Shown: positions 1 through 33,224 of the stretch, in pieces
Layout: each line of letters opens with the position of its first letter
Numbering within the stretch: the stretch's first letter is position 1
IMG/VR virus record: IMGVR_UViG_3300020045_005034
Location: 1 to 33,224 of that record
Length of the DNA stretch: 33,224 nt
Origin: a virus
Lineage: Duplodnaviria > Caudoviricetes
Reading direction: 5' to 3' (one strand)
Translations under genes and position numbers: made by a program
Notes under the pieces: generated by a model
What the model was told of the DNA's origin: nothing
Databases searched by the model: none
What the model saw: only the letters and a program-made list of their open reading frames with translations

Positions 1-136
1 ATTTGTTTATTGAATCTTGCTGTATCTGTGAAAACTGTAACACCTGCGGAAGCTGGAAGGTCTTGATAAAAATACAGACAGAGAAACAGAGCTGAATGAA
101 TTCGGCGTTCCTATTACCCCACAAACTGTACAAAGA

Positions 137-955
137 GTGGAAGACCAACAAAATATTAAAGAAGATATAGAGGGCGAGGAAGACGAAGACGTTGCAGATT
201 TGCCTGCTGTAGATAGTACTCTTAAGAAAGAAAGCACAGAGGGTCTACAGCCTGTATATGAAACAGAAGACGGCTCAACTGCTGCAATAGATGAAGAAGG
301 TAATACTGTAGTTATAGACCCTGCTACAGGTGAACCTAGACTAGCACATGATACTGTCATCTACGTTTCAGAAACTGATGCTAAAGCAGCTATGGCTATA
401 GTAGGAAGCGGTCAAGCGCATCTTACATTGAACGCTAAAGGGGAGCCTGTAATCGTGCCTACTACAGAGAATGGGCAAGACGAAGCTATACCTGTCAGGC
501 ATTCCACTACACCAGCTCCCGGAATGTATGCTATTCCTGTCTCTGCACAACGCGGCCCGAACAAGCTACAAAATGTTCGTCCGATGGGAACACCTAGAAA
601 AATCAAGACAGTATTCCCATCCCGTAGTATGGGGGCTGCTGGGCCTGAAACAACAGTCACACAAAAAGAAACAACTTTTAGCAGAAGACTTGCTGCTACA
701 GAAGGTCTGGCAGGCCCAATGGCGGCTACTGGCGAGAAAGGTATTTTCTATACACCTCTTACTACTCAAGAATTAGATGTTGAAGCACGTTCACATGCAG
801 GGAATACTCTTGCAGAGATGGTAGATTACCTTGAATCTCCTATAGATAAAGGTCGCCCTTTCATTGAGACTAAGTTTGTATTTCGTAAGCGATACGCGAC
901 ATCTTTGAAGACTTTTATGATGAAAATTGTAGAGAATTTATCAAGTGCTAAGTAG
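137..955 (+). CDS. Hypothetical acidic, low-complexity protein, probably 5'-incomplete
   Basis: 272-aa ORF. The frame is open from 41 and there is no clear RBS at the GTG. No recognised domain. Confidence 0.55.
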   Translation: MEDQQNIKEDIEGEEDEDVADLPAVDSTLKKESTEGLQPVYETEDGSTAAIDEEGNTVVIDPATGEPRLAHDTVIYVSETDAKAAMAIVGSGQAHLTLNAKGEPVIVPTTENGQDEAIPVRHSTTPAPGMYAIPVSAQRGPNKLQNVRPMGTPRKIKTVFPSRSMGAAGPETTVTQKETTFSRRLAATEGLAGPMAATGEKGIFYTPLTTQELDVEARSHAGNTLAEMVDYLESPIDKGRPFIETKFVFRKRYATSLKTFMMKIVENLSSAK

Positions 956-984
956 GCTTGTGGGTTTTTTCAAAAGGTGATTCC

Positions 985-1380
985 ATGCTCGACATAAACG
1001 AAGTTTTCGAAAAAATGTATCCTGATTTCGAACCGAATGAATTTTCGTGCAAATGCGAAAATCCAACCTGTATTCGAGACGGAGTTGAATATATCTTCAT
1101 GTCAACTTTGCAATCGCTTAGAAGCTCCGTGGACAAGCCGTTTCATATCAATAGCGGTTATCGCTGTCAGGCATACAACGATTCGCTTCCCCATTCGTCA
1201 CCGAAATCTTACCATACAAAAGGACTTGCTGCTGATATAAGCACAGAAGCTTTTGATACTTTTACGAAAAATATATTTGTATCGAAATCTCTTGAACTAT
1301 TCAACGGCGTAGGTATATATCGTCGTTTCGTTCACGTGGACTTAAGGCCTGAAAAGGCTTTGTGGTGGGGCTCTTACTAA
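985..1380 (+). CDS. Peptidase M15A-family Zn D-Ala-D-Ala metallopeptidase (cell-wall hydrolase)
   Basis: Motifs F.P.EF.CKC, SGYRC..YN, S.H..GLAADI and FVHVDLR. RBS AAGGTGA before ATG 985. Confidence 0.9.
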   Translation: MLDINEVFEKMYPDFEPNEFSCKCENPTCIRDGVEYIFMSTLQSLRSSVDKPFHINSGYRCQAYNDSLPHSSPKSYHTKGLAADISTEAFDTFTKNIFVSKSLELFNGVGIYRRFVHVDLRPEKALWWGSY

Positions 1381-1414
1381 CTCATCACAGGTTCACACAC
1401 CCAAGGGAGTTTTT

Positions 1415-1888
1415 ATGTTTTTCGAAAGTTATTTGGTATTAATGATGATCTGTAGCGTCGTAAATTCACAAGCGCCAGGATACGAACCCGATGCTGATGA
1501 CTATCACGATATGCTATGGATTCAAGCTCACGAACAAATGGCCAAGGATGCCCTTGAATTCGCTCGTAGAAATGCGAGGGTAGCTGCTGAAGGATGCGCA
1601 GAGGGTTGGGTATCGTCAGGCCCAAGAGGGTGTATTAAACAAGCTGGTATTCAAGTTATTAAAAACGAGTTGCGCAATGGCCCACTTTTCAAGTCTGACA
1701 AAGAATCGGACAGAGCCAGAGCTGAAGGAAAAAAGGTGGCGGAGCGACGTGAGCTAGAGTTGCGTGAGCGAGAGAAGGAAGAGGAAGAGCTTAGAAAAAA
1801 GCCAACTTTCAGCATGGATGATACTATATCTAAAATGCATCTGTATTCGCCAACTCTTACCTTACGTAACTACCGTCAAATTCGATAG
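1415..1888 (+). CDS. Hypothetical protein with signal-peptide-like N-terminus and charged coiled coil
   Basis: GGGAG RBS, hydrophobic N-terminus, E/R/K-rich stretch. Confidence 0.6.
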   Translation: MFFESYLVLMMICSVVNSQAPGYEPDADDYHDMLWIQAHEQMAKDALEFARRNARVAAEGCAEGWVSSGPRGCIKQAGIQVIKNELRNGPLFKSDKESDRARAEGKKVAERRELELREREKEEEELRKKPTFSMDDTISKMHLYSPTLTLRNYRQIR

Positions 1889-1901
1889 GAGATCCAACCA
1901 A

Positions 1902-2246
1902 TTGAATTCAAAAGGAACCAAAAATATTGCAGTTGATATTGGATTATGTTTTCTAGCGTTATGTTTATCTTGGTGGTTTAAAAGCAAGAATGAATTTCCA
2001 ACTCTACATCCAAAGGATATACTTCATTTAGTATCAACTTTTCTCTTGATTTCAACCGTGTTTGGTTCCCTCATCCACTTACGATCTGAAAATCTAAATG
2101 TCATTCATCTGTCGGCGTTGAAACTGATTCTATTCATAACATTCTACGAATCATTTGAATTAACATCTATTCTTAATAATGACATGATGACTTGTTGGTT
2201 TGTTGTGAATTTGCCATTAAAATCTGACAAAAAAGAGAAGATGTAG
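1902..2246 (+). CDS. Hypothetical membrane protein
   Basis: AGGAG at 1887-1891, then in-frame TTG 1902 inside track ORF 1764..2246. About three hydrophobic segments. Confidence 0.45.
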   Translation: MNSKGTKNIAVDIGLCFLALCLSWWFKSKNEFPTLHPKDILHLVSTFLLISTVFGSLIHLRSENLNVIHLSALKLILFITFYESFELTSILNNDMMTCWFVVNLPLKSDKKEKM

Positions 2247-2262
2247 CGATCCCAAGATTGTG

Positions 2263-2550
2263 TCAACGCTTAAGTGCCGTTATAAATTTCGGCACGAAAA
2301 GCAACATCAAGCTAGCCAACTTGACCATTTCCTCAGAATCTAAGTCGGAGGCATCGCCAGGGATTTCTTTCAAATGTCGAAACGCCTCGACGATTTCAGG
2401 ATGATCTTGAATTTTCTGAAAGATGTGTAGCAAGTCGGAAATTTGAAAGCCGTCCTTAAATTCCTCAGCGCAAATAACACCCAAAGTCAGGAAGGCTTTG
2501 ATTCCGAGTTCGAGGGATTCGATTCCTCTTTTTTCTGAGACTGCTCCCAT
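2263..2550 (-). CDS. Hypothetical phage-like protein
   Basis: 95-aa ORF with AAGGTGA RBS, overlapping the upstream minus-strand gene. Amphipathic helices. Confidence 0.65.
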   Translation of the reverse strand: MGAVSEKRGIESLELGIKAFLTLGVICAEEFKDGFQISDLLHIFQKIQDHPEIVEAFRHLKEIPGDASDLDSEEMVKLASLMLLFVPKFITALKR

Positions 2551-2735
2551 ACTTCACCTTTCATTTTTTCATACTGTGAGTGTAAACTTGCCGACGTGTC
2601 AGAATCTTCGGTTGTCTGGCGAAACGCTTTCATCCATTGCTTTTGAAGTGCATCCTTCTTGTCGCGACTTTTGATGAACCAGTCGAGGCCAATGTTGATG
2701 AGCTTTTCAAGAATAGCTAGCATTCCTGGAATCAT
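2487..2735 (-). CDS. Hypothetical small protein
   Basis: ATG 2735 after AGGTGAAAGGGG. Amphipathic N-terminus and charged tail. Confidence 0.55.
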   Translation of the reverse strand: MIPGMLAILEKLINIGLDWFIKSRDKKDALQKQWMKAFRQTTEDSDTSASLHSQYEKMKGEVWEQSQKKEESNPSNSESKPS

Positions 2736-2874
2736 CGTGACAGCCCCTTTCACCTAAAACCTCACGGAATTCGTATGTCAGTGTAGCCAAACACGGTCAC
2801 CTTATGAAACTGTCTTTTTTCGTTGTGAAAAACAAATAGACAAAAACCTTCGGTTACTGTTATTAAGAAACTCC

Positions 2875-4017
2875 TCTCTATTTTCCCATCTTGGGACTAA
2901 ATCTGTAAGTACTGATGCAGTAAGTAAAGATTTTCCAACATCTTGGTGGCGGCAAAAAATTGTCCTAAACCCAGAAGAGTATGTTGGTTCTGCTCTATCA
3001 GAAGTAGGTATCGCTTATGGCGCAACGAGCACATACCTTGTTACTCATGCTCTGATTAAGGATATGAATGGAAACCCTATTACTCTGACTAAAACAGCAC
3101 TTGATGTTGTAACAATCTATGCAACAGTTTACATAACATTTAGTGTTGTAAGCAGTGCTGGAGTAAAGATGTGTGGATTAACTCATGGAAATCCATTATT
3201 AGACTATCTTACCGGTTCATCTATTGGTACTCACTACTTCTTCACTGCACAGTCACCGGAATCAAATTTAATCGGTAAAAATTCACGAGGGCTTATTGGA
3301 ACGCCAAACTTCAAATCGGCCGCAGTAACATGGACAGCAGATGTTCCGAATAAAAAAATGTATACAAATACACTAAGACTCGGTGTGTCAGATGCTAATG
3401 ATGGTTCCCTAGTCATGACTGAAGTTTGTTTGGGAGCACCAGATTCTGATAACAGTGCATATCCACGTGGTATTATTAGCGGTGATCTAACTAATACTGG
3501 CTTTTATGCAGGACTAAATCTAACTGGGGTTCCAGTCGGAACTGGTGACGGTATAACAACAAAATTCAATCTTCCATCAAACTCGATTAAAGGCATTGGA
3601 TTGACTGCATACGTTGATGGTACACCAACCTCTGTAACCATGGTTGGTATTCAGAGTTTTTATGTTGCAATAAACCAAGATGGTTCAAAATTTGTTTCTA
3701 TAGACGATGGCGCGGGTGAACCAGTTTACTTAGGAACATATATTGATTCAACATGGACAATATATAATACTGGAGTAGCCGATGGTGTGCCTGCTGGTAA
3801 TGGTCATTTTTTATATAGTACAGCGAACTTAGATTGGATAGCTTTCTATTATATGACAACCCTTTATGTAAATAAAACAGTACCTCAAATCACATTTTCC
3901 ACAGCACCTGCCAATGGAGCAGTTATTACTGCTGACTATACGGCCGATGGTATACATAAAACATTACAGCGTGTTATAGATCTTTATGTCGAAATTACCT
4001 TTGGAGAAGTAACTTAA
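2875..4017 (+). CDS. Phage tail/tail-fibre-related protein, 5'-truncated
   Basis: Frame continues upstream of ATG 3064 as SLFSHLGTK...KIVLNPEEYVG..SEVGIAYG...LVTHALIKDMNGNPITLTKT..DVVTIYATVYITF, typical of tail proteins. Also has GTGDG...F and ITF.TAPA.GAVITADY motifs. No start codon or RBS upstream. Confidence 0.8.
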   Translation, partial: SLFSHLGTKSVSTDAVSKDFPTSWWRQKIVLNPEEYVGSALSEVGIAYGATSTYLVTHALIKDMNGNPITLTKTALDVVTIYATVYITFSVVSSAGVKMCGLTHGNPLLDYLTGSSIGTHYFFTAQSPESNLIGKNSRGLIGTPNFKSAAVTWTADVPNKKMYTNTLRLGVSDANDGSLVMTEVCLGAPDSDNSAYPRGIISGDLTNTGFYAGLNLTGVPVGTGDGITTKFNLPSNSIKGIGLTAYVDGTPTSVTMVGIQSFYVAINQDGSKFVSIDDGAGEPVYLGTYIDSTWTIYNTGVADGVPAGNGHFLYSTANLDWIAFYYMTTLYVNKTVPQITFSTAPANGAVITADYTADGIHKTLQRVIDLYVEITFGEVT

Positions 4018-4032
4018 CGGAGGTTATATTCT

Positions 4033-5403
4033 ATGATATTAACCTTTGAGCCTGTACAGACTATTGGGGCTGGCAGTAACCCAATGGGAGTACATCTACC
4101 TGATAATATTTTTCAAGCTATTTATGTTGGGACAGATGGGAGTATCTTTGCCAGAGGTACTCCTACCGATCTCGGTGTCTGGACAGAACGAGTATTTGAT
4201 CCGGCTATTAAGATTTGTAATGATGTGGATGTGGAATATCTAAAAGCTAAGCACATAGCTAATGCTATATTTGTATGCTGGAAGAACAATGCTGAGCCTG
4301 GAGAAGTTGTGCCATACCAGCAAGGAGTTACTCATACCCTTAGACACCGCTTTGCTGTATGGTATATCCGTAGAGATATTAGTAATTACCTTATAGATGG
4401 GTCGGTCGAGTTTGGTTATGACGATCCGATCGCACGAGTATCAATCTCATTCGAGAATCCAAGTTATATTCTCTCACATGAGGAGCAGTCAGCTATACCA
4501 CCAGGTACGGCATTACTACTTCTCTTCCGAGCTGGTGACAGTGCACGATATCCGATGGGTCGATACTTCGTCGATACAAATGACATGACTGTAGGAGACT
4601 CTACAACATCTATTGAGGGTCGTAACTACATGGGCAAACTCCTAAGAGACCAGACTTTCGACACTGATAACAATTACCCCTTACAAAATCTTAGAACCCT
4701 AGCACTTGATATTCTGGATAAGGCATCAGTTGTCAATTATTGGGTTGGCTCAACATCTCTCGAACGTGGTATGAAATTCCCTAGTGACATGAACATCATG
4801 GATGGCTTCAAAGAGCTTATTAATACAGCTCTAAACTGGCAAATACGTGAGAGTATGTCTGGGGAGATCTGCTTTGGCGAGAAGACCGATCCATATTTCC
4901 CTGTAGCTTCTACGTACGAATTCGAACGAGACAATGATATATTCAGTCGTGGCGTCACTCGCGATGATCAGGATGTATATTCTCGTGTCTGCGTGCATGA
5001 CGATGATTATACAATAGCAGTCTATCGAGACGTCACATTCAAATTTGTCTTGGGTAGAAAGAAAACACTTCATGTATCGATTGCTAAAGAGTCTAGTTCA
5101 GATGATGCCATTGTCTATGCCGAAACAATAGCAGCACTACTTAGTAATGTCGGTGTGACAGAGAACTTCACTGGACCATTCCGACCATATTTACAGCCTG
5201 GAGATAATGCTAAGATCATTGGTAGGAATACTAGGATGCTTGGTATGATAACCACTGTAAGACACAGTTTTGGTAAGAGCGGTTTTACAACTGACTTTAC
5301 CGTTGACTCAGGCAGTACGGCTAACAAAACAAGAGTCAGTGATTATATTAATAAGATTACTGGCCAATCTACTGGTGGTAATGCTACCAGACTATATTCT
5401 TAA
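4033..5403 (+). CDS. Minor tail protein (tail-tip/baseplate hub-like)
   Basis: 456 aa in the tail module. C-terminal PFRPYLQPGD...ITTVRHSFGKSGFTTDFTV resembles hub proteins. Confidence 0.7.
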   Translation: MILTFEPVQTIGAGSNPMGVHLPDNIFQAIYVGTDGSIFARGTPTDLGVWTERVFDPAIKICNDVDVEYLKAKHIANAIFVCWKNNAEPGEVVPYQQGVTHTLRHRFAVWYIRRDISNYLIDGSVEFGYDDPIARVSISFENPSYILSHEEQSAIPPGTALLLLFRAGDSARYPMGRYFVDTNDMTVGDSTTSIEGRNYMGKLLRDQTFDTDNNYPLQNLRTLALDILDKASVVNYWVGSTSLERGMKFPSDMNIMDGFKELINTALNWQIRESMSGEICFGEKTDPYFPVASTYEFERDNDIFSRGVTRDDQDVYSRVCVHDDDYTIAVYRDVTFKFVLGRKKTLHVSIAKESSSDDAIVYAETIAALLSNVGVTENFTGPFRPYLQPGDNAKIIGRNTRMLGMITTVRHSFGKSGFTTDFTVDSGSTANKTRVSDYINKITGQSTGGNATRLYS

Positions 5404-5423
5404 GGGTATAAAGGAGGAGAGTT

Positions 5424-5999
5424 ATGTATACTGGCTCAGCTGACATCGCTTATGTCATAACTAAAATTAAAGAGGCCACGTCACAGATCTCCTCTTTTAT
5501 ATCTGAGATTACAACCGCTCGTGGTGGAAAACCAAGTTTAAATGACAGGATTACAGATGTAGCAGGGAGTGTGCCTATATTTAGTGGTGCTAAAAAGCTA
5601 AAAACCACATCACAAACGGGCCTTGTTAATAATGTAAGTACTAAATTAACATTTGACTCATCTGAGTATGACGTTACCTCATGGTGGGATGCCGTTAATC
5701 TTCGATTTGTGGTTCCTGCAGAGGTTGACTATGTAAATATTACATGTCAAGCAGATATTCAGGATGATTCTGGATACCAGACAGTCGAGTCCTTACAACT
5801 ATATAAGGATGGAGTATTGTATAGAGAAGCCAAACATTCACATAATTCAGATACACTAGGAATGTGGTCAGCATGCTTATCTGAGGATATTCTAGTGACT
5901 GTTGGTACTTATTTTGAACTCTATGCATTGTGCTCAAACTCGTCAACTAATACTTGGAAAATTCTCAAAGGATCTTTCAGTATACGAGCCTTAGGGTAA
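5424..5999 (+). CDS. Putative tail-associated/receptor-binding beta-rich protein
   Basis: AAGGAGG RBS, EITTARGG..SLNDR linker, beta-rich C-terminal domain. Confidence 0.55.
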   Translation: MYTGSADIAYVITKIKEATSQISSFISEITTARGGKPSLNDRITDVAGSVPIFSGAKKLKTTSQTGLVNNVSTKLTFDSSEYDVTSWWDAVNLRFVVPAEVDYVNITCQADIQDDSGYQTVESLQLYKDGVLYREAKHSHNSDTLGMWSACLSEDILVTVGTYFELYALCSNSSTNTWKILKGSFSIRALG

Positions 6000-6011
6000 A
6001 TAGGAGAACTT

Positions 6012-6098
6012 ATGTCAACATTTGAATTTTATGCTATTATTGTATGCCTAGTCTTAATCGCAATATGCGGTCTTAGTATTGCAATACAACTCGCCTAA
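6012..6098 (+). CDS. 28-aa hydrophobic peptide MSTFEFYAIIVCLVLIAICGLSIAIQLA
   Basis: AGGAG RBS at 6002-6006. Aligns without gaps to the peptide at 10355. Confidence 0.65.
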   Translation: MSTFEFYAIIVCLVLIAICGLSIAIQLA

Positions 6099-6144
6099 CC
6101 GTTTATATTTGATAGGAGCTTAAGACACCAGGAGGAATCATAAC

Positions 6145-6468
6145 GTGGATCAATGGGTACATTTAACTTTAACAATAGTCGGATCAGTAGTTGCTTCGAC
6201 AGGATTTTGGGCATATTTTCAGAAAAGAGCGGATTGCAGTGGGGCCACCCATGCTATGCTACTTGGTCTTGGACATGATAGGATAATGTATCTTGGTATG
6301 TCTTATATTGAACGCGGTTGGATTACTAGAGATGAGTATGAGAACTTAAATGATTACCTATATATCCCCTATCAAAAGATGGGTGGTAATGGGTCAGTAA
6401 CAAGAATTATGCAAGAAGTAAACAAATTACAGATTTGCAAGGAGTACAGAAGGGACGTTAGTAAATGA
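6145..6468 (+). CDS. Holin-like membrane protein
   Basis: N-terminal TM helix and the LLGLGHDRI...YIERGWIT..EY..L..YLY.PY..MGGNG pattern of siphophage lysis-region proteins. Confidence 0.7.
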   Translation: MDQWVHLTLTIVGSVVASTGFWAYFQKRADCSGATHAMLLGLGHDRIMYLGMSYIERGWITRDEYENLNDYLYIPYQKMGGNGSVTRIMQEVNKLQICKEYRRDVSK

Positions 6469-6692
6469 TATTGAAAAACATGACATACGATACTATTAAG
6501 TGGTATGCACAATACGTTTTGCCAGCTGCTGGTACTTTATATTTTGCACTGGCCACTATCTGGGGCCTTCCCTATGGCGAGCAAATTGTAGGTACAATTA
6601 CTGCTATTGATGCGTTTCTAGGCGTTATTCTGGGTCTTAGTACCGCATCATATAACAAAGCAAACACTCTGGAAAATACACCACAAGAATAA
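6465..6692 (+). CDS. Holin, Dp-1 family
   Basis: YD..KW.AQYVLPA.GTLYFALA.IWGLPYGEQIVGTITAID.FLG..LG.ST signature. Confidence 0.85.
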   Translation: MILKNMTYDTIKWYAQYVLPAAGTLYFALATIWGLPYGEQIVGTITAIDAFLGVILGLSTASYNKANTLENTPQE

Positions 6693-6704
6693 AGGAGAAA
6701 GATT

Positions 6705-7040
6705 ATGTCTAAAATCACCATCACCTGGGCAGGCGCAGCATTGGTTCGTGCTATTAAAACAATGGCACAAGTTATTCTCAGTATGATTACTATCGGTGTA
6801 GCTATTGATGCTATTAACTGGAAGTATATTGTCTCAGTAGCTCTCACTGCGAGCATCTGTTCAATCCTTACTAGTCTTGCGGGCCTTCCTGAGGTTGGCT
6901 CGGACGGGGTTCTTAAGATTGATACCACCGGTCCGGTCGATGCATATTTGCTTAGCCTAGATACGCCACTTGAGGGACTTGCCTCGAAGAGTGTTGTCAA
7001 ATTGACAGTTGATCCGAACGCTATCCTCTCGCAGAAATAA
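6705..7040 (+). CDS. Holin, r1t family, with extra C-terminal soluble domain
   Basis: W..AA.VRAIKTMAQ...INW....S.......S.LTSLAGLPEV signature plus about 45 extra residues. Confidence 0.8.
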   Translation: MSKITITWAGAALVRAIKTMAQVILSMITIGVAIDAINWKYIVSVALTASICSILTSLAGLPEVGSDGVLKIDTTGPVDAYLLSLDTPLEGLASKSVVKLTVDPNAILSQK

Positions 7041-7057
7041 CTTACCCTATAATAGAA
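7029..7057 (+). promoter_or_regulatory. 29-bp phage promoter-like motif, copy 1
   Basis: TCGCAGAAATAACTTACCCTATAATAGAA. Confidence 0.85.
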
Positions 7058-7085
7058 TAAAAAGAAAGGGTAAGGACAAAAAATT

Positions 7086-7373
7086 ATGAACATTTTTAAA
7101 GAGAACAAGAAACATGGACTCGATGAGGAAATCTGTAGATTACAGGAAATAATGAAGTCAGTTGATCCAAAATCGAACGAGTATATTACTATAGCGAAAA
7201 ATCTAGAGACATTGTATTCGGCTAAATCAAAAGGCCGAGAAGGTACAGTAAAACTAGACACAATAGCTACAGGGATATTCGGATTGGTTGGGATCATATT
7301 GATAATTTATGGAGAAGAAACCAGAATTATAACATCGAAGGCGTTGGGTTTTGTACTTAAGGGGCGTGTGTAA
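7086..7373 (+). CDS. Cassette membrane protein
   Basis: C-terminal TM helix, between motif 1 and two hairpins. Confidence 0.8.
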   Translation: MNIFKENKKHGLDEEICRLQEIMKSVDPKSNEYITIAKNLETLYSAKSKGREGTVKLDTIATGIFGLVGIILIIYGEETRIITSKALGFVLKGRV

Positions 7374-7399
7374 AAACATGTCCTTTCCCCTTTGTAAAA

Positions 7400-7437
7400 G
7401 AGAGAAGTCGTATTAAAAACATGGCTTCTTCTTTTTT
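7400..7437 (+). terminator. Intrinsic terminator-like hairpin (a second hairpin lies at 7359-7386)
   Basis: AGAAGTCGT/ATGGCTTCT stem followed by T run. Confidence 0.6.
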
Positions 7438-7438
7438 C

Positions 7439-7467
7439 TCGCTTAAAAAACAACGGCTCTAATAGAA
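7439..7467 (+). promoter_or_regulatory. 29-bp motif, copy 2
   Basis: TCGCTTAAAAAACAACGGCTCTAATAGAA. Confidence 0.85.
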
Positions 7468-7541
7468 CTATATTTTAAAAGGTATCTTTATTAAGACGAA
7501 AGTAGTTTGATAACAGTAAAGAAAGCTTCGGCTTTCTTTTT
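7465..7541 (+). ncRNA. Candidate ~75-nt small RNA (ORF-less cassette)
   Basis: Bounded by motif 2 and a terminator. No ATG or GTG start and no good RBS inside. Confidence 0.5.
7518..7541 (+). terminator. Intrinsic terminator
   Basis: AAAGAAAGC-TTCG-GCTTTCTTTTT. Confidence 0.85.
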
Positions 7542-7546
7542 ATGAG

Positions 7547-7575
7547 TCGCAAGAAAAACAACCTCTATAATAGAA
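7547..7575 (+). promoter_or_regulatory. 29-bp motif, copy 3
   Basis: TCGCAAGAAAAACAACCTCTATAATAGAA. Confidence 0.85.
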
Positions 7576-7605
7576 TTAAACCAAAATTATAGGAGGATAT
7601 TTAAA

Positions 7606-7944
7606 ATGATCGTTAACATGAAAAACGCGACATGGAAAATGGATGATTATGAGAAGAGTTTAAAATCAGAAAAGAATAAGAAGAAAATTAGAAAGAACTT
7701 GAAACGAGTCAAGTTGATTGGTAAAGTATTTGCATTAGCAGCTACGAAATCAATGTTCAGCATAGAAACGCTAGGATTTGGAACAGCTTTAGGATTAGTC
7801 CAGGGATTGAAGTACGCAGGTAACTTCAAGAAAGGATTAAAAACTGGAGTGGTGACAGTAGCAGTTATAAGTGTTGTAACAGCGATTTCGACGGTAGCAA
7901 ATGCAATGCCATCGATCAATAAGATCGTTAACAGGGAAGATTAA
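7606..7944 (+). CDS. Cassette membrane protein
   Basis: AGGAGG RBS, basic N-terminus, hydrophobic Gly-rich helices. Confidence 0.8.
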   Translation: MIVNMKNATWKMDDYEKSLKSEKNKKKIRKNLKRVKLIGKVFALAATKSMFSIETLGFGTALGLVQGLKYAGNFKKGLKTGVVTVAVISVVTAISTVANAMPSINKIVNRED

Positions 7945-7961
7945 TAGTCTTCTCTTCTTTT
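7934..7961 (+). terminator. Intrinsic terminator overlapping stop codon
   Basis: GGGAAGATT-AAT-AGTCTTCTC plus T-rich tail. Confidence 0.7.
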
Positions 7962-7962
7962 C

Positions 7963-7991
7963 TCGCTTAAAAAACAAGGGTTATAATGAAA
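7963..7991 (+). promoter_or_regulatory. 29-bp motif, copy 4
   Basis: TCGCTTAAAAAACAAGGGTTATAATGAAA. Confidence 0.85.
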
Positions 7992-8021
7992 CCGAAAGGT
8001 TATCTTGAAGGGAGAATTAAT

Positions 8022-8321
8022 ATGAACAAAGTTAAAGAACTCTGGACAAATCACAAGAGAGAACTCGTAATCGCAGGTTGTATTATTGGAGGCGTAATTG
8101 TCGCCACAATCATTACACAGAAGATGAGTAAAAAAGCAATAGATTTGACAGGGGAATGTTTGATTCATTGGAAACCATCAGATGAACCGAAGTTTATCAA
8201 CTTAGAGCAAGTCAAAGAAATCTTAGATCTAAATGCAACGAATTCATCGATGTATGCAATATTCAGAGAAGGGGCAGATCCAAATGCCTATCAATGTATA
8301 TTGCTAACACCAAATGTATAA
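8022..8321 (+). CDS. Cassette single-pass membrane protein
   Basis: AAGGGAG RBS before ATG 8022, TM helix LVIAGCIIGGVIVATII. Confidence 0.8.
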   Translation: MNKVKELWTNHKRELVIAGCIIGGVIVATIITQKMSKKAIDLTGECLIHWKPSDEPKFINLEQVKEILDLNATNSSMYAIFREGADPNAYQCILLTPNV

Positions 8322-8340
8322 AGTTATATTTGAGGAGTCT

Positions 8341-8365
8341 GAGAGAGCTTAGGCTTTCTCTTTTT
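8341..8365 (+). terminator. Intrinsic terminator
   Basis: GAGAGAGC-TTAG-GCTTTCTC-TTTTT. Confidence 0.8.
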
Positions 8366-8366
8366 C

Positions 8367-8395
8367 TCGCTTAAAAAACAATGGCTATAATGAAA
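8367..8395 (+). promoter_or_regulatory. 29-bp motif, copy 5
   Basis: TCGCTTAAAAAACAATGGCTATAATGAAA. Confidence 0.85.
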
Positions 8396-8421
8396 CTAAT
8401 AAAAATTTAGGAGGAAAGAAA

Positions 8422-8616
8422 ATGAATACGACAGTAACAAAAATTCTAGTCATCATCGGAGCATGCACGGTAACTCAGCAGCTTGTGAATATCTTAGTAG
8501 ATATTACACGAGACAAAAAGGAACTGCGCAAGCGAGTAGACGAATTAGAAAGTGATAGTGAGATATTCAAAGAATTCATTCAAGAACATTTAGAAGTTCA
8601 TCAAGGGAAGGCCTAA
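8422..8616 (+). CDS. Cassette small protein (hydrophobic N-terminus plus coiled coil)
   Basis: AGGAGG RBS, 64 aa. Confidence 0.8.
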   Translation: MNTTVTKILVIIGACTVTQQLVNILVDITRDKKELRKRVDELESDSEIFKEFIQEHLEVHQGKA

Positions 8617-8634
8617 CAAGGTCTTCTTCTTTTT
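8604..8634 (+). terminator. Intrinsic terminator overlapping stop codon
   Basis: GGGAAGGCCT-AACA-AGGTCTTCTT-CTTTTT. Confidence 0.75.
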
Positions 8635-8649
8635 ACGAAAGGACAGCAA

Positions 8650-8766
8650 GTGAGTAAATTCTTAAATTATTGTGTTGACTATTATGAGATATTTGATGAT
8701 TGGCTCTATCGGACATTAACAAAATTGCTCGTACGTATATTTGACTTCGTAACCTCGCGTAAATAA
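8650..8766 (+). CDS. 38-aa hypothetical peptide
   Basis: GAAAGGA RBS, GTG start, stop inside motif 6. Confidence 0.45.
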   Translation: MSKFLNYCVDYYEIFDDWLYRTLTKLLVRIFDFVTSRK

Positions 8767-8783
8767 CAATGGCTATAATGAAG
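8755..8783 (+). promoter_or_regulatory. 29-bp motif, copy 6
   Basis: TCGCGTAAATAACAATGGCTATAATGAAG. Confidence 0.85.
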
Positions 8784-8854
8784 AAAAAGTTAGCTCAGTC
8801 GGTAGAGCGCACAGCAATAATTGTGAGGCATTAGTTCGAATCTAATACTTTTTC
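8784..8854 (+). ncRNA. tRNA-like cloverleaf with non-canonical 6-nt anticodon loop (isotype undeterminable)
   Basis: Acceptor AAAAAGT/ACTTTTT, D arm GCTC-AGTCGGTA-GAGC, anticodon arm CACAG-CAATAA-TTGTG, T arm ATTAG-TTCGAAT-CTAAT. No encoded CCA. Confidence 0.8.
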
Positions 8855-8889
8855 TTTTATATTTTTGAAAAAGGGGGGGGGGTACTAGA

Positions 8890-8982
8890 ATGGTTCGTAC
8901 GTACACTACACCAAGATGTCCGACATGTGGCTGGATCTGCTCGACTAAGTATTGTCAGAATTGTGGAGCAACAAGAAAGTAA
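8890..8982 (+). CDS. 30-aa Zn-ribbon micro-protein
   Basis: MVRTYTTPRCPTCGWICSTKYCQNCGATRK, with a G10 run in the RBS position. Confidence 0.6.
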   Translation: MVRTYTTPRCPTCGWICSTKYCQNCGATRK

Positions 8983-9035
8983 ATCCAAAATTTTCCCGGG
9001 TAAGAAAATCCTAAAAAACAAAGGAGAAAATCACT

Positions 9036-9182
9036 ATGCTACCACCAGTATTGGATGCTTCGATCCGACACCTATGTAGTAAACTAACAAAGGAAGAACT
9101 AACTAATTTAGTATTAACTCTAATGGAAGATGGGTTGCATTCGGCTGGAAGAAAACCAAATAAAAAGGAGCAATCACTATGA
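9036..9182 (+). CDS. 48-aa hypothetical protein
   Basis: AAGGAGAAAATCACTATG start, ATGA overlap with next gene. Confidence 0.6.
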   Translation: MLPPVLDASIRHLCSKLTKEELTNLVLTLMEDGLHSAGRKPNKKEQSL

Positions 9183-9343
9183 TTAAACTATCTGAACTGG
9201 CTCTCAATTGGATCTTAAAACGCGGTATCATATTTGATATCGAAAAGTTTGTCACCGACGTTGAAGTCCCTGAAACAAAAATCAAAGCTCATATCCAAGC
9301 CGAGCATGTTACTATAACACTTAAACAGAAAGAGGAGAATTAA
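9179..9343 (+). CDS. 54-aa hypothetical protein
   Basis: AAGGAGCAATCACTATG start. Confidence 0.65.
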   Translation: MIKLSELALNWILKRGIIFDIEKFVTDVEVPETKIKAHIQAEHVTITLKQKEEN

Positions 9344-9345
9344 GT

Positions 9346-9549
9346 ATGATTAAACCAACTAAAAAACAAATTGTAACAGTGGTTGGACTCATTTGTATTG
9401 GATATGTTATTTATAAGGTTGGTTATAAAAATGGGACTGTGAATGCATATGGGGATATTTGTTCAGTTGTAAGCAAAGAAAAGATCAGTAAATTCATATT
9501 CAAGAACTCAAAGAATAGTATTACTATCTTAATGCAGGAGGTAGTTTAA
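9346..9549 (+). CDS. Small single-pass membrane protein
   Basis: GAGGAG RBS, N-terminal TM helix. Confidence 0.7.
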   Translation: MIKPTKKQIVTVVGLICIGYVIYKVGYKNGTVNAYGDICSVVSKEKISKFIFKNSKNSITILMQEVV

Positions 9550-10025
9550 TGTTAGAAAATCTTCCACCATATACTGTTTGTGGAATTGATTTAAGCAATG
9601 CGCATGATTTCTCTATTTCTGATGAATTGTATGAGTTATGTATAAAACATAACACTGAAAAAAATATTTCCACCGAATCTATTATGAAGATACTTCATAG
9701 TCTTAATATTCATACAGCTGACGTATTATGGCATACCGATCCAAATATTTTTAAAAGAACCAAAGGTATTGGGAATAAACGCTATATAGTTGTTATGAAT
9801 ATGTGGAGAGAAGGCAAAGAAGTTCTTAGAAAAGAGCGTCAGGATAAACGTAAAGCCGGTAAACAAATAGTCGGCCCAAATGATATTGACCTCACGAGTA
9901 GTGAAGGTCGTCTATTGATGGCCACATTATCCATGTTATCAACCATTCCAATATATACCGATAAGACCCCAGAACAAATTATTGAACAGGTCAATATCCT
10001 ATCAAAAGAAATGTTTGATAAATAA
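9549..10025 (+). CDS. Hypothetical protein with HhH/RNAP alpha-CTD-like segment
   Basis: ILHSLNIHTADVL...DPNIFKRTKGIGNKRY resembles the alpha-CTD/HhH pattern. Confidence 0.5.
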   Translation: MLENLPPYTVCGIDLSNAHDFSISDELYELCIKHNTEKNISTESIMKILHSLNIHTADVLWHTDPNIFKRTKGIGNKRYIVVMNMWREGKEVLRKERQDKRKAGKQIVGPNDIDLTSSEGRLLMATLSMLSTIPIYTDKTPEQIIEQVNILSKEMFDK

Positions 10026-10040
10026 AAAGGAGGATTAAGT

Positions 10041-10358
10041 ATGAAAACAGACAAATTCAACTACATCGTTTCCCAGCAACTGATCAGAAGCACGGATGTC
10101 CTTTGCAATAAGGCGAAGGAATATGCTACCGAAGATCGACTGCACAATTTCAAAGTTGCTGCAGCAGTCCAGGGATGCACTCCAGTTCAAGCCCTTGCAG
10201 GTATGATGGCTAAACACACAGTCAGTGTCTATGACATGTGCCGAGGCGATGCATGGAATTTTCCAATTGATCTCTGGAATGAAAAACTCACCGATCATAT
10301 TAACTATTTGCTCTTGCTTAGGGCACTAATTGAAGAGCCAAAGGAGGATACAACGTGA
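10041..10358 (+). CDS. Conserved phage protein, possibly all-alpha nucleotide pyrophosphatase-like (DUF1599/Nmad1-like)
   Basis: KAKEYA..DRLHNFK...GMMAKH...EKLTDHINYLLLL pattern. Confidence 0.55.
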   Translation: MKTDKFNYIVSQQLIRSTDVLCNKAKEYATEDRLHNFKVAAAVQGCTPVQALAGMMAKHTVSVYDMCRGDAWNFPIDLWNEKLTDHINYLLLLRALIEEPKEDTT

Positions 10359-10450
10359 GCAGATTTGAATTCTATATTTATGTGATATGTATAAGCATCA
10401 TCATAACTTGTGGCATCAGGATTAGTTATTGTATACTTTCAGCACTTTAA
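10355..10450 (+). CDS. 31-aa hydrophobic peptide MSRFEFYIYVICISIIITCGIRISYCILSAL
   Basis: AAGGAGG RBS, GTGA overlap with the previous stop, paralog of 6012..6098. Confidence 0.65.
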   Translation: MSRFEFYIYVICISIIITCGIRISYCILSAL

Positions 10451-10470
10451 ATAAAAGGAGAAAATCACCA

Positions 10471-10695
10471 ATGATTGACTTCGACATGCGTAATCTCAAA
10501 GTTGGAGACACTGTCCTATTAGCCGAGCCAGGGCTTCATCACAAGAAAAGATGTATAATTATTGAGGCCTCAGAGACTAATGGGCTTCTACCAGTCAAAG
10601 TTAGGTTGGCCAATCCACATGCTGATTTTGGTTATGGTGTAACTGAGAAATGGGTTCCACGAATAGATTTATATTTAGTTGAGAATCATAAATAA
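10471..10695 (+). CDS. Small SH3/KOW-like beta-barrel protein
   Basis: RBS-supported ATG 10471, LKVGDTV...VKVRL...W pattern. Confidence 0.65.
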   Translation: MIDFDMRNLKVGDTVLLAEPGLHHKKRCIIIEASETNGLLPVKVRLANPHADFGYGVTEKWVPRIDLYLVENHK

Positions 10696-10709
10696 AAGGA
10701 GAAATCACT

Positions 10710-10922
10710 ATGAAACTTTTGACAGGGCATGAACTTCTTACCAAACTCCAAAATGGAGAAGATATCTCAAATGTCTATGTTACAAATACAACAGAAATAA
10801 AGGGCTCAAACAGTCAAATAGAAAGCGGTCGTGGATATCTTACACTTTTACCAGTTAAAGGAAATTTGTGTGTTGATTCGATTTTTTGTCCTACTTTGAT
10901 TATTATTGATATTTCAGAATAA
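10710..10922 (+). CDS. Hypothetical protein
   Basis: AAGGAGAAATCACTATG start. Confidence 0.7.
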   Translation: MKLLTGHELLTKLQNGEDISNVYVTNTTEIKGSNSQIESGRGYLTLLPVKGNLCVDSIFCPTLIIIDISE

Positions 10923-10938
10923 AAAGGAGAAAATCACT

Positions 10939-11148
10939 ATGAAAAAAAATCAACCAATCAAACAATCCACCTTGAAGAACAAATTGGTCGCAGTTTTAAT
11001 GCTTATATTTAGTGGTATGGCCGTTCTCATTGATCACGACATTACGATTCTTATATTTCTTACACCTATTAGTTTGTTATTGTTCTTCTATAAGTATCCG
11101 ATCATTGGGAAACAAGATGAGGATTTTCCTTGGGGTGGTAAAAAATGA
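10939..11148 (+). CDS. Small two-TM membrane protein
   Basis: RBS-supported ATG 10939, two hydrophobic helices. Confidence 0.7.
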   Translation: MKKNQPIKQSTLKNKLVAVLMLIFSGMAVLIDHDITILIFLTPISLLLFFYKYPIIGKQDEDFPWGGKK

Positions 11149-11411
11149 GTAGCTCAAGACCACTTTCTACTACATTAAAAATATTAGAGATTCTTGAACA
11201 GGGATTTGAGATCCGAGTGTGGGAAGACACATTAAATGACTTATTTACTCCAAGTATTGCCATTGATATTTCTGATATGAATACTAGGCCAATAAATCAT
11301 CACAGACAAGTAGTTTTTATGAGTGATCTAATTGATTCTGATGATCCGGATAATTTTTTAGTAAATATTTTACAACAGATGACTATAACTCTTAAAAGAA
11401 TGAGGAAGTAG
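11145..11411 (+). CDS. Hypothetical protein
   Basis: ATGA-coupled 88-aa ORF. Confidence 0.7.
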   Translation: MSSSRPLSTTLKILEILEQGFEIRVWEDTLNDLFTPSIAIDISDMNTRPINHHRQVVFMSDLIDSDDPDNFLVNILQQMTITLKRMRK

Positions 11412-11421
11412 GAAAAACAAG

Positions 11422-12027
11422 ATGTCTCGCCATATTCTAACTTCTGAGCAATTACAGTTTCTTAAAGATCATGTTGAAGGTCTCCACAATAAAAAACTCA
11501 CCGAGATGTTCAACGCTACCTTTGGAACTAATTTGCAATGGGAGACTATTAAGGCTTTCAAGAAATACTATAAACTAAAAAGCGGAATTGATCCTAAATT
11601 GAAACCCGGTAATGACCTGTGGAAGAGCGTAAAAAATCCTAAAAGCCGAGCCAATTGCACAAGTTATTCTGCAGGCCATACCTCGGCTACACAGAAGCCT
11701 ATAGGGTCCGAACGAACAGACTCAGATGGTTATATTTGGGTTAAGATTGCTCAACCAAGGGTATGGAGAGAGAAGTCACGAGTAGTCTGGGAGGAAACTA
11801 ATGGTAAGATTCCTACTGGTAGCATCGTCATATTCGGAGACCGTAACAAGCAAAACTTCGATCTCACTAATCTCATATTGGTTACTCGTAGACAATTGGC
11901 CCAACTTAATAAGAACCATCTAATACAATGTGATGCTGATTTGACTAGGTCTGGAATTATTATAGCAGATATTCTAAACAAAATAGGAGAAATCAAACAT
12001 GAAAAACACCTTAGGCGATCTCAATAA
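11422..12027 (+). CDS. HNH_3-type endonuclease-like protein (degenerate His motifs)
   Basis: PIGSER...DGY..VKI....W..K.R.VWE..NG.IP.G..VIF.D.NK.N..L.NL.LVTR pattern. Confidence 0.75.
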   Translation: MSRHILTSEQLQFLKDHVEGLHNKKLTEMFNATFGTNLQWETIKAFKKYYKLKSGIDPKLKPGNDLWKSVKNPKSRANCTSYSAGHTSATQKPIGSERTDSDGYIWVKIAQPRVWREKSRVVWEETNGKIPTGSIVIFGDRNKQNFDLTNLILVTRRQLAQLNKNHLIQCDADLTRSGIIIADILNKIGEIKHEKHLRRSQ

Positions 12028-12235
12028 CTATCTCTTTTCTAGCCTTGAGCGACTTGACAATGAGGATCTAAGCAATGAGGAGCTCGAGAAAGAAATCAGT
12101 CGATCAAGAGCCATTACGAATGTGGCATCATCTATCATTGCTAATGGCGCCCTCGTACTTAAGGCTAAGATACAGTATGAGGAGAATATGAGGGCCTCAA
12201 ACCAATCTATGCCATCAATGCTTGAGGGCGGCTGA
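11999..12235 (+). CDS. Conserved phage protein often paired with the HNH-like gene
   Basis: MKNTLGDLNNYLF..LERL..EDL..EEL.KEI.RS.AI..VA..II.NG.LVLKA pattern. Confidence 0.8.
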   Translation: MKNTLGDLNNYLFSSLERLDNEDLSNEELEKEISRSRAITNVASSIIANGALVLKAKIQYEENMRASNQSMPSMLEGG

Positions 12236-12236
12236 T

Positions 12237-12389
12237 ATGCTAAAACAGAAGACTGGATGCGGTTTACCTAAGAAGAAGTGTGACGGCATTTGGATGATGT
12301 CTCAAACTGGTCGGCATCCATGGGATCTCATATTAGCCGAGCGATGTAGGCGATGTTTTCTGATGACAAGAAAGGGTAAGACAAAATAA
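12237..12389 (+). CDS. 50-aa Cys-containing hypothetical protein
   Basis: Fills the gap exactly between neighbouring genes. GAGGG RBS. Confidence 0.5.
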   Translation: MLKQKTGCGLPKKKCDGIWMMSQTGRHPWDLILAERCRRCFLMTRKGKTK

Positions 12390-12391
12390 CA

Positions 12392-12577
12392 ATGTCAAAT
12401 ATTTGTGACAACTTTTGTGATTGCGATTTAGTAGTTAACAAGTATTCTGGAGTCTCTGGTAAGATCATAGCTATCTATATGCATAAGGATAGAGCTTATT
12501 TAGATGTACGTACGATTGATGGTGCATATTACAAGACCCCAGCAATCAACTGGGAGAGAGTAGGAGAAGATGCCTAG
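12392..12577 (+). CDS. Small SH3-like protein (paralog of 20581 and 20773)
   Basis: YLDVR....YY.TP..NW motif. Confidence 0.7.
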   Translation: MSNICDNFCDCDLVVNKYSGVSGKIIAIYMHKDRAYLDVRTIDGAYYKTPAINWERVGEDA

Positions 12578-12842
12578 ACATGTTTATATTTGTTCGATAT
12601 GCGGTAGAGAATATGATGAAGTAACCACTATCTGTGATTGCGAGCTATTAGGTAGGCCTAAACAGAAGATGGTAGCTAAAGGTATTTCTTTGTATATTAC
12701 TTTTGACCCCGGATCATCAAATGGCGATCGACCCTGTGCATCTATACATATTCAAAACAAATACAACTTTAATTTTGTAAGAAGTCTTTATGGCGAAGAT
12801 GCTGAAGAGTTATATTCATTACTAGATGTGGAGGAAGAATGA
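12570..12842 (+). CDS. Hypothetical protein with N-terminal Zn-finger
   Basis: YICSICG...CE pattern, AGGAG RBS. Confidence 0.7.
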   Translation: MPRHVYICSICGREYDEVTTICDCELLGRPKQKMVAKGISLYITFDPGSSNGDRPCASIHIQNKYNFNFVRSLYGEDAEELYSLLDVEEE

Positions 12843-13102
12843 TGTCTAAATCTCAATATTATCAGACCTGTGAAAAATGTGGTGCTAACTTAGATCCAGG
12901 TGAACGCTGCGATTGTGGAAACAATCAAGATGTCCTTTATATTTGTGACCGTAAGAAGTGTAAGAACTGTACGCATCACTGCAATCACACAGCAGATATT
13001 ACGCATGCTGTCAATTTTAAACTTCATATGGGCGCTTTCTATATGGAGCAGTTTGGTGATGTTGAGCCTGTGTATCCGGAGGAGGTAGAAGAGGATGGTT
13101 GA
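12839..13102 (+). CDS. Cys-rich Zn-finger protein
   Basis: CEKCGANLDPGERCDC plus YICDRKKCKNC...CNHT. Confidence 0.75.
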   Translation: MMSKSQYYQTCEKCGANLDPGERCDCGNNQDVLYICDRKKCKNCTHHCNHTADITHAVNFKLHMGAFYMEQFGDVEPVYPEEVEEDG

Positions 13103-13310
13103 TCGGTGTATATCCTGTGGTTTATATGATCCAAATCTTGGACATTATATTTGTCAATCGTGTATCAAAAAAGGACGCCTCCTAATGAAGGATCGCAACC
13201 TATTAATTTGTGAGGTTGATTCTAAAGTTATAGTTGTTGGAGCTTTGACCAAAGAACAGTGTAAAACAGTTATCCATATTTTAGAAAGGACGGTTAATAC
13301 AAATGTCTAA
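13095..13310 (+). CDS. Small Zn-finger protein
   Basis: CISCG...ICQSC. Confidence 0.7.
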   Translation: MVDRCISCGLYDPNLGHYICQSCIKKGRLLMKDRNLLICEVDSKVIVVGALTKEQCKTVIHILERTVNTNV

Positions 13311-13686
13311 AGGATTGAGTCTCGAAGATTTCAAAAAGCAACTTGATAGTGATGCTCAGCAAACAGTAATTACTCAGAAGGGGCAGATTGAAGAGTTAGA
13401 AAAAAAGATCGAACGGCAGCAAAGGAAAATTTACCAGCAGAATGAAGAAGCATATTACCTCTTCAAACGCTGCAGCGCATTGACATCAAACACTATGTGT
13501 CAATATTGTGGTATCTCACAAAGATGTCATGATGTGTGCTCTATATTTGATGCTAAATTGAAGGGTAAACATGCTGAAACTAGTGTTATTGATGATTGTC
13601 ATCTGATGGATAATCCTGGTGCTAGATTAGAAATGTATGCAGCACTTGGTGGGTTGTTGAAGTCGCAGGAAAAACAATGCCTCTAA
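13303..13686 (+). CDS. Coiled-coil/Cys-containing hypothetical protein
   Basis: 127-aa ORF, stop lies in motif 7. Confidence 0.7.
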   Translation: MSKGLSLEDFKKQLDSDAQQTVITQKGQIEELEKKIERQQRKIYQQNEEAYYLFKRCSALTSNTMCQYCGISQRCHDVCSIFDAKLKGKHAETSVIDDCHLMDNPGARLEMYAALGGLLKSQEKQCL

Positions 13687-13691
13687 TAGAA
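13663..13691 (+). promoter_or_regulatory. 29-bp motif, copy 7
   Basis: TCGCAGGAAAAACAATGCCTCTAATAGAA. Confidence 0.85.
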
Positions 13692-13721
13692 GCCAAAAGG
13701 CAATTTTAGGAGGAAATCACC

Positions 13722-13955
13722 ATGAAGAATGAAGATTTGATCGTCAGCGCATTAGGTATCATTGGACTCATTATAGTAGTTCCCATAGTAATAAGGGGAA
13801 CACTCATAGGAGTATCATTGGTAGGTAGTTGTGTTGAGCAAGGAAGAAACACTATGAAGTTCCACAAAGAAATGAAAAAGGGCATAAAAGAAGGAAAGAT
13901 AGTCAAAATTAATGGCGAGTATTACAATGTAGTACAGACCATTGAGGAAGAGTAA
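13722..13955 (+). CDS. Cassette membrane protein
   Basis: AGGAGG RBS, N-terminal TM helix. Confidence 0.8.
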   Translation: MKNEDLIVSALGIIGLIIVVPIVIRGTLIGVSLVGSCVEQGRNTMKFHKEMKKGIKEGKIVKINGEYYNVVQTIEEE

Positions 13956-13970
13956 TCTTCCTTTCTTTTT
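13945..13970 (+). terminator. Intrinsic terminator with stop codon in GTAA loop
   Basis: AGGAAGA-GTAA-TCTTCCT-TTCTTTTT. Confidence 0.8.
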
Positions 13971-13973
13971 CAG

Positions 13974-14002
13974 TCGCTTAAAAAACAATGGCTCTAATAG
14001 AA
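13974..14002 (+). promoter_or_regulatory. 29-bp motif, copy 8
   Basis: TCGCTTAAAAAACAATGGCTCTAATAGAA. Confidence 0.85.
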
Positions 14003-14075
14003 GGGTATGCTAGTTTAAAAAGGTAAAACACTCACAACTGTGTGAGAGAATTCGGTTCGAATCCGCGGGCTCTTC
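14000..14075 (+). ncRNA. Second, more degenerate tRNA-like cloverleaf
   Basis: Closing stem GAAGGGT/GCTCTTC, D arm GTTT-AAAAAGGTA-AAAC, anticodon arm CTCAC-AACTGT-GTGAG, T arm CGG-TTCGAAT-CCG. No CCA. Confidence 0.7.
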
Positions 14076-14100
14076 TTTTATATTTTTGAAAGGAGTATTT

Positions 14101-14253
14101 ATGATCACCGAGACAGAAAAGGAAAAGCTATTTGAGGAGCTTGGTATAAAATCCCCATCAAAAGTATATTTTGAAATGCTAAATGAAGTTAGAAAGGAGC
14201 AGCCAAATGCCAATCGAATCGAGAATGCAGAAGTTAATAACAATTCTGAATGA
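14101..14253 (+). CDS. 50-aa hypothetical protein
   Basis: GAAAGGAG RBS, ATG 14101, overlaps the ligase start. Confidence 0.55.
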   Translation: MITETEKEKLFEELGIKSPSKVYFEMLNEVRKEQPNANRIENAEVNNNSE

Positions 14254-15448
14254 AGCATGTAGGGATTATTATTCTGGAGTTGATGAGTCACCGATGTCAG
14301 ATGCTCAGTATGATCGATATTTGACAGAGTTAAAAGCTCTTGAGGCTGAGGCAGGCTATAAACTAGCTGACTCACCAACAGTTAAAGTAGGTTAAGAGGA
14401 GACGGACGATAAGATTAAGCATTATGCTCCGATCCTTTCTTTAAGAGACACTAAAAGTGTTGATGAACTTCTACATTTCTTAGGGCAGGAAGAGGGAATC
14501 TTATCTTGGAAACTCGATGGTATAAGTATTGTCTTATATTATCAGAACGGGCATCTCGAACGAGCAGTTAGCAGAGGCGATGGGTTTTATGGTAAGGATA
14601 TTACGAAAAATGTTATGCTTATGCGTGATGTGCCTAAGACTATAGATAGTAAAAGCACTCTTATTGTCCGGGGTGAAGGTTGTATATCCTTAGACGATTT
14701 CGCCGATCTCAAAGCTACTAAAGAAGGTGAAGGTTATAAAAATCCACGTAATCTAGCGGCAGGACTTATTAATAGCACTCGAACCACAAGCTCACTGCTT
14801 AGATACATGACTTTTGTAGCACATTCAATCATATTTGTTGCTGGGAGAGGGCGTAATCTAACTACTCGATCCGAGCAATTTGAGTATTTAGAGAAACTTG
14901 GTTTTCGGGTTGTACCACATATTAAGGTGGTCAACTATATTCTCAAGCACCAAATTGAGACTATGACGGGTATGATCGAGAACTTCGAATTCCCTGTAGA
15001 TGGGCTTGTTCTGGCACTTAATGACTTAGTACATAGCAACTCACTAGGCAGTACTATGAAATTCCCTAGGGATAGTATGGCTTTCAAATGGCCAGATGTC
15101 TCAGCTATGACGAACGTAACTGGTATGAAATGGAGCGTTAGTCAAACGGGTCTTATTACACCAGTAGTCTTATTTGAGCCTATCCAACTCGAAGGTACTA
15201 CTGTCAAGCAGGCTAACCTGCATACACTGAAAGTATTTGAGGAGCTTGGTATTGGTATTGGCGATATGATTGAGATTTATAAGGCTAATAAGATTATCCC
15301 GGAGGTTGCTGAGAACTATACCCGCTCCGACACAGAAGATTATCCACGTAAATGTCCTGTATGCAAGCAGGAGACCACGGTTGTAGCCAATGATAAAACT
15401 AAAAAGTTATATTGCTACAATTGCGCAGTGAAAGGGGGAGGCACATGA
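14207..15448 (+). pseudogene. ligA: NAD+-dependent DNA ligase homolog with in-frame TAA at 14393-14395, lacking HhH and BRCT domains
   Basis: Domain Ia YY....PMSDAQYD..SPT.KVG*, then in the same frame H..P.LSL, WKLDG, SRGDG..G.DIT, VRGE, NPRN.AAG, DGLV, AFKW, OB fold TGLITPV, and Zn finger CPVC..CYNC. Confidence 0.85.
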
Positions 15449-16266
15449 TTAAGGCTATCAAAGATCTCGGTGGGGTTATTTCTCAAAACAGTCCAACTAT
15501 CCTAACAGGTGTAGCAGTTACAGGTCTGGTAACGACGGTTATTCTGGCAGTGCGAGCTACACCAAAAGCAATGGCCTTAATTGATGAGGAGGTATATAAG
15601 CAGTATGAAGAGAGCAAATCAGAAGACAGCTTCGCAGAATGGTTGGGGGTGGATGGAGGAGCCTACACATGGAAGGATCGGACAAACCTCCTTACCAAAA
15701 AAGAGACGGTCAAGATCACTTGGAAGTGCTATATTCCGGCGGCAATTAGCGGTACAATTACTATCGCTTGCATTATTGGTGCTCATAGCATTCATAGTCG
15801 TCGGACTGCTGCAATAGCTAGCTTATATTCTCTTACTGAGATTGCTTTGAAGGAGTACCAAGCTAAGGTAATTGAGACGATAGGCTCTAATAAAGAGCTC
15901 AAGATCCGAGATGATATTTCTGGCGATCATGTCAAGAAGAATCCAGTAGGTAATGCGGAAGTTATATTTACTGGTAAAGGAGAGACTTTGTGCTATGATC
16001 CAATGTCCGGACGATATTTCAAAACCGATATTGATAAGGTTAAGAAGGCTGAATACAAACTTAATCGTGATCTTAGGAATGAGATGTTTATAACACTTAA
16101 TGAGTTTTATGACGAGCTTGGCCTAGCACATATTGGTTTGGGTGATGAGATGGGCTGGAACATTGATCATGCCTCAATTGAAATTCGGTTCAGTGCTCAA
16201 CTGGATGAGACCGATTCACCATGTCTTGTGTTAAACTATGAAGTTATACCAAGATACAAATCATAA
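15445..16266 (+). CDS. DUF6353-like conserved phage protein
   Basis: SPTILTG..VTG.V.T..LAVRATPKA, CYD..SGRYF, LNEFYD.LGL....G..MGW. ATGA overlap with ligase stop. Confidence 0.8.
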   Translation: MIKAIKDLGGVISQNSPTILTGVAVTGLVTTVILAVRATPKAMALIDEEVYKQYEESKSEDSFAEWLGVDGGAYTWKDRTNLLTKKETVKITWKCYIPAAISGTITIACIIGAHSIHSRRTAAIASLYSLTEIALKEYQAKVIETIGSNKELKIRDDISGDHVKKNPVGNAEVIFTGKGETLCYDPMSGRYFKTDIDKVKKAEYKLNRDLRNEMFITLNEFYDELGLAHIGLGDEMGWNIDHASIEIRFSAQLDETDSPCLVLNYEVIPRYKS

Positions 16267-16284
16267 TTAAAGGAGTAAATCACC

Positions 16285-16509
16285 ATGCCTGTAAATAATC
16301 TAATGCCAAGTATTAATGATCTAGAATCCGTTATATCAAAATATTCTATAAAAATTGATCATCGGATTAATACAATAGAAGATTTTTTAAAATCGGATAA
16401 TGTAGAACTCCAAACGGTGATACAGACATTAGAAAAGGAACTTTATGAGGATAAAATAGTATTGGCTGCATTAAAACATTACTATTATAATTTAGAAATT
16501 TGGAGATGA
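16285..16509 (+). CDS. Hypothetical helical protein
   Basis: AAGGAGTAAATCACCATG start. Confidence 0.7.
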   Translation: MPVNNLMPSINDLESVISKYSIKIDHRINTIEDFLKSDNVELQTVIQTLEKELYEDKIVLAALKHYYYNLEIWR

Positions 16510-16524
16510 GAGGAGTAAATCACC

Positions 16525-17064
16525 ATGCATCCATATTCAAATTATAAGGAAGCTGAAACTAAGCTTAAGGATATGAAGTTTGCACGACTTAAAGATGCTC
16601 AAGAGACTCTAGATACTCTTTTGAGTATGATTGAGAGTTATGGATTTGTCAGTCTTGGAGATGTCTATGATTTGTTTGGTGTAACAAGTCAGTTTGATGA
16701 TATGAAGTTCGGATGGATAGATCTCTCTAAGACAGCAATATGTACAATTCTTAACGTCATGGATGAGACAAGAGTCTATACACTTTCTTTCCCACCAGTT
16801 ATATCCTTGGATGCCGAGACAAAAAAGGATAAAGGAATGAAGGAAATTGATATTAGATTACTCCAGTATGCTAATCTGAGATTTGCCTTTGATAAACTGA
16901 AGGATTATGCTCTGGGCGAGAATTACTATAATATGAGTAACGATGTCTATTCAATTGATGCGGAGGCATGTTTGGATATTATGCTTGTGATATGGAAAAA
17001 GCGGCATCCAATAAAGGCGCTCTTTGGAATTATGCCAGATTTTCTTACCGATTGGGCAAGGTGA
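16525..17064 (+). CDS. Hypothetical protein with YG-x4-D-x-YDL-x-G...GW domain
   Basis: Paralogous to 18599 and 19487. Confidence 0.75.
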   Translation: MHPYSNYKEAETKLKDMKFARLKDAQETLDTLLSMIESYGFVSLGDVYDLFGVTSQFDDMKFGWIDLSKTAICTILNVMDETRVYTLSFPPVISLDAETKKDKGMKEIDIRLLQYANLRFAFDKLKDYALGENYYNMSNDVYSIDAEACLDIMLVIWKKRHPIKALFGIMPDFLTDWAR

Positions 17065-17070
17065 TAGAGG

Positions 17071-17253
17071 ATGCAAAATAAAGAAGTAAGAGATGCATTA
17101 CAAGGGATTCTAAGTTTATGTGAAGAAGGAAATCCATTCCATTTCTCAGATACAGAGTTAGTAGCACTTATGCAGGCATATGATATTTTTGATTTGCTAT
17201 CTCAGCAGGATGTTGTTAATGCTTTATGGGATAACACAAGAAAGGATAGGTAA
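17071..17253 (+). CDS. Hypothetical protein
   Basis: 60-aa ORF packed in the operon. Confidence 0.65.
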   Translation: MQNKEVRDALQGILSLCEEGNPFHFSDTELVALMQAYDIFDLLSQQDVVNALWDNTRKDR

Positions 17254-17476
17254 ATGAAAAGATATTTTGTTAGGTATCTCATACATAAAAATGGACGTTT
17301 AATAGGTTCTGGAAATTCTATATAATAGTTATAATAAGAATCTTAATATTGAGACACTGATTCAAATTGTTTTGGCTGCTATTAAAGAAAAGGGTCAAGA
17401 CCCATCACTCGAAATTACGATTCTCTCAGTCAACTATCTAGATGAATTGGAGGAGGCTGTCTCGTTCGCAATATAA
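17254..17476 (+). pseudogene. Frameshifted small gene
   Basis: MKRYFVRYLIHKNGRLIGSGNSI* stops at 17325. The +1 frame continues 50 codons (NSYNKNL...ITILSVNYLDE...FAI*) to 17476. Confidence 0.6.
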
Positions 17477-17478
17477 AC

Positions 17479-17507
17479 TCGCAGAAAAAACAATTACTAT
17501 AATAGAG
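17479..17507 (+). promoter_or_regulatory. 29-bp motif, copy 9
   Basis: TCGCAGAAAAAACAATTACTATAATAGAG. Confidence 0.85.
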
Positions 17508-17539
17508 CGAAAGCTACTAAAAATTAAGGAGAAATCACT

Positions 17540-17719
17540 ATGAAGAACCCAATTGAATTCGTTAAGAACCACAAGAAGGCAGCATTTATTGTTGGAGGTA
17601 TTATTGTAGGCGTGATTGTAACGGGAGTTATAATCTACACCAAACAACAGACCACCGCATTGGAAGCAGCACTTGAGGTCGGAGAAGGAATCGGATCGAC
17701 AGTGGAATCGGTAATTTGA
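17540..17719 (+). CDS. Cassette single-pass membrane protein, 59 aa (not in ORF track)
   Basis: MKNPIEFVKNHKKAAFIVGGIIVGVIVTGVIIYTKQ..., AAGGAGAAATCACTATG start. N-terminus resembles the 8022 protein. Confidence 0.8.
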   Translation: MKNPIEFVKNHKKAAFIVGGIIVGVIVTGVIIYTKQQTTALEAALEVGEGIGSTVESVI

Positions 17720-17723
17720 GTAG

Positions 17724-17778
17724 AGAGCAGAAAAGTGTAAGACATTAGAGAAATCTAGTGTCTTATTCTTTCTCTTTT
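17724..17778 (+). terminator. Long hairpin/terminator
   Basis: TAAGACATTAGA-GAAA-TCTAGTGTCTTA with extended flanking pairing and T-rich tail. Confidence 0.75.
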
Positions 17779-17783
17779 GCAAC

Positions 17784-17812
17784 TCGCTTAAAAAACAATG
17801 CCTATAATAGAA
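17784..17812 (+). promoter_or_regulatory. 29-bp motif, copy 10
   Basis: TCGCTTAAAAAACAATGCCTATAATAGAA. Confidence 0.85.
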
Positions 17813-17836
17813 CCATATTTTATAGGAGGAAAGAAA

Positions 17837-18121
17837 ATGAATATTTTTGGAGTAGTCAAGGTAGTAGGTGGTTTGGCAGCGGGAGTAGGAGCAACAGCAA
17901 TAGCAGGTGGTGTTGTCAACGGTGTAGTCACCCTAATGACGGTAACAAATCCAGTAATGAAGATTTGTGTTAAGTTAGGTGGCGCATGTTTGGCAGCAGC
18001 AGCAGCAACGGCAGCGGTCGGATCTTTCGAGTCAAGCATTGAAGGCATTGAACGAATTACAAAAGGAGTCAAAGAAAGACTCAAAGAAGAAAAAATGGAA
18101 ACAGTAAAGGTAGAGGCGTAA
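17837..18121 (+). CDS. Cassette Gly/Ala-rich membrane protein
   Basis: AGGAGG RBS before ATG 17837, Gly-zipper-like hydrophobic helices. Confidence 0.8.
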   Translation: MNIFGVVKVVGGLAAGVGATAIAGGVVNGVVTLMTVTNPVMKICVKLGGACLAAAAATAAVGSFESSIEGIERITKGVKERLKEEKMETVKVEA

Positions 18122-18139
18122 GTCTCTCCTTTTATTTTT
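18106..18139 (+). terminator. Terminator-like hairpin with stop codon in GTAA loop
   Basis: AAAGGTAGAGGC-GTAA-GTCTCTCCTTT-TATTTTT. Confidence 0.7.
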
Positions 18140-18155
18140 GAAAGGTAAAATCACC

Positions 18156-18476
18156 ATGCCAAGCAAACTAATACTATCAAATAAGGCATATCTCTATACA
18201 GCCTGGAATCGGGACTTCGTACGATATGAGGGAGTATTGTATGAAAGCCGCGATGGAGAAAATGGACAATTCAAAGGTAAAAACAGACGATTTGTTTGTA
18301 GCAGAGATCCTGAGATAGTCTTTAACTCCGCAGTATGGCTTAAAAAGCCCGATGATAATCTAGCAAGACGTCTATTAACCGATTATTATCTTGAAATGAT
18401 GGATAAATTAACAATTCGGATTGATAATTATGAACAACAAATTAAGAATTTAAATGAAGGAGTAAAATCACTATGA
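18156..18476 (+). CDS. Hypothetical protein
   Basis: AAAGGTAAAATCACCATG start. Confidence 0.75.
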   Translation: MPSKLILSNKAYLYTAWNRDFVRYEGVLYESRDGENGQFKGKNRRFVCSRDPEIVFNSAVWLKKPDDNLARRLLTDYYLEMMDKLTIRIDNYEQQIKNLNEGVKSL

Positions 18477-18580
18477 AAAAACAAAGCGGTCTTGGTATCT
18501 TATTTGACTTTATTATGGTCTTTCTTACCGGAGGTCTATGGCTTATCTGGGTGTTGATCCGATATTTGAGGACTCACTAA
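18473..18580 (+). CDS. 35-aa membrane peptide
   Basis: MKKQSGLGILFDFIMVFLTGGLWLIWVLIRYLRTH, AAGGAG RBS, ATGA overlap. Confidence 0.75.
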   Translation: MKKQSGLGILFDFIMVFLTGGLWLIWVLIRYLRTH

Positions 18581-18598
18581 GAAAGGAGGATTACCTAA

Positions 18599-19276
18599 AT
18601 GGCTGATTATGAAGACAAGGAAACATTGAGGGACAATTTTCCATCGAACAGTAAGACCAAGAAGATTGAAAAGTCTGCGGAAACCCCAAAGGTTGAAAAG
18701 GTTATTACTGGGAGTGTTAAAAAGCAGAAACGTTCTTTCGGTAAGAAGATGGCTGAGACATTCTTAGAAGATGATAGTAAGAGTGTTGGTAGCTACATGG
18801 TACACGATGTTCTTATCCCAGCTGGTAAATCGATGATTTGTGATATTGTTGGTTGGGGCGGCTTTGCTGAGATGATGTTATTTGGGGGTATTGGCAACAA
18901 GCGAGGTGGATCGAGTATCCGTCGAGAAGGCAATCGCTCGGTAACCAATTACTCCGCATCATACAACCAAGGAATGGTACGAGACTCAAGAGATCGCTCA
19001 GCTGGAAGAGAAATCTCTAAACTTGGACGAGCAAGACATGACTTTGATGAGGTTATTCTTGAGACCCGTGGAGAAGCTGAGGATGTATTGGCTCATCTTT
19101 TTGACTTGACAACTGATTATGGTCAGGCCACCGTAGCAGATTTGTATGACTTGGTTGGTATCACCAGCAACTTCACAGACAACAAATTTGGGTGGACAGA
19201 TCTAAGAGGCGCCAGTGTAGCTCGTGTAAGAGGCGGATATTTGATTAATCTTCCTCGGACGCAGGCATTGGATTAG
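18599..19276 (+). CDS. Conserved phage protein with C-terminal YG...YDL.G...GW domain
   Basis: 225 aa, AAGGAGG RBS. Confidence 0.85.
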   Translation: MADYEDKETLRDNFPSNSKTKKIEKSAETPKVEKVITGSVKKQKRSFGKKMAETFLEDDSKSVGSYMVHDVLIPAGKSMICDIVGWGGFAEMMLFGGIGNKRGGSSIRREGNRSVTNYSASYNQGMVRDSRDRSAGREISKLGRARHDFDEVILETRGEAEDVLAHLFDLTTDYGQATVADLYDLVGITSNFTDNKFGWTDLRGASVARVRGGYLINLPRTQALD

Positions 19277-19290
19277 TATGGGACGTTTTA

Positions 19291-19494
19291 ATGAATATTT
19301 TTAAGTGGTATGTAGATAATAGCCAAAAGACCATAGACGAGGTAAGGGCCCCACATCCAGATAAGGATATCCATAATTTAAGATTGATTCTTTATAGCAT
19401 TCAGCCATATTCTAAATGGTGGAGATGGGGTTTTATTAGATCATTAAAACGAGCCATTCAAGCGTTAGAAAAGGAGAATTCTAAAAATGGATGA
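19291..19494 (+). CDS. Hypothetical protein
   Basis: 67-aa ORF packed in the operon. Confidence 0.55.
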   Translation: MNIFKWYVDNSQKTIDEVRAPHPDKDIHNLRLILYSIQPYSKWWRWGFIRSLKRAIQALEKENSKNG

Positions 19495-19870
19495 GCAGGA
19501 AAAATGTTATCTATGTGATAAGACATTGGCTGTATGGGATAACCCAAGTGGCACATTTGGTTGGCAAACCATTTATCCAGAGTTTTGTCCAGGATGCGGT
19601 AAAAAGAAAGAAGAATCTCCTACATATATGATTCAAGAAATCCATTTCTCAACATTAGCTGAGGCTACAAGAGTATTTTTAGAGATTCTTAGTGTAATTG
19701 AGGATTATGGATTTATCACTGTAGCGGATTACTATGATTTGGTTGGTAGGATTACAGATCTTCGAGACTTCAACTATGGATGGAATAATATATCCGCCAT
19801 GCATATTTGGAATTCAAAAGATGGGTATTATATTGATTTACCTAGACCGCAAGAGGTTAAAGGGTGGTGA
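19487..19870 (+). CDS. Zn-ribbon fused to YG...YDL.G...GW domain
   Basis: CYLC...FCPGCG followed by the paralogous domain. Confidence 0.8.
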   Translation: MDEQEKCYLCDKTLAVWDNPSGTFGWQTIYPEFCPGCGKKKEESPTYMIQEIHFSTLAEATRVFLEILSVIEDYGFITVADYYDLVGRITDLRDFNYGWNNISAMHIWNSKDGYYIDLPRPQEVKGW

Positions 19871-19874
19871 TTAG

Positions 19875-20141
19875 ATGCCTTTCCACTATCACTCATGGCC
19901 TAGACCTGGTAACAGAGCAAAGAAGGTCAAACAAAAGCATCGTTTAAGACATATAGATCATGATTGGATATATTCTAAGATTGGCGGTCATGGTGGATCT
20001 TATGGTTGGGATCATATATATGGACGGGCTTGGATTGCTCATATTGGAAGTAGGAGTAAACTTAAAATTGCTTGGTATAACCTAATTCTATATTTGAAAT
20101 GGTTGAATAGGAGGATCAAAAATGATCGAGATTATACGTGA
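19875..20141 (+). CDS. Basic His/Trp-rich hypothetical protein
   Basis: 88-aa ORF with GGTGGTGA RBS. Confidence 0.6.
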   Translation: MPFHYHSWPRPGNRAKKVKQKHRLRHIDHDWIYSKIGGHGGSYGWDHIYGRAWIAHIGSRSKLKIAWYNLILYLKWLNRRIKNDRDYT

Positions 20142-20580
20142 TAGTAAATCTGATAGTCGGGTAGTTAATGGAGAGTTAGATATTGACAAGCTTTTCCAAG
20201 CGACGCTGCGACATATGAGAGAGGTACAGGATGGTCTTGGTTATTTTGCCGATCTTCTTGATCGAGCAGGAGAATGCCATGACTACACTAAACTTACCAA
20301 ACTGGAAGACTATCATGCAGCCTTAACTAGTGGAACTATCAAACAGAGTGACTGGTTCCGCTACCATATTACAGAGGAGCGCCATCATCCTCTACAATAT
20401 CTCAAACAGGATATTAATCTGCTTGACGTTCTTGAGTATTTGACTGACTGTGTGATGGCAGGCTCTGTCCGTGGGAATGTGCATGAGATTAAACTGCCTG
20501 ATGAGCTTCTCCAGAAGGCTTTCGCTAATACTGTAGAGCTGCTCAAGCGGCAAGTAGTCGTTACGGAGGTTGAAGAGTGA
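20122..20580 (+). CDS. DUF5662-like HD-type metal-dependent hydrolase
   Basis: H..EV, HDYTKL, H...ERHHP, D.LE...DCVMA motifs. Confidence 0.7.
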   Translation: MIEIIRDSKSDSRVVNGELDIDKLFQATLRHMREVQDGLGYFADLLDRAGECHDYTKLTKLEDYHAALTSGTIKQSDWFRYHITEERHHPLQYLKQDINLLDVLEYLTDCVMAGSVRGNVHEIKLPDELLQKAFANTVELLKRQVVVTEVEE

Positions 20581-20769
20581 GTGAATGACCCATTAGTTGA
20601 GCCTAAAATTGGAGACATGGTTAAACACCGCACACATGATGTCATTGGGTTTGTGGTTGATAAACAACCTAATATTCTCAACCCATCGATCATATATTTG
20701 AAAGTGCGGGCCCGTAAGACAAATGTAGTTTATGTAACACCGATGGATTATTGGTGTGTTTGGAGGTAG
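20581..20769 (+). CDS. Small SH3-like protein
   Basis: KIGDMVKH...VIGFV...YLKVR...Y.TP...W. Confidence 0.7.
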   Translation: MNDPLVEPKIGDMVKHRTHDVIGFVVDKQPNILNPSIIYLKVRARKTNVVYVTPMDYWCVWR

Positions 20770-20772
20770 ACG

Positions 20773-20991
20773 ATGAGTTATATTACTGATATGCCAGATG
20801 TCCGGGATGAGGTTAAGCACATATCCCAGGATGTTATTGGTGTGGTACTAACCAAACATCTTGGTGATGTGACAGTAGGCCAAGATCCGCTGAAATATTA
20901 TCTTGATATCCGTATCTCAGAAGAGAATGTATATTATGACTCTCCAGCATCGAACTGGATTGTTACAAAGGCCGTTGAGGATTTGGAATGA
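20773..20991 (+). CDS. Small SH3-like protein (tandem paralog)
   Basis: DEVKH...VIGVV...YLDIR...YY.SP..NW. Confidence 0.75.
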   Translation: MSYITDMPDVRDEVKHISQDVIGVVLTKHLGDVTVGQDPLKYYLDIRISEENVYYDSPASNWIVTKAVEDLE

Positions 20992-21380
20992 TGGATGAGC
21001 AAAAGATTCTTAAAAAATTGCACCAAAATTTGGATTGGTCACTACGAGGCGCATGTGATAACAATCCTCAAGCGGCGGTTGCTCTAAAACTCATATCTGA
21101 TTCCATATTGAGTGTTATGAAAGAATGTGAGATGGAGAAAACTGTTACAGAATTAAATGTGAGTGGGATGCCTGTACCTAAGATATATAGTACTCCACCA
21201 GAGGTTGATAACCAACAAATTGTATTTATTGAGCGTAGAAGGATTGCTGGAACGAGAGATTATGAAGAAGTCTTTTCAACAATTGGTCAATGTCCATCAT
21301 GTGAGGAAACCTTAAAGCGTACCGACCATAAGAACTACTGTGGTAATTGTGGGCAAGCAATTAGATGGACACGCTACTAA
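20988..21380 (+). CDS. Protein with C-terminal Zn ribbon
   Basis: CPSC...YCGNCGQAIRW. Confidence 0.75.
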   Translation: MMDEQKILKKLHQNLDWSLRGACDNNPQAAVALKLISDSILSVMKECEMEKTVTELNVSGMPVPKIYSTPPEVDNQQIVFIERRRIAGTRDYEEVFSTIGQCPSCEETLKRTDHKNYCGNCGQAIRWTRY

Positions 21381-21381
21381 G

Positions 21382-21410
21382 TCGCTAAAATAACAACTGT
21401 TCTAATGAAG
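21382..21410 (+). promoter_or_regulatory. 29-bp motif, copy 11
   Basis: TCGCTAAAATAACAACTGTTCTAATGAAG. Confidence 0.8.
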
Positions 21411-21443
21411 CTAAGCTTCTATATTTTGAAAGGAAGAAACACT

Positions 21444-22391
21444 ATGAAAATTTCAAACATTCTTACTTCTCTGTCTAAAATGACAGGACGAACGGGGTTG
21501 CTTATCCAAGCGAAAAGCCCTGAAATCTTGCTGGTAATTGGTATTACTGGTGCAGTTGCTTCTACGGTTCTTGCATGCCGTGCGACCCTGAAGGTTGAAA
21601 CCGTGCTTGATAACCATATGGAGACAAGAAACAAAATTGACCATTGCTGGGATAAGGTAAAAGAGGGCGAAGTATCGCTTGATGAGTATTCTGACATGGA
21701 CCACAAGAAAGATCTCGTTATCGCTTACACTCATACTGGTCTTGACTTCGTTAAGCTCTATGGTCCGGCAGTAACCCTTGGTGTTATTTCCTTGGCGTGT
21801 ATTGTCGGAAGTCATGGTATCATGAAGCAGCGCAATGTTGCTCTCATGGCGGCATATCAGGCTGTTGAGAAGGGCTTCGCTGCTTATCGCAAACGCGTAG
21901 TTGAAGAGTTCGGCGAAGAGAAAGACTACATGTACAAAAATGGTCTGCGCTCTGAGACAGTCATCGAAGAAGAAGTCGGTGAGAACGGTAAGGTCAAGAA
22001 AGTCAAGAAAGAGAAACTTGTTGTCGATCCGAATGGCTTCAGCATGTATGCTCGTTTCTTTGATGAAAGCTGTTCTGAATGGAGTAAAGATCCTGAGTAT
22101 AACCTGTTCTTCTTGAAAGCTCAGCAAAACATATTCAACGATCTTCTTAAGGTGCGTGGGCATGTCTTCTTGAATGAAGTGTATGATGCGCTTGGTATTA
22201 AGAGAAGCAGAGCTGGAGCTGTTGTTGGTTGGGTAATTCGTCCTGGACATGACAACTTTGTTGACTTCGGTATATTTGATGGTGACCGCGAAAAGGTTCG
22301 TGACTTCGTTAATGGTAAGGAACGTAGCATCCTTCTTGACTTCAATGTTGACGGGGTGATCTATGACCTTTTTACGAAAGAGACGGATTAA
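21444..22391 (+). CDS. DUF6353-like conserved phage protein (second paralog)
   Basis: SPEIL..GITG.V.STVLACRATLK, YARFFDE, FLNEVYD.LG.....G..VGW, LLDFNVDG.I. Confidence 0.85.
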   Translation: MKISNILTSLSKMTGRTGLLIQAKSPEILLVIGITGAVASTVLACRATLKVETVLDNHMETRNKIDHCWDKVKEGEVSLDEYSDMDHKKDLVIAYTHTGLDFVKLYGPAVTLGVISLACIVGSHGIMKQRNVALMAAYQAVEKGFAAYRKRVVEEFGEEKDYMYKNGLRSETVIEEEVGENGKVKKVKKEKLVVDPNGFSMYARFFDESCSEWSKDPEYNLFFLKAQQNIFNDLLKVRGHVFLNEVYDALGIKRSRAGAVVGWVIRPGHDNFVDFGIFDGDREKVRDFVNGKERSILLDFNVDGVIYDLFTKETD

Positions 22392-22473
22392 ATTTCGTCG
22401 GTTCCGGTAACTTTTACAGAGACATATTTGACTATCCGCATTTATTTACTTACTTTTGAAAGGAATCATAATT

Positions 22474-22671
22474 ATGCCGGATGAACTGATTGTAAAAGCT
22501 GAGTTAATCTGCAGAGATCTTCGAGCAAAAGAATTTGCTTATAAGGATTATCCTAATGCTGGTTCGGACGTTGATATTTCTTCAATGGCTAAGGACTCTG
22601 CAGATGTGATCGAGGGACTTATATCTACAATTGATGAACTTAATGATTATATTAGGTATAAGGGAGACTGA
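22474..22671 (+). CDS. Hypothetical protein
   Basis: GAAAGGA RBS before ATG 22474. Confidence 0.65.
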   Translation: MPDELIVKAELICRDLRAKEFAYKDYPNAGSDVDISSMAKDSADVIEGLISTIDELNDYIRYKGD

Positions 22672-22689
22672 TGAGAAGAGGGGGTTATC

Positions 22690-22914
22690 ATGATGATTAA
22701 TGAGTATGATGGTATGTACTATATCTTCTGGGATGAGCAAGCTAATATGTTTTACGATCCCTGTGGTATAAGAATCATCAACATATTTGACTTGGTAACT
22801 CCCAATGATCTCTTTCTATTCCGCCACAACCCTAAACAATTCTGTGCTTTCCCTATGAAGGGTGAGCCACGAACGGTATGCATATTTGTCACAAATGAAG
22901 AGGGCTATCAATGA
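22690..22914 (+). CDS. Hypothetical protein
   Basis: GAGGGGG RBS, 74 aa. Confidence 0.65.
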   Translation: MMINEYDGMYYIFWDEQANMFYDPCGIRIINIFDLVTPNDLFLFRHNPKQFCAFPMKGEPRTVCIFVTNEEGYQ

Positions 22915-22927
22915 AAGGAGATTCACT

Positions 22928-23713
22928 ATGAACAAAAACATCCTTATATTCTTCGCAGCATTCTTGGCTGGTGGAGGAGTTGGTTGGATCGTCACCAAAC
23001 GAGTTCTTGAGATGAAGTACGATAAGCTAATTGAAGAGGAAATCCAAAGTGTTAAAGATACTTTTGAAGCTCGGAGACCACGCAGTATGAGTAAAGAAGA
23101 TGCTGAAAAAATTGCTAGTACTAAGGTTACTTCCGAACGTCCGAACAATCCGGCAGGCGTACTAAGTCGCTCATCGCTCGACAACAATCCTTATGAGCAA
23201 GCTAAGCGTCAGTATAATCTTGCGGGCATTGATCTCTCTAAGGTTGAGCCGGACGGCGAACCTGATGAGGATTCTGACGAAGATGAAGACGATGAGCCAG
23301 ATGATGGTGAATTGAGAGATGCTGCAGGTAAGACTGAGCAAGACATGCTGGATCTTACTAAGGTAAATCGGACGATGCCATATTTGATTAATGATCAGGA
23401 GTTCACAGATGAGTTTGACCATCATGACAAGGTGTCACTATATTACTACAGGCTCGATGATGTGTTGACTGAGGAGAATGAAGAGATCATTGACGATATT
23501 GAGACGACGGTTGGTTATGATGCACTTGCCACACTAGATAAGCAGACAACCGTATGGGTGCGTAATGAGCCACTTGGTATTGATTATGAGATCATCGGCA
23601 TTAACAAGACATATTCTGAGACAGTACTTGGAATCAAGGCAGATGCTGCACTGTCGCCAAGAGAACGATATGAGAGGCAGCAGAAACGGAAGGAAGCAAA
23701 TGGAGGAAAGTAG
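22928..23713 (+). CDS. Membrane-anchored acidic conserved phage protein
   Basis: N-terminal TM, D/E-rich linker, PY.I...EF...L.YY..D.VL...VWVRN.....DYEI. Confidence 0.85.
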   Translation: MNKNILIFFAAFLAGGGVGWIVTKRVLEMKYDKLIEEEIQSVKDTFEARRPRSMSKEDAEKIASTKVTSERPNNPAGVLSRSSLDNNPYEQAKRQYNLAGIDLSKVEPDGEPDEDSDEDEDDEPDDGELRDAAGKTEQDMLDLTKVNRTMPYLINDQEFTDEFDHHDKVSLYYYRLDDVLTEENEEIIDDIETTVGYDALATLDKQTTVWVRNEPLGIDYEIIGINKTYSETVLGIKADAALSPRERYERQQKRKEANGGK

Positions 23714-24230
23714 ATACTTCGATTTCCTTTGTGCTATTGTCGGGAGGTCTCATGAATACAGTATACTCCTCGACGAGTTACATGGAATTGAGTTCTATTC
23801 ATTGATTCCTAATGATGATAACCGATGTGAAGATGGTAAACATTTAAGACAATTATTTATTGATGAAGTGGGCCCAACAGGGTCTTCTTCTTTGCCTCAT
23901 AATCATTGTACAGTACTTGAAATGCTTATCGGTTTGTCATTTCGGTTAGAATTTGAGACTGCACAGAGCCGTTGGGAGAAAAAACCCAGCGAGTGGTTTT
24001 GGATATTAATCGATAATTTAGGAATATCTGAGTGGGATAATGAGTGTTTTGATGAGCATCGCGACGAGTGGTCAGTCCTTGATGAACAAGTCGGACGAAT
24101 GCTTGCAAGGGACTATGAAGCTAATGGTAATGGTGGGTTATTTCCATTAAAAGAGACCAAAAGAGACCAAAGACGAGTAGAAATTTGGTATCAAATGAGC
24201 GAATACATTATGGAAAATTATCCGATGTAA
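23700..24230 (+). CDS. Conserved phage hypothetical protein
   Basis: YF.FL...D.NR..DG..LR...C.VLEMLI.L..R...G.GGLFPL...DQR.VEIWYQM..Y. Start assigned at ATG 23700. Confidence 0.8.
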   Translation: MEESRYFDFLCAIVGRSHEYSILLDELHGIEFYSLIPNDDNRCEDGKHLRQLFIDEVGPTGSSSLPHNHCTVLEMLIGLSFRLEFETAQSRWEKKPSEWFWILIDNLGISEWDNECFDEHRDEWSVLDEQVGRMLARDYEANGNGGLFPLKETKRDQRRVEIWYQMSEYIMENYPM

Positions 24231-24490
24231 TTTGGGTTTTGTTACGTTTTTGTGACACTTTTTAAAAGGGGTGTTTTTTGAGACTGGTGAAAAATGGGTG
24301 TTTTTGGGAAAGTGTGACAAATAAGTGTAACAAGAGTTACAGTTTGTGACACTTCGAAAAACCTTGAAACGCCCTATTCCCAGGGGTTTTCGGGTTTTTG
24401 TTACGTTTGTTACACTATTTTAAAGAAAAAGATATATATATAAGTATTAATATAAAAAGTTTTCACAAGTAAAAGTGTAACGTAACAGAA
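24231..24490. repeat. Candidate replication origin: GTKAC iterons, inverted repeat, AT-rich tract
   Basis: About 10 TGTTAC/TGTGAC/GTAACA-type copies in both orientations, imperfect inverted repeat 24357-24398, AT-rich 24417-24458. Largest non-coding gap, directly upstream of the replicase. Confidence 0.65.
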
Positions 24491-24524
24491 TTCAAAAAGT
24501 AGTAAATTTAAGAGGAGGGATTAA

Positions 24525-27500
24525 GTGGATTTCTATCAAATTGTTGAAAAGACATCAAAAGGAAGTTTAGAGATCTACCCCGACTTCAAAGCGTGCCGTT
24601 CGAAGGATTTGATGATCCGTGGTAAAGCATTTTATGCTATATGGGATCAAGAGAAACATATCTGGTCAACCGACGAGTATGATGTACAACGTTTAGTAGA
24701 TAAGGAACTTGAAGAGTACCGGGACGAACGTCAGAAAACTTGGGCGGGCAAAATTGAAGTTAAAAGCATGTTATCATTTTCAAGTAACATGTGGAAGAAC
24801 TATCGTAACTTTTTAAGAGAAATGTCGGATTGCTCCAAACAGCTTGATGCAAATCTCACATTCCTCAACACAGATGCAAAGAAGACAGATTATATTAGTA
24901 GGCGATTATCATATCCTTTAGAAGAAGGACCAATAGTTGCTTATGATGAGCTGATGTCAACTTTGTATATTCCATCCGAAAGAGAAAAATTAGAATGGGC
25001 TATAGGAGCAATCATTTCTGGTGATGCAAAACATATTCAGAAGTTTATTGTTCTTTATGGTGAAGCAGGATCTGGTAAGTCGACGTTTCTTAATATTGTG
25101 CAAAAACTCTTTGATGGGTATTACACAGCATTTGAGGCCAAGGCTTTAACTGGAAACAACAATTCATTTTCGACCGAACCATTCAAAGCAAATCCACTTG
25201 TGGCTATTCAACATGATGGTGACCTATCAAAGATTGAAGACAATACAAAACTTAACTCTATAATTTCCCATGAAGAGATGACAATGAATGAAAAGTATAA
25301 ACCCTCATATACTGCTCGTTCTAATGCTTTCTTATTTATGGGAACTAATAAACCAGTTAAGATTACAGATGCAAAGTCTGGCATTATCCGACGCTTGATA
25401 GATGTAATGCCTAGTGGTGAAAAGATTCCGAGTAAGAAGTATCATGCTCTTATGGGTCAGATCGATTTTGAATTAGGAGCAATAGCATTTCATTGTTTAC
25501 AGGTATATCATAGGTTGGGTAAGAATTATTATGGTAGTTATCGCCCATTACAAATGATATATCAAACAGATGTATTCTTTAACTTCGTTGAATCATGCTA
25601 TCATACATTCAGAGAACAAGATGGAGCAGCACTGTCACAAGCATATGAAATGTATAAAACATATTGTGATGAAGCACTTGTTGATTTTAAGTTACCTAGA
25701 CATAAGTTTAGGGAAGAACTGAAATCATATTTCAAAAGCTTTCATGAAGTGATAAGAATTAATGATAAACAGGTTCGAAGTTATTATGGTGGATTTCTAG
25801 CATCTAAGTTTCAAATTATAGATCGACCAAAAGAAGAGAAACCATATTCTCTAGTAATTGATAGTAATGAATCATTATTGGATAAAGTACTAGAAGAGTG
25901 TCCAGCACAATACGCAACAGAAAAAGAAACTCCAGAAAAGAAATGGTCAGAGATTAAGACAAAACTTTCCGATATTAATACACATAAGATTCATTATGTA
26001 CAACCACCAAAGAATCATATTGTAATTGACTTTGATTTAAAAGATCAGAGTGGAAAGAAGTCATTAGAGAAGAATTTAGAAGAAGCTAGTAAATGGCCAA
26101 CAACATATGCTGAGTATAGTAAGAGTGGGTCTGGTATTCATCTGCATTATATTTATGATGGCGATGTTGACAAACTCAGTAGAGTGCACTCAGAAGGTAT
26201 AGAAATTAAAGTATTTGTTGGTCAAGCATCTCTTCGGAGAAAACTCACAAAGTGCAACACTTCACCGGTTGCAACTATTAGTACCGGACTACCATTGAAA
26301 GGAGAGAAAATGATTAATTTTGAAGGTGTTAAGAATGAGAAGGCCTTAAGAACTTTAATCCTTAAGAATTTAAATAAGGAAGTTCACGCAGGCACAAAGC
26401 CAAGTATTGATTTTATTTGGCAAATTCTTGAAGATGCATATATATCTGGTATGAAGTATGATGTAACCGATCTACGTCCGAAGATTTTAGCATTTGCTAA
26501 TAATTCTTCTAATCAACCGGAATACTGTATCAAACTTGTTGGTAAGATGCACTTTGCATCCGATGAACCAAGTATATCTACCGAAGAGTATAAGAGTGAT
26601 GAGCTTATATTCTTTGACATTGAAGTATTTCCAAATCTCTTTATTCTTGTGTGGAAAGCTGCCGATAAGAAACCAGTAAGAATGATTAACCCATCACCAA
26701 AAGAGATTGGTGAACTATTGGGATTTAAGTTAATTGGTTTCAACAATCGACGGTATGATAACCATATCCTCTATGCAAGGTATATTGGATGGACAAATGA
26801 AGAACTCTATAAGTTAAGTCAAAAGATTATTAATGATAGTCGTAATGCTTTATTTGGAGAAGCTTATAATTTGTCTTATACCGATGTTTATGACTTTGCA
26901 TCAGCAGCAAATAAGAAGGGTCTTAAGAAGTTTGAGATTGAGCTTGGTATCCATCATCAAGAGCTCGGGCTTCCTTGGGATAAAGAAGTACCAGAAGAAT
27001 TGTGGAATAAGGTTGCAGAGTATTGCGAGAATGATGTAGTTGCAACCGAAATAGTATTTCATCATCTTTCTGGCGACTGGGCAGCAAGACAAATTCTTGC
27101 AGCACTTAGTGGGCTGACCGTTAATGATACAACAAACATGCACTCGACAAAGATCATATTTGGTGATGAAAAGAATCCACAATCACAATTTATCTATACC
27201 GACTTGAGTGTTATGTTTCCTGGATATTCCTTTGAGGGCGGAAAGAGCACTTATCGAGGAGAAGAACCAGGTGAAGGTGGATATGTCTATGCCGAGACAG
27301 GAATGTATACTGATGTTGCAGTTCTTGACGTTGCATCAATGCACCCAACAAGTACCGAACAATTAAACATGTTTGGACCATATACAAAGATCTTCAGTGA
27401 AATCAAGAATGGTCGAGTATATATTAAGCGTAAAGAGTTTGATAAAGTTCGATCAATTCTGAATGGAAAACTTATTCCATTTATTGAAAAGCTTGAAGCT

Positions 27501-28469
27501 GGCACATCAACCTATACATCCAAAGATTTAGCTGATGCATTAAAGACTGTTATCAATTCTGTCTATGGACTGACCTCTGCAAAGTTTGAGAATAAATTTA
27601 AAGATCCACGTAATAAGGATAATATTGTTGCTAAACGTGGAGCCTTATTTATGATTGATCTAAAACATGCAGTTCAAGATCAGGGGTTTAAAGTTGCACA
27701 TATTAAAACAGACTCAATTAAGATTCCAAATGCTACTCCTGAAATTATTAAGTTTGTTATGGAATTTGGTAAAAAGTATGGCTATGAGTTTGAGCATGAG
27801 GATACATATTCTAAGTTCTGTTTAGTTAATGATGCAGTTTACATTGCCAAAACAGATAAAGGCGAATGGACTGCAACAGGAGCTCAATTTGCACAACCAT
27901 ATGTGTTTAAGACTCTATTCTCAAAAGCTCCACTAGAGTTCAGTGATATGTGTGAGACCAAAACAGTAACATCTGCATTATATCTCGACATGAATGAAAG
28001 CCTAGAGGCAGATCAGCATAACTATATTTTCATAGGAAAAGCCGGTTCATTCTGCCCAGTTGTTAAAGATGCTGGTGGTGGAATACTTCTTAGAGAAAAA
28101 GATGGGAAGTATTATGCGGCTACAGGAACAAAGGGGTATCGGTGGCTTGAAGCCGAAATGGTCAAGGGTTTAGGAAAGGAAGACTATATTGACCGAGGTT
28201 ACTATAATGAACTTGTCGATGATGCAGTGAGTAACATTTCTAAGTATGGCGATTTTGAATGGTTTATATCTAACACCGAAGAAACAAAACTCGAAGAAAC
28301 ACCAATAGGGTTTAATGATATTCCACCTCCATGGTTTGCACCATGTGGAAAAGATATCCTATGCTTTGAGTGCGAAGACTATGATGTTAATATGCCATTC
28401 GGACCAGGTTGCATGAAGGGTTATAGTATACCCTTACTTAAAGGAGAGAACACCAATGATAAAGAATAA
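24525..28469 (+). CDS. Fused SF3 (D5-like) helicase / AEP primase / family B DNA polymerase
   Basis: Walker A GEAGSGKS. AEP motifs VIDFD and SKSGSGIHLHY. Exonuclease motifs FDIE, GFN..YD and YCENDV. Polymerase motifs DVASMHP, K..INSVYG and IKTDS. Confidence 0.92.
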   Translation: MDFYQIVEKTSKGSLEIYPDFKACRSKDLMIRGKAFYAIWDQEKHIWSTDEYDVQRLVDKELEEYRDERQKTWAGKIEVKSMLSFSSNMWKNYRNFLREMSDCSKQLDANLTFLNTDAKKTDYISRRLSYPLEEGPIVAYDELMSTLYIPSEREKLEWAIGAIISGDAKHIQKFIVLYGEAGSGKSTFLNIVQKLFDGYYTAFEAKALTGNNNSFSTEPFKANPLVAIQHDGDLSKIEDNTKLNSIISHEEMTMNEKYKPSYTARSNAFLFMGTNKPVKITDAKSGIIRRLIDVMPSGEKIPSKKYHALMGQIDFELGAIAFHCLQVYHRLGKNYYGSYRPLQMIYQTDVFFNFVESCYHTFREQDGAALSQAYEMYKTYCDEALVDFKLPRHKFREELKSYFKSFHEVIRINDKQVRSYYGGFLASKFQIIDRPKEEKPYSLVIDSNESLLDKVLEECPAQYATEKETPEKKWSEIKTKLSDINTHKIHYVQPPKNHIVIDFDLKDQSGKKSLEKNLEEASKWPTTYAEYSKSGSGIHLHYIYDGDVDKLSRVHSEGIEIKVFVGQASLRRKLTKCNTSPVATISTGLPLKGEKMINFEGVKNEKALRTLILKNLNKEVHAGTKPSIDFIWQILEDAYISGMKYDVTDLRPKILAFANNSSNQPEYCIKLVGKMHFASDEPSISTEEYKSDELIFFDIEVFPNLFILVWKAADKKPVRMINPSPKEIGELLGFKLIGFNNRRYDNHILYARYIGWTNEELYKLSQKIINDSRNALFGEAYNLSYTDVYDFASAANKKGLKKFEIELGIHHQELGLPWDKEVPEELWNKVAEYCENDVVATEIVFHHLSGDWAARQILAALSGLTVNDTTNMHSTKIIFGDEKNPQSQFIYTDLSVMFPGYSFEGGKSTYRGEEPGEGGYVYAETGMYTDVAVLDVASMHPTSTEQLNMFGPYTKIFSEIKNGRVYIKRKEFDKVRSILNGKLIPFIEKLEAGTSTYTSKDLADALKTVINSVYGLTSAKFENKFKDPRNKDNIVAKRGALFMIDLKHAVQDQGFKVAHIKTDSIKIPNATPEIIKFVMEFGKKYGYEFEHEDTYSKFCLVNDAVYIAKTDKGEWTATGAQFAQPYVFKTLFSKAPLEFSDMCETKTVTSALYLDMNESLEADQHNYIFIGKAGSFCPVVKDAGGGILLREKDGKYYAATGTKGYRWLEAEMVKGLGKEDYIDRGYYNELVDDAVSNISKYGDFEWFISNTEETKLEETPIGFNDIPPPWFAPCGKDILCFECEDYDVNMPFGPGCMKGYSIPLLKGENTNDKE

Positions 28470-28953
28470 TATTACAATTGAAAATGCTCGAATCGGATTC
28501 CGTAATTTCAGAGGCAAAGGTGGCCAATACAATCCTGAGGGAAGACGTAACTTCTGTGTCTTTCTCGAATCAGATCTAGCCAAGACTCTTGAGCAGGATG
28601 GTTGGAATGTTCGATGGTTAGAGCCACGAGATGAACAGGAAGATGCACAAGCATATTTACAGGTAGCAATAAGCTACACAAATATTCCACCAAAGATTAT
28701 CATGATCACAAGTCATGGTAAAACCATTCTCGATGATGAGTCCATCGGTCTTCTGGATACTGCAGAGATCTCTGAAATTGATCTTATCATTCGTCCTTAT
28801 AATTGGACACTTCATGCTGGAACAAAGAATGAAAAGAATGGTGTCAAAGCGTATGTCAAATCGATGTATGTAACGATTGCTGAAGACGAGTTTGAAAAGA
28901 AATATTATAATGTTCCCACAGAAGGTATCATAGAGGAGCCTGATGGCGATTAA
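28456..28953 (+). CDS. Putative single-stranded DNA-binding protein
   Basis: FRNF.G....YN..G.RNF, IRPY.W...G.KAY...MYV, acidic tail, located between polymerase and helicase. Confidence 0.7.
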   Translation: MIKNNITIENARIGFRNFRGKGGQYNPEGRRNFCVFLESDLAKTLEQDGWNVRWLEPRDEQEDAQAYLQVAISYTNIPPKIIMITSHGKTILDDESIGLLDTAEISEIDLIIRPYNWTLHAGTKNEKNGVKAYVKSMYVTIAEDEFEKKYYNVPTEGIIEEPDGD

Positions 28954-30166
28954 TCTCTATGAGCATCAAAAAGATGCTATAGGAAAACTGCGAACCGGCT
29001 CCATCTTAGTTGGTGGGGTCGGCTCCGGTAAATCCTTAACTGCTCTGGCATATTACTTTACAGTCGAATGTGATGGTAAGATCAAGACCAATGGCGAGAG
29101 TGGGTATTCGCCTATGAGAAAACCTAAAGATCTATATATCATCACAACTGCTCGAAAACGTGATTGCTTAGAATGGGATAAAGAGTGCGCTCACTTTCTA
29201 CTCTCTACTAAGAAAGAATTAAGTATCGGTGGAGTTGGACTATTTATTGATTCTTGGAACAACATTGCAAAGTATGCAAGTGTCAAGAATGCCTTCTTCA
29301 TATTTGATGAACAGCGAGTTGTAGGGAACGGTGTTTGGGTAAAATCATTTCTTAAGATTACAAAAAACAATAGCTGGATTTTATTGAGTGCTACTCCTGG
29401 AGATACATGGTTAGATTATATTCCGGTCTTCATTGCTAATGGATGGTATAAGAATCGAACAGAATTTATTCATCGACATGTTGTATATAACAACTTTTCT
29501 AAATTTCCAAAAGTCGATCATTTTATTGAGACTGGTAGATTGAGTAAACTTCGAGAAGCAGTCATGGTTCATATGCATTATAAGAAGCGAACTATAGCTC
29601 ATGACAAGAATGTAGTTGTTGATTTTAACAGAGAAATATTTGATACTATTTTAGTTAAGAGATGGCATGTGTATGAGCAGCGTCCAATAAAAGATATTGG
29701 TGAACTTTGTTATGTAATGCGGAAAGCAGTCAATAGCGATCCAAGTAGATTAAAGGTGGTAGCTGAACTTTTAGAAAAGCATCCTCGCATAATCATATTT
29801 TACAATTTTAATTATGAACGAGATTTATTATTGAAGTTAGGAGAAGATTTAAAAATTCCAACAGCACAATGGAATGGCCACAAACATGAGCAGATACCAG
29901 ACACTAAAGAATGGATGTATATTGTTCAGTATGCAGCTGGCGCTGAAGGTTGGAATTGTACAGAAACTAATACAATCATATTCTTCTCTCAGAATTATTC
30001 TTACAAAGCAACCATTCAAGCAGCTGGTAGAATCGATAGATTGAACACACCATTCACAGATTTATTCTATTACTACCTAAGGTCAAATTCATTTATTGAT
30101 TTAGCCATAAGTAAAGCTTTGAAGAATAAGAAAAACTTTAATGAACATCGTTTTATGTCAGCCTAA
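28943..30166 (+). CDS. Superfamily 2 DNA helicase
   Basis: LYEHQ, GGVGSGKS, FDEQR, LSATPG, GAEGWN, QAAGRIDR. Confidence 0.9.
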   Translation: MAINLYEHQKDAIGKLRTGSILVGGVGSGKSLTALAYYFTVECDGKIKTNGESGYSPMRKPKDLYIITTARKRDCLEWDKECAHFLLSTKKELSIGGVGLFIDSWNNIAKYASVKNAFFIFDEQRVVGNGVWVKSFLKITKNNSWILLSATPGDTWLDYIPVFIANGWYKNRTEFIHRHVVYNNFSKFPKVDHFIETGRLSKLREAVMVHMHYKKRTIAHDKNVVVDFNREIFDTILVKRWHVYEQRPIKDIGELCYVMRKAVNSDPSRLKVVAELLEKHPRIIIFYNFNYERDLLLKLGEDLKIPTAQWNGHKHEQIPDTKEWMYIVQYAAGAEGWNCTETNTIIFFSQNYSYKATIQAAGRIDRLNTPFTDLFYYYLRSNSFIDLAISKALKNKKNFNEHRFMSA

Positions 30167-30172
30167 AGCTCC

Positions 30173-30201
30173 TCGCAGAAATAACAGGGCCTCTAATAGA
30201 A
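30173..30201 (+). promoter_or_regulatory. 29-bp motif, copy 12 (heads nuclease-RNAP operon)
   Basis: TCGCAGAAATAACAGGGCCTCTAATAGAA. Confidence 0.85.
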
Positions 30202-30250
30202 GAAGAGGAAAATCTCTCTCTTCTATTATTTTTGGAGGGAGGCCGCTCAC

Positions 30251-30562
30251 ATGAGAGAAAGCCAATTTCAATCACAATTAAAAAACGAGTTACAAGAATT
30301 ATTTCCAGGATGTATTATTCTTAAGAATGATGCAAACTATATACAAGGGTTCCCCGATTTAACAATCTTGTACAAAAACAATTGGGCGGTCTTAGAATGC
30401 AAAAAGAGTTTAAGAGAACCATTCCAACCAAATCAAGATTATTATCTTGAACTTTGTGATGGTATGTCTTTTGCATCAATGATTTGTCCAGAGAATAAGG
30501 AGGGAGTTCTTAATGAACTTCAACTTGCATTCGCGCCTCGAAGGGCAACACGCCTTTCTTAG
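30251..30562 (+). CDS. VRR-Nuc/Holliday-junction-resolvase-like nuclease
   Basis: ES.FQ, QGFPDL, LECK, PNQ..Y. Confidence 0.8.
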   Translation: MRESQFQSQLKNELQELFPGCIILKNDANYIQGFPDLTILYKNNWAVLECKKSLREPFQPNQDYYLELCDGMSFASMICPENKEGVLNELQLAFAPRRATRLS

Positions 30563-31067
30563 TGCAAGCAAATACCATTGGATTAATTATGATGAAGAAA
30601 AACTAATTTCAACATTTACAAAGTTTCAAGCAATCCAAAGAGGAACCGAGCTTCATGATTTAGCCTCTAATCTTATTAGACTTGGCGTCAAACTCCCAAA
30701 GACAAATAAAACTTTAAATCTTTATGTGAATGATGCAATTGGATTTAAGATGGAGACTGAACAGATCCTATACTATTCAGATAATTGTTTTGGAACAGCC
30801 GATACTATATCCTTTCGCCAGGATCGATTAAGAATTCATGATCTGAAGAGTGGAGAAACCCCAGCATCTGTTAAACAACTTATGGTTTACAATGCTCTCT
30901 TTTGTTTAGAGTATAATATTAAACCAACCGAAATTGAAACCGAATTAAGATTGTATCAATTAGACGAAGTTATTATTCATACTCCAGAGCCTGATGATAT
31001 TTTTAACATTATGGAAAAGATCATTATCTTTGACAAGAAAATTGAACAATTAAAAATAGGGGGATAA
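30513..31067 (+). CDS. PD-(D/E)XK exonuclease-like protein (DUF2800/Cas4-like fold)
   Basis: HAFLSAS, RGTELH, FGTAD, IHDLKSG, QL.VY. Confidence 0.8.
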   Translation: MNFNLHSRLEGQHAFLSASKYHWINYDEEKLISTFTKFQAIQRGTELHDLASNLIRLGVKLPKTNKTLNLYVNDAIGFKMETEQILYYSDNCFGTADTISFRQDRLRIHDLKSGETPASVKQLMVYNALFCLEYNIKPTEIETELRLYQLDEVIIHTPEPDDIFNIMEKIIIFDKKIEQLKIGG

Positions 31068-31072
31068 CTTTC

Positions 31073-33224
31073 ATGGGCGATGAATTAAGACATTATGGCA
31101 TGCCAAGACGCTCTGGGAGATATCCTTGGGGTTCTGGGGAAGATTCATATCAAAGAGCTATCGGTTGGCAAGAACATGTTGAAAGACTTCGCAGGCAAGG
31201 CATGAGTGATGCCGATATTGCTAAAAATGAGGGTATCAAAACTCCACAGTTAAGAGCTCGAATCTCGATTGCCAAAAATGAACAATGGAATACTGATCGA
31301 AATATTGCAGTTGCTCTTAAAGATAAAGGATATTCTCAAAGTGAAATTGGTCGTAGGATGGGACGTAATGAATCTCAAATTCGCAATTTCCTAAATCCAG
31401 TTCTTGCTGAAAGAGCGGCTATAACAGCTACTACTGCTAAGATGCTTAAAGAGAATGTTGATAAGTATCGGTATATTGATGTTGGAACGGGTATAGAAAA
31501 TCATTTAGGAGTTAGTCGTACCAAACTAAATACTGCCGTTGCACAATTAGCTGAAGAAGGTTATAAAATTCATAGCTTACATGTAGATCAACAAGGAATG
31601 CCAGGACAGTTTACAATTTATAAAGTATTAGGCTCTAAGGATAGTAGTTGGAAAGAATTAAAAGATGATATCAGTCTTCTTAAAAACATAACAACAACCT
31701 CTGATGACTTTGGAAGAACTTACAATACTTCAGATTTAGGATTAAAACCAATTCAACATTTGAATGTGGATCGAGTTAAAGTCCGATATGCTGAAGAAGG
31801 CGGTGGAGATCGGGATGGAGTTATTGAACTTCGTAGAGGAGTTGAAGATCTCAATCTTGGAAATTCCAAGTATGCACAAGTTCGAGTTGGAGTTAATGGA
31901 ACTCATTTCTTAAAAGGTATGGCCGTTTATAGCGATAAGATTCCAGATGGTGTCGATGTAGTATTTAATACTAATAAACATGATACCGGAAATAAACTTG
32001 ATGCTATGAAAAAACTTAAGGTAAATCCAGAGACAAAAGAAGTTGATCAGGATAATCCTTTCGGCGCCACTATCAAGAGAGAACTCGATGGTTTTGGTAA
32101 CTTAGTATCCGCTCAAAAAGGTGCATTAAACATTGTTAATGAAGAAGGTGATTGGGAAAAATGGTCAAAAACCATATCCTCTCAAATACTTTCTAAACAA
32201 ACAGTCCCCGTCGCCAAAACACAACTTAATTTAGCATGGTCTCAGAAAAAAGAAGAATATGACGAAATTATGGCACTAACAAATCCAGTCATAAAGAAAA
32301 AACTTCTTTTAGAGTTTGCGGATGAATGTGATTCGTCATCAGTTCATTTAAAAGCAGCAGCTCTTCCTAGACAAGCTAATAAGATTATTCTTCCAATTCC
32401 AGATCTTAAGGAAACGGAAGTTTATGCTCCAACATTTAATAATGGCGAAAACGTTGTCCTTATTAGACATCCACATGGTGGCACATTTGAAATTCCCCAA
32501 TTAAAAGTTAATAATACTTCTAAAGCAGCAAAATCTATCATGGAAAATGCATCAGATGCTATTGGTATACATCCTAATGTTGCCAAGAAACTTTCTGGAG
32601 CCGACTTTGATGGAGATACTGTAATCGTTATTCCAAACAATCGAGGTTTAATTAGAACATCAGATTCTTTGAAGGGTCTTGAAAATTTTGATCCAATTGA
32701 AAAATATAAACCTTATGATGGAATGAAAACGATTGATGGAGGAATTTATAACGCTAAAACTCGAGATGTAGATTATGGAAATAAGAAACCTCGAGCTCAG
32801 ACTAAACAAACCAAAATGGGTGAAGTTTCAAATCTAATTACAGATATGACTATTAAAGGGGCCAGTTTAGACAAAATAGCAAGAGCTGTTAAACACTCAA
32901 TGGTTGTTATTGATTCTGAAAAACATCATCTTGATTATGCCCGTTCTTATAAAGAGAATGGGATTGCATCTTTAAGTGAAGAATATCAGAATGGAAAACG
33001 TGGTGGTGCCTCAACTCTAATATCAAAAGCATCATCTGAATTAAGAGTTGATGAGCGAACACCTAGACATGCTAAAGATGGAGGCCCAATAGATCGTATT
33101 ACTGGAGAAAAGGTCTATACAAAAACTGGTGCTACTTATGAGAAGATGAAAGTTTCTATTGATCCAGTAACTGGAAAGAAAATATATACTCCTACTGGTA
33201 AAATTATTAAGAAACAAACACCTT
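31073..33224 (+). CDS. Single-chain two-barrel (double-psi beta-barrel) RNA polymerase with N-terminal HTHs, 3'-incomplete
   Basis: Read by hand from ATG 31073 (MGDELRHYGMPRRSGRYPWGSG...) with no stop to the window end (at least 717 codons). Contains LKGM, LIRHPH and the catalytic LSGADFDGD (DFDGD at 32603-32617). HTH-like GYSQSEIGRRMGRNESQIR. Confidence 0.88.
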   Translation, partial: MGDELRHYGMPRRSGRYPWGSGEDSYQRAIGWQEHVERLRRQGMSDADIAKNEGIKTPQLRARISIAKNEQWNTDRNIAVALKDKGYSQSEIGRRMGRNESQIRNFLNPVLAERAAITATTAKMLKENVDKYRYIDVGTGIENHLGVSRTKLNTAVAQLAEEGYKIHSLHVDQQGMPGQFTIYKVLGSKDSSWKELKDDISLLKNITTTSDDFGRTYNTSDLGLKPIQHLNVDRVKVRYAEEGGGDRDGVIELRRGVEDLNLGNSKYAQVRVGVNGTHFLKGMAVYSDKIPDGVDVVFNTNKHDTGNKLDAMKKLKVNPETKEVDQDNPFGATIKRELDGFGNLVSAQKGALNIVNEEGDWEKWSKTISSQILSKQTVPVAKTQLNLAWSQKKEEYDEIMALTNPVIKKKLLLEFADECDSSSVHLKAAALPRQANKIILPIPDLKETEVYAPTFNNGENVVLIRHPHGGTFEIPQLKVNNTSKAAKSIMENASDAIGIHPNVAKKLSGADFDGDTVIVIPNNRGLIRTSDSLKGLENFDPIEKYKPYDGMKTIDGGIYNAKTRDVDYGNKKPRAQTKQTKMGEVSNLITDMTIKGASLDKIARAVKHSMVVIDSEKHHLDYARSYKENGIASLSEEYQNGKRGGASTLISKASSELRVDERTPRHAKDGGPIDRITGEKVYTKTGATYEKMKVSIDPVTGKKIYTPTGKIIKKQTP

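Follow-up and report, generated by a model that had tools for sequence, protein, structure and literature searches.

T7-type promoters are gap-free elements of fixed length that occur in many copies and have an A/T-rich box that immediately precedes the purine-rich start; T7 RNA polymerase (RNAP) is a right-hand polymerase. Single-chain two-barrel RNAPs are found in other phages. YonO of the Firmicutes phage SPbeta is a DNA-dependent enzyme of this type, about 100 kDa in size, by which the late genes are transcribed as a single operon; in the part of the paper drawn on here, its promoter sequence was left undetermined (PMC5467207). Thermus phage P23-45 has two RNAPs, one of them fused to the tape measure protein (TMP), and in the available part of that preprint gp96 and gp64 are likewise single-chain two-barrel enzymes, serving pre-early and early genes with private multi-copy motifs (bioRxiv 2022.12.01.518664). 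For the "Phage 1706" family of YonO-like proteins (phrog_4291), to which the polymerase studied here belongs, only polymerase activity has been predicted; the accessible portions of these texts describe neither a promoter nor recognition residues, and the word "promoter" has 0 occurrences in that of the second (PMC2919709; bioRxiv 842583). An intergenic motif in the Gordonia phage Vardy (cluster DJ) has been read as a sigma-70 −10 promoter (PMC9671010), and a 32-bp repeat in the cluster AU phage Giantsbane as a recombination boundary, in a text with 0 occurrences of "promoter" and "polymerase" (bioRxiv 2020.01.10.891226). As far as the available texts go, neither reading draws a link to a phage RNAP (PMC9671010; bioRxiv 2020.01.10.891226).

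The window analysed here, a 33,224-nucleotide stretch of viral DNA (IMGVR_UViG_3300020045_005034), is part of a phage in the 1706/Pepy6/AU/BI/DJ/oengus group. An earlier note on this DNA had reported twelve gap-free, plus-strand copies of a 29-bp motif with fixed spacing. Its consensus, TCGC-N2-RAAWAAC-N5-YTMTAAT-RRAR, used as a pattern, found exactly those 12 sites on the + strand and none on the − strand. With up to 3 mismatches allowed the count stayed at 12, against a mean of 0.15 and a maximum of 1 in 100 dinucleotide shuffles. A position weight matrix scored the copies at 32–44 bits (24–43 when leaving one out) and the next best site at 5.0, so that there is no 13th copy in the window. 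The hexamer was TATAAT in 7/12 copies and TCTAAT in 5/12, as counted before. By position and sequence, this is the same element as that of Vardy and Giantsbane, with 10 copies in Vardy and 10 in the AU phage Gordon, on which the cluster AU count was made in place of Giantsbane. The similar actinophage repeats which the earlier note mentioned are in print, in the parts of these publications available, under other readings. A full-text literature search, covering main texts other than the 2008 phage 1706 paper and the 2011 Pepy6/Poco6 paper, found no link between motif and RNAP. The 2011 paper reportedly describes repeats between small genes. The copies and the features around them are:

7029..7057, + strand: motif copy 1 (TATAAT), overlapping the end of a holin gene; putative +1 at 7054, 32-nt leader, 95-aa ORF at 7086
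7439..7467, + strand: motif copy 2 (TCTAAT), followed by ~80 nt without a ribosome-binding site plus start, a stretch that closes with a hairpin and T-run ahead of copy 3
7547..7575, + strand: motif copy 3 (TATAAT); 34-nt leader, 112-aa ORF at 7606
7963..7991, + strand: motif copy 4 (TATAAT), with a terminator-like hairpin (7933–7955) just 5′; upstream of an ORF ending at 8321
8367..8395, + strand: motif copy 5 (TATAAT), with a terminator-like hairpin (8341–8360) just 5′; 30-nt leader, 64-aa ORF at 8422
8755..8783, + strand: motif copy 6 (TATAAT), predicted driver of the tRNA-like RNA
8780..8857, + strand: tRNA-like RNA with no readable anticodon (ARAGORN; Rfam RF00005, 51.6 bits)
13663..13691, + strand: motif copy 7 (TCTAAT); 34-nt leader, 77-aa ORF at 13722
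13974..14002, + strand: motif copy 8 (TCTAAT), 3′ of a terminator-like hairpin (13944–13963)
13999..14076, + strand: second, degenerate cloverleaf RNA, its closing stem running from motif position 26; folding z only −1.38
17479..17507, + strand: motif copy 9 (TATAAT); 36-nt leader, 59-aa ORF at 17540
17784..17812, + strand: motif copy 10 (TATAAT), 3′ of a terminator-like hairpin (17737–17766); 28-nt leader, 94-aa ORF at 17837
21382..21410, + strand: motif copy 11 (TCTAAT); 37-nt leader, DUF6353 gene at 21444
30173..30201, + strand: motif copy 12 (TCTAAT), first element of the endonuclease-exonuclease-RNAP operon; hairpin from motif position 26 (30198)
30251..31067, + strand: genes of an endonuclease (phrog_93) and an exonuclease (phrog_3953), 3′ of copy 12 and 5′ of the RNAP gene
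31073..33223, + strand: predicted single-chain two-barrel RNAP (phrog_4291), truncated after 717 aa where the contig ends
31370..31384, + strand: codons E100–R104, in the recognition helix of the second N-terminal helix-turn-helix (HTH)
32603..32617, + strand: catalytic DFDGD motif (D511–D515), within the RNAP gene

The copies thus precede small-gene and DNA-copying operons, copy 11 being the final one before the primase-polymerase, SSB and helicase genes. The RNAP gene matched phrog_4291 with an E-value of 1.9e-284, and both DFDGD and N-terminal HTHs were present. Homologues were found in 250 phage records; complete relatives have 869–1013 aa and a C-terminal HTH, and the catalytic Asp residues in D511–D515 were invariant among 40 aligned sequences. 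The model of a complete relative with 67% identity had a fold like QDE-1 (E 3.7e-10; Z 16.0, rmsd 5.1, 388 aligned), RDR2, P74-26 gp62 and P23-45 gp64 (gp64/gp62: Z 11.9–12.9, rmsd 4.8–5.0, about 360 aligned). With its DxDGD motif and family profile match, and with the fold modelled for the relative, the window gene is a predicted two-barrel RNAP. The N-terminal model had no PDB match at E ≤ 0.001, giving only weak winged-helix matches, and the N-terminal sequence profile hit the lambda repressor HTH (E 6e-4), ranked below stronger low-complexity helical matches. Compared with P23-45, one enzyme was found here, the HTH domains are fused to it, and the motif stands before its own operon.

A related motif was found in 27/27 genomes chosen by gene homology, at 324 sites, all 324 in the orientation of the RNAP gene. 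The seed patterns fixed C13, T22, T25 and purines at 26–28, so that part of the conservation seen at these positions beyond the window is built in. A copy stood ahead of the RNAP operon in 21/27 genomes, as copy 12 does in the window. In contrast to the late role of YonO, the motif did not occur between TerL and TMP (0/269 sites, 24 genomes), nor did 14 loci show it before late genes: the region downstream of the RNAP at these loci lacked a full motif, and its single sigma-70-like match was intragenic. Next to the presumed cos site, a hairpin was considered as a motif site and rejected, its loop being only loosely like the upstream half of the motif. Searching with the motif first, 14 of 15 near-complete records encoded phrog_4291, and the fifteenth ends just past the helicase, before the RNAP position. 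Conservation of the motif spans hosts from two phyla and phage GC contents of 32–61%. The motif has the marks of a phage-RNAP promoter: it is multi-copy, co-oriented, tied to one expression class and co-occurs with an RNAP gene.

An alignment scan of genome contigs gave 303 relatives, mostly in Clostridia MAGs and with 43–54% identity, and a single-protein scan of genome contigs gave none. Clostridia genome assemblies held many of the relatives, in part on contigs of 180–430 kb, and oengus is a prophage. At 43–54% identity, the Clostridia MAG relatives were too distant for host assignment, which was discarded. In IMG/VR we estimated about 4,700 matching stretches, ~87% of those checked being true relatives.

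A rival reading, close to that published for Vardy, would make the motif a host sigma-A promoter with TATAAT as its −10 box; the upstream boxes would then be bound by an activator or repressor of the phage, which might be the HTH portion of the RNAP protein itself. Transcription from sigma-A promoters starts about 6–7 nt past the hexamer. A start at this usual spacing, at motif positions 31–33, would cut ribosome-binding sites and the acceptor stems of tRNA-like genes. Among the 211 sites having a called start, 25 had a ribosome-binding site beginning at motif positions 27–31, and for these the mean anti-SD pairing was −10.8 kcal/mol with an RNA start at 26 and −2.7 with a start at 32. A GGAG core at 28–32 together with an ATG occurred at 29/324 sites (shuffle mean 1.3, maximum 5). 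Of 18 tRNA-like genes 3′ of a copy, 14 start at positions 27–31, and the stems of 10 reach exactly to 26. In the window, position 1 of the tRNA-like RNA at 8780..8857 is motif position 30 and its closing stem extends to position 26, the putative +1; its folding z was −2.67 counted from 8780 and 0.06 from 8786. The cloverleaf at 13999..14076 was absent from the ARAGORN and Rfam calls. Stems of at least 7 bp through position 28 were found in 70/108 operon copies (shuffle mean 7.6). Their start lay at 26–28 in 59 of the 70, the edge at 26 being partly built in, as T25 is unable to pair with the U-tract and G26 stands opposite U in 17/19. Since ribosome-binding sites, tRNA-like 5′ ends and RNA stems begin 1–6 nt 3′ of the hexamer, which speaks indirectly against the sigma-A spacing, the RNA likely starts at the first purine immediately 3′ of TAAT.

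The hexamer itself speaks on both sides. TATAAT was the commonest form (156/324), TANNNT fitted 228/324 sites, and some genomes had all or nearly all TATAAT, so that host sigma-A might fire some copies. In addition, the RNAP gene lies 3′ of a copy, and a host start would supply the first enzyme; YonO, in the part of its paper drawn on here, transcribes late and not early genes (PMC5467207). On the other side, the A at position 21, the −11A of a sigma-A reading, was present at 237/324 sites (7/12 in the window) and missing at 87/324, including 15/15 in oengus. An extended −10 TG occurred at 8/324 sites. The absence of TTGACA at −35 spacing, claimed before, was borne out: with a spacer of 16–18 nt it was found in 0/12 window copies, and over all sites the best match never exceeded 4/6 (33/324 sites). 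A sigma-70 scan of 6500–22500 gave 54 matches against a shuffle mean of 53.9, with no motif copy among them. The earlier note had five copies losing the −11A; the A is indeed absent from TCTAAT, but the hexamer is probably not at −12..−7, and the loss is probably a sign that something other than sigma reads the motif, rather than damage to a −10 box. Taken as the whole explanation, a host sigma-A promoter seems to us very unlikely.

The covariation of motif and RNAP HTH, a check suggested by the earlier note, gave a signal of limited statistical power, with exceptions. The discovery rows were obtained by dropping 17/150 loci (core score <11) and removing near-identical rows (144 to 121). Among 465 conserved RNAP columns, E100 (p 1.6e-9) tracked the CG of the upstream box best and R104 (8e-7) second best, with 7 changes on the tree. 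The best column in five neighbouring proteins (547 columns) reached 3.5e-5, in a comparison made without the polymerase and without the further candidate binders phrog_4079, phrog_4695 and phrog_4678, which had too few variant rows. In the 121 rows, [ED]xxxR and CG were both kept in 109 and both lost in 8, with the residues only in 3 and CG only in 1. Box switches ran through whole genomes (TTAC in 9/11 copies; TCAC in 6/7; TCAC in 8/10). Against this, phage 1706 kept SESSVR with CG in 1/12 copies, and one genome (G026) lacked both residues and still had TCGC in 7/11 copies. Independent pairs on well-supported branches numbered 5, too few to reach p < 0.05. Replication on fresh loci gave p 8e-4 when rows were dereplicated at 95% (69 rows) and p 0.16 at 80% (56 rows), at low power and with 75/182 low-scoring loci left out; CG was absent from 8/55 intact rows, and the 10 variant rows belonged to two lineages that resemble those of the discovery rows. 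Together, these patterns suggest that the second HTH of the RNAP likely contacts the upstream CG box via E100 and R104. In favour of the sigma-A reading, covariation speaks for binding and not for catalysis.

The same results bear on the reading given for Giantsbane, a repeat serving only as a recombination boundary for shuffling small gene cassettes. Gene translocations and deletions there are, in the available text, confined to a repeat-flanked cassette (bioRxiv 2020.01.10.891226), and in our window single-gene units are separated by motif copies. However, conservation is columnar with free spacers, and not the contiguous identity favoured by homologous recombination; a copy precedes the conserved RNAP operon in most genomes, and both the start geometry and the covariation would be left unexplained. 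Shuffling can also arise as a by-product of promoter-gene-terminator units, and we give this reading hardly any credence.

Four independent lines, namely the start geometry, the conservation across two phyla, the motif-first records with an RNAP gene and, more tentatively, the HTH covariation, support the claim of the earlier note and lead us to regard the motif, with good confidence, as the promoter at which the phage's single-chain two-barrel RNAP, which is possibly virion-borne, starts early/middle transcription; the function is inferred from sequence. With +1 at motif position 26, TCGC would lie at −25..−22 and AC at −14/−13. The A/T-rich TNTAAT at −6..−1 would be the melting region, followed by the purine-rich start, while the second HTH (E100, R104) would touch the upstream CG box. 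Such an architecture resembles that of T7-type promoters, but the enzyme here has the two-barrel form and apparently relies on HTH domains.

Copy 12, upstream of the RNAP's own operon, suggests positive feedback, and because a copy heads that operon, the first enzyme would have to come from the virion or from weak host transcription. We see the chances of a virion supply as about even. In a variant compatible with the phage-RNAP promoter and differing in the starting step, host sigma-A would weakly fire the TATAAT-type copies to give the first RNAP, which would then use all copies, and the enzyme would not be in the virion. The relatives on Clostridia assembly contigs and the oengus prophage fit this, as induction has to begin with a step driven by the host. 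P23-45 gp64, moreover, serves early genes as a two-barrel RNAP outside the virion in the available part of its description (bioRxiv 2022.12.01.518664). Yet the position-21 A was most often missing from the copies heading the RNAP operon (14/22 where the exonuclease gene was at most 700 nt away vs 73/302 elsewhere; p 2e-4, kinship of genomes ignored). Also, the RNAP homologue in the phage 1706 record, orf75, was labelled "structural protein" by the depositors, a label repeated in the note on Pepy6 gp106. The 2008 paper on phage 1706 is said to have used virion mass spectrometry. We hold the host-driven start to be a serious possibility, though we would lean against it.

A stronger form of the phage-RNAP promoter reading, which we offer tentatively and rate somewhat short of an even prospect, is that one virion-carried chain of ~900 residues does the work of core RNAP and sigma. 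Its HTH, with an acidic residue and an Arg, would read CG at about −24; the chain would melt −6..−1 and start at the next purine. The natural box variants TCAC, TTAC and TCGT would then already be a recognition code. The system would be host-independent, shared by thousands of contigs and common to phage contigs of Actinomycetota and Bacillota hosts.

The finding bears on the way in which single-chain two-barrel polymerases locate their promoters with no sigma factor to guide them. A very large RNAP family gains a predicted promoter, a predicted start site, two candidate reading residues and natural switch variants. If true, it would correct the published readings of the motif as a sigma-70 promoter or a recombination boundary. 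The promoter could help to account for the spread of one low-GC phage lineage over two phyla, and would offer a compact orthogonal expression system.

Twelve gap-free + strand copies of a 29-bp motif (TCGC-N2-RAAWAAC-N5-YTMTAAT-RRAR, positions 1–29) were confirmed in place in the window, and this consensus, scanned on both strands, matched exactly those twelve sites. Tolerating three mismatches again gave 12 matches (0.15 expected from shuffles), and in a PWM scan of the window the copies scored 32–44 bits, the next-best site 5.0. The hexamer was TATAAT in seven copies and TCTAAT in five, and 0/12 had a -35 box at 16–18 nt, both as first described. Eight copies had a ribosome-binding site (RBS) and an ORF 28–53 nt downstream, and one further copy preceded an ORF with a weaker RBS. 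Terminator-like hairpins lay directly upstream of four copies, two copies headed tRNA-like RNAs, and the last headed the operon of the predicted single-chain two-barrel RNA polymerase (RNAP). The motif is real and family-wide, and on sequence grounds is most likely the promoter of this RNAP. That reading, proposed in the earlier note, is supported by the putative start-site placement, poor sigma-A fit, co-orientation and, as a lead, residue covariation.

The window is the entire 33,224-base record. Its gene order is tail, holin, many small genes, DUF6353 genes, primase-polymerase, SSB, helicase, endonuclease, exonuclease and RNAP. Individual features were:

1–3060: unlike the remainder, with a 272-aa ORF without assignment, a gene for a peptidase M15, GC skew below zero at 2001–3000 and only short ORFs at 2250–3060; possibly a foreign or mis-joined piece
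7464–7546, +: downstream of motif copy 2, ~80 nt that lack an RBS–start pair and close with a hairpin and T-run; perhaps a small RNA, or a unit that has lost its gene
14246–15448, +: NAD-dependent DNA ligase gene with one in-frame TAA near the 5′ end, the ORF stopping after the OB-fold and zinc-finger region; a broken gene or assembly error
15445–16266 and 21444–22391: two DUF6353 paralogues
16525–17064, 18599–19276 and 19487–19870: three genes sharing a phrog_4079 C-terminal domain
31073–33223, +: RNAP gene, last in the window, 717 aa, cut off, phrog_4291 match (E 1.9e-284)

The predicted model of a complete RNAP relative (67% identical) matched QDE-1, RDR2, P74-26 gp62 and P23-45 gp64. Homologues of the phrog_4291 gene were present in 250 phage records, from Arthrobacter, Gordonia, Streptomyces, Lactococcus, Curtobacterium, Microbacterium, Rhodococcus and Faecalibacterium phages. 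The group is the supercluster of bioRxiv 842583; the accessible text of that preprint ascribes to the protein a DxDGD motif and terminal helix-turn-helices (HTHs), states that it “could” be a polymerase, and has 0 occurrences of the word “promoter”. Past the window end, the next gene after that for the RNAP encodes 80 aa in 104 or more of 121 rows and in the cultured phages checked (e.g., directly after 13240 in locus L013), and its product is a candidate RNAP subunit. Beyond this small gene, loci L013, L049, L058, L357 and others had a conserved G-run/C-run hairpin adjoining the presumed cos site, then a second conserved block. The hairpin loop sometimes resembled the upstream half of the promoter motif.

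Scanning with one PWM per genome, we found the motif in 27/27 genomes (the window, 14 IMG/VR records and 12 cultured phages), at 6–26 copies each and 324 in total. The weakest accepted site scored 24 bits and the best rejected 14. A looser seed was applied to phage 1706 and the relatives P092 and G010, because their upstream box differs. All 324 sites were co-oriented with the RNAP gene. Where a genome had both TerL and TMP as landmarks (24 genomes), 0/269 sites fell between the two genes, and in 21/27 genomes a copy lay ≤1.3 kb upstream of the exonuclease gene. So that contigs would not be chosen through the RNAP gene, IMG/VR was also searched by DNA pattern alone. From the first 80 loci listed we took 36 longer contigs, 24 of which encoded phrog_4291, including 14 of the 15 that were ≥90% complete; the sequence of the remaining one ended just past the helicase. 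Taken alone, this co-occurrence indicates no more than shared descent. The 113-kb genome of Arthrobacter phage Paella (W12) had 33 forward matches at 37649–109766, mostly in a dense array. Locus L431 (1–1600, −; relative G072), with the RNAP helix SASTVR, carried a variant motif with hexamer AATAAT and an upstream box other than TCGC, in four to five copies according to the repeat table.

Similar repeats in related actinophages, mentioned in the earlier note, are indeed in print: a 50-bp motif of Gordonia phage Vardy was interpreted as a sigma-70 promoter (PMC9671010), and a 32-bp repeat of cluster AU, in the part of the preprint available, as a recombination boundary (bioRxiv 2020.01.10.891226). 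In favour of a sigma-A promoter, 228/324 hexamers still fit TANNNT. The would-be -11A (position 21) was A in 237/324 sites, and in 0/15 of phage oengus. C13, T22 and T25 were retained in 323, 323 and 319 of 324 sites, respectively, a conservation partly built in outside the window because the seeds fixed these columns; within the window they were kept in 12/12 copies vs 7/12 for the position-21 A. An extended -10 TG occurred in only 8/324 sites, and the best -35 match never exceeded 4/6 in the 324 sites. Most likely, judging by these profiles, the motif is not a sigma-A promoter.

Sigma-A starts RNA ~6–7 nt past the hexamer, which would be motif position 32. Three types of feature begin before that point. 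The RBS began at positions 27–31 in 25 of the 211 sites with a called start, where mean RBS pairing energy was -10.8 kcal/mol for a start at 26 vs -2.7 kcal/mol at 32; a start at 30 leaves 20/25 of these RBSs usable. GGAG at 28–32 plus ATG was found in 29/324 sites (1.3 in shuffles). A tRNA-type T-arm lay downstream of 18/324 sites; 14/18 of these tRNA-like RNAs begin at 27–31, and 10/18 stems reach exactly position 26. The RNA at window 8780 had a z of -2.67 when folded from position 26, against 0.06 for a fold begun at position 32. In operon copies, i.e., those heading the endonuclease-exonuclease-RNAP operon, a stem of ≥7 bp ran through position 28 in 70/108 (shuffle mean 7.6), beginning at 26–28 in 59/70. 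These stems set a limit on the start rather than its exact position, because pairing with a U-tract has to end before T25 and the base opposite G26 is mostly U. Positions 26 and 27 were purines in 323/324 sites. We infer +1 at position 26 or 27, which would place the hexamer at -6 to -1. The tRNA-like RNAs directly behind motif copies (window 8780–8857 and 13999–14076) had odd or unreadable anticodon arms. The same placement was seen in the relatives G001, G003, G005, G006, G009, G013, G015, G019, G020, P092, Pepy6, Vardy and Gordon, and these RNAs are possibly decoys or non-coding RNAs.

In an alignment of 27 RNAPs, an altered upstream box and an altered helix N[ED]SSVR occurred in the same lineages. 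The operon copy was located in 150 loci from motif positions 8–29 only. Of these, 17 with weak sites and the near-duplicates were left out; together with the window and 12 cultured phages, this made 121 rows. E100 and R104, on the recognition helix of the second N-terminal HTH (HTH2), and the CG of the TCGC box were kept in 109 rows; residues and CG were both lost in 8, only the residues were kept in 3 and only the CG was kept in 1. Residue loss took 7 changes on the catalytic-core tree. These residues ranked first and second of 465 conserved RNAP columns in all three row selections, and 547 columns of five neighbouring proteins gave nothing below 3.5e-5. When the N-terminal region of the window's RNAP itself was modelled (pLDDT 86), both lay on the third helix of an HTH. 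Across all copies, the box was TTAC in 9/11 (G068), TCAC in 6/7 (G069) and 8/10 (G010), and TCGT in 7/8 (G076, an EG variant); in these four relatives the switch is genome-wide. There were two exceptions: relative G026 lacks both residues, yet has TCGC in 7/11 copies, and 1706 has both, yet CG in 1/12. Another 211 fresh loci, with no clearly new lineages, gave the same direction (variant rows without CG, 10/10); the operon copy lacked CG in 8/55 rows with intact residues. On well-supported branches there were 5 independent pairs, a number at which significance is out of reach. As the hypothesis arose from the same data, the covariation counts as a strong lead and falls short of proof.

HTH2 of the RNAP would bind the CG box at about -24; the enzyme would then open the A/T-rich box at -6 to -1 and begin RNA at the first purine beyond it. 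Early proteins and small RNAs would be made from short promoter-gene-terminator units; through the last copy, the RNAP would feed back on its own gene. The position-21 A was missing most often in operon copies (14/22 vs 73/302 elsewhere), and its absence there would exclude host sigma-A from the feedback loop. The first RNAP molecule may be supplied by the virion: 1706 orf75 is labelled “structural protein” in GenBank EU081845, a label repeated for Pepy6 gp106. In temperate members, induction would need a host-driven first step.

As far as the accessible parts of the sources go, the name “1706 family” for a group of YonO-like proteins dates from 2010 (PMC2919709), YonO transcribes late genes, with its promoter sequence not established (PMC5467207), and in P23-45 two enzymes of this type work with early motifs of their own (bioRxiv 2022.12.01.518664). 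The accessible text of PMC13313380, PMC7302621 and PMC5883640 yielded no discussion of the motif, and a literature search, with most subscription papers outside its reach, found no link between motif and enzyme. Motif and enzyme are each already in print, separately; the putative start site and the candidate reading residues make promoter recognition by such enzymes directly testable.

What the first reader, a model, noticed from the sequence alone, without database searches (positions are those of the whole stretch)
8781..8870. tRNA mimic 1: intact D and T arms but a non-decoding anticodon loop
Seen: immediately after motif 6, a cloverleaf with canonical TAGCTCAGTCGGTAGAGC and GTTCGAATC. The anticodon loop is 6 nt (CAATAA, no U33), the A/U-rich acceptor stem extends to 10 bp (AAGAAAAAGT/ACTTTTTCTT), and there is no CCA. 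All four stems pair, which argues for maintained structure over decay. Inference: a non-translating tRNA mimic, such as a decoy for anticodon nucleases or T-box/uncharged-tRNA sensors, or an RNase P/Z processing or stabilising leader for the downstream operon.
Basis: partly seen in the sequence, partly recalled or inferred. Interest (0 to 1): 0.8.

Follow-up and report, generated by a model that had tools for sequence, protein, structure and literature searches.

The report
Sealed tRNA-mimic RNA family in phages
A widespread group of bacterial viruses, including dairy and soil phages already in culture, carries a short gene predicted to fold like a tRNA whose codon-reading loop and amino-acid end are both disabled while its corner is kept; it likely acts as an inert look-alike that ties up host tRNA-binding proteins, which is untested.

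Summary
Window 8780-8857 is a tRNA-shaped element (Rfam tRNA 51.6 bits) that starts at the first base after a repeated phage promoter motif; a second copy lies at 13999-14083. Collection scans gave 108 distinct cloverleafs in 66 clusters: anticodon-position loop 4 nt in 39 of 66 (20 GNRA, 2 UUCG), canonical U33 loop in 1, CCA in 1, pyrimidine at position 73 in 63. D-loop GG, T-loop and the Levitt pair are kept, and stems change compensatorily even between close relatives. Cultured carriers include Lactococcus phages 1706 and P092, Gordonia DJ phages, ReqiPepy6 and FP_oengus, so it is neither a read error nor simple decay. It is not a tRNA, Y RNA or T-box ligand. Best reading: an unprocessed, sealed tRNA-body mimic working in trans as a decoy (0.45); main rival: 5' leader or leaky terminator for downstream genes (0.27). 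No expression data were obtained. I found no published description; one catalogue's alignments could not be read. This scan noted similar anticodon-less mimics in unrelated phages (unchecked notes).

The parts
8755..8779 (+). Phage promoter-like motif TCGC-N7-ACA-N5-TATAAT, sixth of 12 copies in the window; inferred promoter of the RNA
   Evidence: 12 hits on + strand, 0 on - strand; same motif in 8 of 11 annotated relatives; promoter role is inference
8780..8857 (+). tRNA-like RNA, copy 1: terminal helix 8780-8790/8847-8857, D arm 8793-8808, anticodon-position arm 8810-8825, T arm 8830-8846
8815..8820 (+). 6-nt loop CAATAA in place of the anticodon loop; likely remnant of a tRNA-Ile(GAU) loop
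   Evidence: alignment with a phage tRNA-Ile(GAU), locus L345
8855..8866 (+). U-rich tail after the terminal helix; predicted leaky terminator or U-rich spacer before the ribosome-binding site
   Evidence: at least 5 T in the 8 nt after the stem in most clusters
8890..8982 (+). 30-aa Cys-rich ORF, first gene of the 4.9-kb stretch that follows without another promoter motif
   Evidence: (zinc-ribbon hit below the Pfam cut-off, E 0.008)
13974..13998 (+). Promoter-like motif of the second copy
13999..14083 (+). tRNA-like RNA, copy 2 (D stem GTTT/AAAC, 6-bp stem with 4-nt loop ACTG, no CCA, same U-rich tail)
31073..33223 (+). Putative phage RNA polymerase gene (DFDGD motif, runs off the contig); candidate enzyme for the motif promoters
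   Evidence: phrog_4291, E 1.9e-284; bioRxiv 10.1101/842583 passages; link to this promoter is inference

Best explanation
The element is a selected, tRNA-derived gene with no usable anticodon and no CCA, predicted to be transcribed from the first base after the phage promoter into a 70-90 nt RNA whose 5' and 3' ends pair into one long helix, and it likely works in trans as an inert tRNA-body decoy that binds host proteins recognising the tRNA elbow and acceptor-T stack. Shown: tRNA fold elements, compensatory change, loss of anticodon, discriminator and CCA, position at the promoter, occurrence as a stand-alone cassette. Inferred: start site, ending at the U-rich tail with partial read-through into downstream genes, abundance, and the target, most likely a tRNA-attacking defence nuclease or toxin, or a tRNA-processing or modifying enzyme, that binds the mimic but cannot usefully cut it.
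For: Family of 108 distinct cloverleafs in 66 clusters. Decoding end sealed: loop 4 nt in 39 of 66 (GNRA 20, UUCG 2), Y32-U33-R37 loop in 1 of 66. Charging end sealed: CCA 1 of 66, position 73 U/C in 63 of 66, pairing continues past 1:72 in 45 of 62. Elbow kept: in 39 viral clusters U8 36, A14 36, D-loop GG 35, A21 36; Levitt pair G15-C48 27, A15-U48 22, crossed 3 of 66. Ongoing selection: on 42 close-relative edges the T stem shows 10 double compensatory changes against 3 breaks, the anticodon-position stem 8 against 4, while its loop changes on 19 and the T loop on 4. First base after TMTAAT paired in 54 of 66, the -1 base in 21 of 58; own 5' and 3' strands fit better than swapped ones, mean z -2.4. 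Stand-alone: the next promoter follows directly in 15 of 66 clusters and in Pepy6, Poco6, Pherobrine, Hydrus, BluerMoon, P162 and (variant motif) Oengus. Phage P092 has two near-identical copies, one before a gene and one before the next promoter, which fits a dosage effect. Downstream genes differ; presence is patchy, 5 of 16 records tested, as for accessory host-interaction genes. Phage tRNAs counter tRNA-cutting defences (passages of PMC10802454, PMC11555353, PMC13096335).
Against: No RNA data, no target, no phenotype. 41 of 66 clusters and both window copies are followed by a gene with no new promoter motif, so read-through or a cis role is needed there. The characterised defences in the passages read recognise the anticodon loop (AriB) or the long variable arm of tRNA-Tyr (Septu), which these RNAs do not conserve, and there the phage tRNA works by replacing the host tRNA. 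Hairpins starting at +1 also occur in 24 of 205 other leaders (6.4% in shuffles). Part of the D-stem and Levitt covariation may be inherited from different parent tRNAs. The cluster counts are not phylogenetically independent, the search pattern fixed the T loop, and the cloverleaf filter required T-stem pairing.
Confidence: 0.45

Rival explanations
1. Cis element: a compact 5' leader that would shield long phage transcripts from 5'-end-dependent decay, or a leaky terminator or attenuator that would set the level of the downstream operon, with the tRNA fold giving stability or recruiting modifying enzymes.
For: Gene follows within about 30-90 nt in 41 of 66 clusters; no further promoter within 1.2 kb for 26 of 66 mimic promoters against 16 of 187 others (sampling centred on the mimic inflates this contrast); window copies head 4.9- and 3.5-kb stretches, and two other long units start with simple +1 hairpins and a similar tail.
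Against: A plain hairpin would do for 5' protection, yet elbow contacts are kept; a new promoter follows directly in 15 of 66 clusters and in most cultured examples inspected; the same sequence serves both contexts in P092.
Confidence: 0.27
2. RNA partner of a phage protein, for example a cofactor or antitermination signal for the phage's own RNA polymerase, or a scaffold in a phage ribonucleoprotein.
For: Found at the clade's own promoter motif across actinobacterial and Firmicutes hosts; the clade encodes a putative RNA polymerase; about 12 of the 41 downstream genes look like DUF6353 N-termini by eye.
Against: No match in 11 of 16 related records tested, so it is not a core component; no gene accompanies it consistently; no Ro60/TROVE gene in 5 of 5 carriers or in the window.
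Confidence: 0.14
3. Precursor that host RNase P, RNase Z and CCA-adding enzyme would mature into a chargeable, anticodon-less tRNA, or a cut signal that releases the downstream mRNA.
For: T arm and D arm are intact; M. smegmatis YrlA is cut by RNase P and gets CCA (PMC4201824 passages); one member heads a real tRNA operon (L132/L013).
Against: All seven acceptor pairs in only 26 of 65; position 73 is U or C in 63 of 66; G3-U70 in 5 of 66; leader and trailer pair across both cut sites; leader length varies from 6 to 18 nt.
Confidence: 0.08
4. This particular copy is a decaying tRNA-Ile pseudogene or carries a one-base assembly error.
For: It is closest to tRNA-Ile(GAU) among the hits seen and keeps ATAA of that loop; the contig has an in-frame stop in the ligase gene and a 10-G run, so errors are possible; reads were not available.
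Against: Relative to that tRNA-Ile the loop differs by a deletion and substitutions, the variable loop by another deletion, and the acceptor and T stems are rewritten on both sides and still pair fully; one inserted base would not give GAU, a purine discriminator or CCA; a second, different copy sits in the same contig; cultured phages share the architecture.
Confidence: 0.05
5. attP remnant or other DNA-level site derived from a host tRNA gene.
For: Oengus has an integrase 1.5 kb from its element.
Against: Whole cloverleaf with RNA tetraloops and tertiary covariation rather than a conserved 3' half; found at many genome positions and in two copies; no integrase among the 29 window ORFs scanned (contig about 55% complete).
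Confidence: 0.01

Closest known systems
Canonical phage and bacterial tRNA (Rfam RF00005), nearest seen tRNA-Ile(GAU)
   Same: Cloverleaf order, U8/A14/G18G19/A21, T loop, Levitt pair; 51.6 bits; D and anticodon stems align with a phage tRNA-Ile.
   Different: No 7-nt U33 loop, no CCA, pyrimidine at 73, terminal helix of median 10 bp starting at the promoter. Real tRNAs of the same phage group keep 7-nt loops and CCA (Oengus tRNA-Met; L013/L132 Leu, Gly, Ile).
Bacterial Y RNAs YrlA and Yrn1 (PMC4201824; passages and section 'Functional implications' read)
   Same: Non-coding tRNA mimics that keep D and T arms and the Levitt pair; Yrn1 has a 5-bp anticodon-like stem with a 6-nt loop; some are phage-encoded.
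   Different: YrlA is permuted (acceptor stem closed by a loop), lies next to a Ro60 gene and has a GNCGAAN(0-1)G motif; here the ends are at the acceptor helix, the motif is in 2 of 66, and no TROVE gene was found.
Anti-defence phage tRNAs (T5 tRNA-Lys against PARIS, T5/T6 tRNA-Tyr against retron-Eco7 and Septu; passages of PMC10802454, PMC11555353, PMC13096335)
   Same: Phage tRNA-shaped RNA from a strong promoter in an accessory region; altered loops that would resist cutting.
   Different: Those are functional tRNAs that replace the host tRNA; this RNA cannot decode, so any protection would have to be by competition.
'tRNA-OTHER' features of Rhodococcus phages ReqiPepy6 and ReqiPoco6 (GenBank GU580941, GU580942)
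   Same: These annotations are members of this family; a 2026 paper counts them as one tRNA each (PMC13313380 table).
   Different: Annotated only as undetermined tRNAs; no family, structure or function given in what I could read. The original paper (PMC3020559) was not held.
tmRNA tRNA-like domain, mascRNA, viral tRNA-like structures, allo-tRNAs (first three recalled; allo-tRNA from PMC5389517 passages)
   Same: Partial tRNA mimicry without normal decoding.
   Different: Those keep a free acceptor end for CCA or aminoacylation; here the acceptor end is buried and the D arm is complete.

Membership tests
Translating tRNA | Cloverleaf with conserved D and T arms | tested here: met
Translating tRNA | 7-nt anticodon loop with U33 and purine 37 | tested here: not met
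   6-nt loop here; 1 of 66 clusters
Translating tRNA | 7-bp acceptor stem with free discriminator and encoded or added CCA | tested here: not met
   No encoded CCA; position 73 paired and pyrimidine. Post-transcriptional CCA addition itself could not be tested
Translating tRNA | Aminoacylation in vivo | not testable with these tools
   needs experiment
Bacterial Y RNA (YrlA/Yrn1) | tRNA-like D/T domain with Levitt pair | tested here: met
Bacterial Y RNA (YrlA/Yrn1) | Ro60/TROVE gene nearby | tested here: not met
   0 of 5 complete carriers, 0 in the partial window genome; host-encoded Ro60 not examined
Bacterial Y RNA (YrlA/Yrn1) | GNCGAAN(0-1)G Ro-binding motif or Rfam Y RNA match | tested here: not met
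   2 of 66; only RF00005 matched
tmRNA | Tag reading frame and CCA-ended tRNA-like domain | tested here: not met
   ARAGORN and Rfam found no tmRNA
Allo-tRNA (8/4 or 9/3) | Shortened T stem, long variable arm, functional anticodon | tested here: not met
   5-bp T stem, short variable region, no anticodon; definition
T-box riboswitch ligand | Anticodon for the specifier codon and unpaired 3' NCCA (recalled) | tested here: not met
Anti-defence RNA decoy | Expressed during infection and relieves a tRNA-targeting defence | not testable with these tools
   no reads or phenotype available

The most novel reading that the evidence does not exclude
A clade-wide class of phage small RNAs, recruited repeatedly from different tRNAs, that keep the tRNA elbow but seal both working ends so as to act as uncleavable competitive inhibitors of tRNA-targeting host immunity or tRNA maturation enzymes: an RNA anti-defence strategy distinct from replacement tRNAs.
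Probability: 0.3. Interest if true: 0.92.

Novelty: new variant of a known kind. Interest (0 to 1): 0.76.

Why it matters
Undetermined or pseudo tRNA calls in phage genomes are usually discarded as decay. Here they form a structured family under selection across hosts in two phyla, unannotated in 32 Gordonia phage records and in lactococcal phages. The design separates the two explanations for phage tRNAs against tRNA-cutting immunity, replacement or decoy, because this RNA cannot replace anything. Carriers that grow on Lactococcus lactis and Gordonia rubripertincta make expression, end mapping, deletion and pull-down directly feasible.

Tried and rejected
Exact search for the window's D arm plus stem in viral contigs: 0 hits; a looser one gave 3 hits, one ordinary tRNA-Ile and two unrelated partial matches, so no close homolog of this copy was found. 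No read or RNA evidence was obtained, so the one-base error and expression remain untested. Sigma-70 scan did not pick the motif as a -35/-10 promoter; a start 6-7 nt after TATAAT would fall inside the acceptor strand, which is why a start at the first base is inferred. ARAGORN at a very low threshold on the window gave 101 noise calls and was discarded. Genome-contig scan: 25 loci, by eye 5 family members, 3 ordinary tRNAs, the rest chance. Longer-spacer scan, meant as a control for ordinary tRNAs with leaders, returned mostly longer family members plus one tRNA-Leu locus seen twice. RNAalifold on the MAFFT alignment recovered only D and T stems because variable-loop lengths misalign the anticodon-position stem. 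PDB sequence search of the polymerase gave nothing meaningful. Rows dropped: of 168 distinct pattern hits 55 failed the cloverleaf filter (chance hits, a bulged-T-arm subfamily, a second RNA class) and 5 more lacked the purine start, two of them ordinary tRNAs. Literature: ten searches gave no description of the family. For PMC10690425 the tables were searched without a hit, but its alignment archives and PDFs could not be read, so overlap with one of its 10,006 candidates is not excluded.

Full report
Observation. The cloverleaf is present as described. ARAGORN reports an undetermined tRNA at 8783-8855 and Rfam RF00005 scores 51.6 bits, E 1.8e-8, the only match above a gathering score in the window. 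The anticodon-position loop is 6 nt without U33, the terminal helix has 10 Watson-Crick pairs plus a G-U, position 73 is C and there is no CCA. Folded alone the strand gives z -2.05 and does not recover the D and T arms, so the cloverleaf rests on comparative evidence. A second, different copy lies at 13999-14083.

Context. The window is about 55% of a phage genome with primase-polymerase, helicase, exonuclease, holins, DUF6353 genes and a putative RNA polymerase. Its relatives are the actinophage clusters AM, AU, AW, BI, CC, DJ and EL with Lactococcus phage 1706 and Faecalibacterium phage FP_oengus, a supercluster described, with the putative polymerase, in bioRxiv 10.1101/842583 (passages; the word promoter does not occur in it). 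A motif TCGC-N7-ACA-N5-TMTAAT occurs 12 times on the coding strand and never on the other, upstream of small genes, and in 8 of 11 annotated relatives. One paper calls a repeated cluster DJ motif a predicted translational start site (PMC11008172 passage). I infer a phage promoter. The element begins at the first base after the sixth copy.

Family. A pattern of promoter end plus D arm gave 21 viral loci; at a relaxed threshold ARAGORN called 18 of them, 13 undetermined and 3 stop-reading. Of 168 distinct viral and metagenome hits, 113 passed a cloverleaf filter and 108 began with the clade's purine start; these form 66 clusters at 78% identity. The 60 dropped rows include chance hits, two ordinary tRNAs, a subfamily with a bulged T arm and a second RNA class.

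What is lost. The loop at the anticodon position is 4 nt in 39 of 66 clusters (20 GNRA, 2 UUCG), 3 nt in 8, 6 nt in 6, 7 nt in 2; a Y32-U33-R37 loop can be read in 1 of 66, and U33 in any register in 6. CCA is present in 1 of 66. Position 73 is U in 35, C in 28, A in 3; all seven acceptor pairs form in 26 of 65; pairing continues beyond 1:72 in 45 of 62. Ordinary tRNAs in the same phage group keep 7-nt loops and CCA, so this is not a lineage-wide tRNA oddity.

What is kept. Before any filter, the four T-stem pairs not fixed by the pattern are paired in 83% of 360 cells, against 41-47% when slid. In 39 viral clusters U8, A14, D-loop GG and A21 are present in 36, 36, 35 and 36. The Levitt pair is G-C in 27 and A-U in 22 of 66, crossed in 3. 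On a 39-sequence MAFFT alignment RNAalifold finds D and T stems with changes on both sides in 7 of 8 pairs, and the named structure has a covariation score of 0.56 against 0.25 in shuffles and 0.13-0.26 when slid (these controls do not correct for relatedness). Some of this could be inherited from different parent tRNAs, since D-stem types vary. The close-relative test is less open to that: on 42 edges the T stem has 10 double compensatory changes, 2 wobble changes and 3 breaks, the anticodon-position stem 8, 1 and 4, the D stem 0, 1 and 3; the anticodon-position loop changes on 19 edges and the T loop on 4.

Ends. The first base after TMTAAT pairs with the 3' tail in 54 of 66 clusters, the -1 base in register in 21 of 58; the median helix is 10 bp and a U-rich run follows. 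Each 5' strand fits its own tail better than others (mean z -2.4; best of all in 26 of 66). In phage 1706 a much longer leader still folds into one helix from the first base to the U tract. I infer a transcript that starts at the first base and is closed end to end. This is not measured.

Cultured carriers. Model R1 matched 4 of 11 and 1 of 5 annotated records: ReqiPepy6, FP_oengus, Pherobrine, 1706 and P092; Qui, Zeina, Rima, Mudcat, Damascus, Eevee, Siphovirus 29632, Tanis, Schwartz33, Linda and RosaAsantewaa had none. The Pherobrine element matches 32 Gordonia records, RefSeq duplicates included, none annotated; the 1706 element matches 7 Lactococcus records. Pepy6 and Poco6 carry the label tRNA-OTHER. 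Some of these cultured types are also among the 66 clusters, so they are not independent of them.

Origin of this copy. It aligns with a phage tRNA-Ile(GAU) over the D and anticodon stems, but its loop differs by a deletion and substitutions, and its acceptor and T stems are rewritten on both strands and still pair. It looks like a recruit from tRNA-Ile that has not acquired a tetraloop. A single read error would not restore a normal tRNA, although the contig may hold errors (in-frame stop in the ligase gene).

Mechanism. Downstream of the 66 clusters lie a ribosome-binding site and gene in 41, the next promoter in 15, neither in 6, and too little sequence in 4. The genes differ. P092 has two near-identical copies, one in each context. 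Stand-alone cassettes, duplication, patchy presence and the need for a whole elbow favour a trans-acting RNA. With both working ends sealed, the simplest action is to bind a protein that reads the tRNA body and to resist being cut, so I commit to a decoy (0.45). The target is unknown; defences that read the anticodon loop or the tRNA-Tyr variable arm (passages) fit poorly, so nucleases or processing and modifying enzymes that measure the elbow are likelier (inference). The leader or leaky-terminator reading stays strong (0.27), and for the two window copies read-through must supply the downstream genes unless another promoter type exists; both roles could coexist. The distance contrast is biased by sampling around the element and is weak evidence.

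Comparison and novelty. It works like a tRNA mimic but fails the tests for tRNA, Y RNA (no TROVE gene in 5 of 5 carriers; topology and motif differ, PMC4201824 passages and one section), tmRNA and allo-tRNA (PMC5389517 passages). Ten literature searches found no description; passages of PMC13313380, PMC5513430, PMC7302621 and PMC11555353 added none. The library lacks most subscription papers, including the Pepy6 paper, and the alignments of PMC10690425 could not be read. Earlier notes of this scan list anticodon-less mimics in unrelated phages, mostly with CCA and few homologs (unchecked); none matched this sequence or genome.

Verdict. A real, selected, apparently undescribed family of non-decoding, non-chargeable tRNA-shaped RNA genes (about 0.9 for that identity), function inferred only. 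New variant of a known kind; interest 0.76.

Noticed in passing
L041, L052, L067, L075, L089, L114, L224, L278, L301; ReqiPepy6 directly after the tRNA-like element (L309:11322 onward): A second promoter-driven RNA class of about 135-150 nt: 5' hairpin, AGAC...AATG linker, T-arm-like hairpin, two further hairpins, closing with a pyrimidine tail. No Rfam match in the four loci scanned.
   Followed up: partly
window 7029-30173, 12 copies: The motif TCGC-N7-ACA-N5-TMTAAT is shared almost unchanged by phages of actinobacterial and Firmicutes hosts; likely promoter of the clade's own DFDGD RNA polymerase, with a start apparently right after TATAAT.
   Followed up: partly
window 14207-15448: NAD-dependent DNA ligase gene with one in-frame TAA at codon 63 and ending early relative to the 656-position family profile; assembly error or pseudogene.
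   Followed up: partly
window 8873-8882: Run of 10 G at the ribosome-binding site of the 30-aa ORF that follows the element; possible slippage site or assembly artefact.
   Followed up: no
L173, L175, L180, L185, L191: Longer family members with extra hairpins inserted in the D loop or a much longer anticodon-position arm, in gut phage contigs.
   Followed up: no
L045, L060, L083, L094, L095, L110, L129: Subfamily with a bulged acceptor-T junction and a conserved 10-nt loop; L060 carries it in tandem with a second family member, each behind its own promoter.
   Followed up: no
window 21407-21419 and 30198-30224: Plain hairpins starting at the first base after the promoter motif, followed by a U-rich tail and ribosome-binding site like those after the tRNA-like elements.
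   Followed up: partly
L344, L346: In two large unrelated phages, a tRNA-like stretch with a shortened anticodon loop and degenerate T arm sits just before a tRNA-Met gene.
   Followed up: no

Follow-up and report, generated by a model that had tools for sequence, protein, structure and literature searches.

A class of tRNA-shaped elements with paired ends directly behind a promoter-like phage motif

The locus and its two tRNA-like elements

The DNA analysed here, referred to as the window, is a whole phage contig of 33,224 nt. Among the proteins it encodes are a primase-polymerase (phrog_4210) and one resembling single-chain RNA polymerases (phrog_4291), the latter with best matches in Arthrobacter, Gordonia, Streptomyces, Rhodococcus and Lactococcus phages, and its phage supergroup is the one described in earlier work (10.1101/842583; PMC7302621). 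The window contains 12 copies of a 25-nt motif, TCGC-N3-AAWAAC-N6-TMTAAT, every one on the + strand. None of the 12 is among the 52 sigma-70-like sites predicted in the window, the number of which shows no excess over shuffled sequence (48.1), and a -35 box is lacking. In the Gordonia phage Vardy the motif with its TATAAT has been termed promoter-like, in a source that reports no tRNAs (PMC9671010). Given that the motif is known from that work just as promoter-like, we infer, and do not presuppose, that its copies are promoters of the phage. The motif may serve as promoter for the phage-encoded single-chain RNA polymerase; pairing in the tRNA-like elements hints at a start 1-3 nt past its hexamer.

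Immediately 3' of one motif copy, at 13999-14076, lies a cloverleaf-like sequence, henceforth element 2 (Table 1). The D loop AAAAAGGUA, the T loop UUCGAAU and the CTCAC/GTGAG stem noted in a preliminary description of the locus are all present, with the GG retained in the D loop. The T arm, as read, runs UUCGG, UUCGAAU, CCGCG and has a stem of 3 Watson-Crick pairs; in the canonical 7-bp acceptor register, 4 of 7 pairs form. The same description had drawn a 6-nt middle loop. One extra A-U pair converts this into a 6-bp stem with a 4-nt loop, and since the minimum-energy fold (closing stem, D arm, 6-bp middle arm) likewise has the 4-nt loop, that drawing is preferable to the one with 6 nt.

ARAGORN and Rfam leave element 2 undetected and find only element 1 in the window, at 51.6 bits against the Rfam tRNA family (RF00005) and with an undetermined anticodon. 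Folding energy is ordinary for element 2 (z -1.08) and, with z-scores from -0.0 to -1.6 for both elements, uninformative as proof of structure. A profile made from 51 homologues, excluding the window copies and the subtype of element 2, recovers both elements, with E values of 3.7e-9 for element 2 and 4e-15 for element 1 against 2.3 for the match ranked third; a covariance model finds no third copy in the window.

Both elements end in a 19-nt tail that is identical at 8852-8870 and 14073-14091. Repeated 19-mers number 13 in the real window, nearly all of them promoter or RBS boxes, compared with 0 in 30 simulated windows. The identity of the tail, emphasized in the preliminary description, is thus borne out, but the tail, restricted to the two window copies, is no mark of a class: each of the remaining 65 clusters introduced below has at least 3 differences from it, and element 2's nearest relative bears another. 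The tail of element 2 leads into AAGGAG and an ATG at 14101, and a terminator-like site is predicted at 14054-14071. Placement before the RBS of a long operon, asserted earlier for both elements, holds for element 2 and fails for element 1, behind which come a 10-G run and a 30-codon ORF. In that stretch (8873-8982) the G run would act as the Shine-Dalgarno sequence, and the ORF has two CxxC motifs; the run could be length-variable or an assembly artefact.

The closest relatives of element 2, at loci L236 and L237, differ from it at two closing-stem positions. They have another tail and another next ORF, their ligase gene is uninterrupted, and the cassette upstream of element 2 in the window is absent, so that the element directly follows the upstream motif copy. 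The in-frame TAA in the ligase gene of the window could be a nonsense change or an assembly error. The 50-aa ORF has an exact 19-nt repeat (14129-14147 and 15234-15252) in common with the ligase gene, in whose 3' part the second copy lies; the ORF may hold a piece copied from that gene. Further terminator-like sites are contained in the operon of element 2. The second DUF6353 gene of the window is preceded by a plain hairpin with a similar tail (21407-21419). Elsewhere, at 7439-7546, a motif copy, ~80 nt without ORF, a hairpin with U tract and the next motif copy make up a candidate for a second small-RNA cassette, of non-tRNA type.

Table 1. Positions of the two elements and associated features in the window
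Feature	Positions	Strand	Remarks
Motif copy ahead of element 1	8755..8779	+	From motif scan
Element 1	8780..8870	+	Main-type class member; 11-bp closing stem, 5-bp middle arm with 6-nt loop, no CCA
Inserted cassette	13663..13973	+	Motif copy, 77-aa ORF (13722-13955), hairpin terminator (13944-13963)
Motif copy ahead of element 2	13974..13998	+	Promoter-like; putative promoter
Closing (acceptor-like) stem of element 2, 5' strand	13999..14010	+	AGAAGGGU, 3-nt bulge AUG, C7; offset in all 7 subtype sequences
U8-A9, D arm, A26	14011..14030	+	GUUU / AAAAAGGUA / AAAC; invariant block in subtype alignment
Middle arm in place of anticodon arm	14031..14046	+	6 bp CUCACA/UGUGAG, 4-nt loop ACUG; no anticodon
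Variable loop AGAA and T arm	14047..14067	+	3 Watson-Crick pairs CGG/CCG, loop UUCGAAU; T-stem covariation in class
Closing stem of element 2, 3' strand	14068..14076	+	GGCUCUUCU; no CCA
U-rich tract and Shine-Dalgarno	14073..14095	+	19-nt tail common to element 1, then AAGGAG; probably a leaky terminator
First downstream ORF, 50 aa	14101..14253	+	No family; other ORF there in close relatives L236/L237
NAD-dependent DNA ligase gene	14207..15448	+	In-frame TAA at 14393-14395; L236 homologue uninterrupted, 417 aa
DUF6353 gene	15412..16266	+	Family most often 3' of elements of the class
Single-chain RNA polymerase-like gene (phrog_4291)	31073..33223	+	Truncated by contig end; supergroup marker; candidate motif reader

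The class, its variants and its distribution

In IMG/VR, a forward pattern (motif, 45-75 nt, T-loop consensus) has at least 119 loci. Among the matches listed, grouped into 64 clusters at 85% identity with false matches included, the T-stem positions taken by fixed offset pair in 48, 53, 58, 57 and 64 of 64 clusters, and none of 5,000 shuffles reaches the values of the first three. When the search was reversed and only the motif and the D arm served as anchors, 78 clusters resulted, of which 62 close the D stem; the exact T loop with its stem recurs in 47 of these 62, or 49 if one mismatch is allowed, and the remaining 13 have the T loop altered or missing or are chance matches. A scan of whole-genome contigs returned 68 loci, mostly chance, of which 9 were kept and 59 left out as duplicates or chance. 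Parsing of all loci resulted in 80 clusters; 13 were removed by hand as weak or wrongly parsed, probably with some real members among them, and the 67 kept have less than 85% identity between clusters in the IMG/VR set.

Across these 67 clusters, U8, A14 and A21 occur together in 62 and the D-loop GG in 61. The D pair 11-24 is C-G in 46 clusters and U-A in 18, the pair 13-22 is C-G in 42 and U-A in 20, and position 15-48 is G-C in 25, A-U in 16 and A-A in 12; class-wide, the D stem is 97.4% paired, with two-sided changes. In a MAFFT alignment of the 58 clusters with loops of 9 nt or less, 79.8% of cells pair compared with 61.3% in shuffles and at most 53% in slid controls, and two-sided changes affect 292 cells compared with 117 in shuffles, the shuffle ignoring kinship. 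By this covariation, the fold is conserved among the homologues.

The middle arm is free, in the homologues of element 2 as in the class. Its loop has 3 nt in 8 clusters, 4 nt in 29 (14 of them GNRA), 5 nt in 8, 6 nt in 9, 7 nt in 1 and more in 12, as counted by a parser that extends stems to their maximum; a 7-nt loop with U33 can be drawn in 3 of the 67. None of the clusters encodes CCA, and all 7 acceptor pairs are present in 21. With loops ranging from 3 to 29 nt, the 6-nt loop does not characterize the class as had been supposed. Its marks, as read from the predicted folds, are instead the D/T elbow, a free middle arm, the absence of an encoded CCA, paired ends and a U tract. Every stem covaries and the place right behind the motif is fixed; the earlier view that an RNA class is at hand, not two broken tRNAs, is strongly supported, and we regard it as nearly certain that the class of tRNA-shaped elements is real.

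Element 2 belongs to a subtype of 7 sequences in which the D arm, with its A-rich loop, and the block CGG-UUCGAAU-CCG do not vary and the closing stem is offset by 3 nt. The middle arm varies freely in sequence and length, and its pairing stays. G18 is missing in 5 of 6 subtype clusters, that of element 2 included, and the T stem is weak. Two subtype members (L044; L089/L124) are followed immediately 3' by a new motif copy. A K-turn at the 3-nt bulge was considered and rejected, as no tandem G-A pairs were seen by eye after the bulge. Of other embellishments in the class, one hairpin module sits in the middle arm of L127 (3026-3110) and L006 and replaces the T loop in L291, and L240 and L312 have a hairpin inside the D loop.

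The class likely descends from real tRNA genes, to judge from its sequences. One cluster (L110, L148, L162) has a 5-bp stem with the Lys(UUU)-type loop CUUUUAA and scores 68.5 bits against RF00005; it combines a canonical anticodon arm and a 7-bp acceptor with the lack of CCA and a start right at the motif, and could represent the ancestral state or a working tRNA. L008 and L034 look like the Lys(UUU)-type arm shrunk to UUAA or UUCG loops. That the members at large are tRNA genes in decay, or decoders whose altered loops evade nucleases, would accord with the first of these clusters and with a published proposal that phage tRNAs with altered anticodon loops act in counter-defence (PMC10264068). 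Decay, however, would not keep stems by two-sided changes at the frequency observed; GNRA caps in 14 of 67 clusters and the rarity of a drawable 7-nt loop with U33 also speak against it, and intact tRNA genes with normal loops are present in the same phages. The decay reading is already largely refuted for the class, and the combined explanation we hold to be very improbable.

Members were found in one phage supergroup, which includes cultured Gordonia, Rhodococcus and Lactococcus phages. The polymerase gene occurs in 36 of 48 carrier records and in 24 of the 27 that are at least 90% complete. The element is accessory: it is carried by 3 of 24 records chosen by polymerase gene, a set in which 11 of 14 IMG/VR records are less than 90% complete, and, among these, by 1 of the 11 cultured phages. 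Carrier genomes have 1-3 copies. The 'tRNA-OTHER' features of Rhodococcus phages ReqiPoco6 (GU580942) and ReqiPepy6 (GU580941) are class members; members are also present in Gordonia phages OhMyWard and Vardy and in Lactococcus phage P1046, where no RNA is annotated. The unannotated member of Vardy (ON970622, 32548-32631) stands alone, and its OhMyWard counterpart, having lost the following motif copy, leads into a gene. Stand-alone cassettes, with a new motif copy next, amount to 8 of 67 clusters by regex plus L044, and occur as well in ReqiPoco6 and Vardy; tandem copies are found at L250, L038 and L354. Six whole-genome matches that were fetched all start at a motif copy, and two partial matches in carriers are true tRNA-Met genes. 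In 8 fetched stretches, 7 true tRNA genes (Met, Leu) lie further downstream without a new motif, some true tRNA genes being placed behind a plain hairpin with U tract or behind a mimic (L351-L353). Because they lie past the U tract without a new motif, the U tract must be read through at least partly.

The slot behind the motif also accommodates other topologies. A search for T loops close behind the motif gave 19 stretches, about half of them chance matches in coding sequence. L358 is a full circular permutation in the order closing stem, variable loop, T arm, capped acceptor, UA and D arm; its permuted tRNA body (1226-1300) is complete, with the acceptor capped by a 4-nt loop, and the record is without a Ro60 gene. 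The T arm comes first also in L357, L370 and L359/L373, and three-way junctions with a T arm are seen in L356/L367 and L364. The primase-polymerase is encoded in 3 of 5 records with permuted or three-way forms, and the permuted-form pattern had 0 matches in 27 whole records. Common to all predicted forms is a T arm within paired ends, then U's. Since permuted and three-way forms occupy the same slot, neither tRNA end has a fixed geometry.

Sealed multi-branched RNAs that are not tRNA-like appear behind the motif in L346:11861 (OhMyWard), L489 (Arcadia), L490 (Teacup) and L491 (Lewando), and further in L504, L507, G027:11681, G029:31000 and 32719 and G039:14932, some of them stand-alone, and probably represent additional RNA families not yet described. 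One small gene family is preceded, in many gut phages of the group, by a short conserved 5' hairpin that comes straight after the motif (L196-L233, ~17 loci).

Proposed start site, downstream genes and a tentative function

In 63 of 67 clusters, pairing in the closing stem begins at the first or second nucleotide past the hexamer. With the pairing register chosen by energy, which favours G-C, a G at nt 3 faces C in 18 of 23 cases and a G at nt 4 in 21 of 24; just behind the closing stem, C accounts for 26 of 402 bases. This pattern suggests that transcription starts within ~3 nt of the TATAAT-like hexamer. The usual start of sigma-70 promoters is 6-8 nt past the hexamer, and the nearer start proposed here fits a phage polymerase; it would be the first hint of the start position for the supergroup's unstudied polymerase. 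Where no T loop follows the motif, 5' hairpins are not in excess (108 compared with 92 in shuffles), and the notion that most motif copies carry a 5' hairpin was dropped on that count.

Downstream of the elements, an RBS follows within 50 nt in 45 of 67 clusters and a new motif in 8 (plus L044, a regex miss), with neither in 14. The next ORF belongs to one DUF6353-type family in 16 of 39 cases, the rest falling into 17 families. In a set of 30 DUF6353 loci from genomes picked by polymerase gene regardless of the element, 12 have no motif within 1.5 kb. A motif lies more than 800 nt away in 11, with 10 short open leaders and 1 sealed cassette, and within 600 nt in 7, of which 6 have a long end-sealed leader, not tRNA-like in 5. 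As 6 of the 7 near-motif copies are end-sealed and 5 are not tRNA-like, a sealed 5' end may be the conserved job. Another search, covering 10 DUF6353 loci, found no motif within 700 nt upstream, except at one cut locus. The long operon, originally seen as the setting common to such elements, does not distinguish them: in 12 near-complete carriers, as counted by a regex that misses divergent motif copies, a motif-free stretch exceeding 1 kb lies behind 5 of 14 mimic-bearing motif copies and 44 of 104 plain ones (p 0.78), and 3 of the 14 stand alone.

Paired ends at the very start of a message invite an explanation in cis. Decay that depends on the 5' end involves RppH, and RNase J in Bacillota and Actinobacteria. 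A 5' cap combined with an attenuator could shield the message start from such decay, the compact tRNA body offering few single-stranded entry points and the U tract setting the level of read-through; the closing stem may in addition hold a pyrimidine strand off the Shine-Dalgarno sequence. The pairing from nt 1-2, the start of all six fetched matches at the motif with true tRNA genes further downstream, the frequent RBS and DUF6353-type gene next to the element, the non-tRNA sealed leaders in the same slot of non-carriers and the plain hairpin before the second DUF6353 gene of the window all argue for this role. Predicted Shine-Dalgarno pairing, which goes from 0.55 to 0.77 on removal of the 5' strand (46 cases, no control; a rise exceeding 0.2 in 20 of 46), points the same way, but the rise is due to base composition, with a purine start and a purine Shine-Dalgarno. 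Moreover, a plain hairpin would do, and the covarying tertiary elbow positions in phages of two host phyla are left unexplained; units of more than 1 kb are headed by 44 of 104 plain motif copies, which have no such leader, and in stand-alone and tandem copies the next motif comes without a gene in between. We rank the cap and attenuator second and consider it a serious candidate, if on balance an unlikely one.

Two further explanations assign the fold a role within the transcript. As a processing signal, the elbow would recruit RNase P or RNase Z, and the cut would set the 5' end or the lifetime of the message, or free a mascRNA-like small RNA. The T arm, the main RNase P determinant (PMC4919913), is common to all forms, RNase Z would not be blocked as no CCA is encoded, the full 7-bp acceptor is present in 21 of 67 clusters and t-elements provide a precedent (PMC1920247). 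Yet the 7-bp register is mismatched in 46 of 67 (element 2 forms 4 of 7 pairs and has a bulge), pairing of leader and trailer extends past the cut sites, the permuted forms hide these sites in a capped hairpin where cuts would not part the element from the gene, and at a transcript's very 5' end there is nothing upstream to punctuate. We judge processing improbable. The other explanation is nascent-RNA antitermination, of which put of phage HK022 is an example: the fold would bind the transcribing polymerase and aid its passage of the U tract and later terminators. It would suit a promoter-proximal position with the U tract next and the additional terminator-like sites in the operon of element 2. 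The accessory occurrence (3 of 24), the lack of enrichment before long units and the interchange of normal and permuted topologies stand against it, and it gives no reason for tRNA elbow bases; an antiterminator is, in our estimation, hardly to be expected.

The reading that we rank first, tentatively, is that the element gives rise to an RNA of ~80 nt, made from the adjacent motif and serving as a trans-acting decoy for a host factor that binds tRNAs at their elbow. Transcription would be started by the phage promoter-like motif adjoining the element, within ~3 nt of the hexamer. The closing stem and U tract would end some transcripts, the remainder continuing into the next gene, and the D and T arms would fold into a tRNA elbow. 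An elbow-gripping enzyme whose site of action is the anticodon or the acceptor end would then find no target and be titrated; candidates are a tRNA-attacking defence effector, RNase P, RNase Z or the CCA enzyme. An RNA with a docking surface but without reactive ends would have the anatomy of an inhibitor. Elbow readers include RNase P, T-boxes, the L1 stalk and the CCA enzyme (PMC4919913), and anti-phage effectors are described that hit the tRNA anticodon, the variable loop or the CCA end (PMC10264068; PMC13096335; PMC11559606).

The decoy is favoured by the retention of the elbow bases when neither working end is kept (a 7-nt loop in 1, CCA in 0 and the full acceptor in 21 of 67 clusters), by the permuted forms and the stand-alone and tandem copies, by the absence of enrichment before long motif-free stretches, by the accessory occurrence (3 of 24) and by the lack of 5' hairpins at most motif copies. 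Because a plain hairpin would suffice to seal the 5' end, the kept tertiary positions ask for an elbow-reading partner or a compact fold. Against the decoy it must be held that 45 of 67 elements run into an RBS within 50 nt, so that read-through must occur and a role in cis has to be reckoned with, that the T loop is altered or missing in 13 of 62 D-arm-anchored clusters, that 5 of 6 subtype clusters have no G18 and a weak T stem, and that no partner gene co-travels with the element. A leaky terminator yields both products, and decoy in trans and cap in cis are therefore not exclusive. Stated generally, the proposal is that elbow-only, end-sealed tRNA analogues, normal or permuted, inhibit tRNA-attacking effectors or host tRNA maturation and are made by the phage polymerase with a start behind the hexamer; in this general form we consider it unlikely, but such inhibitors, if true, would be the RNA counterpart of DNA-mimic proteins.

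Relation to known systems

With canonical and phage tRNAs (RF00005) the class has in common the arm order, U8-A9, the D stem, the D-loop GG, the T arm and 15-48 covariation, and many members, such as element 1, pass the Rfam score. In contrast to tRNAs, the class lacks the 7-nt anticodon loop and an encoded CCA, has a closing stem of 4-14 bp instead of 7 and starts at a promoter motif. Element 2, which escapes ARAGORN and Rfam, has the D and T arms with elbow bases of a tRNA, if with a T stem of 3 bp; the place of the anticodon arm is taken by 6 bp and 4 nt, and a 7-bp acceptor is not formed. In the GenBank records of ReqiPoco6 and ReqiPepy6, 'tRNA-OTHER' features with the same characteristics as the class are filed as tRNA genes and no class is named; one tRNA each is counted for Pepy6 and Poco6 in PMC13313380, without comment in its accessible part. 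Rfam holds no family matching the class. A full-text search of the literature found no description of it, although Summer et al. 2011 and the alignments of PMC10690425 may bear on this; three member motifs are absent from the text supplements of the latter (Fremin et al. 2023), among whose 10,006 candidates a member may be included. The search likewise retrieved no paper describing the T4 species 1 RNA.

Transcript-end tRNA mimics and promoter cassettes offer partial parallels. The t-elements of plant mitochondria (PMC1920247) and mascRNA (PMC4919913) are tRNA-like, non-decoding and located at transcript ends, and are cut by RNase P or RNase Z. The class differs from them in that its ends are extended and paired, often with mismatches, and do not form a tRNA-length acceptor-T stack with free flanks. 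In the PeSL cassettes of T4-type phages, repeats of promoter, stem-loop and Shine-Dalgarno sequence punctuate and shuffle accessory genes (PMC2839356), and repeats marking cassette gain and loss are known in DJ phages (PMC11008172); the cassette at 13663-13973, gained or lost between motif copies, is a likeness. The PeSL stem, though, is a plain hairpin in or beside a sigma-70 promoter, whereas the stem of the class encloses a tRNA body behind a motif that has no -35 box and none of its 12 copies among sigma-70-like sites.

The Y RNAs YrlA and Yrn1 (RF02553) are non-coding, with paired ends and a tRNA-like D/T domain (PMC4201824), and such a domain inside paired ends is found in the class too. 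Yrn1 has the same arm order and an 'anticodon loop' of 6 nt (PMC4201824), and the permuted L358 matches the YrlA model at 41.9 bits (E 2.8e-6; gathering score 69). RF02553 has no match in the window. A search for a Ro60/TROVE gene found none in the 48 carrier records or in the 5 holding permuted or three-way forms, many of them fragments; its control was positive in 2 of 14 genomes. A Ro60 of the host might bind the RNA. Unlike Y RNAs, the class shows no Ro60-binding helix and is mostly of normal, not permuted, order. Membership in the Y RNAs was rejected, with L358 below the RF02553 cut-off and no TROVE gene in the 48 and 5 records.

Why phages carry tRNA genes is a long-standing question. 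With the carriers Vardy, OhMyWard and P1046 in culture on harmless laboratory hosts and the natural non-carrier Kerry alongside, a non-decoding role is directly testable. Non-decoding tRNA mimics as such are already known from YrlA and Yrn1 (PMC4201824) and from t-elements (PMC1920247). 'Undetermined' or pseudo-tRNA calls in phage genomes are usually discarded as debris; here they make up a class under selection that retains the elbow and disables the two working ends, with normal and permuted topologies swapping in one slot.
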